A stretch of 64,000 bases of DNA from Moniliella sp. 'wahieum' (GCA_003971905.1 RSEE01000026.1:62001-126000); one strand, 5' to 3'. Shown: positions 1-64,000, counted from the first letter of the stretch. Made by a program: numbers and translations. Notes: a model not told the origin generated them from the sequence alone.

Positions 1-703
1 AGATGGGGCCATGAGCGGCGCTTTGACATGATGCGCATGCGACATAAGCTTCTTTTGCCGGCGAACGAGCCAGGTGACGGGTGACTGTCATGCGTCCCCG
101 CGCAGGGGCATGGCCGAAGCGAAGGGGCGGTTATGGAGTAAGAGGCCAGACGGTGAGGCGTGGGTTGCAGCCCCAAATGGCTGTCGCCACAAGCGTCGGG
201 TCTCTGCCACCTGCCTCTTCAGCCCCACTCCGCTTATCCAGCCCATCTACCATCTTCCAATCCCGCCATTACCCAATTTTTCACACCCGCCCGGGTCATG
301 TGCGATGTCAAACCCAATCATGTCTTGTCTTGGCGCGTGGACAGTCACGATTATTCATTCATCGCCGCATCAGCCACGCTCTTGTTGTGCAAAATGGTCG
401 TCAATCTGCTGACGAATCTCTATATAGCTTTTGGTGGTAGCTCATATCGTGTGAAGAAGTATTCGTTGGAGATCCCGTGTACAACGAGAGGGACAGAGAA
501 CTGAATCATTGCTATAATCCCGCACTATCGAGTGGGTAGGCCAGGTGAGCGGGAAAGGGTGGGTGGGTGATGAGTGCGGTGGCGCTTTGTGTGTGATGGT
601 TTGGTCTGCACAAGGAGAGCCAATAAAGCGCGCATGGCCGGAGCGCATTTAAGCTATTTAAGCTTAATCGCGATCACCTCGGGTCGGTGGGGTGGGTGCC
701 TCG

Positions 704-731
704 CTTGAAGCATGAAGCTTGAAGCTTGAAG
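704..731. repeat. Tandem heptamer array of the xy-TNA-y'x' type (CTTGAAG)
   Basis: Reads CTTGAAG-CATGAAG-CTTGAAG-CTTGAAG, about 150 bp upstream of the P450 start. Confidence 0.85.
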
Positions 732-884
732 CTTGGCAAGGCCCCTCTCATTGTTTGACGTCTCATATGTAAGCCCTCTTTCACCACACCGCCCACCCCT
801 TCTGTCTCCGCGCCCCCCTCAACCACCACCTCGCATCTATCCCAGCCCCCCGAGTGCAGTGCCAACCCCCACACCGCACCCAGC

Positions 885-2830
885 ATGGACAGCATCCCAC
901 CTCACTGGGCTGCTCTTCCGCCTTCCCTTAGCCCCCGTGCTGGCTGCAGTGGCCGTCGGAGGCATCTTGACACTCCTGCTGCTCGTCCTGGTACCTGACC
1001 GTCCCATTGGGGCCCAGCGCCAGGCCAACATTGGTGTCGTGCCCGGCGGCTACCCTATCCTGGGCCATGTCGGCATGCTCTGGGACTCGATCCGGCTCAA
1101 GACCAGCGACCGGTTCCTTGATGACATCTGCGATGCACAGCGCGCCTTTGGTCCCGGGTTGCGCCCCTATGCTTTCCATCACCTTGCCATGGCGGGACGA
1201 CCATTGTCATCAACCGCCCGAGTATGTCATGCACTGCCAAGATAACAAGTATGGCAACTTCCCAACTACATTAAAGGCGCGAGCATTCAGCGTGCCATGT
1301 CCGATTTTCTTGCGCCCGAAGGGATCTTTGTTGCAGATGGCCAACCTTGGCGAACCAACGCAAGATCGCAGCCAACATAGTATGTCGCATCTCCCTCCCC
1401 CCTGTTGCGTGTGGACGCGTGGAGCAGCGCAGTGGGGATCGTCGATCATCGATCAAGGCGCAGTGGGGAGTGTAGTATTAACAGGTTTCTGCCTGTGTGA
1501 CGCACAGTTCTCGGCTTCGAATTTCCGCACCCACTTTCAAGAAAGCATTCATGCCCACCTGAAGAAAATGGAAGCGCTTATGTCCATCTGCGCCAAGGAG
1601 CGCATCGCCATCAACTTCCAGGACCTGATGTTCCGTTTTACCATGGACACATTATGGACATTGCGTTTGGTTCTTCATTGGGTCTTTCCGTACGTCTGTG
1701 CTGTCACTCCGAGCGGCATAAAGGGTCAACAAAACTAATCTTTACAAACGAATGTGCCTCTGATTGTATGACAGAACACCCCGATGGCCTCAACCATACT
1801 AAGCCGTTTGTAGTCGCTTTCGATCATTTGCAAGAGGTGGCAAGGACGAGGGCGCAAACGCCGGCTATTTTCTAAACTTCAGCGCTATACTTCAGAAAGG
1901 ACGAAAGACTTCGGCTGCAGTCGCCACCGTCCTTTCTATGGCCAACAAGCTCGTCATGGAACGCATCGACGCGCTGGCCAAGGCGGGCGAGGATTCTGTT
2001 GGCAAGGATGCGTCAACTAAGGGAGTCAAGGACAAGCATGGCAAGGACTTGCTCCAGCTTTTCCTAGACCTTGACTTGAACCCTGCGACGTTAAGCCAAG
2101 TGCTTCTAAACTATCATTGCCGGTCGTGACTCGACGGCCCAGACCGTGGCGTGGTTGATGCTTGAATGAAAGATCGGCCTGATGTGGTCCAGCAAGTTCG
2201 TAACGAAATGGAGGCCGTGTTAGGCGGTGGTGGTCCTGAGCAGCGTCTGGTTCAGTATGACGATATCAAAAACCTACCCTACATGCGAGCTGTAGTGTAC
2301 GAGTCAATCCGGTTGCATCCCGCCGTACCCCGCCAAGGTCGGTGGGCCTAGAAGAAGACGTGATGCGTCCCACCAGCCTTCCTGACGGAGCGTATAACCA
2401 GCTTCACCCCAACGGGCAAAAGTACGGAGGGACCGGTGCCGCGCGGACGCTGAGCCGCTTCCCGACATCTATGTGCGCAAGGGCACGACGGTGATGTGGA
2501 GTGATTACGCCATGGGCCGGAGCCCGGAGATTTGGGGGCCCGATGCGGCCGAGCCGAGTACGCCCCTCACGGTTTCTCAAGAGCGATGGCACGGCCAAGT
2601 CGTATTCGGCATACGTGTTCATGCGTTCAACGCGGGGCCGCGGTTGTGTTGGGCCAGACGTTGGCCACATTTGAAGCGATTGCCCTGTTGGCCATGATTT
2701 TGAGCCGCTTTGATTTGCACTATGACGAGGTGGCGTTGAAGAAGCACCCGCCCACGTATCGCATTTCCATTACGCTACCTATCAAAAACCCTGCCTACAC
2801 TGTCACCCAAGCCCACGGTCCAACTAGTCG
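885..2830 (+). CDS. Cytochrome P450, fatty-acid/alkane hydroxylase type (CYP52/CYP86-like motifs); multi-exon, frameshifted, ends approximate
   Basis: N-terminal TM helix followed by PGGYPILGH. I-helix VLLNY..AGRDSTAQ spans a frameshift near 2100-2145. K-helix ExxR is YESIRLHPAVP, followed by WGPDAAE. Heme loop HAFNAGPRLC-LGQTLATFEA spans a frameshift near 2650. Confidence 0.9.
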
Positions 2831-3620
2831 GTTCTCTCTCTCCGTCGCGAGCGACTTCACAGTTGCCATTTGCCCCTGGACACTAGATACGCAAAGAGAC
2901 ATGATCAACTTCGACCAGTTTCTGGTCAAATTTCTCTTGAATATCTTTTGTCACTTCCAACCTGACAAGAAAGCGCTTCACACCAAGTTTAGTTGTGCAT
3001 GATACGTACCCTTCGCATACTCAGAACCACAACTTCCCTTCTCCAAACAAGGTTGTTAAATACTCTGTGGTTGGGTGGGTGAATGATAAGGTGGGCAAGC
3101 ACAGAGAGGAAGGGCTGATGAAACGAGAAAAGGCAGCGTTGAGATTCGGAAGTGTGGTCCAGAGAAGAAAGTGTGCCCAAAAACAGGGTAAAACGAATTG
3201 AGGATATCGAGGGGGCGTCCCACCATGCAATGGACGAAGAGGAGCGAAGGTGCCAGAGTGCACCTATGAGGAGCGGTCTAAATCATTCCGATTGAGAGGG
3301 AACCAAGCACAGCGACCGAATTCGCGGGGGCGGACGGCAAGAAATGAGTTTATGAGAGGGATTGGGCAGTCAAGAACATCACAGTCGTGGGGAGAAGCGT
3401 GCGGGTCGTTGAAGAAAGGAAAAAAGAGGGAGAAGAGAAGGGAGTCGAAGCCCCCAGCCAAAGTCCACCCGGCAGTTAGATCTAAGTCGGGGGTGCGGGG
3501 GGGGCACGGGAGCGGGAGGAACGGGCTGGAGCGAGTTTGCAGCATGCCACCCCCGACCAGCTTCCGTCGAGGGACGGACCAAACCTCGGGCTGGGCGACG
3601 GGGAGCGGCCCAAGCCACGC

Positions 3621-5054
3621 TCAGCAGCCGACGTGCGGTTTGGTCGCGGTAGGCGAGTTCCTTGGCCAGCAGCGCGGCGCCTTGGTGGCCCGGACCGAGA
3701 CAGACGAATCGTTCCACCCTGCTGCCAGCAGGCTCTCGATCGAGGAGAGCCAATGGACCGGCCGAGCCAGCGCGTTTTGCAAGTCGAGGCGAACGTCGCG
3801 TTGCGTGTCGAGCCATTCGCTGCTAAGGGGCTGAGGATGCGGGGGCGCTGCGGCGGGCCGAGGGGTAAGTTGGACACGGCCGAGCGAACGGTTTGGGCTG
3901 CGCCCTTCATTTCTGTGGTATGGTACGGTCCGAGGTGGGCAGCGTGGCCGCTTCGGTTGCCCATCCTCGTTGACCCAAGCGCTGCGTGACGTACTGCACA
4001 GCCCTCTCTGTACCAGCCAGCACAACCTCGAGCGAAGAATTGATGCTGGCCACTGGGCGTATTCGTCCGGTGCGATACCGTGCACGAGACCATCGCGAAT
4101 GTCGGCCGCGGCCAACTCGACTTCCATCTGCGCCGAAAACAGATCGCCCGGCTTGAGTGCCACGTGCACATGAGCGAGCGACGGTATCCGGCCTCGGCGT
4201 TGCTCACTGGACCCGCGTTGAACCCCCACGTATCATACACACTCTGTGGAAGCGCCGTGCCAGGGGGGTGAAAACGGGGTGGGCACGTAGATGCAAGCTG
4301 GACGCCAGGCCATAGTGCCGCAAACAGCCGAACGCCATCGGTAAACTCCAACGCGCCCGACGCAACGAGGGAGGGGAGGCTGCCCACCAAGCCGTGACCA
4401 AGCACCGCATCAACATGATCCCGAACCAAGTCGACCGCAAACTCGGAGGAGCGCAACACTTGTAGGAACGACATGGTCGCCGTAAAGATTGCAGGCCATG
4501 CGTTCTCGGCGCGGGTCAGGTGAGCAGGTCGCCTTGAAAGACAGTTTTGCGGAACCGATCCGGTTTCGCAGCCCAGCATCCTGTTGACGCATAGGATCGG
4601 GCGGGAAGCGGTAGTGGCCAGGGCAGACTCAAATGCGGCACGCTGGGTGAGGAGCGAGATGCTCGGGCAGGGTCGCCGGTCGGTCGTTGGGATCAAACGA
4701 GCGCTGGAGCGCTTCCTCTGCATCGAGCCACACTTGTTCGGCGCAGAAAAGTGCGAGCAAGGTTGTGGCCATACCAACGTACTGCGATCCCTGTCCGGCA
4801 AAACAAGTGCCGTCCGCTTACGCGACGGATTGACGGATCGGTCCCAGTCACCGCAGAGACTGGCGCAGCAGACGAGGACGACAAGGAAGAGTTCTGTGCA
4901 AACGGCTGCCCGCGAGGGACGACATGGACCGCGGCGTAGAAAGCAGGGAGGGCGCGTGCAACGGCCGCCTGCAAGCCATGTCCCTTCGGCCACAAGGGAA
5001 GCAATGAGCGGGTTGTGAACACGGAAGGCGGCAGGCAAGGCGGGGGGCAAACAT
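3621..5054 (-). CDS. Hypothetical protein (frameshifted)
   Basis: Overlapping minus-strand ORFs with protein-like segments (MSFLQVLRSSEFAVDLVRDHVDAVLG...; EVELAAADIRDGLVHGIAPDEYAQW...). ATG at 5054. No family recognised. Confidence 0.35.
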
Positions 5055-7066
5055 GAGTAGGGCTAGGGGGGGTAATTGACGCGATGGGAGGCTCTCGCAG
5101 TTACGGTAGATGAGTGTGGAACGCTAGTGTGAGCAGAGAGAGGGTGTGGATGAGAGGCGAGATGGTGGGGTGAGGAATGCAGGGGACAGTAAATCGGCAG
5201 CGGCGCCAAAGCCAGGGATGGCGGGCTAAATTGCTATGGACTGTGCTATTATTGGGTTGGGCGCAGTCGGTGCGCAAGCGGCCAGTTGATCGTGGCTTCA
5301 AGAGCAAAGAGTCGATGAGCGGGCAACGTTTGGCGAACAATACTGATCATCTTGGCCTCAATCGTCCAACCTCGCTCTTGGAGAGTATATAGACTTCCGT
5401 CGGCTCCGACCATTCAGACCATTCACTGGCGACTAGTGAGAGCGCCTGGCTAAAACGTTGGGCGCAGCGCCTGTTCATTTATGCGCACATTGTTCGCTCT
5501 TAGCTCCGCACATCTCAGTATTGCGACTGCGCCCTCACCCCCTGGCGACCGTGTGGGCGGCACTGTGTGGGTTTCCGTGGGCCACGAGCGTTGGCGCGGC
5601 GCACCGAGTGGCCGTGCGGGGAGCAATAATAAAAGGCACCGCGCTAGTTGTCGGAACTTTGGCTGCCTTGAAGCTGAACGCTTGAAGCTTGATCCAAAAT
5701 CCCATCTACGCCACCCCTGGGCAGGGGACCCCCCCGCCCTGCTGCTACGTATTGGGGCGCGCCCCACTCGGCGCTCCTCTGCGCCCCCAGCTCCTGCGCA
5801 CCCGTCTCAAAAGGAGCTCTTGCAATACGGTCAATAGGCGCAGGTGCTTCCCCTGTGTTTTCACCCTAGTTGTAGGGCCTCATCCGCCAATCATCGCAGG
5901 ATGCGTTTGCCAACTACAGATCGTTATCTCCACCATACGCGTTTGTAGCGTCCTTCTTCCTACTATCTGGCACGTGCACCATGCTCCACTCGTCCCCTCT
6001 GCCCGCCCTAAGCGCTAAGCGAGGCCACGCATCGGGCGCTGATGACGCACGTGTGCTACGGCAGGCTCAGCCAGGCCCACCAGGGTTGTGAGTTGTTGTT
6101 GGTGGAGTTGGGCAGTGGCTGGGGTTAGAGAAGAGGTTGTATGGTTTGTCTCCCAGTCCACCTAAGGCAATCTACCTCTCCGCCCAAACCGCCGCTCCGC
6201 AACACGACACGACATGCGCAGCTGCCAGTGTTCCGAGCCGTGTCATTCGCGGGCCGAGCCGGGTGGACCAGCGCAACGTGGAGAAGAGAGGCGAGGCGAG
6301 GAAGAATGCACGAGACAAAACAAAAGCCGACTATGGCAGAACGAGTGTGGATTGAAAGACACGGGCTAGCAACCGCACACTAGACTATACACTGCACTGC
6401 ACTGTACTGTCCTAGCCGTCCCGGGTCCCGAGGCGCCTTGTCGTTTATCACGATCACATCACGTTGATCCGTTCGTCGGGAGGCGGGTGAGGCCGAGGTC
6501 AGATAGGCAGGCGCACTAGCCCCATGACGCCAGCACGGAGTGGCGGTGGGCGCGCACCGGCCTACGCTGCGGCATAGGAGCGTCGAAGGCAAAAGGGGAA
6601 AGGCCAAGTCCGTGGAGGGGGGAGGGAAGGAAAGGAAAGGAAAGGGGTAGAGGAGTGGTCCGTAGGGAGAGAAGAATTATGGTGTCCATGGGGGAGGTGG
6701 TAGTGTCCAATTCGTGGGGGTGCGGTGGGTTCCGAGCCCGAGCCCGCCAACGTGCAAAAGGAAAGTGGGGATCCCACGACCGTTGTTCGTAGGGGCAAGA
6801 GGTAAGAGGGGAGAGGGGAGAAAGTGTCTTCGTCGGTCCATGGAACAGGAGGCAAGAGAAGCTGAAAACACACAAGATATAGGAATACAGTACCGAGCCG
6901 AGCGCAGACGGGAAACGAAACCAGCAAACAGGCAAAAAAAAAGCGAAGAAAACAGTCCGTACAGCACGGTCGGCCAGAGGGCCGGCGACGTGCTGGATGA
7001 TAAAAAGGGATCAGGAGGGGGAGGGGAAGAGAGCGGGTGCGGTGCGGGCGCGGATGCGGAGCGCGG

Positions 7067-8988
7067 TCAAGTCTTGGGGTCATCGGGTCCCGATGGTGGC
7101 GAGTGGCTGTCCAAGCGTTTGGACGAGGCCAAGGGACCCTTTTGGGAGCGGATCCGTACCGCCAACCGGAACCCGGAGCGGGCCGAGTCGAGAAGATCCT
7201 TACAGACATGTTCGACGTGTTCGCGTTGGAGTACGCCGGCGCAAACGCCGTACGCTTCCGGGTGGTCCGAAACCAGTTCCATCCCGTGCTCCATCAACTT
7301 GTCCATCAACGACGCATTGCTCGAGTAAAAATTCCGCGAGGAAAAATCGAGGTTGTACACTTTCCTCTTCTCCAGCGGCCGTGGCATGCGGCCCTGAACG
7401 CCAGGTACCATTCGCTCCACCCATTCCCCAGCCGGCGGCTGCTCGGTCAACTGACGAAACTCGGTTACGCCCAAGTAAAAGTACAGGCGGGGGCGGAGAT
7501 CCAACTAGACGAGAGGAAGGAAAGGGGGCGAGGGGAGAGGGTGAGTTGGTGCGACGCCAAAAGCAGGAGAAAGGGGTAGGCAACGACAGAGGGGGACATA
7601 CCAAGAGTTTGCGGTTGCGAAAGCGTTTGTCCGATTCGGGATAAACGTCATGAGGCCTTCCTCGTTGAGCAGTCCGGGAGGTAGGTGGCCGAGTTGTTGG
7701 GATCGAACGCGACGGGGCCAGGGTGGCGGGCGAGAAAGGAGTGGGCGAGTCGCATGGTACTTGCACTGGAAGTGGATAGGGACCGAAGCTCTGCCAGTCC
7801 CTCCAGTCGCGCCCGTTTGGTCGCAGGATGTACCAACCCGTCCGAGGAGAGGGGGCGTTTGGTCGTAGCCAGGCTGGTCTCGGGCAAATAGGCTGGACCG
7901 GCTGGACCGGCTGGACCGGCTGGACCGGCTGGACCAGCAGCCAATCCGCTCGGTCCGGGCGCAGCAAACGGGTACATGGGCGTAGCCAGCGTCGGCATCG
8001 CAGCCGATCCTGGCACGCCGGATCCCCAGCTGACCGGCGTAGAGAGGGCCATGCCGAGCGGAGGCATTCGCACCGTGCTGACACCCGGACGGGACAAGAC
8101 GGGCCACATGTCGACTGTGCCAGCAAGGTGAGGCGCCGAAGGCGCCGAGGGAGGGAGGTTGAGACCCATCGACGGCGCTAGTCCTGCAGGGACCAGGGGG
8201 GACTCGGCCACGCTGGCAGCCGAGGAACGGCACGAGCCCACGTGGGCCAAGCCCAACGGAGTCGGCAGCGGCGCGTCGGTCATGCCTGCGGGAAAAGACA
8301 TGGATTCTGCATGGCTCAACTGATCGGCAGCTGGCGCAGACCACGAGGCTTGGGCAGGCAGCAGATCCGACTCGGTTGACGTCGAGGGGGGCAACGGACT
8401 CAAGCCCATCATGTTGCACTCAACGCCAAGGGAGGCATTAACGGTCCCTACTGGGGTGGGGGTGGGGCCAGAGCAGACGTCGCGCGGCAGGCTGGGATCG
8501 GGCGAAAGAGGCTCCTCTGCCAGGAGGCCCCCGGACAAGACAGGAGTCGTGCGGCTGTGGGAGACTGGCTCGACAGTGGCAGGAGAAAAGAGGGCAGGAG
8601 ACCCACTCGGGTTCGCCATGGCATGTTGCTCGGATGACGAGCCCAGTCCTGTCTCCTTGAGCGTCTGGAGCTGCTGCGAGTTGGCCTTGAGGCGGGTCGA
8701 CAGGCTCAGCACGCGCTGTTCCACCGAGTCTTTGGGAGACGCGGGCTTGCGGCTGGCCGCGTCGATGGCATTGGCACTGGGGGGGCGCTTCGAGGCGACC
8801 GACTGGGTCAAATCCTCGACAAACTCCAACGCTTGCTCGGCCAGGTTGACCACTTCGGACGTGAAGCGCACGTTGAGGCCAAAGGCATCCTTGGACACGG
8901 GCATCGTTGGGGGCGGAACGGTAGCAGCGGGCGCGACCACGTCGGGGCTGGAGGTCGAGGTGGGTGTGACAGGCGAGTCGTAGAGCAC
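7067..8988 (-). CDS. Hypothetical protein: S/P/A-rich N-terminus plus a globular C-terminal domain in exon 2
   Basis: 446-aa ORF from ATG 8988, with a frameshift near 7690 into ...HDVYPESDKRFRNRKL. GTATGT...CTAG intron at about 7601-7505. Second exon LDLRPRLYFYLG...DSARSGFRLAVR...DPKT*. Confidence 0.6.
7891..7935. repeat. 9-bp tandem repeat (GGCTGGACC)x5, coding (GPA)5 on the minus strand
   Basis: Five exact copies read directly. Confidence 0.95.
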
Positions 8989-10299
8989 GGCCGGGGACGA
9001 GGCGTTGGCTAGCGACGGCCAGAAGGGAGTGAGGCGCTGTGCACAGAGGGGTCGAGCAAGAGGCGGGTGGACAGGCCAGAGGGGTCGGCAGCCGGCTTGG
9101 CCAGACCGGCAGAAGGCAGAGGCATGGGTTGGGGCGGGAGCGAATGGGCGTAGAGCCGTTCTGCGGCGATCGAGGTATGGCTGGCAGTGCTGGTGTGGAC
9201 GGGGGCGGCGAAGGACGGGTGGTGCTGGGCAAGGTCGCTGTCATGTCGCAAGACGACGCACCGCACGCGGGAGGGGGGAGGGGGGGGGAGAGAGTGGGGG
9301 GGGGGAGGGGGAGGGAACGGAGACGGGGGACCGTAGGCGTGGCGGGGCAAAAGAGGGGCGACGGGTGGGATGGATGGATGGGATGCTAGCAAGCGAGGCG
9401 GGGCAATGAATGAATGGCTGGACGACGGCAGAAAGGACGGGGGAGAGGGCGGGAGAAGCGGAGGAAGCGCCGTGGGTCTTGGAGCGTGGCGCCTCACTCG
9501 GGCCTCAAGCGTGAAGGATGCAGCCGAAGGGTGAAGGTGAAGCTAGCGTGCAGGAAGCGTAAATAACGCCAAACGCTAGGTTTGGCCACCTCCCGTTCAA
9601 GTCTGCCGCTGGTACTGACGGGGTATGCCGAGGGGGGAGACGGGCCTGGACGTCCAGTTCGAGTTGGACGCAAACGTGCATCCTCGGCACACTCAACCGT
9701 CGGCGAAGGCGACGGGAATTGAGCCGGCGTGCGGTTGGAGGCAGAGGCGCGCGCTGTCTAATAGCAATAGCAGCAGCGCTGGCCCTCCTGCCGACGCCCA
9801 GGACGGCTGACAAGGTGTCTTCCCTTGGCACGCAGCCAGCGGCCGCGGCCTCCGATACTATGTCTGTTCCCACCATCATCCATCCGTAACTCAGTTGCCC
9901 AGTAAGTACGACTGACTCAGTGCATCAGCCACTCGCGCCAGCCCACCCGCATCCTGTGCATCAGCCACCCGCCAGCCCGCCGTCCGCGCCGTCAAATTTC
10001 AAACCCGACAGATCCGAGCTCCCAGCGTCTCCCCTCTCCTGCCTCTCGCTACCACGTCCAAGCAGACGACTTGCCCCACGGTTTCTTTTGATCGTTCTCA
10101 GCAGACGCGGGGTGCGCGCGCGCTGCATTGTACGGCATGTCTTGGCGCCTGGAAAATAAAGAAAAAGCCGTTTTGCATCGCGTTTCCCGAGGCCATATCC
10201 TGTGTTCCAACCAGCACTGGAACGGAGGAGGAGGGTCAGGCTCTGACTCCTGACCAATGGATGGATCGGTTGATGAGAATCAGGGGTCGGTGATCGGGG

Positions 10300-12345
10300 T
10301 GATGGAGTGGGTGAGATCTGAGATGGCGGCCAGGGTGGCGTTTGTCCGGCTCCCGGTTAGAACGTAGCGCTGATAGTCGATAGCTGTACATGATGCATGA
10401 TAGCTGGGTGGCGCGTGGCCGGTAGGGTTACTGGAGGCGCTTCTTGCCTGTTGAGGATGCTCACCGGTCACCGGTCGCTATTCAATGGGGCCCCTGCCGG
10501 CCTGCACCGCCCCAGATCAGCCATTGCCGATCCGATCATCGATAGGTGCGCCACCAGCAGCCTCTAGCTCGTCACCGGCCTCACCCGTCACCCGTCACCG
10601 GTCACTCGTCACACTAGTCACCAGTCAAGCTTCAGGCTAGTCACCAATCGTTGCTAGTTAAGCGAGTTAGCTACTCGCACTCATTCGATTCATGGAACGT
10701 TGAACGTTTATGAACGTTTCTATCATCCTTCTTCCGCCACCATCCGCCACCGTCCGCCCCTTACCAAACACGGCCGACGGCCGTTTGGCTGCCCCAGGCT
10801 GCCCCTGGAGCACCACATCGGCTTGCCCCCCTCATGCATCAGGGACTCCAAGCGTCGGATCCCAGATGCTGGGGAGGACGGGGGGCTAGCGACCTAGCGC
10901 CCGGCCAGTGTGCAGGTAGGTTGTGCCGGGCGTGGATTCAATCAATCGTTGTGCAGTGGGGTCGAGATTGTGATGCATGGATGACGCTGTCGATGATCGC
11001 GCTGACTGTGCTGACTAGATGACTGTGTGCTCAGCTGAGCCTCGGCGCGCTCACACGCTCACCGACCTCACCCTGGCTCGCGCTCACCCTGACTCACACC
11101 CCCTCGGATCTTGAAGCTTGATCTCGATCAATGTTCCATGGTGTAACAGAGGTCGTTGCCAGCTGCCACTGCCACTCTGAACTCTGAACACGGGGCCCCT
11201 GAAAACGTTAAACGTTGAAAAGTACGTCAAACGTTGAACGTGTTGAACGTTGAGTGTTGAGTACGTTGAGTTGTTGAATGAGTAGTTGAACGTGGCTGCC
11301 GAATCGGCCATGCCTAGTGTTTAGCTAAGGCCCATGCGCCCTGGGCAGGCAGCGCTCTGGTAGGCGCGTACCTGCGGTAGGGGCGGTGCGGGTGGTGGCT
11401 GTGACCTCCACCTCAGCACCTTGCATCATGCATCATGCGTCATGCGTCAGACGCTTGAGCCTTGAAGCTTGAAGCTTGAACCTTCAAAGCTCCAGGCTGC
11501 CAGCTACGGCTTACGTCACGGGGGGTACCATGCTCCGCACCACTCGCCCTTTTCGCCCCATCAACTAACTATTGATCCTACGCGCTTGGTCGTCGGCGTC
11601 GGATCGACGCATGGATCACTGATCGCTGGGAGGCGGGACCTCTCAGATCTCATCGATCCCCACTCTCAGATCTCAACTCTCACTCTCAACGTTCTCACAT
11701 CTCTCAGCCTGAGGCGTGCGGATGGCCGTCCCCCGCGGTCGGCTCTTGGTCGCGCTGTTGCTGGCGTCGCGTGGACATTGGCCATCCCGCACCTTGCCCC
11801 CCCCCCCACACACACCCCGTAAGATCTGTGATGCAGCGCCGGCGTGCTGCCGCCGGTTCCGCCTTGGTGGTAGACAGTGGAGCAGCACATGCACCGCCAC
11901 GGGGGAAGCCAGGGAGAGAGTCTCGAGAGCCCGCCTCATCCTGTGTGAGATGGTTCTCAGGCTGTGATGCATGTGTGGTGATGCTCATGACCGCATGCGC
12001 ATGACCATCATCGACATCATCCGCGTGATCTTTCAAATTCAAAAGCAGTACGAGGATGCGGTAAGTGAATCGCCGGCTACTCTTCTCCTCACGAGGTGGA
12101 ACCGTGTGTGGTCCCTCCGGTTACCTGTTATTACCAGCCTGCGCGTAGGGGGAAGACGAAGCCCATGTTGTGATGCGCGAACGAACACTTGGTCGTTTTT
12201 TTAGGAAACCTCTAACTATATTCGTGTTTGAGTACTGAGTACTGAGAGTGTGGTAGGGGAGAGTACACAGTGTGAGTACACTGAGTCTCAGTACTGACGG
12301 CTGCATTTCCACATCTGTGTACAGAGTAACTGAGCACTAAGCACC
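10300..12345. repeat. Intergenic cluster of xy-TNA-y'x' heptamer stutters
   Basis: GGTCACC (10466), GTTGAAC units (10699, 11232-11251), CATCATG x2 (11424-11437), CTTGAAG x2 (11461-11474), TCTCAGA (11641, 11664), ACTGAGT (12234). Confidence 0.75.
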
Positions 12346-12349
12346 GACC

Positions 12350-15300
12350 AAGATGCATCTAGTGCGGGACACTCGCTCGCGAACATCGGTCCACGCCATA
12401 TATGCACCACGACAAACTGCCAAAAACACACAATCAACCGAGAGAAACCCCCGCAGCCTCTCGTTCTCCCCTCCTGCGTCTCCCCTCTCACCATCAAACT
12501 GTGTTTTCGCACCCCAAAAGCATATCTATTTTGACAGTATTAGGATAGTCGCACCATCGCCACTGTATCTCACTCCATTGGCCGTGCATGCACTCTCCCA
12601 TATTAACAAGTACCACTATACTCGCGGTCAACTCCTTTCTTGGCCGAGAGGATGGGGTCGAAAAGTAGCACCCAAGAAAACTAATCCATAAGCATCAAGG
12701 AGCCCACTACTATACACCCATATCCTGTTGGTTGTTTATCTGGAGAGAGAGATGGGGCGAGACTCCAGTGCAGATTCTGTAGCCCAGACACGTGGGTCGA
12801 CTCAGTCTCATTTGAATTACTTTAGTTCTGCGAGAACGTCTCGCACTTGGCAAGCCTGTGCTGCGATGGTACATTTTGGCAACAATTTAGAGAGAAAAGA
12901 CACGGGGCTGCGGGTTAGGAAATCAATGCAGTCGCCATACAGCAAGTCGGGACCCCCTGGAGCCTGTCCGAACTCGCATCCAAGCCGAGTGTAACGCACA
13001 GCGTGGCACACGAATGTGATGAGCGGGTGAATCACTTCCAACGAGAGACTATTATTCTTTTTCCACAGCGTACCCAAACACCTTGTTGGCCGTCTTAATG
13101 GCATAGTAGTATCTGCGCGCCGTCTCATGATCAAGGAAGAATATAGCTCTGTTGAATACGTCCCTAGTCCTTGGCGTCTCTTGTCGCATTCCGCTTCCTC
13201 CCGCAGTCGAAGCTCCTCCTTCTCCGGGCGTTACACAGGCGTTGCAGTTCTTCTTGTACCACCTTCACCTTTGGGCACATAACCATCACGCCCTTGTCGT
13301 GCACGAATCGGGCAAGGTGTGGTCCATCCTCATTCCTGATCCAGCGAATGCTCCTGGCCCATACGTCACTCGCTAGTCCGTATGCCTCGCCTTCCGCCGA
13401 CGCCGCGTCCCGCCCTCTTACTCCACAATCGTCTCATCGGGGTGAATGTGGACGTCTGGGATAGAACGCATGAGCTTGGGCATGGGCGCTCGCCCACAGT
13501 CTTATGCCATACGCCAAACTTGGACTGGATGCGGGACCAAGCCAGAATGTACTCAATTGATGGCATCTGACCACACTTTGATTGCACTGGCTGCACGCGG
13601 AACGAAACCGGACACAGAGCTGCAGGTCCTTCTGAAAACCCCTGCTTGTCGGTGAGCTCGATCGACCCCAAGGCACTTGGTTGCTGTCATTGAAGACAGC
13701 CAAATGGAGTTGAACGCCTGGCATTGCTTGCTCAATCGCATTGCGATCATCGGCCCTCGTTCCTCTCCGTTGAGGTGTTGGAGTAGCTCCGGGCGACTGT
13801 AACTACATTGTGCGGTGTGTGAAAGGCATTATACCACCGCTTTTATACCACCGCTTTTGCTAGGTACCGCAGCCCAAGAGGTACAGCCCACAACGTAACC
13901 AGCCCACCTCCCACACCTTATTCCGCGCGGTTATGGAATGGTAGATTATAATAGGGGACGGTGGACCCTCAGTGGTTACCCGGCCGAAACAAGGGCCAGG
14001 TCATCTAGCGTTGAATAACCAAAAAAGAAACAACTGTAAGGCTGGCAGTGCGTAACATATACCCAACAAGGGGAATTCACTAACATGAATCTTATATGTT
14101 TAAGATTGAGAACCTTTCTTCCACATTCGTTTTTCGGACGCCTGTCGGCCATATGCATAGCGAGAGGGAGGCAGGGAAGGTATTGGCAGGTTTGTCTATG
14201 GCTAGACCTCAGGCCTCGACGGTCGTGTAATGAGATATACGCAACAGACACATGTGGAGCCAACATGATTTGGGTTTCTCTCCTTTTGTCGTTTACATGT
14301 AGGTATATACGTTTTTCCCGCATATATATAGGGATAAACCCTCGTCCACCGACAACAAAGTGAAGAGTGTTTTCTCTTCTTGGATCCACCTCTAAGGGCA
14401 CATCTCCCTATCGCAACCTTTTGGAGCTGTGACTAATGTTTTCGCGAATTTCCAATAGGTAATTCTATGCTGCCACCAAAAGTGCCTAAAGAGGTTACAG
14501 AAAAGCCGGTAGCATCTTTGTCCACAGTTTTACGAGGACACGGAGTGCAGGCGAGTCCGGCCAGGCCACGTTCTTCCTTACCTAGGTTATGCGTCTACCT
14601 CAAGACGGACTGGCTCTCATGAATATCGAACAAACCCATATACTCCATCGCATCTATATAACCGAGCATGCTCCTTTCGATCTATATGCGACTTGGATCG
14701 AGCCCGTTCCGTACGGCCAAGGCGATCCGTGCCTTATTGGCGTTTGGGGGTCTCTCGTGGGTTTATCCTACCTCCGAATTATTCGGACTTGTTCATGAAC
14801 CCAAGTGAGCTCGTCTGAGATGAGCGTCTGGACGAGGGCGTTATTTTCCTGGTCCGAGCGTCTCGTGTTTATTGTGAGGCTCTCTTCCCTCCTCTGCTTT
14901 TCTTTTTCCTTTTGGATGAAAACGGAGGACCAGCTATTTACTCTCGGCCTCTCTGGGTTTGACTGTTCTCGTTCCTGGTCGAGGGTATTGGGAACTTTTG
15001 GTCTGTGCTCAGTTCTTCTGAGGGTCATTGGCCTTGATTCCTTACCACTTTGGTCCTTGCGTTTTGTCTATTCATTATAGATCCTGTCTGCACGACCCTT
15101 GATCCATATATGTTCTTTCCGCTTTTATATATTAGCGAGGGCCATTTCATTTCGTCCTGCTATAGAATCGTCTTCGCCTTTTGCGGCATCAACGTCCTTT
15201 TGCCAATGCATCCTGTCTGGGGATCAAGACATCAAGTTGGCTAGATCCTGGTTTATTCTAGGCCTGTTTCCCCTTTGTCTCTATGTTCCTCACTTTCTTT

Positions 15301-15906
15301 CTGCGTGTGACCCACGCTCGCATGTTCTTTTCTTCCCTGAGATACGTACACCTCACCTTTTCTTTCCCCTCAATATTCAAATGATCCTGATTCTTTCCCC
15401 CATCTCCCTCTCTCCTGTTACATCCTTGATCCACATAGCAAGTCCCGCATTTCTCCTAGTGCACCGCAATGACTGGGTCCCATCGACTCCTGCGGCCATT
15501 GGACTTCTTGGTCTTCGTCCAGTCTCATTATTTCGATCGGGCATTTATTGCCCTCGACCTTCAGGATCGAGTCATCTCTCCTTGCGGATATCCCGCGGCG
15601 AGCATATAACTACGAGAGTTAAATTGTTCCAGTCAGTGGCAAAACCCGTCTCACTCTCTGTCGTTGCTTGCGTCTCATCACCCTTGCAGCCACGACCGTC
15701 TATAGGGCCATCATGGACGACGCAGGCACGCTCGTCTTTTTTGCTCTTAGTTCCGGCGCATATGTATCAACCTTTTGCCACAAACGAAGAGCCGACGCCC
15801 CAATTCAGAGTTCGTCTCCTGCCCTCTCGCCTCTAATTGATAATTGCTCTCCGTCGGATCTGCCACTGTAATAGTGTTCAGGCTCGATGATCAACCGTAA
15901 GTGGTC
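12350..15906. other. Lower-GC degenerate region, probably decayed TE or pseudogene DNA; target of the copia insertion
   Basis: Visibly more AT-rich than the genes, with only short broken ORFs. Tandem duplication of TATACCACCGCTTT(T) at about 13830-13858. No domain could be recognised. Confidence 0.35.
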
Positions 15907-16065
15907 TGTTGACATCCGTCCTAGGACCGCCGGACCCTGAGTCACGTGAGTCAGCTTTCATTCCTTCCGAGCTCGCACCAGTCTTCTGGACGAGTCAGTC
16001 GCAGAAGCTTCTTAGTCCAATACGACGTTCAGTGCTCACATTCTGTGGTAGTAGCGAGGCCGACA
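15907..16065 (+). repeat. 5' LTR (159 bp)
   Basis: TGTTGACATCC...GGCCGACA; matches the 3' LTR except for two small indels. Confidence 0.97.
15938..15953. promoter_or_regulatory. Two Gcn4/AP-1-type sites (TGAGTCA) overlapping a CACGTG box within the LTR
   Basis: TGAGTCA-CG-TGAGTCA, also present in the 3' LTR. Motif match only. Confidence 0.45.
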
Positions 16066-16119
16066 GAGTTACATCCTTATCTGCTCATCCCTGAGCTGGC
16101 CAAAACTACACCCACAACC

Positions 16120-17367
16120 ATGGGCGCCAACGCTAACACCGATCTCTCGGTCAGCGACACCACAATGGTGAACAAGCGCGATTACTGGACACCAACCGGT
16201 CGCGATCCGCCACCGATTGGCACCGACAACGAGGAACTCATGATGCTTTGCGCCGAAGCGCACCTGTGGTTCAAGAAGACGAACGACATCGATGTCGTTA
16301 AAGAGAAGATCAACAGAGCTATACACGACAGAGCCGAGTGGCTTGGATGGAAGGACGAACCTACGTCTATCACGACAAACTGGGTTCGACGGGCTACGAA
16401 TTTTGTGGTGCAAAACATCCACCAAATGGAAACTCAACCCAACGCAACTTTGGGGGCACCTACAGGCGCAGCCGCGACCCGAGTACGACCTTTACAGATC
16501 ACTACGCGAGTCTCCCACCAAGAATATCAAGTGGCCTGATCTGAACAAAGACCCGTCCCCTACAGCGCTTGGGAAGACGAATTTCTCTTCGCGATAACAG
16601 ATGCCCACCCCCACGCAAGCGACGTCGTCCAGAATGGTCGCAGCTCCCGCTACTTCACCGAGGACCTCGACAGACGCTTGCACAACCTTCTTAGGGAAGC
16701 CATGCCGTCAACCCTCTTCCGGACGATCCGCACCCACCACGAAATATCATGCACCCAGGACACGCTGAACATGCTGCGTCAGCGGTATGGATATACGCCT
16801 ACCGCAAACAGAGGGCCTCTACTCATTCGCTACTTTTCGGCCGACCAAGGAAACCGATCGGGTCGAGACTACCTCGACTACATGGAAGAGATCAGTGCAA
16901 GCCTGACGCGAGCGGGCATCCCACTTACGGAAGAGCAGGAACGCACTGGGATCCTACTCGGCTTACGCGACATGAGCATTCGCCAGCGTGAAGAGCGCTC
17001 GAGTCTAGACAAGTTACGGCAGGCCGTGATGGACATACCAGCCGCCACGTATCCCGGTGGAGAAAGGAAGAGAAACGGAGGCAAGCGGTCGGTCAACGGA
17101 GGAACGCCTTGGACTCGACCCGACAGCGGGGGACGACCCACCAGCGGGGGAAAAAACTCCAGCGGGGGCAAAGCCGGCGACGACAACCTCGCGGACACAA
17201 AGACCAAGGGGCAAGACCGCACCAACCAACCCTGGCGCAGCGCGACGTCTAATAAACCTGTTGTCCCTCCGCGCAACCCAGGCCGAGCCAACGCTCACGT
17301 CGCTCAGAGAGCGAGCTCTCCCGAGTCTGAAGTGATTGACGTTGATGCGGGCACAGCTGACTACTAG
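16120..17367 (+). CDS. gag: Copia Gag (frameshifted in this assembly)
   Basis: ATG 16120, just after the 5' LTR. Helical capsid-like segment (...DYLDYMEEISASLTRAGIPLTEEQERTGILLGL), then a basic G/K/R-rich tail and TAG at 17365-17367. No CCHC knuckle seen. Confidence 0.75.
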
Positions 17368-20300
17368 GAACTCGGGGGAAATGCGAATCATCCGGGCATT
17401 ATATGACAGTGGGGCATTCCCATCCATTTGGAAAGACAAATCCGTCTTCACATCCATGACCCCTTGCGACGACGAGATAGAGGTTGCTAACGGGACACAT
17501 GTAAAGGCGGAAGGACGAGGCACGGCCACAATCCGTATCCGATGCTTAGGAGGACACCAAATGGAGATAAAACTCCCCAACAGCCTATACATGCCCCGTT
17601 TCATCAGCCGAAATCTCGTCAGTGTAGCACACCTGTCGAACACCGGAATCGCATCATACTTCGCCCCACACCAGAAGGGTATCTGGCTTGGTAACCCAGG
17701 ATCCACCCTACGAAAAGTAACCGGCAGTGACTATCAATTCACGATCTTACACAACCCGCGAACGCCACCACACACCCTGCGGGCCATGGCGACCAAACCG
17801 ATCAAACCGGCCGACCCACCCTCAACCCCAAACTCCCTCGCAGCATCCCTGGCCCTGGACCACGTCTCTAAAGCCCACAAACGCTGGAACCACGCAGCCA
17901 TCGACCTCCTCCCCTGGCTTACACGATCGGAAACCGCAGGCCTCCGCGTCACAGCCAAGCATATCTCTCTGTCGTTCAGAGTGGGATTGCCAACATGCGC
18001 GGTGGCACTAGCGACAGCATCGCCCCATCCGAGCCGGGACCGCCTCCGATCCAAAAGACCTTTCGAGGTCCTCCAGTCGACGTCGTAGTAGCTCCCCGGT
18101 AACCGGCATGGGGCACGGATACGCCCTCGTCGCCGTTGATGACTTCACGCGGTACGTCTTCACCACAGCGATCCCGACAAAGGGCGCTGCCGAAGGAACT
18201 GCGGAATCCTCATATTGCGGAGCAACGCTACGGCCGGAAGACTGCTGCGGACTTTGCGCACGGACAACGCCCCCGAATTGACAAGCGCACGCAACCTTTT
18301 CTGGACGAGCAAGGCATCACGTCAGAACGGACAAATCCCGGGGCAGAGTGCTAGCAACGGTGTGGCTGAGCGTGCCATCCGAACCATAACGACTCGTGCA
18401 AGGCAGTTGCTCTTGGGTACAGGTCTTCCGACGTCGGACTGGTGGGAACACAGCCTCCACGCTGCGTGCTTCACCCAAAACCAAATGCCACTCAAAACAT
18501 CCGGGGAAGACAACAAATCGCGATTTGAGCGATACAAAGGCCACGCATACTCGTTACCGATGCAACCCTTTGGCCGCGTTGCATACCTCCATCTGCCCGA
18601 GTCACGCCGCGAGCACAAGCTCAGCGCGCGGGCAGAGGAAGGTATGCTGGTAGGATACCACCATCAGCGCGGATCAAAGGGATGGCTCTTCGCCACATAC
18701 CAACCATCCCTGGGTACCTTCACCTACCGCTGGTCGAAACCGTACAAATGGGGCAACGCCATCTACCCCCATCTCCACCCCGACCACTTCCCACCCGACA
18801 TCTCCAAATCACCTCAAATTAAAATCGACAGTGAAAAAGACGCTAACCCTACTCCGCCAGCCGCGGCAGCACCCATGCCCCGAACCGCCGCCACACCCCA
18901 GACACCCGCTCCCACCACCACCCCCCTCCGCGCCGCTACCCCCTCCGCCAGCGCACCACCCGCACCTCCCTCGACCTGCACACACTCCCAATCGCTGACG
19001 ACCCCACCGACACGACCTACCATGCTCGTGCTGCAGCCGCCACGCCCCACTGCGCCGCACCAGAGATCGGCATCGCCCGCCCCCTACCTGACACATCCGC
19101 CCCCCCGTTTGCCGACACAGTTCAACCTCCCGAATACGCCGCCATGACTGCTCTCAGCGCACCCATCCACCCGGACACGGTTCAGCTCACCAAGGATGGC
19201 GTACCCCTCGCTCCCAAGACGCTCAAGGGTCTCGAGACTCACCCCTCCTTTGCCATGGTCAAGCAGGCTATGGCCGACGAGGTGGCCACACTCGCGCGAT
19301 ACGGCACCTACGAGGCTACGTACCCACCACCGGGTGCACAAATCCTCATAGGACTATGGCGCATCACCACAAAGACGGACGCCGAGGGCCGGTTCCTGCG
19401 CCACCGCGCGCGCTTTGTCGCGGGCGGACACCAACAATCGGCCGAGACTTGGGGCCAGACGTTCGCACCATCGGTGCGCACACCTGCCATCCTGACCCTC
19501 GTCGTGCTGGCCGAGAAGTATAAGTTTGGCCTCTTCTCGGCGGACGTCAATGCAGCGTACCTGAACGCCCCCCTCGAAGAAGCAGTCTACATCCGCCCAC
19601 CCCCCTACTTCCCCGAAGCGGGTGGTCGCGTGTGGCGTCTCAAGAAGAGTCTATACGGGCTACATCAGAGCGGAGCAAACTGGGCACGATACATCCGGAA
19701 CCTGCTGCGTGACAAGCTCGGCTTCACGCAAAGCTTGACCGAGCCCTGCTTGTTCGTGCGCGCTGCACCACCGGGTGAGCAGATCCTCCTGGCGGTCCAC
19801 ACCGACGATCTGCTCCTCGCATGCAAGTCACACCAAAAGTACGAGGAGTTTATGGCCGAGATAAACACACACATTGATGTTCGTGGTAACGGTCCCCTTC
19901 ACTACCACCTGGGATGCCAATACGATCGGATCGGTGGGGAGCTGTACCTGAGCCAACCAAAGTTCATCGAGGAAGTGGTGGCAAAGCACCACATCAAAGC
20001 CCCGTGGATCCGGACTCTCCCACATCCCGTACGGATGATACCGCCCCGTGCCGACCCTGAACCCCCATCCCTCCCAGCCTTGCGCAAGGCATATCAGGGG
20101 AAGATCGGATCGGGACTGTGGGCTGCACGAATGGGCCGGCCTGACTCCCTCTTCGCTATCACGGCCCTCAGCAGAGCCGCTGCCGACCCATCGCAGCAGC
20201 ATCATCAAGCAGTCGATGACTTCCTTCGCTACCTGTACCATACTCGAGGAAAGGGCCTGAGGTTGACCCCAACATCAGATGCACCGGCCATTGCGCTGTA

Positions 20301-20802
20301 TACAGATTCCGACTTGGCGGGAGATCCCATCCAGGCACGCTCCACATCTGGATGCCTACTGATGGTGTACGGTGTGCCGGTGTCGTGGCGATCCATTCTT
20401 CAGCCGAAGAGCGTTACCAGTACCGCCGCCGCCGAATATACGGCAGGATATGATGGACTGGTTGACGCCAACTATGTCAAGAACATCATGATCGAGCTTG
20501 GGGCCATCGGCGAGGGTACACCCATTCATTGGTATTGCGACAATAAGTCTGTCGTCGATCTCGCCCACAAATTTGGCAGCACCGGCAAGCTCCGAGAGCT
20601 GAAGATCCGGTACCACAATGTACGGCAACACGTGGACTCGGGCGAGGCCATACTTGTACACATCCCCGGCGAAAGGAACCCAGCGGACGTCCTCACCAAG
20701 CCTCTCGGCCGTCCCGCCCTGACAAGCCATCTTGCTCAACTCCGCGTCGAGGAGATGGATCCAGTCCACATGACTGGGCCCTCCGGTCAGCGGGGGTGTT
20801 GA
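17336..20802 (+). CDS. pol: Copia Pol: protease, integrase, reverse transcriptase, RNase H (several indels)
   Basis: PR LYDSGA. IN HKRWNH, AVDDFTRY, LRTDNAPE, NGVAERAIRTI. RT ADVNAAYLNA, LKKSLYGLHQSG, VHTDDLL. RH LYTDSDLAGD, AAEY, YCDNKS, NPADVLTKPL. Stop codon lies in the first bases of the 3' LTR. Confidence 0.95.
20788..20796 (+). other. Polypurine tract
   Basis: CAGCGGGGG immediately 5' of the 3' LTR. Confidence 0.7.
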
Positions 20803-20958
20803 CATCCGTCCTAGGACCGCGCGGACCCTGAGTCACGTGAGTCAGCTTTCATTCCTTCCGAGCTCGCACCAGTCTTCTGGACGAGTCAGTCGCAGAAGCT
20901 TCTTAGTCCAATACGACGTTCAGTGCTCACATTCTGTGGTAGTAGAGCGAGGCCGACA
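20797..20958 (+). repeat. 3' LTR (162 bp)
   Basis: TGTTGACATCC...GGCCGACA followed by the TSD TGGTC. Confidence 0.97.
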
Positions 20959-21259
20959 TGGTCTCTGTTCTCCTACTTCAAAGGGAAAAGCGACCCTAAC
21001 CTGTGTGGGTCGGGCCTCAGTCCGGGGTCCGCCCATGACATGGGCAACAGCGAACAAGTGACTATTGAGAAGGGAGATGTGGGCACTGGTGATATCTGAG
21101 AAGGCATAAAAAGTGACAGCTATTCAACGTGGTCATCGTGATTCGCGTCGGGTGTGTGATGCATAATGTGATTATCGATGTGCTTTTTTGGGGAGAGGAT
21201 GCCAACCTTCTATAGCACCTTCCCACAGCCAGCCACTATATATAGTGCTACCATCTCGG

Positions 21260-21696
21260 CCTCAACGTTCAACGTGTTCAACCTTCCTCAGGCCCTCAGG
21301 CCGGCCTTGGCCTCCTCAGCCTCAACACGGATATACTGATACTGATCGTACTGATCCATTATATCCGTATCGTCACGCATTTTTCTGATGTGTGGTACCA
21401 TATACGCACTATGGATCATGCATCACTGATGAGAAAGCCACACGCCATGTCGACGCCCCCCTTCAAGCTTCAAGCTTCAATATTCAATGCCTTCCTCGGA
21501 AGAAGTTGTACATATACTGCGCAACTCGGGACTTGGCACAGTACTATACGAGTATATACTGTGAGTCCCTCGGGCCGCCTCATCGATCTCATCAGTATTA
21601 CTGGACCAGTACGATCAGTTACTAGTTACTAGTTACTGGCTGTTATTACTATGGTTACCGGTTACCGGTTACCGTAGTAGTTGACCATAGTAGTTT

Positions 21697-21744
<48 letters not shown>

Positions 21745-22330
21745 CTCAGTCTGAGCGCTCAGTCTGAGCACTCAGTGTCCTCATTTGTATGAGGATATAA
21801 ACGTATCCAGCACTAGCATGCACTAGCCCCTGCAACGCGGATCCTACTTCTTGTGTGACAATGTGACAACAATTGGCTCTCCGACCACACGGTAATGAAC
21901 GTATGAACGGGTAAGCTGCACTAAGCGCTAGGCCCCATATTTGCCACTAGCGCAACCAGCACTAGCACTCCCCAGATGGAACTGTTTATAATCGGCAGTT
22001 GATGTACTCCTTTGAATCAAAAAGCTTCAAGAGCTCCAATAAGCTCTTCAAGCTTCAAGCTTCATATAGCGTGAACGTACGTTGGCTTGAACAGCGTTTT
22101 ACTTGGAAGAACCCTCCAACAACTTTCTGCACACACGAGAAATGATCGATGATTGATGATCGATGAGACCGATGCGGCCCTGCGGCCCTGAGGCCCTGGG
22201 GCCTAAGGGCCTGAGATCTGAGGACCTGAAGCTTGAAGAGGGTGCGCAGCGGGCGCAGCAGTGGCGCAGCACATCCAGCACTAACTCTTTTGTACTCGAT
22301 CTCAGACCTCATCGATCCCTCATCCATCAT
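21260..22330. repeat. Intergenic cluster of xy-TNA-y'x' heptamer stutters upstream of the forkhead gene
   Basis: AGTTACT x3 (21617-21637), GGTTACC x3 (21653-21673), GCTCAGT x6 (21698-21739), CTTCAAG x2 (22046-22059), GATGATC units (~22148-22161), CCTGAGG/CCTAAGG (22187-22208). Confidence 0.85.
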
Positions 22331-22930
22331 CGACGAGATCATCCAGCCCATTTAACGGATCTGGTTCGACTTTTTCTATTTTTTTTTGGCGTGGGGTGCG
22401 AGATACTTGGGTGTGTTTCACATGTAACCGTGTCGCCAGGCTCAGCAGCTCAGCACTTCATGTCATGCACTTGAACATGTCCAGCGCAGCAGCGCAGCAA
22501 GCGTGAATCACAGGTCGCGCGGCCCTGCTGTCTTCCTCCCATGGACCATTCTGGCACAGCAGCCATTTCGGGAGCGTGTACTGGTATCGCAGACAACGTA
22601 AGGCGTAAGGCGTAAGGCTTAAGGTACCCGGTTAATAATAAGAACGCACAAACGTTGGCGTTTTGATATCGCCCAACGATAATTTGTAGCCGAGAGTCCG
22701 GCTGCCCTGCGTCCTGGTACTCATCTTGGCCGGATCCGATGTGGCGGTGCATTCTCGTGTAGGGGACGCAGCATCTCACACCCACATCACCTTCCTCTTC
22801 CCCTTCCCTCCTGTTTTCACTCTGCACTCAAACGTCAACCCCCCAATCACAGAAAGTCTAGTACCAACTCTTGCCTCTTGCCCTCCGACCTTCGCTCCGC
22901 CCTCATCTCTGTCCACGACCGGCCCAGTTG

Positions 22931-24046
22931 ATGTCGGCCATGCCCTTCGCACGCCATCCCGCATGCGCGCCTCAGGCCTTGCCGTCTGCTCAGGCCTTGC
23001 CGCCTGCTCAGCCCGCTGCGCCCCCCACCCGCCCCGCGCAGCACCCACAACGCCGTCCTCGGTCGCCCATTCTACGCCTCCCACCACGCGCGTGCAGGAA
23101 TCGGGTGCTGGGCCACTGCGTTCCCGTGTGCCGCGTCGCTCCACCATCGGGGCCCACTCGCACCGACCCCGTCCGTCGCGCCTTGAGCGGCATGAGCATC
23201 CCGTTGCCCCGCACCCTTTGCCTCCACGCTGGGCCCCCTGCTGTTCCCTGCTGGCCCTCACCCTTCGTACGCCCCCCACCCACGTTCGTCCCCCGACTTG
23301 CGCTGCTCGAGTCAGGCAAGCGCATTGCAACACAGCACCCCAGCCTCCACGCCTCCACCTCGAGCCATCCCTCACGCAGCACCACTCCGGGGTGGGCGGT
23401 ATGGGGGCCTCTCCTGGTCTTCTTCTGGGCCAGGGGCAGCAGAGACGGTGGTGCCTGCATGGTCCTGCGGAGAGGCTCCGACTGCTGTTGTCAACGCGGC
23501 GGAAGCTGCTGCCCCAGCCGTCGCTGGTGCTACGGTGACCAACACCGTGACTCTGGCCTCCAAGCCGGATGCGCGGGTGGGTGGGCCTAGTGAGAAAGGG
23601 ACCCCAAGCCTGCGGACCGACGACGGCGGGAAAATCCGTTCAGCTACAGCAGCCTGATTGCCCAGGCCATCAGTTCTTCTCCCGAGGGCAAGATGACGTT
23701 GCGGGAGATTTACGCGTGGATCAATTGGGCCTATCCCGACCTCTACTCGCTTGATGCGCCCGACACGCCCGCCTGGCAAAACACGGTCCGACACAATCTG
23801 AGCTTGAACAAAATGTTTGTCAAAGTACCTCGCTCGGCCGTCCCGTCTGCCCTCAGCCACCGCCCAGGGGTAGACGCACGGGGGTCCATCACCTTCCCCC
23901 GCGGAAAGGGAGGGTACTGGATGCTAGACACAAGTGTAGCTGGAGCGGCGATTGCCCTGCCTGGTCCGATGCCTAGCAGGCCCAATCCGCTCCTTGCCCT
24001 CCCGGCCCCTCCACCTGTCCCACCCGCTTCCACTTGTGTGTCTGCT

Positions 24047-24080
<34 letters not shown>

Positions 24081-24728
24081 TCTCATCCGGCCTCCCGCGC
24101 CCGCAGCCCTGGCACGGGGCGAACTGGACACCCGCTTCCAGCATTCGGTCGGCCTGTACGACCCTCCCCTCCGTACTCCCCTCCCCCTCCTGCCCAACCG
24201 GGAACGTTGCTACCAGCAGAGAGCAGGTGGGAAGGTGCGGCCCACCCGGCTGCTGTGACGAGGACCGCGCAAGGCCGACGTCGGGCAGAGACGTGCCAGG
24301 TGGCGCCGCAGGCCGAGTGGGCGTATGCGTACGCATATGCCCCTGGCGCGTCGTATGGTGCCGTTCCGTCCTCAGCCTGGGGCAGGGAGGGCGCGCGGGT
24401 GCGTGCGCGAGGATACACGACCACTGCAGCTGTACGAAGCAACTCGCCGGCGCGCTTGTTGGATATAATGCGGACGTTGCGCCGCCTCCCTGCCTCCAGG
24501 GCACGAGGGGCTCGAGGGGCATCAGGGCACCAGGGCGACGACAAGGACGAGGGGTTAGGGTGCGAGGACCGCTCTCCGTACACGAGCGAGTCGTATTCGC
24601 ATAGCCAACACGCTCCTCCACCAAGCCAGGGGTCCATTCCTCCTTTCTTCCCTAGAGCACCGGGACGAACGGCCGGGAAAGTGGGCGTAGAACGACGAAT
24701 GTCAATCAGTGGCATGCTCAACGACTAA
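22931..24728 (+). CDS. Forkhead (winged-helix) transcription factor; start uncertain
   Basis: [33 protein letters not shown]...[20 protein letters not shown]...GKGGYWML at about 23638-23927, with Pro-rich flanks. C-terminus [11 protein letters not shown]. Confidence 0.93.
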
Positions 24729-24803
24729 CACCCACCTCGTTCGCGTCCAGGTTGGGGTTGTTCGTACCTGCGTCACGTGAAGGATAGTTGCGTTTTGCAA
24801 TTG

Positions 24804-24895
24804 CCCTTTCCCTTTCCCTTTCCCTTTCCCTTTCCTTTCCCTTTCCCTTTCCTTTCCCTTTCCCTTTCCCTTTCCCTTTCCCTTTCCCTTTCCCT
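24804..24895. repeat. (CCCTTT)n microsatellite, about 15 units
   Basis: Read directly; two units lack one C. Confidence 0.95.
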
Positions 24896-26038
24896 GTGAT
24901 GTCCATTGCTGTGCCCCGGTATCCTTTTTCATATGGGTCTTTTAGTACTCTGTGGTACATGGATAGTTAAGTACTCTCCCTCTATGTTTTCCTAAAGTCT
25001 CATTTCCCCCTCTCGTCTGTGCATGTGTAGTTGTTGCGTCCGCATGTTCCACATCCTGTACTTTCCTCGTCGAGACGGCTTTTGAATGAAGATGTGTTAT
25101 ATGCCTGTGAAGCTGGCAAACTCTGTGTAAGTCATGATAATATCGTCGTGTGGCGAAAATGATCAAGCTAAGCGTGCTGATATGTGTACCAGCATAGTAG
25201 TTCCTTGTCGATCGAGAGAGGTGAAGCCGATGGCTTTTGAAAATCACACCGGGAAGTCTCAATGGCACACACTATACTATAGTTTCAGGGCGGTAACCCT
25301 TCGCGGGGGAGGGCAAATCCGCAACTTCCAGTGCACTACAAAAACGAGACGGAATTCATCCAATGCCGGTATAGCGCTCCGATGTGGCACCGATTCGGAG
25401 ACTATATGGTATGCATGGTTCCCTGGCAGAGAGAGACTTGGTTGAATAAGGAAGTATCCATAGTAGACAGGACAGAAAGGAAAATGGTGCCTTGAAACGG
25501 CAATATCAGTTTTGCGCAAGTGAGGTACAAGTGTCTCACGGGGCCCGTAACAACAAGTGAGGTAGGGACAGGGAAACACTTAGTAGTACGCTTATCAAGC
25601 GGGGTTGGCGCTAAGGCTCAGCTCTCGCTCAGCTGGCGGTTGCTGCAGTTTACGCTCGCCAAAAGTGACAGCGTCTTGTTGGGACACTAGTGCGGTGTGC
25701 CAAAGGCATAGCCGGACTCTGGCGCTCCCAGCCACTTCCATCCAGCGGCTAGCTCCGCTAGTTCCGCTCGGGCGGAAGTGTGGCTGGCCGACAGGCCTGC
25801 TTCTAGAAGTCCCGGCAGTCGTAGCTCTTAGTCTTCTCTCTTCCACTCCCTCCTCTCCTCCCTCTCCGCTACTCTCTACTATCGCTCACCAGCAATCAAT
25901 CCCTATCGTCTATTGACCCCAGTTCTTGATTGCTGTCTCGCTTGGCATCGGGATCCGGTCACATCAGTCTATGGCGTCGGCGGCGCGTCAAGACTGAGTG
26001 GAAACGGCAAAGTAAAACAAATTTGGGCAGGCCAAAAA

Positions 26039-26124
26039 AGGTCCCACTGGGATTCGAACCCAGGTTTCAGGAAGTTACTGAAAGAATCAGAATCCTACTT
26101 GCTAACCAACTACAATATGGAACC
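26039..26124 (-). tRNA. tRNA-Gln(CUG) with a 13-nt intron (26074-26086)
   Basis: Minus strand: GGTTCCA TA TTGT AGTTGGTTA GCAA G TAGGA TT CTG A [TTCTTTCAGTAAC] T TCCTG AAAC CTGGG TTCGAAT CCCAG TGGGACC T. All four stems pair, the intron sits at the canonical 37/38 position, and a T-run Pol III terminator follows. Confidence 0.95.
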
Positions 26125-27365
26125 GTTGTTCGGACAAAGCCATACCTGCACTAAAAAGTGTAGGTGAACTCATTTGGACGGACTGCATGTCGGGGGGATG
26201 GAATTGTCCTGGTATGGGATGGTGCTGTGGTGGCATAAGGCAACTAACGACACCTAGTCCAGGGATAACAGGCCCCAGGCCCCACACAACAGGGGGCTTA
26301 CTATATTGGCTGTCGAGAACAAAAAGAAAACGGAAGGAAGCAAAACTACCGGAGCTCCTATTACTATAGGTTGATGCAATGAGACCTGGAGTCCTGATGG
26401 TCCTCGAGGGTGATGCAATCGCACTGGTGATGGTGGTGGTCTAAGCCAACCAGTAACGCCTACAGAGGAACAACAAGCAGCAAGTCGCCACCAGGGCTAA
26501 GCTGAGAAACAAGGAATGACAAGAGAGAGAAAACAACGGAACTCCCAGGCTTGAGGAGGAACTGAAGGGACGTTGACCAAGCACGAGCCACTCGGCGGCT
26601 CAACATAGGTCTGAGAGGAGAAGCTCTGAGACTTGAAGAAGCTTGAAGTGAAGAGGAACCGAAGAGTCCTTCGTTGGCGCCAAGCACGGCCAGTCATCCG
26701 CACATGCTACGGCTCCTCGGCTAAAGAAAGAGCTATACAGAAGCGCTGGCAGCTCTCCAGTGTGATGTGCATCTCTCTCTCTTCAAGCTTCAAGCTTCAC
26801 TGTCTACCACCTCTGATTCGGCACTCACAGTACTCACAGACAGTACACTCATCATCGATGCGGCCGCACCTGTTGTTGCCAAGCCCCGATCTGCATGACT
26901 CACTAAACACGACTGTGGCAAAAAGGTGTAGATCCAATTGGCTCGACGCGCTCTGAGGATGCTGCGGCCTGTCCTTATATATATCACTTTGGTAGTAGAT
27001 CCCCACAAAGCTACCAGAAACGTCACAAAGGACAGCATTATATGTGGGAAGCATTTGTCCACATGCACCTTCCCCACTCTCCAAACTCCGCCTACTCGTG
27101 CCATCGCACCATACACCATTATTAGGAAGAACCCCACTCGCACACACACATCAGTGTCTTACTTCCTCTTTCGGCTCTGCCCTTGTTACCCCCTGCATAT
27201 TTTTGTGCGCGTGTCCTCTTCGCTTGCTTCTGCTTTCGCACTTCTTGTGGTGCTTCTCGGCGCTTACCAACACCTGTATTATTCGACAACAATACGAGGT
27301 GCATATACCTCTTCCTCTTTTCGTCTTTCCTTTTCCCTTATCGTCCTCTTCTCCACAACCACACC

Positions 27366-28107
27366 ATGCTCCCGCTTGCCCCGTTGCTTTGCCATCCTCG
27401 TCACTAGTCTGCCCAGTGCACTTTCGGCTGCGGTGGGTCGGATGCGCGAAGAGGCAGCCCCAGGGGCGTATCTACCAGGCCAAGTCGGAACTGCACCTCA
27501 ACTTTGCCAACTCGAACGTGTCTGCTGTGGTCAAGTACCTGGACAGTTTCTTACAAAAAATGGTGGGTTACTCGGCCCAACAAGAAAGCAGAAAAAGTGA
27601 TGGAATGGTACAGGCGAATAAACACGACTAACTCTCCGTTGACAGAAACTACGGCTCTCCCTCAGCTAAGCGTCGGGCACCACTTTGCCCGCTCGCAAGA
27701 ACCAGAGGCCAAGAATGTTTTTCTCTATGTCGACCCGTCGATCTACGGCACGAATGGATCGCAAGTAGCGCTGCATGCCCTGGTGGCCAATGTGACACTG
27801 TCGTCCTGTTCTGTGGAGGGAGGCCTGGTCAACCTGACCTACAATTCGGACGATATTCTGGCGAAGTATCTCACTCCGACACCCTACCTGGGGGAAGCTG
27901 TGCACACCTATACGCAACTGCTGTTTCCCCAGCCGGCCGGATGGAAGTTTCCGTCTGAGTATGACTATGTCCTACCCCTCAGCCCCGCCAACGTCACCCG
28001 CCTGTGGGCCTGCACTTGGCCAAGTTTGTCCATGCAGCTGCGCTGGGAATCCGGTGGCGGCAACGTACTACAATATGTCCAAGATCCCCGAGCCTAGCTC
28101 GAGCTGA
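27366..28107 (+). CDS. Secreted PEBP (phosphatidylethanolamine-binding)-like protein
   Basis: Hydrophobic signal-like N-terminus. Intron at about 27535-27643 (GTACCT...ACTAAC...CAG). Motifs FLYVDPS, LHALVANV, YLTPTPYLGEAVHTYTQLLFPQP and F..A.LG.PVAATYY fit the PEBP pattern. Confidence 0.75.
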
Positions 28108-28650
28108 AGAGCGCGGCGGGTGGGGATGCATCACATGATGCATGATGTGCATGATGATGTGCATGATGCAGGTTGTGCTTTTTTTTTTGCCACCTGCGTC
28201 ATTCGTCTCTCGGGGTATACACGTGACCAAATTGTTCCGACCCCGCGCCTCTCTCTCTGTTCGTTCTTTCCCATCAACGTCATCAATTAACCTGTGTCAT
28301 CGCCACACCCTCCTTTTCTCTCTTTTTTTTTCCTCGTCGACTCGACCGGATGTACTCTTGCTAGAGGCCAAGACTGGCTGTGGTGCAGGCAGTCAATGAT
28401 CGATGACCGGTGACCCCCGTCTGACACAAGAGGATAGAAGAAGTGATGTCATGGAGGAGGAGAGGCGGAGCCGGACAGCCAGGGGGAACCACACATGTGT
28501 GTGAACACCACATGAGGAAGCGACAGAGCTTCTTGAAGCTTGATCGAGCAGACGTGGATGGCGTGTGGCTGAAGCAAACGGTGACCAGGGGGGACTGGTG
28601 TTGGATTCGCCGGGTGTGGCGGTGGCGCGGGCACAGGCTGCGACAGGATA

Positions 28651-28690
28651 CCACCTGCTACCACCTGCTACCACCTGCTACCACCTGCTA
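28651..28690. repeat. (CCACCTGCTA)x4 minisatellite
   Basis: Four exact copies. Confidence 0.95.
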
Positions 28691-29159
28691 CCACATGGCC
28701 CCACAGGGACCGTGGGTGAGGAAGCGATGGGTGATATCCCGGACGCGGCATCGGAATGGGAATGCCAAGTGCGCTGCGTGGCTGGGCGGGTGACGTCACC
28801 CGCCACGCGTGCGATGGAGAGGCGCCCAGGCACGGCAGAGCATGATTCGGTACTCACGCGCCACGCGTCACGCAACACTGCTCGCGAGGCGCAGGCTGGG
28901 CAGGTGCGGGGCGTGTGCTTAGGTAAGGCGGCAGGCGCGGGGGCAGCGCCGGGCAGCGCGGGGAGGCACACAGGCGCGGTGCGAGCCGCAGACGCGGGAG
29001 GGAGGCGAGGCGCGGAGCGCTGATCCAGATGCTGGTGCTTGTGTGCTCCCGGCTGCCTGCTCGCCTCCACCGCACTGCCGCCCGTCGCGCCCCTCGACGC
29101 TCCGCCCGCCCCGCCCCCCCACGGCCGCAGCGGCGTCCGCAGCCCTGCCTCCCCTCGCC

Positions 29160-32100
29160 ATGGACCTCGACACGCCCGCCGTCTCCCGCCCCTCCCTCTC
29201 CCGCACCCGCCGCCGCAGCGCCGCCCGCGTCTCCCCACCCGCGCCCCGCCAGCGCCGACCGCAGCGGCAGCCCCACCGGCAGCATCCGCTCCCAGCATCT
29301 CCCCCGCCCGTCCGGCGTCACCAGCTCCAGCACCGCCGATCTCGCCCACTTCTTCCGCACCACCGCCCCCCCCGCCGCCGCATCCGACGACCCTCCCTCC
29401 CTCTCCTTTCTGCGCGACGAGCCTGCCCCGCCTGCCCGCCGCCGCTTCCTGAGCCGTGCCAGGGACGCCGTTGCTCAGGGCATCGCTCGGCGCAACACCA
29501 ACCCTGCGACCACCCCTTCGTCCCCGATTCCACGTGCCCACAACGAGCACGACCTTCCCTCCACCTCTGCAGGCGCTGCTCTCGACACTGAGAGCCTGGC
29601 TGCCCTTGCTGTCAATGGAGGCGAGGAGACAGATGTGGAACGCGAAGTGCTCGCTGAGCCCACAGATGGCGGTTCGGCCGAAACCCGCTCCCTGGCAGGG
29701 GAAGGCTTCCCGCGCTCCTTTGGTTCGAGGGATGAGCCCCAATCCAATACCGAATCGCTCTCTCTGTTGAGATGCCCCTCTCCTCCACCTCGGGCTCAGC
29801 GTCCAACTCGGGGTCCGATTCGCGTTCCTTGCGCTCCGTCCTCTCACCCCGTGTGGGCAAACTTCCTTCCCTCCCGATGCTGCGACCTTCTCTGCCCACC
29901 TCCGCCTCGGCCCTGTTCACCCGTTCCTCGCACGACAGAGACTCGGACTCGGCTTCTGTCTCGGGCCTGGACGCGGCACCACCAATCCCCCCCTTAGCTG
30001 AGCCCAAATCCCAAGCCGAGCTTGATTTTGAGGCGGAGCTTTCCAATAGCAACTTTACCAAAGTGCTCATGCCCTCTGGTTCCTCATACTACACTGCTGC
30101 CCCCACAAGTGAGGAGACGGGTCACATGTCCAGCACCGGTGCCGGCTCGCAAGGACACTTTGCCGCTGGCTTTGCTCGCCGCCCCAAGCAATCACTGATG
30201 GGACCCCACTCGCCTCTTGGATTCACACACCCTCAATGGGATTGCGAATGGGTTGAAGCGCCATCCCACGCCGTCACCCACTGGGCCTTCTCTCATCCCA
30301 CCAGATCGACAGCCCATCTCCTCCGCCGACGGCTCCAGCCTCTCTCCCGCCAGCATCCCCTTCCCGTCAGGCTCTGGGCGCAAGCGCACCACCCCAATGC
30401 GGTCGGAAGCACCAGCCCAATAGGTTTGGGGGCAAAGGCGGGAAACCATCGTCCCGCACGACAAGTGCTGCGTCCTCTTCTCTCTCCTCGCCTCGCCGTC
30501 CTGGCCGAAAGTCGTTCTCTTCTGCACGGGAAAAGAGCAGACGGGATCGAGACAAGGAGTTGGCTTGGCTCCCCTCGGGCAATGCCCCGGCGCCGGATCC
30601 AACCCCTTCATTTCCTCCCCCCCAACCTCCCAATCTTTCGGAGGAAAGAGGGAAAGAGCACGGGTGGTTGGGTCTAGGGCTCCACGATACGGCAGGAGAC
30701 AAGAGTGCCAAGCCGTCTCCTTCTACCTTACCCGTATGTCAAGCCATGTCCCCCTCTCAATCTTGGACGGATGGGCTCCGCTTGGGTCAGCCTTCCACTG
30801 CACAGGGCTTCCCTGCGCCGATGCCAGCTTCTCGATTACTCTCGTCCTTGTCTTCCACCTCAGCTGGGGTAGAGAAGCCATTACATTCCCCCTTATTTTC
30901 TCCAGCCCCGGGTCCGCCTTTGGCTCCTGGGCTTACTTTGTCTTCTGATCTGTCCAAAAGTGGCACCGAAGAGCCGCATGTTGATCCTGGTCAATCCTCC
31001 GAAGAACTCAAAGATGTGTTGAAACGGGTTGCTCTCGTTCCCTATGGTGATTTGGATTCCAACTCCTCCAACGTGGATCTTTGGCTGGCCTTGGAAGCAA
31101 CGCGCGCCGCTTTGATCCTCTCTGCGCGTAGTCAGCAAACTCGTCTGTCCAGTTTGGAATCGCTGTTGTGGCGCTCCCTTCCCAGCTGGACCCCGCTCCC
31201 TCATCTATGACCCCACGCGACCCCTCGCTTCCGGTCGAGGTGCGGGCGGCACTTCGCTTTGCTCCCCCCTCCTTCCCTGGGGAAGGGATTGAGGGCTTTC
31301 TGGCTCAAGTGTGGGAACAGGTTGGCCCTCCATTGCACGCAGAGGAGGCCGACATGTCGGATCGGCGATCCAACAAGGGCGATGTCAGTGGCGCGAGTGG
31401 GGGTGAGGGGCGATTCAGCTCGAGCACGGCGGATGGGAGGTATTCGGTGGGCTCGCCAGTGTATACAACCAGTTTACTCTCTTCCTCTGTTGTGCCCCCA
31501 CGCTCTTCGGCCTCCCCCCCCCCAATACGGCGACGACACTCCCTAGGTCGGTTTCTGGAGCCGGCACCCGTCCGATGCCTACCAGTCCTTCCTCTGCTTG
31601 GCTAAAGGGAAAAGCCGCGGCTTCTTATACACGAGCCAGTACTCCTGCTCAGCGGGACTCACAGGCCGAGGGGGAGACGGTATCGCCACCATCCACACCG
31701 GCACGGTCCTCGAGCAAGTTGCCCTCCTCCCTTCCGCCTTTGACCTTTCAGTCCATGTATCCATCTACCAGCGAGGCCCCTTCTCCTGGACTGGGTCTCG
31801 TGTCACTTCATCCGAGTGGGATGGGGACGGTTCACTCTTCCACAACTCCAAGTACCACCACGGCCTCCCTGCACACTGCGGCCTCGCATACCTCCCACCC
31901 TTCTCGGCCAGGATCCACCCGCACTCCCTTTCCAATCGGACGTCCGCATCGATTGCCCATCCCAGGCCGGAGAGCTTGCACTCGGCCGCCTCGCCGAGCC
32001 TCGGATCGGCCGCCTTGCACCCCAGTTTCTCCCCTGGCCTCGACCCCATCCTTGCCACTCCGCATCGCCGCACGCCACCTCCGACGGCAGTCACGCTCAC

Positions 32101-32206
32101 TGCCCCCACCCCCGCCCCGCCCACTGCGACGTTCAAGGCGAGCCAGGCCATCTCAGAACGGGACGCGGCGTTGTTTGCCAAATTTGCGCAAACCGGCTTG
32201 CGCTGA
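29160..32206 (+). CDS. Large S/P-rich hypothetical protein (multiple frameshifts)
   Basis: Chain of overlapping plus-strand ORFs from MDLDTPAVSR to ...FKASQAISERDAALFAKFAQTGLR*. Ordered helical patch SEELKDVLKRVALV...LWLALEATRAALIL at about 31000-31170. Confidence 0.55.
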
Positions 32207-32382
32207 GAACTCGGCGGGTCTGCCTCCCCTCCCAAGTCTCCTCTGCTCCCATCCCCCGTTTGCCTTTTTCCGCTTGCCGTTATCTGCTTGCCGTTTCGCG
32301 TCTCGCGTCTGAGCTTGCTTTCTCGCCTCGTACGACCCGTGTCGCTTTTCCACCGCTTTGCTCTGTCTATCCATGCTATGTC

Positions 32383-32440
32383 TGCTGTGCTGTGCTGTGC
32401 TGTGCTGTGCTGTGCTGTGCTGTGCTGTGCTGTGCTGTGC
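32383..32440. repeat. (TGCTG)n pentanucleotide microsatellite, about 11 units
   Basis: Read directly. Confidence 0.95.
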
Positions 32441-34198
32441 CTCTTTCCTTCCCTTCCTTTGTTTTTGGAGCGCTCCCTGTTCGGGGTTCTTCGTTCGTTC
32501 GCTCGTTCGCTCGTCCCTTCGTCCGGCCCGATACCCTTGAAGCTTGATGGATATGCCCTTGGTCTTTGTTTGGAGCGGGAGGGGGGAGGGGGCCATGCAC
32601 ACCCGGTAACGCGCAACGCGCAGCGCCTTTTCCAGGGGAATGGGGCGTCGTATTGGGCTTGTTACGCTTGGTTCGCGGCCCGCCCGGAAGCTTGAAGCTG
32701 GAAGCTTGGAGCTTGGAGTTTGGTGCTTGGTGCTTGAGGAGCCTATAGAAGTCTTTTGGACTTCACTTGTATCTTCCCCTCTGTCTGCCTCGCTTGTTGT
32801 GCCTATCTACGACGCGGTTTTATCTATAGAGTGTGGTGTGCATGTGTGACGCGTAACGCGTACCGTGGTGGGAGCGCGGTAGCTGGGATATAAAAGCTCG
32901 CAGCTGTGTCCGTCCTTTCAGAGATCTGACGGGTGCCCCGCCTTCTACGGAGAGAAGCGGGCAACATAGCAGGCGCATTTTGATTGCCAACGACAAGAAC
33001 GTTACTGAGCTCGCGAACCACCACATACGTCATGCGTCAGGCCAGGTTCCCTACGTGCGGGACAGAGAACGGAGCAGTGGTGCTGGTGCCAGCAGATGAC
33101 AGCTAACGCATCCGCACGCATTATTGGAGGGCCCCGTCATCGCGGCACCGGCACCGCTCTCCCGTGCCTTCAAGCTTGAACTTCAGCTTCAAATGCCACA
33201 TGCATGTCAACGTTCAACCGAAGCGCGTGGACACGTTGCGGGGAGGCACGGTGCGGGGACCGACGTGGGTTATGCGGGCCATCGGATGGTGGACCCGGGG
33301 CGAGTGCCCAGCGCCCACCGGAGGCCCAAGGTAAGGGGAGCCGAAATGTCATTAATGACATTAATGACATGGTATGTGACGCGTGACGCGCGACGCCCAA
33401 ACCAAATGCAACCCTGCTTGTCCAGGGCCTTGGGTTATATGAACGTGGCCGCAGGAGGGTGCGCTTGGTGCGCTTCGTTCTGTGGCTGACTGAGTGGTTG
33501 CTGCTTTTGCTGCGGCCCTTTCCCGGTGGAGGGGGAAGCGGTGGGAACTAGCTAGATCAGCGCGATTAGCCAATCCGTGCCAGATCAGGTGCATGATCAG
33601 ATGCATTGCATGATTGCCAATGTGGAGACGATCGAATGAGAAGCTTCATATGGTGCCTTGTATCGCTCGACTACTCCTTGCTAAGCTACATCATGTCAGA
33701 CCCAGGCATCAGGCGCTCAGGGGTAATACATTAGAGGAACATGGGGGGGAGAACGTGTCAGCTGACGCACTATCATGCGGTTATGGTTCCTTTCCCAAGC
33801 GGGCACGGCGCGCGTGACCTTTTGAGGGTGTGGGGGGCGAGGGCAGCGCGCCCCCGGAGAGGAAAAGGGACCCCAGGGTTCAGACAGTGGTACGCACATG
33901 TACATAATCTGCTTTTGGCAGCAAAAGGAAGAAGGCGACGGGCTTTGTTGGCGCTCACATGCACTCACAACGCCCCGTCCTTTCATGCGTGCGCGTGATC
34001 CGCACCACTGAAGCAGACGCTTGCCACACGAAACTCGCTTCGGCAAGTCTCCCGGAAGCTCCACAAGTTGCTCCCACCGGATATATATATGTGGCGCTCC
34101 ACACAAGTATTTAGTATGCCCACTAGCGTCTCCTATTCTTTTGATGCTCTCCATCAACTACCATTGCTGCCACCCCACTACCCCCTCGATCAAAACCA

Positions 34199-35924
34199 AT
34201 GTCCCAGCCCGGTCCTTCCATCAACTATCCGCCCCCGGGCCAGGCTCCTCCTTCTGGCCCGAATCGGCCGCGGCGCGGCCCCATTCGTCTTGTCGTCCTG
34301 TGCGATGGCACCTGGGCGTCGCGGGAGACTGTGTTCACCAAGGTGCAGCACGGCGTGGCCACATCCAAGAATGCCAAAGAAGATTGGTATACCAATGTGG
34401 CCCTGTTGGCCCAATGCATCCTCCCTGCCGCCGACCGGGCTGATGCGAACGGGTATGTGCGCCCGCAAGTCATTCACTACCTGTCTGGGCTGGGGGCGAC
34501 GCCCAACTTGGAGGAAAAGATTGTGCAGGGAGCAACGGGGGATGGCATGGAGGACAAAGTGCTGGAGGGCATTCGCTTCATTTACGACAACTATCAGCCG
34601 GGAGACGAGATTTTCCTGTTTGGCTTCTCGCGCGGTGCCTTTAAGGCGCGCTGTATTGCGGGGGTGATTGATTTTGCTGGCGTGTTGACCAAGTCGCAGA
34701 GCATTCGGCTCCACGAACTGTGGCAGGCCTACATGGACCGTCGGCCAGACGAACCATGGACGATTGCCAAGGCGTGCTACGTGCTGCATGACATCACTGG
34801 TCGTTGGCCCAATGGCAGCACAGTGGGCGTCACCAGTGTGGCGTCGGATCTGGTTCGGGGCACCTTTGTTGAGAAAGTTGGCCAGTCCCTCAAACGCTTG
34901 AGTCTACCTGCCTCTGTCTCCTTCAATGCACTCGCACATGAAGCCAATCCTGCCCACCCTGTCATGCCTACTCCTACGGTGGAGGTGGTGCCGATCAAGG
35001 TAGGTGTGTGGGACACAGTCGCGGCTCTCGGGGTGCCGGGACTGTTCAAGACGTTGGGCAACGAGCACTTGAGTTCGTTCTTTGACCCGGGTCTGGGCGT
35101 TGGGGTAGAGAATGCCTTTCACGCGCTCTCTCTTCATGAAGATCGCAAGGACTTTTTGCCGACGCTGTGGTACCAGCAAAAGACGGCGCCTCCAACCCAG
35201 GTGTTAAAGCAAACCTGGTTCCAAGGTTGTCATGCCGACGTGGGCGGAGGCTACTCCCTCCACGGCTTGTCCGACATCACATTGGCTTGGATGGTGGCAA
35301 ACCTGCGCGACCACCCTTCTGGCCCGCTGCTGGGGATTGACCTTGACCATCTCAAGTCACTGCAGGACAAACGGTACGCCTGGGCCAAGCAGACGGAGCA
35401 CGAGAGTCGGATTGCGATCGAGGCGCAAGCGGTGCGCCAGGTGGACACTGAGCGTCTGACCCGGGCGAATTTGGTGGGTGTTGTGTGGAGTGACATGCTC
35501 CAGGGCAACAGTAGCGCTCGGCATGAAGCCCTTCACTATTCGGTCGTCGTTGGTGGGAATTATGACCCTGCCAACCCCCCAGTTTGAGTCGTTGCGCAAG
35601 GAGGACCCGAATCGTCTCAGGTTCCTCTGGCAACAAGCTAGCAACCCCAACACGCTCCTCCCTACCGAGCGGGCCCTGTCTTGGGGCGTCGGGCTAGAGC
35701 CACCCGTCACGGAACAGACCATGCAGGACAAGGCCTACGACCATATGATGCAGGCATCCGAAGGCATGCAAAAGGTCGCCGAACAGTTTGTCAACAAGTT
35801 CCATGTTTCCGATACTCACAACCTTCGTCCTGGTTCGCTGGGTCAGGGCATCGAAGCGGTGCGTTCGCGCTTTGATCACAACCCCTTGACGATGAAGCAG
35901 CGCGTCGAGAAGGACAGCAACTAG
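34199..35924 (+). CDS. DUF2235 / Tle1-like alpha/beta hydrolase (putative phospholipase)
   Basis: RLVVLCDGTW, TNVALL, YLSGLG, IFLFGFSRGAFKAR (GxSxG), VGVWDTVAALG, HALSLHEDRKDF, QTWFQGCHADVGGG, LSDITLAWM. One frameshift in the C-run at about 35575-35580 joins to ORF 35478-35924. Confidence 0.93.
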
Positions 35925-36124
35925 GAATGGCGAAGACCTCTGGTCCTACTATCAATATGAGTTGGCATCTTGACTATATGACGAAGAAGTTCCTTAGGGA
36001 ACCCGCCCATATAAGGCTGCAAAAACACACTCTATAGTATGTTGCATGTTAGACGCTGTTTATTGATCAGAACAAAAGTGCACAAGAGAGCCATAAACAT
36101 GACAAGCTCAGGACGAGCTGTTGC

Positions 36125-39100
36125 TTAACTCACTGTCTCCGTCTCCACCTCTGAGCGCTCCACAAAGCCGAGGTGGAACATAAAGTATTCCAGCACCTTG
36201 TCCAGGTGCTGGCACTCCTCCACCTGAACCCGGCGAGCTTTGCGTTTCTCTCGTAAGCAGTTTCACAAACGAACAACCTCTTCCAGTGCATCAATTGGCC
36301 TGAGCCGAAGGTGTGGCCAGCTCATTGTCCAGCACCCCAAGGAGGGGCTGTGCCCAGGTACCTCATGCTCCTTCAAGGCCTCTTCCGACGAGGGGCTAGG
36401 CACGATTGAGGCAGCCGCTGAAGCGGCCCAGCGCGCCCCTCACCTGGCGCAAGGAAGGTACGCCCGCTGAGAGAAGCTGGCTCGAGTCTGCTTTTCCTGC
36501 TCGGTGCCGCAGCAAGCGCTTCATTTTCGGTCTTGAGAACGGCACGCTGCCACTTTGCCAGTCACGCGCGCGCTTCTCATCGGCTTCAACGGAAGCAAGA
36601 CGATACTGAATGTGTTGATCATCTTAAAGATCCAGTACGGCCAGTTGACCATCTGCCACCTCGGCTCCTGCTCCAACACAAACTTTTCTTGTGCCCACAC
36701 TTGTGCCTCGGGCGAGGGGAGAGCGAGGGCTCATCCGTGTGCTCGCCTGGTATCTGCCCTGCCTTGGCCTCCTTTACTCCATTGAGCGGCTTAGCTTCAT
36801 CCGTCTCGGTTGGATCGGGTGACGGTTGCGCAACGCTGCGATCCTGCACGTCGCCTTCGACAGACTCGGGGCGGACTGGCTTGCCTCATTAGGCTCATCA
36901 GTCTTGGTTGGATCCGGCTTGGCCGTGAGCTCCGCAACGGTTGTAGCGTGGGGGAATGGTTTGCCGTAAATGTAAAGTCCCCACGCCCAACGGCCCTCGG
37001 TATTCTTGGGCATCGATTCGACATACTCGGCCAAATGCCAGTACTCACGACCATCAACGTCGGTGCCGAGCGGGCCTGAGCGCATTTTGGTTCGGTTGAG
37101 GCGATTGTAGAGTTGCACTTTGCGTTGTAGTAAGCTCCAGGCAAAGTTGCGCTGCTCGCGGGATTTCTGGAGTGAAACAAGTCAGAAAAAACATGAAAAG
37201 GGAAAGGAAGAAGGAAAGTGGGTGAGTAGAGTAGACGTACTTTGCGCCCCAGCTCCTCAATATACCGCTGAACCGTCTCACTGTCCAACTTTTCATTCAA
37301 TGCCTGCATGCGCTCCTTGTGCTCCGTCTTGATCCGGTTAATGTCCGCGCGGGCCTCTCGCTCCGACGCAGAGACACTGCTCCATCCCTCGATCAGATCC
37401 GTGCGCACGGCACTGGTGCGAGGAACGAAATTGTTGATCAACGCACCGAGAATGGCGACGCGTTGCTCGAAAGGGGGGCGGGCACGGGTGCAGATGGGGG
37501 AGGGGTAGGCGTCACATGATTTGCGCGGATTCAGAAGAAAGCTCTGATTCAGCCGGCCCTTCCTGACCGGGAGCGAGAGGCACATGGGCGCTGCTGGGCA
37601 GAGCCGAGGCCTGGCGGGAAGCTGGCACCGAAACAGACGGGACGCGGGAAGCTGGCACCGAAACAGACGGGACGCGGGAAGCCACTCCCGATTGAGGTTG
37701 GCCCCGTTGAGTGCGTCCGGAGCGTCTCAGCTCCGTCTGGTCAGCAGTCGAGGGACTTTCTTTGCTGTTCCATGAAGCACGACCACGGCGAGTCTGAGAG
37801 ACAATTGACTCTGATCGAGTGGCTTCATCCTCACCCTCACCCTTGCTTGCATCTGGGGACTGGACACCATCGTAGTCCATGTCGTCCTCGCCATCCTCTT
37901 TGTCGTCCTCGTCATCCCCTTCCAAGTCATCTTCGCTGTGGATCGACGCCTCGCGCAAGCTCTTGCGAGGGATATAAACGTTGTTGAGCTTGGCCCGGCC
38001 CGCACGAGTAAGGACCCGTCTGCTCGTGCCTGGTGCTAGAGCTAAGTCGGACGCAGGTGTAGATACCTGTTCATCGGGCTCTTCGATAAAGTGGTGCTCA
38101 ATGTCAGGAAGGTCCTCGATCGTCACCCGCTCCGCCTCGAGCCACGCTCGTGCTGCTTCCCATGCCTCGCCACGCGTCGATGCGTCGGGCGCGTGGTGTA
38201 GCATTCGGACCGCACGCACCAGGGGCATGACACCCTGCATTGTACCATGGAACGTCGGCTTGGCACTAATTTGGAGCGACTTGATCGTTGTGCCTGCGAG
38301 ACAAGCTGTCACCGCTCCGAGAATCAAGTTGAGCATACGCGGATCCCAGTCATCGAATCTGTCGAGTCGCCGGAGAATCGTGGCGGGGGTGGCGACAGCA
38401 TCAAAACGAACGAGAGCCTCGTAAATCCACATTCGAGCGAACAGATTGGCCGCGGGCAAGGATGTTCCTACAACCTCAGTAAGAGGCGCCTCCGCCAAGT
38501 CCGGCGGAGTAACAACAGGCTTGGGGCGAATGTTGAGGTTGTCCTTGGCGGCCGATTTTCTGCCTTTGGCCGGAGTAATTGCCTTCGTGGGCGTCCCCTT
38601 GGCTCCTTTAGTAGGAGTCGCGTTAGCATCCTTGGTGGGCGTAACCTTAGCCTTCACTTTATCCGAAGCTTTCTTGTTCGCCTTGGTCGTCTGTAGACTT
38701 GGCGGCCGTCTTGCTCTTAGCGGCAGAGGACTTCGCCTTGGTCGTTGTGGATTTGACCCCTTTACCAGCGGTTGTTTTTTAGTCTTGGCCGATGCCTTCT
38801 TGGGTGCGGTTTTGGCCTTAGAGACGACATCGGTTTTCCTCGATTTTCCTTGGGTGCTGGTGGGGACGATGGTGGCTCCGAGCCAGAGGAGGTTTCCATG
38901 TCTTGTTCATTGACATCCATCAGATGGTCATCCTCACTTTCGCTTTGGTCGAAACTCTCCTTTGCAGATTTGGAAATCGATTTGCGCTTGGGCGCCACCA
39001 TTTTCTTCGGGATCTTGGCCGCCAGGGCCCTCATCCGAGCTGGTTGAAGTCTCCTCATCCGAGCTCATCGAAACGTCCTCATCCAAGTTGATCGAAGCGT

Positions 39101-40089
39101 CCCCATCCAAGTTGATTGAAGCCTCCTCATCCGAGCTAATCAAATCCTGGCATAAGCTTTGGCCTTGACTTGGGCCTGGCTCTGGGCTTGACTGGTTTGG
39201 TCTGCTTGGCAGACTTGGACGTACCCGACTGAGGCTTCGGCTTCTTAGGCTTAGCCTTAGTCTTGGGCTTAGCTTTTCCTTTAGCAGTTTGCTTGCCATT
39301 GCGGACGGGGGTATCCGGCAGGGTTTCCTCCGCTTCAGCATCCTCCCCGTCCGCATAGTTATGAGCATGGGAATGGAGATCGTGTATGTTGTCCGTAGGC
39401 GTCAAAGGAGGCGCCGCCAATGGAGGCATGCCGCGATGGTTGCGACAGACCGAACAGTCGCATGTCCCAGTGCACCGTGGCAAGCAAACAAATACCCAGC
39501 CTCGGACGCCGAGCACATCTGGCTCGGATCCAGCCCAAGCTGAACCTTGTTCGGATCCCCCGCCGACGGTCCCGGCCGCGCGTGACAATCGCATCGCGCG
39601 AAAGACCATAGTAGGTTTGAGCGCATAGTCGCAATACCGCAACCGACAGCGCTGGTGGTTATCGCGTACAACCGTGCACTGTAGCATTGGTCGACCACAG
39701 AATCGGCGGTGCTGGTGACAGTGACCCAGATGACCAGAGGGAGAAGCGGGACTAGTCAGTCCTTCCCCCCGCTCCCCCTCCACCGGTGGGAGCGGGCTGG
39801 CGGCCATGACGCGGGCTTGGTGGGTACGCGCACGGCTGTACGCGGCACGGCCCTTGGCGGTGGAGAGGCGGCCGCTCATGCGGCGGATCGTGCCGGTTGA
39901 CGAGTCGGGCTCGACCGACTGATCGGCCAGGGGGTTCGAAGTGGGTTTGGGCTTCTTGAGGACAGCAGAAGAAGGGGAAGGGGAAGTGGTGGGTCCGCTC
40001 TTGCGCTTTGCTCTCGCGCCGGAACGGGGGGTCGAGGAGGGCGCGCTGCCTAACGGGGACAATGGGGAGAGGGACGTGTCCGTTTCCAT
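36125..40089 (-). CDS. zf-4CXXC_R1 (CDCA7-like) zinc finger + DDT-like + WHIM/WSD chromatin protein
   Basis: CHQHRRFC..QC..RC.LRYCDY/CAQTYYG..WVFVCLPRCTGTCDCSVCR at 39723-39440, then an acidic/basic linker. Downstream: LFARMWIYEALVRF (DDT-like), EQRVAILGALINNF (WHIM1-like), RSGPLGTDVDGREYWHL (WSD GxD motif). C-terminus ...VERSEVETETVS*. Confidence 0.8.
37613..37682. repeat. 30-bp in-frame tandem duplication (ASRVPSVSVP)
   Basis: GCGGGAAGCTGGCACCGAAACAGACGGGAC x2 plus a partial third copy. Confidence 0.9.
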
Positions 40090-42186
40090 AGCAAGGTGGG
40101 GGCGCGGGCAAAAGGGGATGGTGGGTGGCGGTGGAGGAGAAGGGTGAGGGGAAGGGCAAGGGAAGAGGGTTGAGGCGACGCCGTGTGCGGAGGCAAATAA
40201 GGTGAACGCCTATTGCGCACGAATAGGAGCGGGCAACACTTGGGGCTGCCAGACCACAGGAGCGGGGGGCGAGGACTGGGCTGCTGACGGCAAGCCCGGC
40301 TTTGTCAGCGGACGGTGGGGTGGCAGGGGAATGCAGTGGAGACGGCGGCGGCAGGCAGCGGCGGCGGAGGCAGAGGCAGACACGCAGGATGCCGGGCGGG
40401 ACACAGCACGCAGCACACAGCACACAGCACGCAGCACACAGCACACGCACGCAGCACACGACAATGGCAGCAATGTGCGGCGCAGATGCGGTGGCGAGGG
40501 TGATGGAGGTGCAAAGGCAAGCGATGCTGGCGGGGCGCGCGTGAATTTTCACCTTGTCCCATCGCATCGGAGAGAGGACAAACGGCACGGGGTCAGCCAG
40601 GTTGTGTGCGCCGAATCGGCCAACGTGTACGCCGCCTCATCCGCCTTTGCATCGGCTTTGCTTCCGCCATGGTCTGCGAACTATCGACCCCCCATCCCCG
40701 CGCCCCCTCCCGGATTTGCACTCTAAGGATTGCTCCTGCGCTCCCAGCGTTCCTGCTTCGTATTGGTGGATCCACAGGGCGCACCCGAATGCGCCCCCCA
40801 TGCTTTATCATTCGGATCCTATCATGCGTTTGTTGGAGGCTCTCCGCTTGCTATATTCCGCTTTTTGGTGACTACGTCGATGGAGCCCCGAATGTAGCAG
40901 ATTTGGTGCAGGACACGATCAGCATCCGGCCAACCCATCCTTCGTAACGAGAGCGGATTACATGCGTCGCGCCGAGAAGGGTCTGGGGGCATCGGTACCC
41001 CCCAACAGCCACTGTGCCAAAGGCAAAAGAGCATGTGTGCTTGTAGAAAACACAACGAGAACGGTCTTTTCTTGCTCAGGTGTTGGTCCAGCTGAGATGA
41101 TTCCGTTATAGACACCAAACGCGGGTGCCCCCTTGTGGAGAGATGCTGTGGGCAATGGTGTTGCCCTCGCCATACCAACCGGAGCCCGTCGGGGTGGAGT
41201 TGGTTGGGGAGGACGAGGGTCAGAAGGAAAACCTGAATCGACGCGTCCCGCAAAAACGCGTTTTTTGCATTTGAAATGTTGTCAGATGTGGTACCTTAAA
41301 CGTAGCCTGCCTCCATACGTTCCGCTGTGGCGCCGAACGCCAGCGCAGTCTCTGGCAGGCCAACTGCTGTTTTTTTTACGACAAAGATGCCCATCCCTGC
41401 CCGTCGCCATGGTTGCGGGCGGGTGGAGCGAAGAGGACAGCAGGGGGACAAACATGGAGGAGAGGGAAAGGGTGCACGTTTAGCCTGCATGATGATCTTA
41501 ACCGACCGGGTGCCTGAGCCAGGGCAGCGGCGTATAAGTGGGCACAACTTTGACAAGCGGCGGAATACCCGCTTCTCAGCTCTCTTTCGTTCTCATCCCA
41601 AGCCATCCAGGGGCATCCACCACCTGTACCTAACTGGGGTATCTTACTGGAGGACAGGGGACACGACGACCGCAGAAATCTAGGACGATAAGGCCTAAGG
41701 ACACATTTAAACAAGCAAAGCTCATACCTCAGAGCGCAGCAACATCATGCATCGCAACCGTCAGTCTTTTCAGTAGCGAAGAGTGAAGCTTGAAGCACAC
41801 CACTGCCTTAGTGTCTGAGCATCGATAAGAAAACACATGCACATCAGCAACAACGAACAAGAAGAAGACAATATGCACTGCAGCCAATCCAACAAAACAT
41901 TGCACGAGTCCGACAAATCGACAACCCAGGATAAGACGCGAGATTAAGATTCAAAGCAAAGTCGAACGATCTCTAACAAAGTTGGACAAGATGGAGGTGT
42001 AGGTGTGTGGATGCAAATGGAAAGAGAAGATCAAGAAGCTCACAAAGAGGGAAAGAGTTGGGAAGGGGGAGGGGGGGGGGGTAGAGGCAGTAGATGCGAA
42101 GGATCATCTTGAAAGAGGGTCCGACGAGGAGCTTGGTGGAGGTCGGGTATGGTGGTAGGAATCGAGGCAAATGGGGGCAGTACCGT

Positions 42187-44339
42187 TCAACTGGGTGAGT
42201 CCGACGGGTGTACCATGTGCGCTGTTTTGAAAGTCGGTTTCGGGATGGGCAGAGAGACCATGACTATATGGGCAGAGAGATCATGTGAGGTGAGGTGGGA
42301 AGCCGTAGGCGGGCGATCCAGTGCCGAATCTGCTTGAAGCGTCACATCCCTCAGTCCTCTCCTCCATGCAACTTGGAGTGCATGCCACTGGCTGCACCGC
42401 CGTTGCGCCTCCTTCGGCGGCAAAGGCAGAAGACGAGCAACCCAGCGACAGCCAAGATGGCCAACACACCACATGGTACCGCCACGGCAATCGCGATGAT
42501 TGCGCCAGTTGTCAATCCATGGTGTTTGCTGGAGACGTGGGTCGAACTAAACGTCGCCGCGGGACCGCCTTGGGAGCCAGTTGGATTGGCATCGGGCCCT
42601 TCGCCCGTCTGACTCAGCGCGGCACAGTTGTTCTGATTGACGCTGGTGTTGGACCCGAGCTGGGACCCAATGTTGGCCACCACCGCCGTTCCGTCCGGCA
42701 CGGTAATTGTCACGGCACCACTCGAATTGGCCGTGACGCTGTCAACAGTGTTGTTGGCCACAGGTTGGGGCTTGCCATCTGAGCGCGTCTCGAACGACAC
42801 GCCATTCCACGTCGTATTCGTCGTGGCATCTGTGCCTGCCGCCGTGAGGTGAGAAAGGTAAAATGTCTTGCCAGCCAGGGAAGGCAGAGAGAAGGTGAAG
42901 CTGACACTGTTGCCTGTGGGGTTGGTTTGGTTGCTCGTTTGCGAGTTGATTAGAACCAAGCCAGTGAGGGAGTTGCCTGCGTAAATAGAGTAGGCGACCA
43001 GGCGACCAGTGTAGCCAGCGGGGCACCGTGCCCATGGAAATCGAAGCGACTCGGGTGTTGCACTGGGCGCCGATAACTTGGGCAATTGCAGCATAGGCAT
43101 AGTAAGACGAGCGCACATGCGGCTGAACCCCGTTGGCATAGATAGGTTGCCAGGGGGAAGAATAGGAGGTTTGGGTCATATGTATCTGCACCGAGTTCAT
43201 CTGCACCGTAGCGGCATAGAGGAAGAAGTTGAAGGTCCACAGCGTGTTGGCAAACGTGTCCGAGATACCTTGAATTCCCTCGGGTCCGATGGAGCCCATC
43301 TCACGGAGGTAGTAAGGGCGACCGATCTGCTGGGCCTGCTGCGCTTGACCGATCCACTCGGTAAGTTGATTTTGGGTATTCTGAAAGTCAAGCAGCCAAT
43401 CGACCGTGATGGGGAAGTTGGAGACGCCAATGTAATACTGCATGTACATAGATCATCTGTCAGACCCAGATTGGCACGAACGGCGCTCGGTCGATCAGGA
43501 AGCAAAACGTACAAGATAGTTGTGTTGGTTGGCACCAGCCACGTAGATGCCGTTGCCCGTGGCAACGCCATTGGTGTCCTGTACCAAGTTCGAAATGCGG
43601 TAGGGATGACCGTTCTTGTCCGCCGTAGTGGCCGTGACCGCAGCTTCAAAGAAATTGGAGGACTTATTGCGCGGAGCAAGGACCTGCGTGTGGATCGCCT
43701 GGACACGGGCAATCCACTCTGCCCCATAGTTTTGCTCGGTGTAGCCAGCGGGGCGGTACTGGTTGGTGACGTACAAGTCCGGTTCGTTGCCCACCTCAAA
43801 ACCGGCAATGTTGACATTGTGCAGATTGTCCAACACGGCCGCGGCCTGCTCTACAATGCGCGGGATGGCATCGGATCCATTGTAGGCCAAGTTGAGGCCG
43901 AATGTGATGGGGGTGCCGGCGGGCAACCGGTCAACGCGGCCAAGAGACCATTACCGTAGTACCAGCGTGACGTCGTACTTCCACTGGCGTTGGTCTGAAG
44001 CGTGACGGAGGTGGAGCCACGTCGTCATAGAGCATGTTATCGCCAGTGTTGCCGCCGAGACGCAGATGCGGGGGGACGCCGGTGTATGCGCCGAGGTTGC
44101 TGAGGAGCTGGTATGTAGAGGGTTGACCGTGTTGGTGCCCGTGAAGGCAAGCACGTTGCTTGGTTCGATGCCCACACCGGCAAAGGAGGGGAGGAGCGTC
44201 TGGGACAGGGTGGAGCCAGCGTTGCTGGCATTGAGGGCGGGCGAGAGGCTGACACTGGAGGTGGTGGCGAGGGCGGGGGTGGAGGAGGCAGCGGCGAGGC
44301 CAGGGCCAGGGCGGTAGCAGCACGCCGCCAGGGACCCAT
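42187..44339 (-). CDS. Glycoside hydrolase family 79 (beta-glucuronidase-like), signal peptide and C-terminal TM helix; 3' end uncertain
   Basis: FAGVGIEPSN, HLRLGGNTGD, ITFGLNL, acid/base motif FEVGNEPDLY, nucleophile motif YYLREMGS, GISDTFANTLW, HVRSSYYA. TM segment AIIAIAVAVPCGVLAILAVAGLLVFCLC followed by RRRRR. Confidence 0.92.
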
Positions 44340-45038
44340 GGCGAACAGAGAAGGGGGGGTGGAGGCAAGGAAGAGAGCGGCAGCGCAGCGCCAAAGCGGA
44401 GGGGGCGCCAGCGGGCGTGGGCGGTGGGGCTCAGCGTGCGCAGGCTGGAAGGCGCAGGAGGGGCGCATAGCTGCCACGGGTAGACACGCTGGGGCTCCGC
44501 CTGAGCAAGCATTCGCGTACTCGTGCTCGGCGCAGCGCGCAACTCGGGCTGAGTACTCAGACTGAGTCCTGGGTCTCAGGCCTGGGCCTCCGACTCAGAT
44601 GCGACACACACACGCGCCCCGCGCACTCGCGTAAGTCCAACATTCAACACTCGCACCGCGCCAGCACACCGCACCGCCCACGTCACGTGCCGCCGGCGCA
44701 TCCCACGCAGATCAGACGATCAGGAACTGCGGGCCAGCAGAACGGTCCCGTCCATGGAGCTCCGCCACGCATCCGAGTGCCAGCCACGGAGCCGCCATCA
44801 CCGCATCCATCCATCACATGTCACACAGCCACGTCGGCCACCCTCAATTTAACATCAAATTTCAAATGCACGTACGGGACACGCTGTGATGCCTGTGATT
44901 TCGTGTACGTGATCGAATCGCTCCCTGCCAAAAACGCCTCAAGACCATCCTGCCACGATGAGAAAAGTATGGATCGCTGCCACAGCCCTCTCAGACCTTA
45001 GATCTCTTAGATCTTATCAGCCTCCTGCCCCCTCCGAT

Positions 45039-47796
45039 TTAGTTCACCCGCGCAATCTGCTGGAGCGCGTGCTGGTAGGTCTCCAGCCGGGCACGCGCCT
45101 CGACGCGCGCCACTACTGCCGCTTCATCTCCTCCAGCAAGCGGCCCAACGAGGCCGGATGGAGGAGTGGCACCTCTCGCTCTGGCGAAGCGCAGTACAGC
45201 GCCTGCACCAACCGGGTCTCCATCGCCTCTGTGGCCGCGTGGACAAGAAGGTGCATATGGCCTTGGGCACCGTGTCCTCCACCACCTCCCGTGCCAGGGC
45301 TAGGTAAGCCAAGACTAACGCGCGCACCAACTCTTCCTTCGACCTAGGCTGCACCTTCTCCGCTTGGGCTGGCACGCTTTCGACTCGATTGAACCTTGGG
45401 GTGGAGCAGGGCCAGGGGAGGACGAGCGTGCTTCGTCCTGCACCGAGGACGGCCGATGCCGGTCCTCGCTGCCCCCAAGAAGCGAGAGAAAAATCCTTCG
45501 GACGGGGGGGCGGGAGCAGCTGCGGAGCGGACCCAGCTGGAGGCGGAAGAATCACCGTCGGCACGGCGCCCACTGTCGCCCCGCGGTGATGACCGGACAC
45601 AGGAGGGGTGGGAGGAGAGGAGAGACTCTGGGTGCTGGACCGTGTTCGTGCCTTGGTAGGCGTCGGCGGCTTGGCAGGCGGAGTGGGCGTGGGCGTTCGC
45701 CTCCATCGGAAGGCACCGATCAGAGGGGACATGGGATCGTAGGCACGGTTTGGGCACGGGAAAGGGGAGGGTGACCTTCTTCCTCCTGTACAGAAGGGCG
45801 GGGGCGTCATGGTCGGGCTGCGGTTTGTGGTGTGGGTAAGGTTGGGTTTGGACGCGGGCTTAACAGGCGGGGGCGAAGGAGGATGAAAAATCGCTTCTCT
45901 CGCGCGAACGAAAGCAGGATGGTCAACCTTGATGTATGCGGAATGGAGGTCGACGAGGTTCCTAATGTACTCGGCTGTAGGCCCTCGCCGTTCTGTCAGC
46001 ATTAGGTCAACGCGATCCGTTAGCGCGGTGCGTAGATGAGGGAAGCGAGCAAGCTCCTGGGACACGGGGGTTAGTACGTTTTTTTTTGCTCATGTGCGGG
46101 GGGTATTTAGCGGAATGACGTACGGGTCGAGCCGAGACGTGAGCAATGCGGACCAATTCCTCAAACACACTTTCCACACATTGTTGAGCCGGGAAGTGGA
46201 GGCGATGCAGTTGTGGCTTGACGAGCAATTGAATGCTTGGTCAGGGACAAAAGCCCCGGTCTTGGACCGGCAGCGTTACGCAAGGCGGTACGAATGGTCT
46301 GGGTGGATAGCCCCGACGCTTCGTCCCACTCAGGATCGGGGTTGCCAGGAGGCAGCAGCTCGTCGCACTGCTGAAGATGTGGGGAAGGAATGGTATCAAG
46401 AAGAGCTTGGTGGAAAGAGTCGACAAAAGTACGATAGATCCTGGCCCCGCCTTCCCCCTCAATGCAGGCCACCACATCCGAAGCAAACTGGGTTGTGAGA
46501 GAGAGCACCAGCTGCGCTGCCTCTGATCCGATTGGGGATGAGGCACTCACCCTTGTGGGGCCTATAACAGAGGCAGTTGCCCCGGAAGGAGTAAGAGAAG
46601 GGGCAATGGATAAAGAAGGTGAATGGGGTGGGGACGCTTTCCCCACCTTAGCATTGTCCCAGTCTGATCCAACCAGTGTCCTCTCTTCTTCATCCTGCGT
46701 GCGCGGCCGTCGAAACGTGTCAACAGGCAGACACGGGGGAGGGGGCATCCGCCCAAGTTGGTGCTGCGTCTGAGCTATCAACGCGCTCAATCGCGCTGTC
46801 AATGCTGGGACCCGACATTGAAAGCGGTTCAGCAAAGTCCGAGCCACTGCATCCACCAACGCAGCTCCGCCGCACCTCTGCCCAGCCAAGAATGGAGAAA
46901 AGGAGACAGAATGCTGTTGCCACGTAGCCAGTCGGGGAAGCGCCCTAGATTCGAACCCACCCGCTTGCGCGATGGGGAGGTAGGTGATACCGTTCTTAAA
47001 GGGGGAACTGGGGCGCCCCAGGAACGGAAGGTTGTATCTCCCTGCAGACGACATGCAAAGGGGATCACTCCAATCGTTCTGTCCCCCTTTGGGTCCACTT
47101 CGAGGGCCAACTGGACGGCGGGACTAGTCTCTGCCCGCTCCCACGGGATAAAACAACGCAGAGAACTGCATCCGGCTCCGAAGCGTACGACAAGGCCAAA
47201 GAACGACGAGCTTGCGCCAACCAGATCTTCAGGAGACACCTTGCTTTCAACGTTGCCGGACGCGACAGTCGTAGCTGGAGAGAAGAGGGCCTGCTCGTCC
47301 GGAACCATTAGGGCAGGGAGCTCGACCAGCTGCAGATGGGCAAGTCGGGGGCGCATAAGGTGAGGCAGCTAGACGGGTCACCTTCCTGTGGAGGATGCGA
47401 GCGCTCCGCCTTGATGCGCGCCCACACTTGGTCTGGCTCCATCGAGTCGAAGCCAGATAAGGACAGACGCGGAGCCATGGACGTATCTTCAGATGGTGCA
47501 AGCGAACCAGCAGAGGACGAGCAGTTGCATCTTCCGACCAAAATGGTGTTGCGGCAAGCGATGAAAACCATACATGGTGGGCATTTGAGGAGATACCAGG
47601 GGTAAGTGGGCTGCCCCCGAGAGCATGTAGCACGTGCGCCGTGCTTGTTGCTGCCCCTGGGCCGGCAAGGAGCACACATTGAGGCAGACCGGGGAGCGGT
47701 AGATTGCAGCGGCGCAGGCGGTGTGGATGCGCTCACATGCCGAAGGGAGCTTTCTCGCTGGCGGTCGCGACCAGGCACTAAGGAGAGTTGTTCCAT
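45039..47796 (-). CDS. Dynamin-related (Dnm1/Vps1-like) protein with degenerate GTPase motifs
   Basis: MEQL..LPQCVLL, TARPLLVRL, LQLVELPAL, AVQLALEVDPKGDRTIGVI. Middle domain IEGEGGARIYRTF, IRTALRNAAGPRPGL, PAQQCVESVFEELVRI, ELARFPHLR, AYIKVDHPAF. GED LVLAYLALAREVVEDTVPKAI...YQHALQQIARVN*. Confidence 0.88.
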
Positions 47797-48858
47797 GGAG
47801 TGTCAGGTGAAGGAGCAACAGTGGTGGTGGCAGCGCAAAGGAAAACAGGAGAGGGGCGGAAGCGCGGCGGTGTGTTCAAGAGACCCCACTCCAGGCAACA
47901 AGGAAGCAGGCGGTGTGGGGTCTGTATATGAGGGACCCAGAGTGGTCCAACTGAAGCACGCTGGCCCAGTGTGGAGAGCCTGCGTCTCAGAGGCCCTCGG
48001 GAGCGCCGGGTGACGAGGCTGGGCAGATGAATATGGAAGAGGACGCGGAGTCCAGACGGCTCAAACTGCGCTCGCGCTCAGCGGGAACTGCGCTCAGCCC
48101 ACGCTCAATGCGCGCGCTCAAGCGCTCAATACCAATCCCCTCTCCTGGGCTCTGGGCGCTTGGGGCCCTAGGCCGCAATAACGGTCGAGATGATCATCAG
48201 CGCCGGAGTCAACGGTTCGCGCGCGCTCACAATCAAGCAACGTTTCCTACGTTTCCTGTCGTTGCTGACGTATAGCTTGATGCCTCGCTCTCAGTATGTG
48301 TATACTTTGGTGCAAGCGCACTGTGCCTGCCCCCTCTCTCTCCCGCCCAAGCTATCCCCTTCTGTTGCTCTTGCTCCTGCTGCGTCCCGGGATTGGCCGA
48401 GTGGAGCAAAACGGCGCGCCGTGTCTCATCCTGCTGGCCCCCAACCCAGAGTGGAGTGACTTTGTTCAGGGTAAAGTGCATCTTCGGTGCATACTGCGTA
48501 GGACTGCGGAGCACGTCTCGTCGCGTCACGTGACGTCCCACCCCTCCCTGCCTTCCTCTCATCGTACTCAACGTTAACTCAACGCCCATCACTGGGCGGC
48601 CTGGCCACGCTAAGCGATCGATCTCACGCATGGCCTGGAGAGCCAATGGGAGGCTGGCAGGAAACGAGCCTGTGGGACCACGCTTAAAACTTACTGGGCG
48701 GGGCGAATACGCAGTCCGAGGCCAACTGCACAGCCATGGAAAATGATCGATGACCGGTGGGAACAGGCACCGATTAGAAAGGAGGGGGGGTGAGGCCAGA
48801 GGGACAATACCAGGTCCCAAACAAGCCCAAAATCTCATTGATAGAGGAACGAATGCAG

Positions 48859-50407
48859 CTATGCCTTTTCTGGTGTATTCTTGCCGTTGGGTGCAGAACC
48901 GCTATCCGCCTCGCGTAGCAAGAACTGGACAAACATGCGAGTAAAAGACTGAGAGAGGCAGGGTCAACACTAAGCACCGCCAACCGCCCGCGTCGCGATG
49001 ATGCGCATATGATGGAGTGGGAGAAGGAAAACATACCTCATTGTGTGCATCCGATGGCTCGTCCTCCGAGGCACGTTGAGGGCCCTGGCGCTTACCTGGC
49101 GGTGGGAGGTTGTGTCCCGCCGTGCTATCCCGGCCGTTTCGCGTTCCTCATCGGTCCAGCCCAGGACAGATGCCATGACGTTGAGCATTTCGAACCGCTT
49201 CCCGTCGGCGCGGGGGGGTACTGAGGAATTGGAGAACAAGGTTGGTTACGAGCCGGCGATCAACATTGTTTTCCGACGACTCGGTGCGCAAGCGCCGCAA
49301 GGCTTCGGTCAGGTGTTCGTTGAGGATGACCGCTACAGGGTAAAATAGGTTAGTAGGTAATTTGGTTAGGAGAGAGTGCCAGAGGAGAGAACGTACCCTC
49401 ATGCCTAAGCTTGCCGATAAGCAGATTCCTCTCCTTAATTTCCTGTTCCAATGCTTTGCTCTGCTCGCTGCATCAGCACATTCGTCTCGTTGTTTCTGCT
49501 CATATGCAAAGGTCAGTGCTAGTTCCATCACAAGTGGTGGGCAAGACAAGGAACGTACCTCGGCCGCCTCGGCAAGCTTCCTTTGTTCCTGCAGCTCAGC
49601 GGTAAGTCTCGTGAGCTCCTCCTGGGCCTCGTTCGACGCCCGAGTCACCTCGTCCCTTTGACGCCTCGAATTCCGCCAGCACATCCTGGAGTTCACGAGT
49701 GGTTTGCTGTTCCGCCGCAAGTTGCGTCTGCAAGTTGGCAGCAAACGCTTCAGCAGTGGATTTGCTTTCTCGCATGGCCAAAAGGGCCTCCTCAGCCTCT
49801 GTACGCAGAGCCCGCTCGGATTGGGTCGTGGATTCCCACGTCTCGACGGTGATCTTGAGCTGCTCCAACTCTTCAAGCACCTCGCGCAGCCTGCGCTCCA
49901 AGGCGAGAACATGCCCCTTGTCCGCCTCCGGGGCCGGCGCGGGGGCCTGCTTGGCCTGCTGCAACTCAGCATGCAATCGCTCGGCCTCGGCATTGCTCGT
50001 CTTGATTTCCTCCTGCAGTGTGCTCACTGTTTCGGTCAAACTACTTACTTGGCCAGTCAACGCGTCAACTTGGGCTTCACGCTCCTCCAGTTCCTCCTGC
50101 AACGTTCCATATTAGCCGCTCCGATCCAGGCAGGGAAAGAAGTAGGACGTACCGCGTCACGTTGTAACCGCTCTCCAAGCGTAGCACGCATTTGGGTCAA
50201 TTTACCCAGCAACCCCTTGTACTTCGCTTCATACTCGTCGCGTTCCCGACGTGCCAGCAGGAGTTCTTGGCGCAGTCCCTCGGCCGACGTTTCGCCCAGA
50301 CTGTCCATCGCCCCAGGCGAGGCTGGTGACGCCACCAGGCCAGGGGACCCAAGCGATGCGGGTGACCCAGGGGAGAAAGACGTTCGCTCGGCAGGAGGAG
50401 ATGTCAT
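48859..50407 (-). CDS. RUD3: Rud3/GMAP-210-like golgin (coiled coil + GRAB domain)
   Basis: YKGLLGKLTQMRATLGERL, long coiled coil, AVILNEHLTEALRRLR..NVDRRLVTNLVLQFL..PRADGKRFEMLNVMASVLGWTDEER, and GA1-like FTRMFVQFLLREA. Several GT-AG introns. Confidence 0.88.
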
Positions 50408-50830
50408 GATGCGGAACAAGTGGAGCACCAAGCGGGCGGGCGAGGTGGTTGTGGGGTAAGGTGGTAGGGATGGCCAAAACTGGTAACGTGCCGCGCGAAT
50501 CAAACTGCGCCAAGGCAGGGAGCTGGGATGTCCTATTTTTCCGCACTAGATTGGTCAACCTGAGCGGAAGCACCAACCAATTGTAATTTTAGGCTACGTG
50601 GAACCTACAGTGCTCTCGGATTCAGCACTACACCATCTCAAACCAGTTCGTGCAGTTGGATGCTGGGCGCAACTTGCTGTTCTTACCCCTGCGACCCCGG
50701 CCCTTGGATGCTAGCTTGATGGACACGCGGAAGAGCAGCCAATCCAACAAGCCCGCCGTGGCAGAGAGGGAGAGCCACCCAAATGCTTTTGCAGGATGCT
50801 AGTCGCTCGGATCCGTGTTGCGGGAGAACG

Positions 50831-50858
50831 GGTGACATGTGACATGTGACATGTGACA
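50831..50858. repeat. Heptamer array GGTGACA-(TGTGACA)x3
   Basis: Read directly; upstream of the RUD3-like gene. Confidence 0.85.
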
Positions 50859-52009
50859 GGTACATTCGATTCAATTGTTGAATGCTCGCGCCTAGTATCC
50901 TGGCTCACGTGCCACGGCAGTGTTGAACGTTGCATTTATCAATGTCCTGGTACTTCGGAGGCAAAACAGAATCACAAGAAACCGCAACCGCGCCCCATAG
51001 AAAAAGAGACCTTCAGTATACTTTCGTATCAGCAACGGCGCCGTATGGTAAGCAGTCGAAACTCCCACCCAATTTTTTCAGGAAAAGTCTCAGGAGGACC
51101 TTAATCTTGTGTTGGGATAGATCCTGCCTTACTCCTATACGGTGGGTGGTTGACAAAAATCCACACAGAAGATGAATCCGAAAACAGACTCACACATTCA
51201 GAAGAGGCAATGAAAAGGGAGAGAAGTCAACTATACCGCACCTATTGACAAAGATGGAGCATGAGTCTCATCGAATGACCAAACTCGCTCCAATTTCCAA
51301 TTCTGCATCCGTGTACCTCTTGTTCATTCCTTTCCCTTTTTTGTTTCTGTTCCCTGCTCGACGCCTTTTCTGTTTCCTCCCGCTGTCTTGCCATCCACCC
51401 CGTCTCTGATAGCGCCTTGGTCTCCCTCGTCTAGGCCCGGCTGTTACAACGGGAAGCCCAATTGCTGGGAGTACAGGCTAGTTCTAAGAAGCAAAAAGCT
51501 ATTGCGGCCCACCATATTCTTCCGAAGAGACAGTTTCATCTGACGGAACGGAGGATGCCAAAACCGTATATATACCGAGAACCACCAACACATCCTTTCT
51601 TCGGTACATGCGGCCGAGTTCTGGGGACCTGTATATCTACTGCGTAAACAAGCGTTGGTACCACTCATGAAGCGCTATATTAGGATAGGAACCGGTGCCC
51701 TTCCCAGAATAGAGTCTCTGCTTACAACCTGACATGATAATATACATCGTTTATGCAGTGCAACGGACCATTGCAGAGGGATTATATGTCATACAGTATC
51801 CGCGAAAAGGACGCGCAAGTCTTGATTTGCCAATTTCGCCCTAAACTACAGGAGAATTTGACCAAAGTGGCCTCTTTTTATGGCTCAAAAACTAACGGTA
51901 AGGTGTTCAGGCATGGAACTTGGGAGGGGGGGGGGGCGAACGCTTCCTCTGTAGACTTCAGCCTAACGGCTTTGGTGATCGATGTGTTGATTCACCCACA
52001 GGTCGTCTC

Positions 52010-52385
52010 ACAATTGTTTTGGGTATCGGTGGACACGGTGTGGTAAAAAAAGAAAGCGTCGCAACGCCTGTGGATTACAGGGAAAAGGAGGTTCTTCGAA
52101 CGTTGCATCAGCAAGCGTAATCACAAAGGGAACACCGTCAAGTATCTGTGTGAGGGCCATACTCAAGATCTATTGTTTTCCCCTTTATTGATCAGGATGA
52201 CGCGGACCACGCAAGTCTGTAGTATGCCTCCAAGACGGCGAGAACAAAATCCTTGAGATCACTGGAAACCCCTAACTGATGTGAGTCTTTTGATGTGGTT
52301 CATCGACATCACCCTCTCACAGAATATAGCAGTTGGAGCAGTCGGAATACCATACCATCTTCCAGGCACGGAAGCATGGAGCTCT
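52010..52385 (+). pseudogene. Possible decayed protein-kinase fragment
   Basis: IVLGIGGHGVV (Gly loop) and REKEVLRTLH (helix C-like). VVHR/DIT..NI needs an indel. PYHLPGTEAWSS follows. Stops are present and no DFG is seen. Confidence 0.3.
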
Positions 52386-52804
52386 TAACTCTATGGCTTG
52401 AAAACACCGCCGGCCTCATCATCTTCGTTCCGTAACAAAGGAAGGGATGATAATCAGTCAGTTGCTCTTGCTCTTCGGCCATAATGCGAGGTGAGAGGCG
52501 CGCGCCCATAGTAATATGTTGTTAAGCGGTTAATGTTGTTTTAAATGGGAGAGGGTGAGATCTGCTAAGGGGCGCTTCGGCCGCACGCGCCCTTTTTTCC
52601 TTTCCGTGTACAAAAAGGTTTTAGTCCTCCATGTATCACTAGCACTCCCCTCAAATGTGTAATGGGGGGACGGATGAGGTTGTGTGGTAATTGAGTGTGA
52701 AGTTCTGGATAAGCATATTGGTTCATGGGTTCTACTAGTGGGGCCGCTTTGTCGTAAAAAAGCCACCCCTTTCTACAATGTCTTCCGTCGTCCGAGATAA
52801 TAAA

Positions 52805-53435
52805 AGCGCTAAGCGCTAAGCCGACATTGATCATCGAGATCATAGAGGACCTGCTTATAACGGTGGATTAAGCAAAGACACACAGCCCGCTTCTCAGATC
52901 TCAGTCTTGTTCCCCCTGTTTCATCCACATTAGGGCGTATCCGTAGCTTCGATGTCGATGAGCGCGCTGAGCATTTTTGAGGCACTGCAGTGACGGAAGG
53001 GTGACTATTGAAGAGTGAAGAGTATACACTGTGTGAGTATATATATACTCCACACCCTCACACGTCCCAAACCCTCTCAACAGGAAGCTCTCATCTCTCA
53101 GATCTCACTACTGAGAGCCGCAGGCGCTTAATAAAAAGTACAGATACTCATATTCACTTCGGAGGCGGTGACCTCTGTGACGGTAGCCAGTCACAGAGAC
53201 ATACTATATATACTCACCGATGATCATCGTCCTTAGGCCTTATTAGGCCTTATATAGTCCCCTTATAGGCCTTAGACCCCTTAGGCCTTAGGCATTATGC
53301 ATTATATCCCTTAGTGCCCAAAGAGCATATCGAAGCGTCGTGCGCTCTGTCGAACAGGGGGGTGTATTGTACTGACGAAACGCCGACAGCATGGCCGTCA
53401 GCGCATGATCGTCAACGTTGAAGTTCAACGTCGTC
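52805..53435. repeat. Intergenic cluster of xy-TNA-y'x' stutters
   Basis: GCTAAGC x2 (52808-52821), TCTCAGA (52892, 53096), CCTTAGG (53231; x2 at 53279-53292), CATTATG (53293), GTTCAAC (53423). Confidence 0.75.
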
Positions 53436-55304
53436 AACGCACACCGTCGTCACCCGACTCTCTTCTCTGTGAGGTGTCATTTTCCCCCATCATCTCCCCA
53501 TCGATCCGTCGCGTACATATATACCCCCTTTCCCGAGTAATTCAATATAATCAGTCCATTGAAAACTACACGGCTATTTATATCGAGAGAAACAACTTGT
53601 TGGTATACAGAAGCTTCAAAACGGGTCTAATACCACTCCCTCTCTGCGTTGATTTCAACGCTTAATAGGACGATCAACGCCTAATGGGATATCGTTTTCG
53701 CCCGGTCGGATAAGCCAACAATTTATACGGTACACACGCATCTACTAGGCTGAGAAAATACACCTTGTCGACGTTCCATTTGCAGCCGGGGGTGGGATCG
53801 AAAGTGCAGCCCTGCTTGGACAACGTTATACGGCATCTTGGTACGAAAGAGGGGTATAATAGTAATTGGTGTCATAGTTTGACTGTGATATGATATCGCT
53901 CCATTTCCAAAAAGTCTCTGTCTCACATGTGCGTTGCCTCTCTTTCCCTGATCTTCTGCGGTGCTCCATTATGCAGTGCTCTGCTATTGCACTCATAGTT
54001 TTCCCACAAAGGATTGCTACTACATCTCCCGACAGACCTCGTCTTGATTATGGTCTTCCTCGTCTTATTAGCCCCTGACTGTGACATGTACAAAGGAGTA
54101 CTCGCAACTGACACCAGGCACTCTGATATGTAAGGAAGATATATATAGAACTGCCTGCGCGTGAGACGGGGGAAGACTGGTTCCGCTACAGTTGTAGGAT
54201 GTGACATGTGGCAAGCCAAAAGCGAAAAGAGAGACTGCATGTGACGAGGGGGCGTTTCAATTTGTCCACCCACGCACTGCTGCTGTGAAGCGGAATAATA
54301 AGATACGATTGCATTTTACCGCATCTCACCAATCCTACCGCAGTAGTCTCACACCTCAGAATTAGGGTAGTGGGCCTTTCCAACTTGCAGATTGTGGAAG
54401 ATACTATGAGAGAAAAGGGGCCTGCGTAGCATTCCGAGCATGCTGCGAGATATGTAATTGCCACCTGGGCCACGGTCGCCCAACCACGATAGTCCAACCA
54501 ATGCCTTTATGACAGGGAGGACGATACAAAGTAGAAAAGAAAGGTCCATCGCGATCCGCTACTTCCACATGTAGCCCGATCATCGTGAGAAAGTAATGAT
54601 TGTTATCCTCAGCAAAAAAGTGCAGAGGAAAGAAAGATCAACTGAAAACAGTGATCAAGACAAAGAAAGTAAAGGCAAGCAACGTGAAGCAATGTGAAGC
54701 TCGAAGGAATGTGAAGAGCTGTTACTTACTTTCTTGTATTCTGATCGAGGGGGAGGGGAAAACAGGAAGGATGGGAATCTTGAAGTAGCGATGAAGGAAA
54801 CGTTAAAAGACAAAGAAAACGGTTGTTGATGTCGTTGAACGTTGAACATGGAACCGGAAAAAAGGTGACAGGATGTTACCGGAGGACGGGGGAAGGAGCA
54901 ACAGGCACAGATACCAAGCATCGTGAAGAGAGCATATGGCGCTCGTATATGTCCAACCGGGGACATAGACGAAGGTGTGGTGCCAGCCTGTGTGGGTTGA
55001 GTAGTCGCCCCCGCGCAGGAGTCAAGTGCCAATGCAATAGGGCGACGTGGAAGGGGAGAGGGGTACGGGAGATGCAAGGATGACGAAATGCGGAAATCGA
55101 CCAATATAGAAAGACAGACCCAATAGAAAGAAGGGGGCTTTTGACGGCCTCCATTGCAGGGGGAATATGTTATACGCACAGTGTTTGCCAGGAGCGCTGC
55201 CCCAAAAAGGCAGATGCAGGCAGAGGGGCAGTGACTCCCTGCTCCAGTGCACCATTGGTACGATGAGAGAGGCCAAGGCAATCTCGACCTGTTCCAGTGA
55301 AGGA

Positions 55305-57237
55305 TCAAGGCCTATGCTGTCGTACTGAAGCGGCACGCAAGACTTGGCAGTACTTGCCGGAAGGAAGCCACTCGAGGTAAAATGCTCGATCTTGGGGCGA
55401 GAGGCTTTCGGCATCTTGGGACAGGTGAGCAATCAGGGAATGGACCTGGGCTGGAGGAACACCCAAGGCGGCCAGATGATGAACAAATTTGCTCACCATT
55501 GCCCGTTCTTTACGGTCCGTGGGGGCGATGCAGTGGCCCAGGCGGTCGGTGATGGTGACCTGGACACCGCGACGGTCGGAACGCACCTTGGCTGCGATTC
55601 GGGTGCGACAGACGCAGCGAGCCGACTTACCCCCGGTTGACACATTCGCTGGTCAGGTGAAGAGTTGGAGCCTTGATGTTGGTCCAACATCGTCGTGGGC
55701 GCCACGATCGGTGCCGATTCGCGCGAACGGCAGCAGGTAAGACAGGAGGAGTACTCAATGTGCTCATCTCGCTTTCCCCGCTTAACCACGGTACGTTCCC
55801 AAATTCGATCCGTCTTAAATGGACCGGCAGCGACCAGCTCATCCTTCAGCTCGTCCCAATCGGACACGTCTGGCAAGAGGAAAGAAAGTTTACCGGCGGA
55901 GCGGGCGATGGACCGTTTGCTAGAATCCCCTGGGTCCGGCTGCTGGTGTGGAGGAGAAAGAGGCACAGCTTTGCGAACCAGTTGAGAAACAAGCTCCTTA
56001 GCCCAGTGCACCCTCACGGAAGGTACTGGGGCCATGAGCACGGTATGGGTAGGGTGTGAGGCCTCGATACCCCCGGACAGAGAAGAGGTGGACTGATTTC
56101 CCTCTTGCATAACAGGAGGTGTCTTTCCACTCTGCTCAATCTCAATAGATATGCAAGCTGATGGTGCGGATTTGGCCGCCTGCAAGTCGTAATCTCTTCC
56201 CTCCCGTAGAAGGGGTAGCTTGTCGTTAATCCACAGCTATTATTGATTGACACAAATCAGTCAGCTCGAGGCCAGTCAACAGACAAACCACTCGAATGGA
56301 GGGTGGAGGTGGGTACATACCTCACTGTTGTGAAAAGTACTAGAACCAGGAACATAGGTCTTCCCACCACCCGATGAATGCAGAAGTACCGAAGGGTGTG
56401 TTAAATCCGAAGCAAATGAGCCCAAACTTGCTAAATTTGGTGACGGGGACACTCCTGCACCGGTTCTTATCGGGCTCGAGGATCCCATAGCCGCGAGATA
56501 GGGCGAGCCCGAAAGGCCCAAACCGACGTTGTTCATCGTAGGGGAAAGAGAGGAGGTGGAAGACCCAATGCTGCCGGAACGGAGTGGTTGAGGATACGGA
56601 CGGGAGGGGCGGGAGGGAATACGGTTTAGCCGACCAGAATGGGATGGTGCGGGCATCTGGGGGTGGAGAACGAGGTGACGATACGTCGTAGCAGATGAGA
56701 GTGATGTGGGGTGCTGTTGGGGGGCACGGGGAAAAGCAGGGGCATCCGGGGAGGTGAAGACTGTGGGGGCGAGAGCGAGAGATGTTGATGAGGATGGTTG
56801 AGGGTTAAAGAGCTGGGATGGAGAAACAGCCCTGGAATTGGATGCAGCATCCCGGGGCCCAACTGGGGGTAGCGGGACGGGGTGAGGGAGGAACCAGTCA
56901 AGGGCGGCGACACAGGCCATGGCGTGAGGGTTACTGTGAGATGAGGCGAAAGGGATAACGAGGCCGGGCCCAAGGGAGCCGGGCCACTGGAGTCATTTGG
57001 CTGGGAGGGGGGTTGGGAAGGCAAAGGGCCCGGATGGGCAAAGGGGAGGCCTGAAGGCACAGGCGAGGTGATGGGAATGGGCGCAGTGGATATGGAGGAA
57101 GGGAATGGCGCAAGTTGGGCTGTGAGGGGGGATTGAGCGGGAGTCAGGGAGATGGTGGCGGCAGAATCCGCAGCGCCTGATGGCCAGAGCATCTCCGTCT
57201 CTGAGGCGCGCGATGCGAAGGGCAATGGGGGGTCCAT
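55305..57237 (-). CDS. Putative DNA-binding protein: P/S-rich N-terminus plus a FAR1/WRKY-GCM1-like zinc finger; 3' end uncertain
   Basis: ATG 57237 and a low-complexity region, then an intron near 56320-56210. Domain reads IWERTVVKRGK...LTCCRS...GKSARCVCRTRIAAKV....VQVTITDRLGHC, followed by FVHHLAALGVPPAQVHSLI. Confidence 0.6.
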
Positions 57238-57699
57238 GGAAAATGGAAGCGCCCAGCGAGAACGATGAGGCAGGTGGAAGAATTAAAGAGCTGAAAGTTG
57301 AGAGCTGAGAGCGAGGCGCGGTGCACCGTAAGAATGAAGACAGCACGAGAGGTCGAGAGTTGAATGGGCACGTCTTCGTCTTGAGAGGGATGGAGGAGGA
57401 AAGGAGGCGAGCAGGAACGGACCAGCCGTGGGTGAGCCAGTAAAACGAGGAGCTGGAGAGCGAGACAATGAGGGAATTGGGAGACTGTATCAGAGGAAGG
57501 CAGAGTATGCCGACGGGACGGAAAGGAGGCGGGACAAGGGGCGGGGTACAGCACGCCGGTGACTGCCCGGGGGTATATGAGCAGAGTGAGGTGGCGGCGG
57601 GTTGTACTGGGCCTGAACCCAAGCAAACTGACACGCAACTATGTCGTTGTGGCAAACACCGGGCGTATATGTCCGGGGGGAACTCCAGTTGAGCCTTGG

Positions 57700-59230
57700 G
57701 CTAGTAACCAGTGACTAGTGAGGCCGAAGGCGTGAAGCTTGAAGCGTGAAGCTTGAAGCCTGAAGCTTTAAGCTTGTTAAAGGGTGTTCGGCGTTCAACG
57801 TTCAACGCTCAGGCCGGGACGTTCACAGGCCCCCAGAGGTCTCAGGCTGAGCACTACAGAACCTCAGCTCTGAGGCTCAGCGCCGAGTCCCGCTTCAGAG
57901 TGGGTGGCGAATGGCGGGGGGTGGGTTCGGGGAGTGATGAGCTAGTGATGATCGATGAGTACTCAGAACTCAGAGACTGAGTGACTAGTGACTAGTGACT
58001 GGAGTGACTTCACTACTAAGAACTGAGATTTGAGAGGAAAAGGCGAGAATAGCAATGGACAGACATAGAGACTCGAGGAGACTTCTGCGATGCCAGTGGG
58101 CACCTCGCGCACATTAATACACGCTCTGTCAGTGGGCAACGTTCCGGTATAGCAATAGTAAGCTAAGCGCTAACCGTCGACAAGACACGTTTCAACAAGC
58201 TTCCACAGCTTTTCCAACCCAAAGCAAAACGGCAGGAAGTGCATTATCGTTGTGCATGTGGCTGGTCCAGAACAGACCAACCCCCCAGAAGCAGCGCGTC
58301 ATGTGTAGTGCACAAGGCCTACAGTAAAAAGAGCAGCCAACAACTCTTAACGCAATTAACATTCAACCACACTCCCAGCGGGCCCAACGCGAGACTGTCC
58401 CCTCGGATAACGTTCAGCGGCTCAGCGCTGAACCGTTGAACTTCAGCGTTCAACAACGTTCAACGTTCAGCCATTCAACCTGAGGGTTCAGACGTTGAAC
58501 CTCAGGCGGATGGGCAGCACCAGGCAGCACCCCATCAGTCAGAGCAGGGAGTGCGAGGCGTTTGTGTCTACAAAGGTTTTACAAAAATGCCCGGATATAA
58601 CATGGTCGCACCGTGTAGCTTCGTCTTGGGGCCACACCCCTCCACTGCCCCTGTGCTGCGGCCTGCATTGGCCGTGCCAGGGCCCAGTGTGGAGCAGTGT
58701 CTAACAATTCACATCACATCACTGATATGTCACGCGTGCCACATGTCACATGTCACAGGCCTCGAGCCTCAGTACCTCAGTGCTAGTGAGGCCTGAGGTC
58801 AGGCCTGAGGCTCAGGCCCTCAGGGCGCTCAGGGGCCTCACTAGCTCACTAGCTCACTAGCCCACTAGCCACTCTTTAGCCTCACTGGTCAGACCGGTCA
58901 CCGGTCACTTGAAGCTTGAAGCTTGACCGCCTTTTCAGCTTCCCGTCTGGCCGAAGCAACCGCAGGTTCACCCACACCGCATCACATGTGACTAGTGACT
59001 CTACTGATGCCACGGCTACCATAATGTCACCTGTTCGCTCCCTCTTTAAATCCGTCATGCATCATGCGTCCAAGCTTTCCACTGCATTGGAGCTTTTCTT
59101 GAAGCCTGAGGCCTCAGCCTGAGGCCTGAGGCCTGAGGCCTGACGTCGGCCTGACGAGCTAAAAGCGTCAAGCTTCAAGCTGGAAGCTGGAAGCTGCATG
59201 AAAGCCTACGCGTTACGCGCTTACGGCTAT
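57700..59230. repeat. Densest cluster of xy-TNA-y'x' stutters, between divergent genes
   Basis: C[GTC]TGAAG run (57731-57765), GTTCAAC x2 (~57794-57806), AGTGACT x3 (57980-58000), GCTAAGC (58161), TGTCACA x2 (58744-58757), CCTGAGG x3 (59118-59138), CGTTACG (59211). Confidence 0.85.
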
Positions 59231-60550
59231 ATCACCAAGTCACGCGCGTCTTTTATGGACAACCTTCGCCCGCATCACGATAGTTGTGAAACCGAGGTGA
59301 GGGCGCTGAGAATAGAGAGAATAGATTGTATATTCGTTAGGGCGATGATTCATTTCTCGATGTCGTTTTGTCGATGTCGAAATGATGTTCATGTGGGTAT
59401 GCATATGATACGCAGCATAATTGATGCCATCACTAGTCACTCTCCTTCATAAATTACGGCCCCTCCATCCCTCAGTAGTGTGATGACCAGACACCCCTCG
59501 ATGGCCCCAAAATATATACTGTGGGTGTTTCTCTCTCAACCGGCGCCGCGCTCCAGTCACATGTCACACTCGAAGGGGTAGCAATGTGCGGCCCTACTGG
59601 AAATGCGAATCTGCATAGCAGTACTCATCGGAAAATTGAAGCATACAGAGGCCAGACGTATAACACCCACGGCCATACACAGACCAAATCCCAACGTTTG
59701 TGATTGTGTCGTAGTGGCCAAAAAAGCAGCAGCCCCCATCTTCAGGAAACAATAATATGATGATTCTCTTACGGTAGTCATAATGTTGTGTATAATAACT
59801 ACCCCAGAACAATCTCGTGGGTCGCATTCCGCACCCGGGGATTCATCTACCACATGCGGCCTTCTCAAGGAGAAGAAAGTGAAAATTAGCAGAGGGCCCG
59901 GCTGTCATAGTTTGGCTGATCTCGCTCCCATTTCCAATTTCTTCGTCTCGAGCGTCTCGCTCCTTCCTGTTTTCTTCTACTTCGCACCATGTCCCTCTGT
60001 TCTTGCTTCTTCCCCACGAACGATTGCTACCCCTTGGCCTAGTCCGATTCTGGTCTCCCTCGCCTTAGCCCCGACTGTGACACGGCGGTCCATCTCGATT
60101 ACGATGTGGTGCAAAACTCTCTAGCAATAATTATGGAGTACTCTTCTGTAACTCTTCCTTACTATACTCAAATGGAATACTCCAGTGCATAGTGATGAAC
60201 TACGGATGCACGAAAGCCATAAACGCGAGAAACGCCTCTCAAACACCTTTAAACTGGTGTTGGGCCCGAAACCCTTTCCAAGAATGCAGAATGGGACAAT
60301 CTTGTGGGTTATAGCATTCAGCACTGTCTGTGTGAGTTTTGGCCGCGGCCGTTGACCGTTGACCGCGACCTGATCGACTTGATCAATCAGATTATCGATG
60401 AAATCGTTAATTGTGATCGGTGTGTAGCACAAGATATGGGATGATTCGATGCGTATGGGATGTGGAATGATGTTATGAATGATGGCAGAAGATGCCTTTT
60501 TTTGGTGCGAGGCGACATGTGCGGATGAAAGAAGATGCCCAGGCTAACAA

Positions 60551-60575
60551 GGGGGGGGGGGGGGGGGGGGGGGGG
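60551..60575. repeat. Poly-G homopolymer, about 25 nt
   Basis: Read directly; the length is unreliable in long reads. Confidence 0.8.
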
Positions 60576-61034
60576 TGCGACAGTACAATGCGGAATGGCG
60601 GGCAGACCGGAGGCGGAAAGTGCAGGAGCAGGATGCGTAGCCCTACGACCATCAAATGTGCTGCGGACGTCCTTCTCTCCTGCTTTGCCGCAAGGATGCG
60701 CAAGTACTATATATCACCAAACGCAGATCCCACAGGTGTCCGCGTACGGGGGCAGTGTGTATCGGGCCAGATTAGGCGTGCCTGCGGGCTACTGCCATGT
60801 AAGCAGTCAGGTCCCGACGGCGGGCACCAGCCCTGTGTCGGACAGAAGGCGCGGGAGGCGCGGACCTTATTTGGGAGAGGGACGATTAATGATTCAGGAA
60901 GTGAGAAGTGTGGAGATACGTCAAGCGGCATTGACCGGCTCACTAACTTGCTTTCGCTCTTGTCCTTGCGTCATCTCGCCTTCATCTCGCCTCCCACCCC
61001 ATCATCTCCATCATTTCCTCCCGCGGCGAGCTTC

Positions 61035-64000
61035 ATGGGCTCCCTCAGCGACGCTGGTGTTGGCCCCAGTGCCAGGACCAGTGGAGGGCGAAACCGAAGC
61101 GGAAGCACAACCGCCAGCGCTAGCGCAGCCATCGGACCGAAGAAGCTAACGGAAACCGCATACGTCATTACACCGTGGCGCCACAGCCACAGCCACAACC
61201 ACTCGATGGCCCCTACCCAGCATGTAGCACCTGGGTCTGGAGAAGAGAAACAGTGCGGCGGATGCCACCAGCCATTGGTCAAGGATGGGCAAGAACTTGT
61301 CTCTTTTACGAATGGGCTGTGGCACCGGGAGTGTCTAAGATGTACGCTGTGCGCTCGCGGCCCCGCAAACCCCAGCGATGAAGCACTGATCTTGAGCAAT
61401 GACCAGCTGGTATGTTCCAGCTGCGCGTGTGCATGCCAAAACTGTCGCAAACTCATCACGGACGAAGATGCGATCATGGCCGGGGAGGATTCCTATCATG
61501 CCGCCTGCTTTGTCTGCCACATCTGCCACCAACCTATCACCTCCCTTGTCTTTGCCAAGGCGTCCAGTGGTATCTACTGCATGCCCTGTCACGAACAGCG
61601 CATCGGCAATCAGAACCGACTGCGCGCAGCCCGCAAGCGCCAGAAACAACAACTCCGAAAGCTACTACACCACAGCAGCAGCAACAGCCACAACCCTCAT
61701 GCCCCACTTGCAGACGCAGCACCCCAGAAGAGAAGCGTGGGACATCCGGAATTTCGGCCTCCGGGCCGGAGGGGTCAGCTGCCAGTGGGTGCAACCGCGT
61801 TCCATGTCCCATCCACTGAAGCGGGTTTTACCCAGACGGCCATCCATGAGCCCACTGCCTCAATGAAGTCAGCCTCGCACGCATTGCCCTTGCATCGAAT
61901 AGAGAGAAAACTCTCCATCACTTCTGGATCCTCATTGCCTTCCAAGTCCAGCTGGCCTTCCAACCCGGCACATGCACCTGCTCCTACCCGTACATCTGCT
62001 TCTCCTTCCTCATCCCTCGAGCTTCCCCGTACCTTACAAAAGAGCCATATGTCAGCCCATTCCCTTGCCAGGGCATCTCGGTTGAAGAGTCAGGGCCCAT
62101 CAGCCAAGCTCGTCTCGTTCCTGGCACGGACCCTGCTCTACGCCCCATATCCAGTGCCGAGAACTTTTCGCGACTATCGAATGGTGCCTCCGCCACGCAG
62201 CCTCTTCGTATCCTCCGCCCCCGGGTAAAAACGGTACGGCTACCCGCCAGGTACACCCTTGAGTCAGGATCGCCCACCTCGGTATCAGACAAGGAAAGCC
62301 CCGCTACCTCCATCTCCTCTGACCCACAGACCACGGCTCCTCCACCACGAATCTCAGCTTGGGAGGGAAGGACAAGGGGACTACATCCATACGTATCTCG
62401 CCTCGCACCCGAACGAGCCGAACGAGCCCAACGTTACTCTGTTCCCAGCCAATGTCCCTTCTCGCACCGATGAGGGCAAAGGTTTGTGGGACCTGATGCC
62501 GGTGCCTATTGCGTGTGGCTCTGGTAAGGCCCCCCAATCGGTTTTGCGGTCTGCCTTGGCTTCTTCAAATGGTGTTACGTTTCCCTTCCGTTCGACATTG
62601 CCGTTAGTCTACTGAAGCTCCTCCCCTCGGCCGCGTCCGAAAAAGAACAGGATTATGGATCGGTATTGACGGGGAGCGAGGTGGCTTTGTTGCGGGCCGA
62701 GGTACAAGCATTGAAGCACCAACGTTCCAAAGAGCAGATGCAAGAAACAAGCCATCGGGAATGGTATCGAATGCACGAGGCCAAGACGTACGCGCAGCTT
62801 CAAGAGTTGGAGAAAGGCATGGGCGCACCTACAGACCTCTTGTGAGCTCAAAGCGTCGGAACTGGCCGAGCTGACCGCACGAGCGGAAACTAGGGAACCT
62901 AAAGGAGTGGGCATGGGTGGTTCCTACCCTCCCGTGGAACTGGGGCGCAACTTGTCCGTCGGCTCGAGCATGTTTCCCTCACCTTCCGCGCTGAGTTGAA
63001 TTCGCTTGTGGAGCAGCGGGACGCCATGCGGATCGAGGTGTCAGAGCTGGAACAGAACAAGGCAACTTATTGCAGGAGAAGGAAGCCTTGTCTCTGTTCC
63101 TCTCTTCGCTACAGCGTGAAAGAAGAGGAGCAGCGTTCGCTGGGCCATGCCAAGGTGTCAAGGCAAACATTGCGCTCGCTCCTTGAGCCTCCCGCGGGAG
63201 AAGCCTCATCACTTTCCTATCCTTTTCCGTCCCCCTTTCCCGATACATTCTCTCAAGGAGGGAAAATGTTCCGTTGATGCGTGGCACGGGTGGGCAGCGG
63301 GCGAGCACCACGGCATTCCCTCCACCTCTAAGCCCGGGTATGCTACATTCTCCCTCTGGTCTCTCCCTGTATTCGGCTCGAGTATCGGACCTGCCCCAGC
63401 CGAGCCGTTCTTCCACTTCGCTTTCCATTGGCGGGGGACTCTACTCTCAAGAGGGCGATTCGATGCCCAACCTAGTTTCTTCACATCCTAATGGGTCGGT
63501 GTCGTCAGATCTACCGTTGGGCACAGCTCGCTACGAGTGGAGCGGTTTGACATTTGGTTTGCCTCCTCCCCCCAGGGGAGGGCACGATTTTCATTCCTTT
63601 ACCGCAGTCCGTCCAACTCGATGCATGGTCTGCCAGCGGAGCATGTGGGGCCAGACCGAATTGCGATGCACGTTGCCTTGGCGCGATTCACCAGCGCTGT
63701 GTGGGGGGGCACATTTCCATATGTCAATCCAGCGAAAAAGAGGACAGCATCCGTTCTGTTGCTTCCCCACTTGCTGCCCTTGTCGGAGGAGAAGGAGGGC
63801 AAGGAGAAGTATCCCCAGCGAAGCACGAGGTCGGGTGCACGCTGGGCTGCGACCTCTCCATCCAACTGCCCTCGAAGGAAATGTGATTCCGCACATGCTA
63901 TCAAAATGTATCGAGGCCATTGAGGCCACCGCACTACGGTCTGAAGGCATCTATCGCCAGACGGGTGGATCCGGTCAAGTAACGCTCATCACCTCCCTCT
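61035..64000 (+). CDS. LIM-LIM / coiled-coil / C1 / RhoGAP protein (Rga1/Rga2-like), truncated by the window end
   Basis: Two LIM domains (CGGC..WHRECLRCTLC..CSSC; CQNC..YHAACFVCHIC..YCMPCH), coiled coil at about 62990-63060, C1-like GHDF..TRCMVCQRSMWGQTELRC, and RhoGAP start IPHMLSKCIEAIEA..LRSEGIYRQTG with the arginine finger. Confidence 0.9.

Follow-up and report, generated by a model that had tools for sequence, protein, structure and literature searches.

Tandem TNA-centred heptamers in Moniliella sp. 'wahieum' as probable excision footprints of a cut-and-paste DNA transposon

Short arrays of 7-bp interrupted palindromes, in which a TNA triplet is flanked by two variable bases and by their reverse complement, recur in a 64,000-nucleotide stretch of the Moniliella sp. 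'wahieum' genome (the window), and we consider it probable, at roughly 60%, that they are the excision footprints of a cut-and-paste DNA transposon or of a close functional equivalent. The anatomy of these scars, their counts, the quantisation of their lengths, their polarity, the underlying 7-bp duplication and their location can all be read directly from the DNA.

Perfect period-7 arrays of at least two copies number 55 in the window, against a mean of 3.6 and a maximum of 9 in 100 dinucleotide-preserving shuffles, and 32 of the 55 are interrupted palindromes (in a rotation of the form abcNc'b'a'), against a shuffle mean of 0.44 and a maximum of 3. The observation of period-7 arrays is confirmed: all 14 arrays cited in the initial annotation were found, at its coordinates or a few bases off, and the excess over shuffled DNA that it anticipated holds for the arrays as a whole and for the palindromic ones. 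T and A flank the centre in 31 of the 32 palindromic arrays, the single exception being CCGACGG at 10770. Lone 7-mer interrupted palindromes are not enriched (1023 found, about 1063 expected) and are distributed among TNA (293), GNC (302), CNG (249) and ANT (179) centres; among these, tandem repetition is confined to the TNA class, and the control with other centres proposed in the annotation also holds. Among 173 period-7 runs of at least 12 bp, heptamers with complementary 2-bp arms are centred on TGA (31), TCA (25), TTA (8) or TAA (6), 70 in total, while the remaining 32 triplets seen sum to 51, each occurring at most four times. Two details of the annotation have to be revised. A/T-only arms, listed there as missing, do occur (TT at 9992 and 44855, AT at 21477), and 14 of the 16 arm dinucleotides are used across 57 scar loci, AA and TA being missing. 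The centre base, for which the annotation had noted all four letters, is uneven, with G or C in 50 of 60 locus-units and A or T in 10.

Underlying the arrays is a basic form, the polar 12-mer xyTNA + y'x' + xyTNA, in which a direct repeat encloses a 2-nt inverted filler; the heptamer arrays are the multi-hit end of this larger class. Perfect 12-mers account for 98 twelve-base windows (0.2 expected from 10 shuffles) at 57 loci, and 12-mers with one violation account for 137 (11.3 in shuffles), adding 43 further loci; with ANT, CNG or GNC centres the form is almost never found. Run lengths are quantised as 5+7n. Maximal TNA-palindrome period-7 runs number 35, 9, 11, 24, 15 and 9 at lengths of 9, 10, 11, 12, 13 and 14 bp, and 3, 2, 2 and 2 at 19, 20, 21 and 27 bp, whereas ANT-, CNG- or GNC-centred runs number just 0-3 at 12 bp. 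Of six possible phases, two hold 21 of the 24 runs of 12 bp (xyTNAy'x'xyTNA, 13; its mirror image, 8), and all three 19-bp runs share one phase. The cores consisting of TNA, a 4-bp palindrome and TNA (n=86) are bare in 4 cases, lie within arrays in 23, and carry an extension of exactly 2 nt on one side in 20 and on the other in 19. When identical triplets 4 nt apart are sorted into exclusive classes, 20 (plus 7 ambiguous) are of the right-overhang type and 19 (plus 6 ambiguous) of the left-overhang type, against 0/0/0 and 0/0/3 with ANT/CNG/GNC centres; the filler is thus the reverse complement of the adjoining 2 nt in 20+19 exclusive cases, compared with 0-3 for control centres. Plain 7-bp duplications lacking inverted bases are not enriched at TNA (9, against 12/11/14 at the control centres). 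Across 52 reconstructed pre-insertion sites, only T(-1), S(0) and A(+1) are conserved, with S in 92 of 104 symmetrised positions, and positions +-2 are near uniform.

These regularities bear on ordinary microsatellite slippage, in which hairpin-folding units would be favoured because the looped-out unit would evade mismatch repair or cleavage of the flap, a mechanism put forward for CNG repeats. The units are indeed self-complementary, slippage of 7-mers does occur here (for example, the non-palindromic (TGCTCAG)6.7 at 21697-21743), and heptamer arrays are also seen in bacterial contigs (L030, L064). However, slippage needs a prior repeat and predicts neither the 12-bp peak, nor the two phases, nor the 5+7n series; instead of smooth lengths, no phase and any unit, we found these three features and TNA only. 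The stabler GNC and CNG palindromes, equally common singly, are never duplicated, and palindromic units with 4-bp arms make up just 1 of 12 period-9 arrays. We therefore regard slippage as a very unlikely origin of the class.

The scars avoid long reading frames. Stop-free frames of at least 130 codons leave 32.5% of the window uncovered, and this fraction contains 47 of the 57 loci (p=1e-14); 16 loci lie in the interval 57701-60123. The array at 703..735 is a multi-hit scar. The +7 loci are arranged as follows.

703..735, no strand assigned: CTTGAAG array, 3.3 perfect copies, 4.7 with one variant copy; upstream of a cytochrome P450-like gene
1444..1455, no strand assigned: single +7 scar, unit GATCATC
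5681-5692, no strand assigned: single +7 scar, CTTGA ag CTTGA
6009-6020, no strand assigned: single +7 scar, GCTAAGC family
9992..12246, no strand assigned: zone of 11 loci with arms TT, TC, CA, GG, CT, GT and AC, starting at 9992, 10312, 10389, 10461, 11110, 11242, 11424, 11461, 11641, 11664 and 12229
10461-10476: GGTCACC array within that zone
21262..22238, no strand assigned: zone of 7 loci upstream of a forkhead gene, starting at 21262, 21461, 21617, 21653, 22046, 22155 and 22227
21617-21637: AGTTACT x3.0 in the zone upstream of the forkhead gene
21653-21674: GGTTACC x3.1 in the same zone
26781..28543, no strand assigned: 4 scar loci, starting at 26781, 28134, 28404 and 28532
26781: CTTCAAG run of 19 bp (5+7x2)
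32536..33388, no strand assigned: 3 scar loci, starting at 32536, 33207 and 33377
41689..41795: 2 single scars, CCTTA gg CCTTA and CTTCA ag CTTCA (minus-strand reading)
44814..45016, no strand assigned: 3 single scars with arms TG, TT and TC, between GH79-like and dynamin-like genes
50833..54847, no strand assigned: zone of 7 loci, starting at 50833, 52808, 52892, 53096, 53231, 53279 and 54834
50832-50858: TGTGACA x3.9, 27 bp (26+1)
53279: CCTTAGG followed immediately by CATTATG, in the 50833..54847 zone
57710..59568, no strand assigned: densest zone (about 1.9 kb, 16 loci), in the gap that separates a LIM-domain gene from a block of minus-strand ORFs, which ends near 57700
57980-58000: AGTGACT x3.0, densest zone
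58896-58926: GGTCACC then CTTGAAG, densest zone
59117-59143: CCTGAGG x3.9, densest zone

Concentration in 5' intergenic zones is also what would be expected if the repeats were selected cis-regulatory words; promoters would then have accumulated copies of symmetric binding sites for dimeric factors, or of structured RNA/DNA elements. Some units match known-looking sites, such as the ACGCGT pairs at 32849, which we take to resemble the MCB box, and the same words recur at spacings besides 7. Against this, 14 of 16 arm dinucleotides are in use and positions +-2 are near uniform, and we know of no protein family that recognises any two bases plus their complement. A polar 12-mer with strict flank dependence has no functional rationale, and many loci are decaying (the 43 with one violation), so that we find a regulatory origin hardly credible. 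That the arrays come from sequencing, amplification or assembly errors is about as improbable: the events avoid long open frames and show mutational decay, and like scars are present in metagenome contigs of independent origin that carry genes of fungal type (L057, L021, L043, L012). No base-calling or assembly error known to us would place 7 extra bases, 2 of them inverted and 5 direct, just at TNA sites. A point against the excision reading itself is that, in metagenome loci totalling 409 kb, which had been picked for one array type, TNA scars exceed the control centres only about threefold (16 against 5-6).

The length of the duplication is directly shown by a second class of scar, in which a 7-mer is followed by 2 nt that are the reverse complement of its adjacent end and then by the same 7-mer (+9). 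This form occurs at 13 loci, 9 of which have T at the third and A at the fifth position of the 7-mer, and in 6 of these 9 TNA-centred loci the arms are not complementary; the duplicated segment is 7 bp centred on TNA. By size, the scars divide into about 57 loci of +7, nine of +9 and six of +8, and the +8 loci fit partial trimming.

647..662, no strand assigned: +9 scar, ATTTAAG + ct + ATTTAAG, TTA central
11233-11248, no strand assigned: +9 scar, GTTGAAC gt GTTGAAC
11256-11271, no strand assigned: +9 scar, GTTGAGT ac GTTGAGT
12006..12021, no strand assigned: +9 scar, CATCATC ga CATCATC, non-palindromic 7-mer, TCA central
21267-21282, no strand assigned: +9 scar, GTTCAAC gt GTTCAAC
21341-21356, no strand assigned: +9 scar, ACTGATC gt ACTGATC
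26823..26838, no strand assigned: +9 scar, ACTCACA gt ACTCACA
28141..28156, no strand assigned: +9 scar, CATGATG tg CATGATG
33354..33369, no strand assigned: +9 scar, AATGACA tt AATGACA
21287..21300, no strand assigned: +8 scar, CTCAGG cc CTCAGG
21895-21908, 48116-48129, 58768-58781 and 58811-58824: other +8 scars
58837-58873: +8-class array CTCACTAG

Read as excision footprints, the loci retain a target duplication at the empty site, as a full 7-bp TNA-central repeat at 9 loci and as a trimmed 5-nt repeat at 57, and carry flank-templated P-nucleotides at the junction, both in the filler of the 12-mer and in the +9 class. In place of the 3-bp TWA-type duplication that the initial annotation mentioned for PIF/Harbinger, the duplication is one of 7 bp, nnTNAnn. 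Nor is the +9 class, with 7 direct and 2 inverted bases, a product of slippage. It also bears on whether the element duplicated only 5 bp, xyTNA, in the manner of a Transib- or hAT5-like transposon, with 2 P-nucleotides added from one flank only. Taken literally, the most frequent product is a direct repeat of 5 nt with a 2-nt inverted filler, and Transib makes 5-bp duplications and perfect flank hairpins, according to the account cited (PMC5499845); a duplication of 5 bp is also given for hAT5 (PMC12730594). On such a model, however, TNA would sit off-centre at one end with the P-nucleotides always coming from the other, while the main product alone has the 5-nt repeat: the +8 class duplicates 6 nt and the 9 +9 loci duplicate 7, with TNA exactly central. 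The right- and left-overhang types are, moreover, equal in number (27 and 25), as a symmetric 7-bp target predicts. We consider a 5-bp duplication improbable.

Four things are inferred from these features: the transposon itself, the hairpins, the point 2 nt from the tip at which they are opened, and which overhang is kept. An element would insert at sites conserved only as T-S/N-A and would duplicate the 7 bp around them (abTNAcd). On excision, both flanks would end as perfect hairpins with their tips exactly at the duplication boundaries, and a host nuclease would cut each hairpin 2 nt off its tip, so that the duplex of each flank would lose 2 bp and end in a self-complementary overhang of 4 nt, b'a'ab at one flank and cdd'c' at the other. 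Nucleases of the Artemis/SNM1 type prefer to open hairpins 2 nt from the tip, and RAG/Transib hairpins are opened at the same distance. End joining that retained one overhang and dropped the other would give abTNA-b'a'ab-TNAcd or its mirror image, a net gain of 7 bp per cycle. The scar would then hold a perfectly symmetric 7-bp target, and a second hit there would remake the same unit because both overhangs, now identical, could anneal; arrays would therefore lengthen by whole units (19, 26 ... bp), and ordinary slippage might add copies to an array already in existence. On this scheme the period is 7 because the duplication length is 7, TNA is invariant because of target preference, and the outer two bases vary freely and yet match as complements because the arms are templated P-nucleotides, exactly 2 nt long. 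The rule of keeping exactly one overhang is ad hoc, and the range of footprints is very small, duplications without inverted bases showing no excess; both points speak against the scheme.

No match to a DNA-transposase family was found among the 144 ORFs of at least 130 codons in the 64-kb window or among the 109 ORFs of 60-129 codons in its gene-poor stretches (0 of 253 ORFs in all), in agreement with the initial annotation, which had seen no transposase there. The sole mobile-element match among the window's ORFs is a Copia-type retroelement, whose target duplication is TGGTC, not TNA. The window yielded no candidate element with inverted ends (10/12) lying between copies of a TNA-centred 7-bp repeat, and just 1 of 1709 pairs of identical nnTNAnn 7-mers (10759-15046) had 8/10 inverted ends, where by our own estimate about 0.7 would be expected by chance. 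Nor did the window contain a TIR element, an occupied site with the same duplication, or a hAT7- or Kyakuja-type element or transposase. Since each hop would leave one scar without raising copy number, few elements could leave very many scars, a view that fits the absence of the element from the window. The proposal of the initial annotation, scars of a TNA-targeting transposon with flank hairpins, is partly supported: unproven as it is, with no element in the window, it fits the anatomy best, having the 12-mer, the 5+7n rule and the +9 class in its favour.

The same absence would suit break repair independent of any transposon, a process that the initial annotation had allowed for as undescribed hairpin repair and in which an endogenous or domesticated nuclease or transposase breaks or hairpins TSA sites in open chromatin with a stereotyped +7 outcome. 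So uniform a product would be expected from a reaction that an enzyme defines more than from error-prone joining, and the scars are clustered in a few intergenic zones. A 7-bp direct duplication is, however, the signature of staggered strand transfer and gap filling, and a filled staggered cut would give the plain 7-bp duplications that are not enriched. To our knowledge, no endogenous process joins a fixed target duplication to hairpin-derived palindromes without an inserted element. We regard repair of this kind as unlikely, and excision of a transposon remains our preferred reading.

Among known systems, classical hAT elements have the 8-bp duplication consensus nTnnnnAn, and we rejected them as a source: the 7-bp duplication here has its T at position 3 and its A at position 5, and the palindromes lack a one-base offset. 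Footprints of the hAT element Ac/Ds, seen in plants, Saccharomyces and Candida albicans, resemble our scars: the empty donor site retains the target duplication, the junction has short deletions and hairpin-derived flank P-nucleotides, and repair is by end joining and a hairpin-opening nuclease, Pso2 in yeast (PMC5873905). Ac/Ds, however, duplicates 8 bp, and its palindromes are centred on the complement of the element-adjoining base, with a one-base offset, whereas those here (y'x'|xy) have an even number of bases, with the midpoint exactly at the boundary of the duplication. In experiments its footprints were diverse, with 28 types among 128 events (PMC5873905); here one product dominates, and the scars are fixed in the genome at about 1 per kb and piled into arrays. 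For hAT, Transib, RAG1 and a MULE, hairpins are reported on the flanks, which enzymes of the host open before the ends are joined, and at RAG/Transib coding ends the off-tip opening of perfect hairpins gives even palindromic additions of a few nucleotides, as here (PMC5499845). As described there, V(D)J joints come without a target duplication, Transib duplicates 5 bp, and RAG/Transib junctions are diverse, in all of which they differ from our scars.

hAT7 of Pucciniales and Kyakuja (KDZ group) of Agaricomycotina, two transposon families of basidiomycetes, match the scars in type of host and in duplicating 7 bp (PMC12730594). Relatives within hAT are known to use flank hairpins. The comparison concerns duplication length alone, and the cited account describes these families in rusts and mushrooms, not in Ustilaginomycotina, and gives Kyakuja CA..TG ends without inverted repeats (PMC12730594). 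PIF/Harbinger relatives, for which duplications of 0, 2 or 3 bp are listed (PMC12730594), share a T-N-A-type target trinucleotide. As the source of 3-bp TWA duplications they were rejected: 7 bp are duplicated here, and the centre is S in 50/60. Bacterial DDE transposases use symmetric TNA-centred targets, for example the GCTNAGC core of the 9-bp target of Tn10/IS10. Such a dimeric transposase selecting a symmetric site with T-N-A at the dyad resembles what we propose, but Tn10/IS10 is bacterial, duplicates 9 bp and has fixed arms, whereas the arms here are free because they would be made by repair and not read by the enzyme. CNG repeats and bacterial heptamer arrays are likewise short self-pairing intergenic units, with period 7 in bacteria (PMC4692102, PMC4679880); as described, they are single-motif slippage families, while here many motifs follow one construction rule with a 12-bp form and a phase rule.

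Tentatively, and with the odds slightly against it, we suggest that this lineage of smut relatives has an undescribed cut-and-paste element, or a domesticated derivative of such an element, that forms hairpins and has lately been very active, with a 7-bp TSA-centred target and one +7 scar per hop. If so, a low-copy, highly mobile element is predicted elsewhere in the genome, and it would rank among the main sources of small insertions, palindromes and heptamer microsatellites in promoters. The 64 kb contain about 57 perfect scars, some 2 for each kb outside ORFs; excision would strongly shape promoter sequence by 7 bp at a time, the arrays yielding 6-bp perfect palindromes, and a whole class of "microsatellite" in Moniliella sp. 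'wahieum' would be an excision trail and not slippage. The scars would be a fossil record of thousands of hops, from which the target of the transposase (nnTSAnn) and the host rule of opening hairpins 2 nt from the tip could be worked out from sequence alone, without the element in hand. They would also be a caution that palindromic tandem repeats can be repair products and not binding sites or structural elements.

All 14 heptamers cited in the initial annotation as examples of tandem interrupted palindromes (two bases, TNA and the reverse complement of the two bases, xy-TNA-y'x') were found at their positions, and the excess of palindromic arrays of period 7 was borne out. The window holds 55 perfect period-7 arrays of at least two copies, against a mean of 3.6 and a maximum of 9 in 100 dinucleotide-preserving shuffles; 32 of the 55 can be rotated into an interrupted palindrome (expected 0.44, maximum 3), and in 31 of these T and A flank the centre base. 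At period 8 there were 12 arrays, none palindromic, and at period 9 there were 12, one palindromic. Single-copy palindromic heptamers are about as numerous as base composition predicts (1023 vs ~1063 expected), and those with TNA centres (293) are similar in number to the controls (GNC 302, CNG 249, ANT 179); in this comparison, which had been proposed as a check, only TNA recurs at a distance of 7 bp. In 173 period-7 runs of at least 12 nt, heptamers with 2-bp complementary arms had the centres TGA (31), TCA (25), TTA (8) and TAA (6), and 32 other centre triplets together accounted for 51, each for at most 4. Such dominance indicates that TNA is genuinely required and does not arise from the way the search was made. 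Two details of the original description did not survive: arms made only of A and T, thought to be missing, are present (14 of the 16 arm dinucleotides were found), and the centre base is not evenly free, being G or C in 50 of 60 locus-units.

The heptamer arrays stand at the extreme end of a larger and more regular class of 12-mer loci. We measured the length L of each maximal period-7 run containing a TNA-centred palindromic heptamer, and counted 35, 9, 11, 24, 15, 9, 3 and 4 runs at L = 9 to 16, then 1, 3, 3, 2, 2, 1 and 1 at L = 17 to 23 and 2 at L = 27; ANT, CNG and GNC centres gave 0, 1 and 3 runs at L = 12 and about zero beyond. Among the runs of L = 12, 21 of 24 lie in two of the six possible phases (xyTNA y'x' xyTNA, 13; its mirror TNAy'x' xy TNAy'x', 8), 12 of the 15 runs of L = 13 are these same forms plus one chance match, all three runs of L = 19 share a phase, and both runs of L = 27 are 26+1. 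From the peak and these phases it follows that the lengths are quantised as 5+7n. The perfect 12-mer, hereafter the scar, occurs in 98 windows over the two strands (0.2 in ten shuffles), corresponding to 57 loci, and 12-mers with one violation add another 43 loci (137 windows vs 11.3), which we therefore regard as a tail of decaying copies. In one tally of the arms, the outer base x is C in 13, T in 10, G in 6 and A in 4, and the inner base y is T in 13, C in 10, G in 6 and A in 4.

Each 12-mer is a 5-nt direct repeat with a 2-nt spacer, in which the opening 2 nt of the repeat reappear as their reverse complement. When identical triplets 4 nt apart were sorted into exclusive classes by the type of filler between them, the filler b'a'ab, templated by the left flank bases ab, was found in 20 cases plus 7 ambiguous ones, and cdd'c', templated by the right flank bases cd, in 19 plus 6; for ANT, CNG and GNC centres these two classes numbered 0/0/0 and 0/0/3. 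A plain 7-bp duplication lacking inverted bases was not enriched (TNA 9 vs ANT/CNG/GNC 12/11/14). Cores of the form TNA, 4-bp palindrome, TNA number 86, with two further matching bases on the left only in 20, on the right only in 19, and inside arrays in 23; just 4 are bare, which led us to reject the idea that TNA is duplicated as 3 bp around a palindromic filler of 4 bp. Joining through TNA/TN'A microhomology was also rejected, since the variant with complementary N and a 2-nt extension has ~4 cases vs 52, as were general fold-back synthesis (long palindromes show just mild enrichment, and at spacer 1 the excess consists of the arrays), deamination of CNG to TNA (it would need identical conversion of every copy), and provision of stop codons in all frames of both strands (true of one strand only). 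Thirteen perfect 10-bp palindromes in which the two centres are complementary (TNA, 4-bp palindrome, TN'A) were also seen, including those at 58422, 58799, 59107, 33170, 21752 and 44550, and account for 13 of the 21 cores with two unlike centres; they may be scars in which the other strand served as template for one centre, or scars altered by point mutation. The sequence ACGCGT-A-ACGCGT-A at 32849-32862 also fits the scar grammar with the unit CGTAACG, and we take its ACGCGT pair to resemble MluI cell-cycle-box-type sites.

The 5-nt repeat fits a 5-bp target duplication, or equally a 7-bp one trimmed by 2 bp at the inner end of both copies. The period-9 loci decide for the latter. Thirteen of them consist of a 7-mer, 2 nt reverse-complementary to its adjoining end, and the same 7-mer again (~0.1-0.2 such windows expected in shuffles), and 9 of the 13 (starting at 647, 11233, 11256, 12006, 21267, 21341, 26823, 28141 and 33354) carry T at position 3 and A at position 5, placing TNA centrally; the other four are one coding 9-mer array and three unrelated cases. 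In 6 of the 9 the arms are not complementary, as in CATCATC ga CATCATC and ACTGATC gt ACTGATC. Together with six period-8 intermediates (21287, 21895, 48116, 58768, 58811 and 58837), these loci indicate that the event duplicates 7 bp centred on TNA and leaves 2 templated inverted nt at the junction; a duplication of 5 bp is accordingly unlikely. In 52 pre-insertion sites rebuilt from single events, only T(-1), S(0) and A(+1) are conserved (S, G or C, in 92 of 104 after symmetrising), and positions +-2 are nearly uniform; that the heptamers are motifs kept by selection is unlikely.

Insertion followed by excision through flank hairpins appears to be the simplest process yielding all these products. 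An element would insert by a 7-bp staggered cut at a target abTNAcd, and on later excision both flanks would end as perfect hairpins. Artemis-type nucleases prefer to cut 2 nt from a hairpin tip; opening at that distance would give duplexes ending in ...abTNA and beginning with TNAcd..., with the self-complementary overhangs cdd'c' and b'a'ab. Retention of one overhang and removal of the other would give +7 in two mirror forms, which we count as 27 and 25 including ambiguous cases, and a second copy retaining one or both end bases would give +8 or +9. This scheme would cover every part of the repeat grammar described initially: the period would be 7 because the duplication is 7 bp long, TNA would be constant because it is the target of the transposon, and the arms, as copies of the opposite strand of one and the same flank, would be free yet complementary. 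The idea that the arrays are transposon scars shaped by flank hairpins remains the best supported, with a probability of about 0.6, and its anatomy is now specified.

A scar would itself hold a fully symmetric 7-bp target, and a second hit would produce identical palindromic overhangs able to anneal, so that the array would grow by one perfect unit. Slippage does occur in the window, as is indicated by heptamer arrays that are not palindromic, for example (TGCTCAG)6.7 at 21697-21743, one mismatch off a palindromic form, and it may be an additional source of array copies; as the explanation of the scars it is unlikely. The (TGCTCAG)6.7 array is followed, up to 21776, by two copies of a 13-bp unit with 6-bp arms, GCTCAG-T-CTGAGC.

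The scars are concentrated outside long reading frames: the 32.5% of the window in which no frame stays free of stops for 130 codons or more contains 47 of the 57 loci (binomial p=1e-14).

Pfam matches and zones dense in scars in the window
10357-11575, dense zone, 6 loci
20833-22689, dense zone, 7 loci
50546-53925, dense zone, 6 loci
57701-60123, dense zone, 16 loci
2166-2694, + strand, P450 fragments
17336-20802, + strand, Copia-type polyprotein
23594-24604, + strand, forkhead domain
42354-43175, - strand, GH79 C-terminal domain
45124-47123, - strand, dynamin middle-domain pieces
60483-62228, + strand, LIM domains

Dense zones lie upstream of the forkhead gene, of the LIM gene and of a minus-strand ORF ending at 10356, and from the ORF map we read them as 5' regions; the non-coding stretches 12121-15080 and 24726-26931 and the gap at 35922-36421 hold no locus or one. 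Two gene-poor stretches of lower G+C (0.47-0.53) and no Pfam match, 12121-15900 and 50546-53925, contain almost no scars and six, respectively. G+C along the window is 48-66%. Ordinary long microsatellites are found as well, (CCCTTT)15.7 at 24804-24895 and (TGCTG)11.6 at 32383-32440, and a perfect 30-bp repeat (x2.3, 37614-37682) and a 24-bp one (x5, 39029-39148), both within long ORFs on the minus strand that have no Pfam match, probably encode repeats in low-complexity proteins. The DNA is nuclear and fungal. An intron-free DUF2235 ORF (34199-35587) matches best an assembly protein (71%), and its top named relatives are from Tilletiaria anomala (50% identity) and Tilletia horrida (42-44%), which makes the host a relative of the smuts (Ustilaginomycotina).

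The sole mobile element in the window is a young Copia-type LTR retrotransposon (15907-20958) with LTRs at 15907-16065 and 20797-20958 that share a 124-nt stretch of 100% identity, TG..CA ends and a 5-bp target duplication, TGGTC; its Pol_BBD, SH3_retrovirus and RVT_2 domains lie in three different frames. We rejected its integrase as the source of the scars, given that duplication and because it does not excise. As noted initially, no transposase is visible: no DNA-transposase match was obtained among the 144 window ORFs of at least 130 codons, nor among 109 ORFs of 60-129 codons from gene-poor stretches. A search of the window for elements bounded by identical TNA-centred 7-mers gave no candidates with 10/12 inverted ends; at 8/10, one of 1709 7-mer pairs passed (10759-15046), with ~0.7 expected by chance by our arithmetic. 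Such absence is in principle compatible with conservative transposition, in which each hop would add a scar and no copy.

Comparable footprints are known from other systems. In excerpts of a study of Ac/Ds excision in Candida albicans (PMC5873905), 28 footprint types were recovered in 128 events, all of which showed short deletions or inserted palindromic P-nucleotides attributed to hairpins on the flanks; in yeast, the hairpin-cleaving Pso2 was implicated. Flank-DNA hairpins are formed by hAT (Hermes), Transib, RAG1 and the MULE Muta1, and host enzymes such as Artemis may open them ahead of end joining (PMC5499845, in part). The Ac/Ds palindromes, as described in those excerpts (PMC5873905), are centred on the complement of the base adjoining the element, whereas the scars here are even palindromes; the chemistry therefore looks more like a boundary nick (RAG/Transib-like) than classical hAT. 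The product spectrum is also more uniform than in experimental hAT excision, which would also allow for an enzyme that is domesticated or acts independently of transposons; the same hairpin chemistry acting with no transposon is a rather doubtful account. Families with 7-bp duplications include, in the summaries consulted, Galileo/P, hAT7, Kyakuja, Dada and some MULEs, and in Basidiomycota hAT7 families (rusts) and Kyakuja (Laccaria and other Agaricomycotina) are listed in the accessible portion of PMC12730594, which gives no target sequence for them; titles and abstract openings on the other families mention no TNA target. Palindromic heptanucleotide repeats were not described for fungi or basidiomycetes in the literature searched.

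Scanning metagenome contigs for (CTTGAAG)3 yielded 121 loci (409,061 bases) of mixed origin. With the query family left out, they contain 16 perfect 12-mer scars with TNA vs 6 with ANT, 6 with CNG and 5 with GNC, and given the mixed origins the scan points to no more than a weak excess of TNA scars, about threefold, outside this genome. Further TNA palindromic arrays stand beside the query array in four loci (L043, L057, L021 and L012), of which L057 and L021 are fungal-type by their genes (NACHT/ankyrin), and the signature is probably not unique to this genome; an artefact of sequencing or assembly is an unlikely source. Nothing among the 121 loci comes near the scar density of the window. 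Loci L030 and L064, bacterial by genes (DUF5686/CarboxypepD_reg and PNPase/ThiC), carry several unlike intergenic heptamer arrays (L030:246-566, L030:3249-3511 and L064:3983-4050), including CTTCAAG, CCTTAGG and ATTGAAT.

If the preferred reading is right, the scars would belong to a known kind, transposon excision footprints. Unusual in this fungus are their density, their uniformity and the 7-bp, TSA-centred target, and also that the scars build a whole family of palindromic heptamer arrays.
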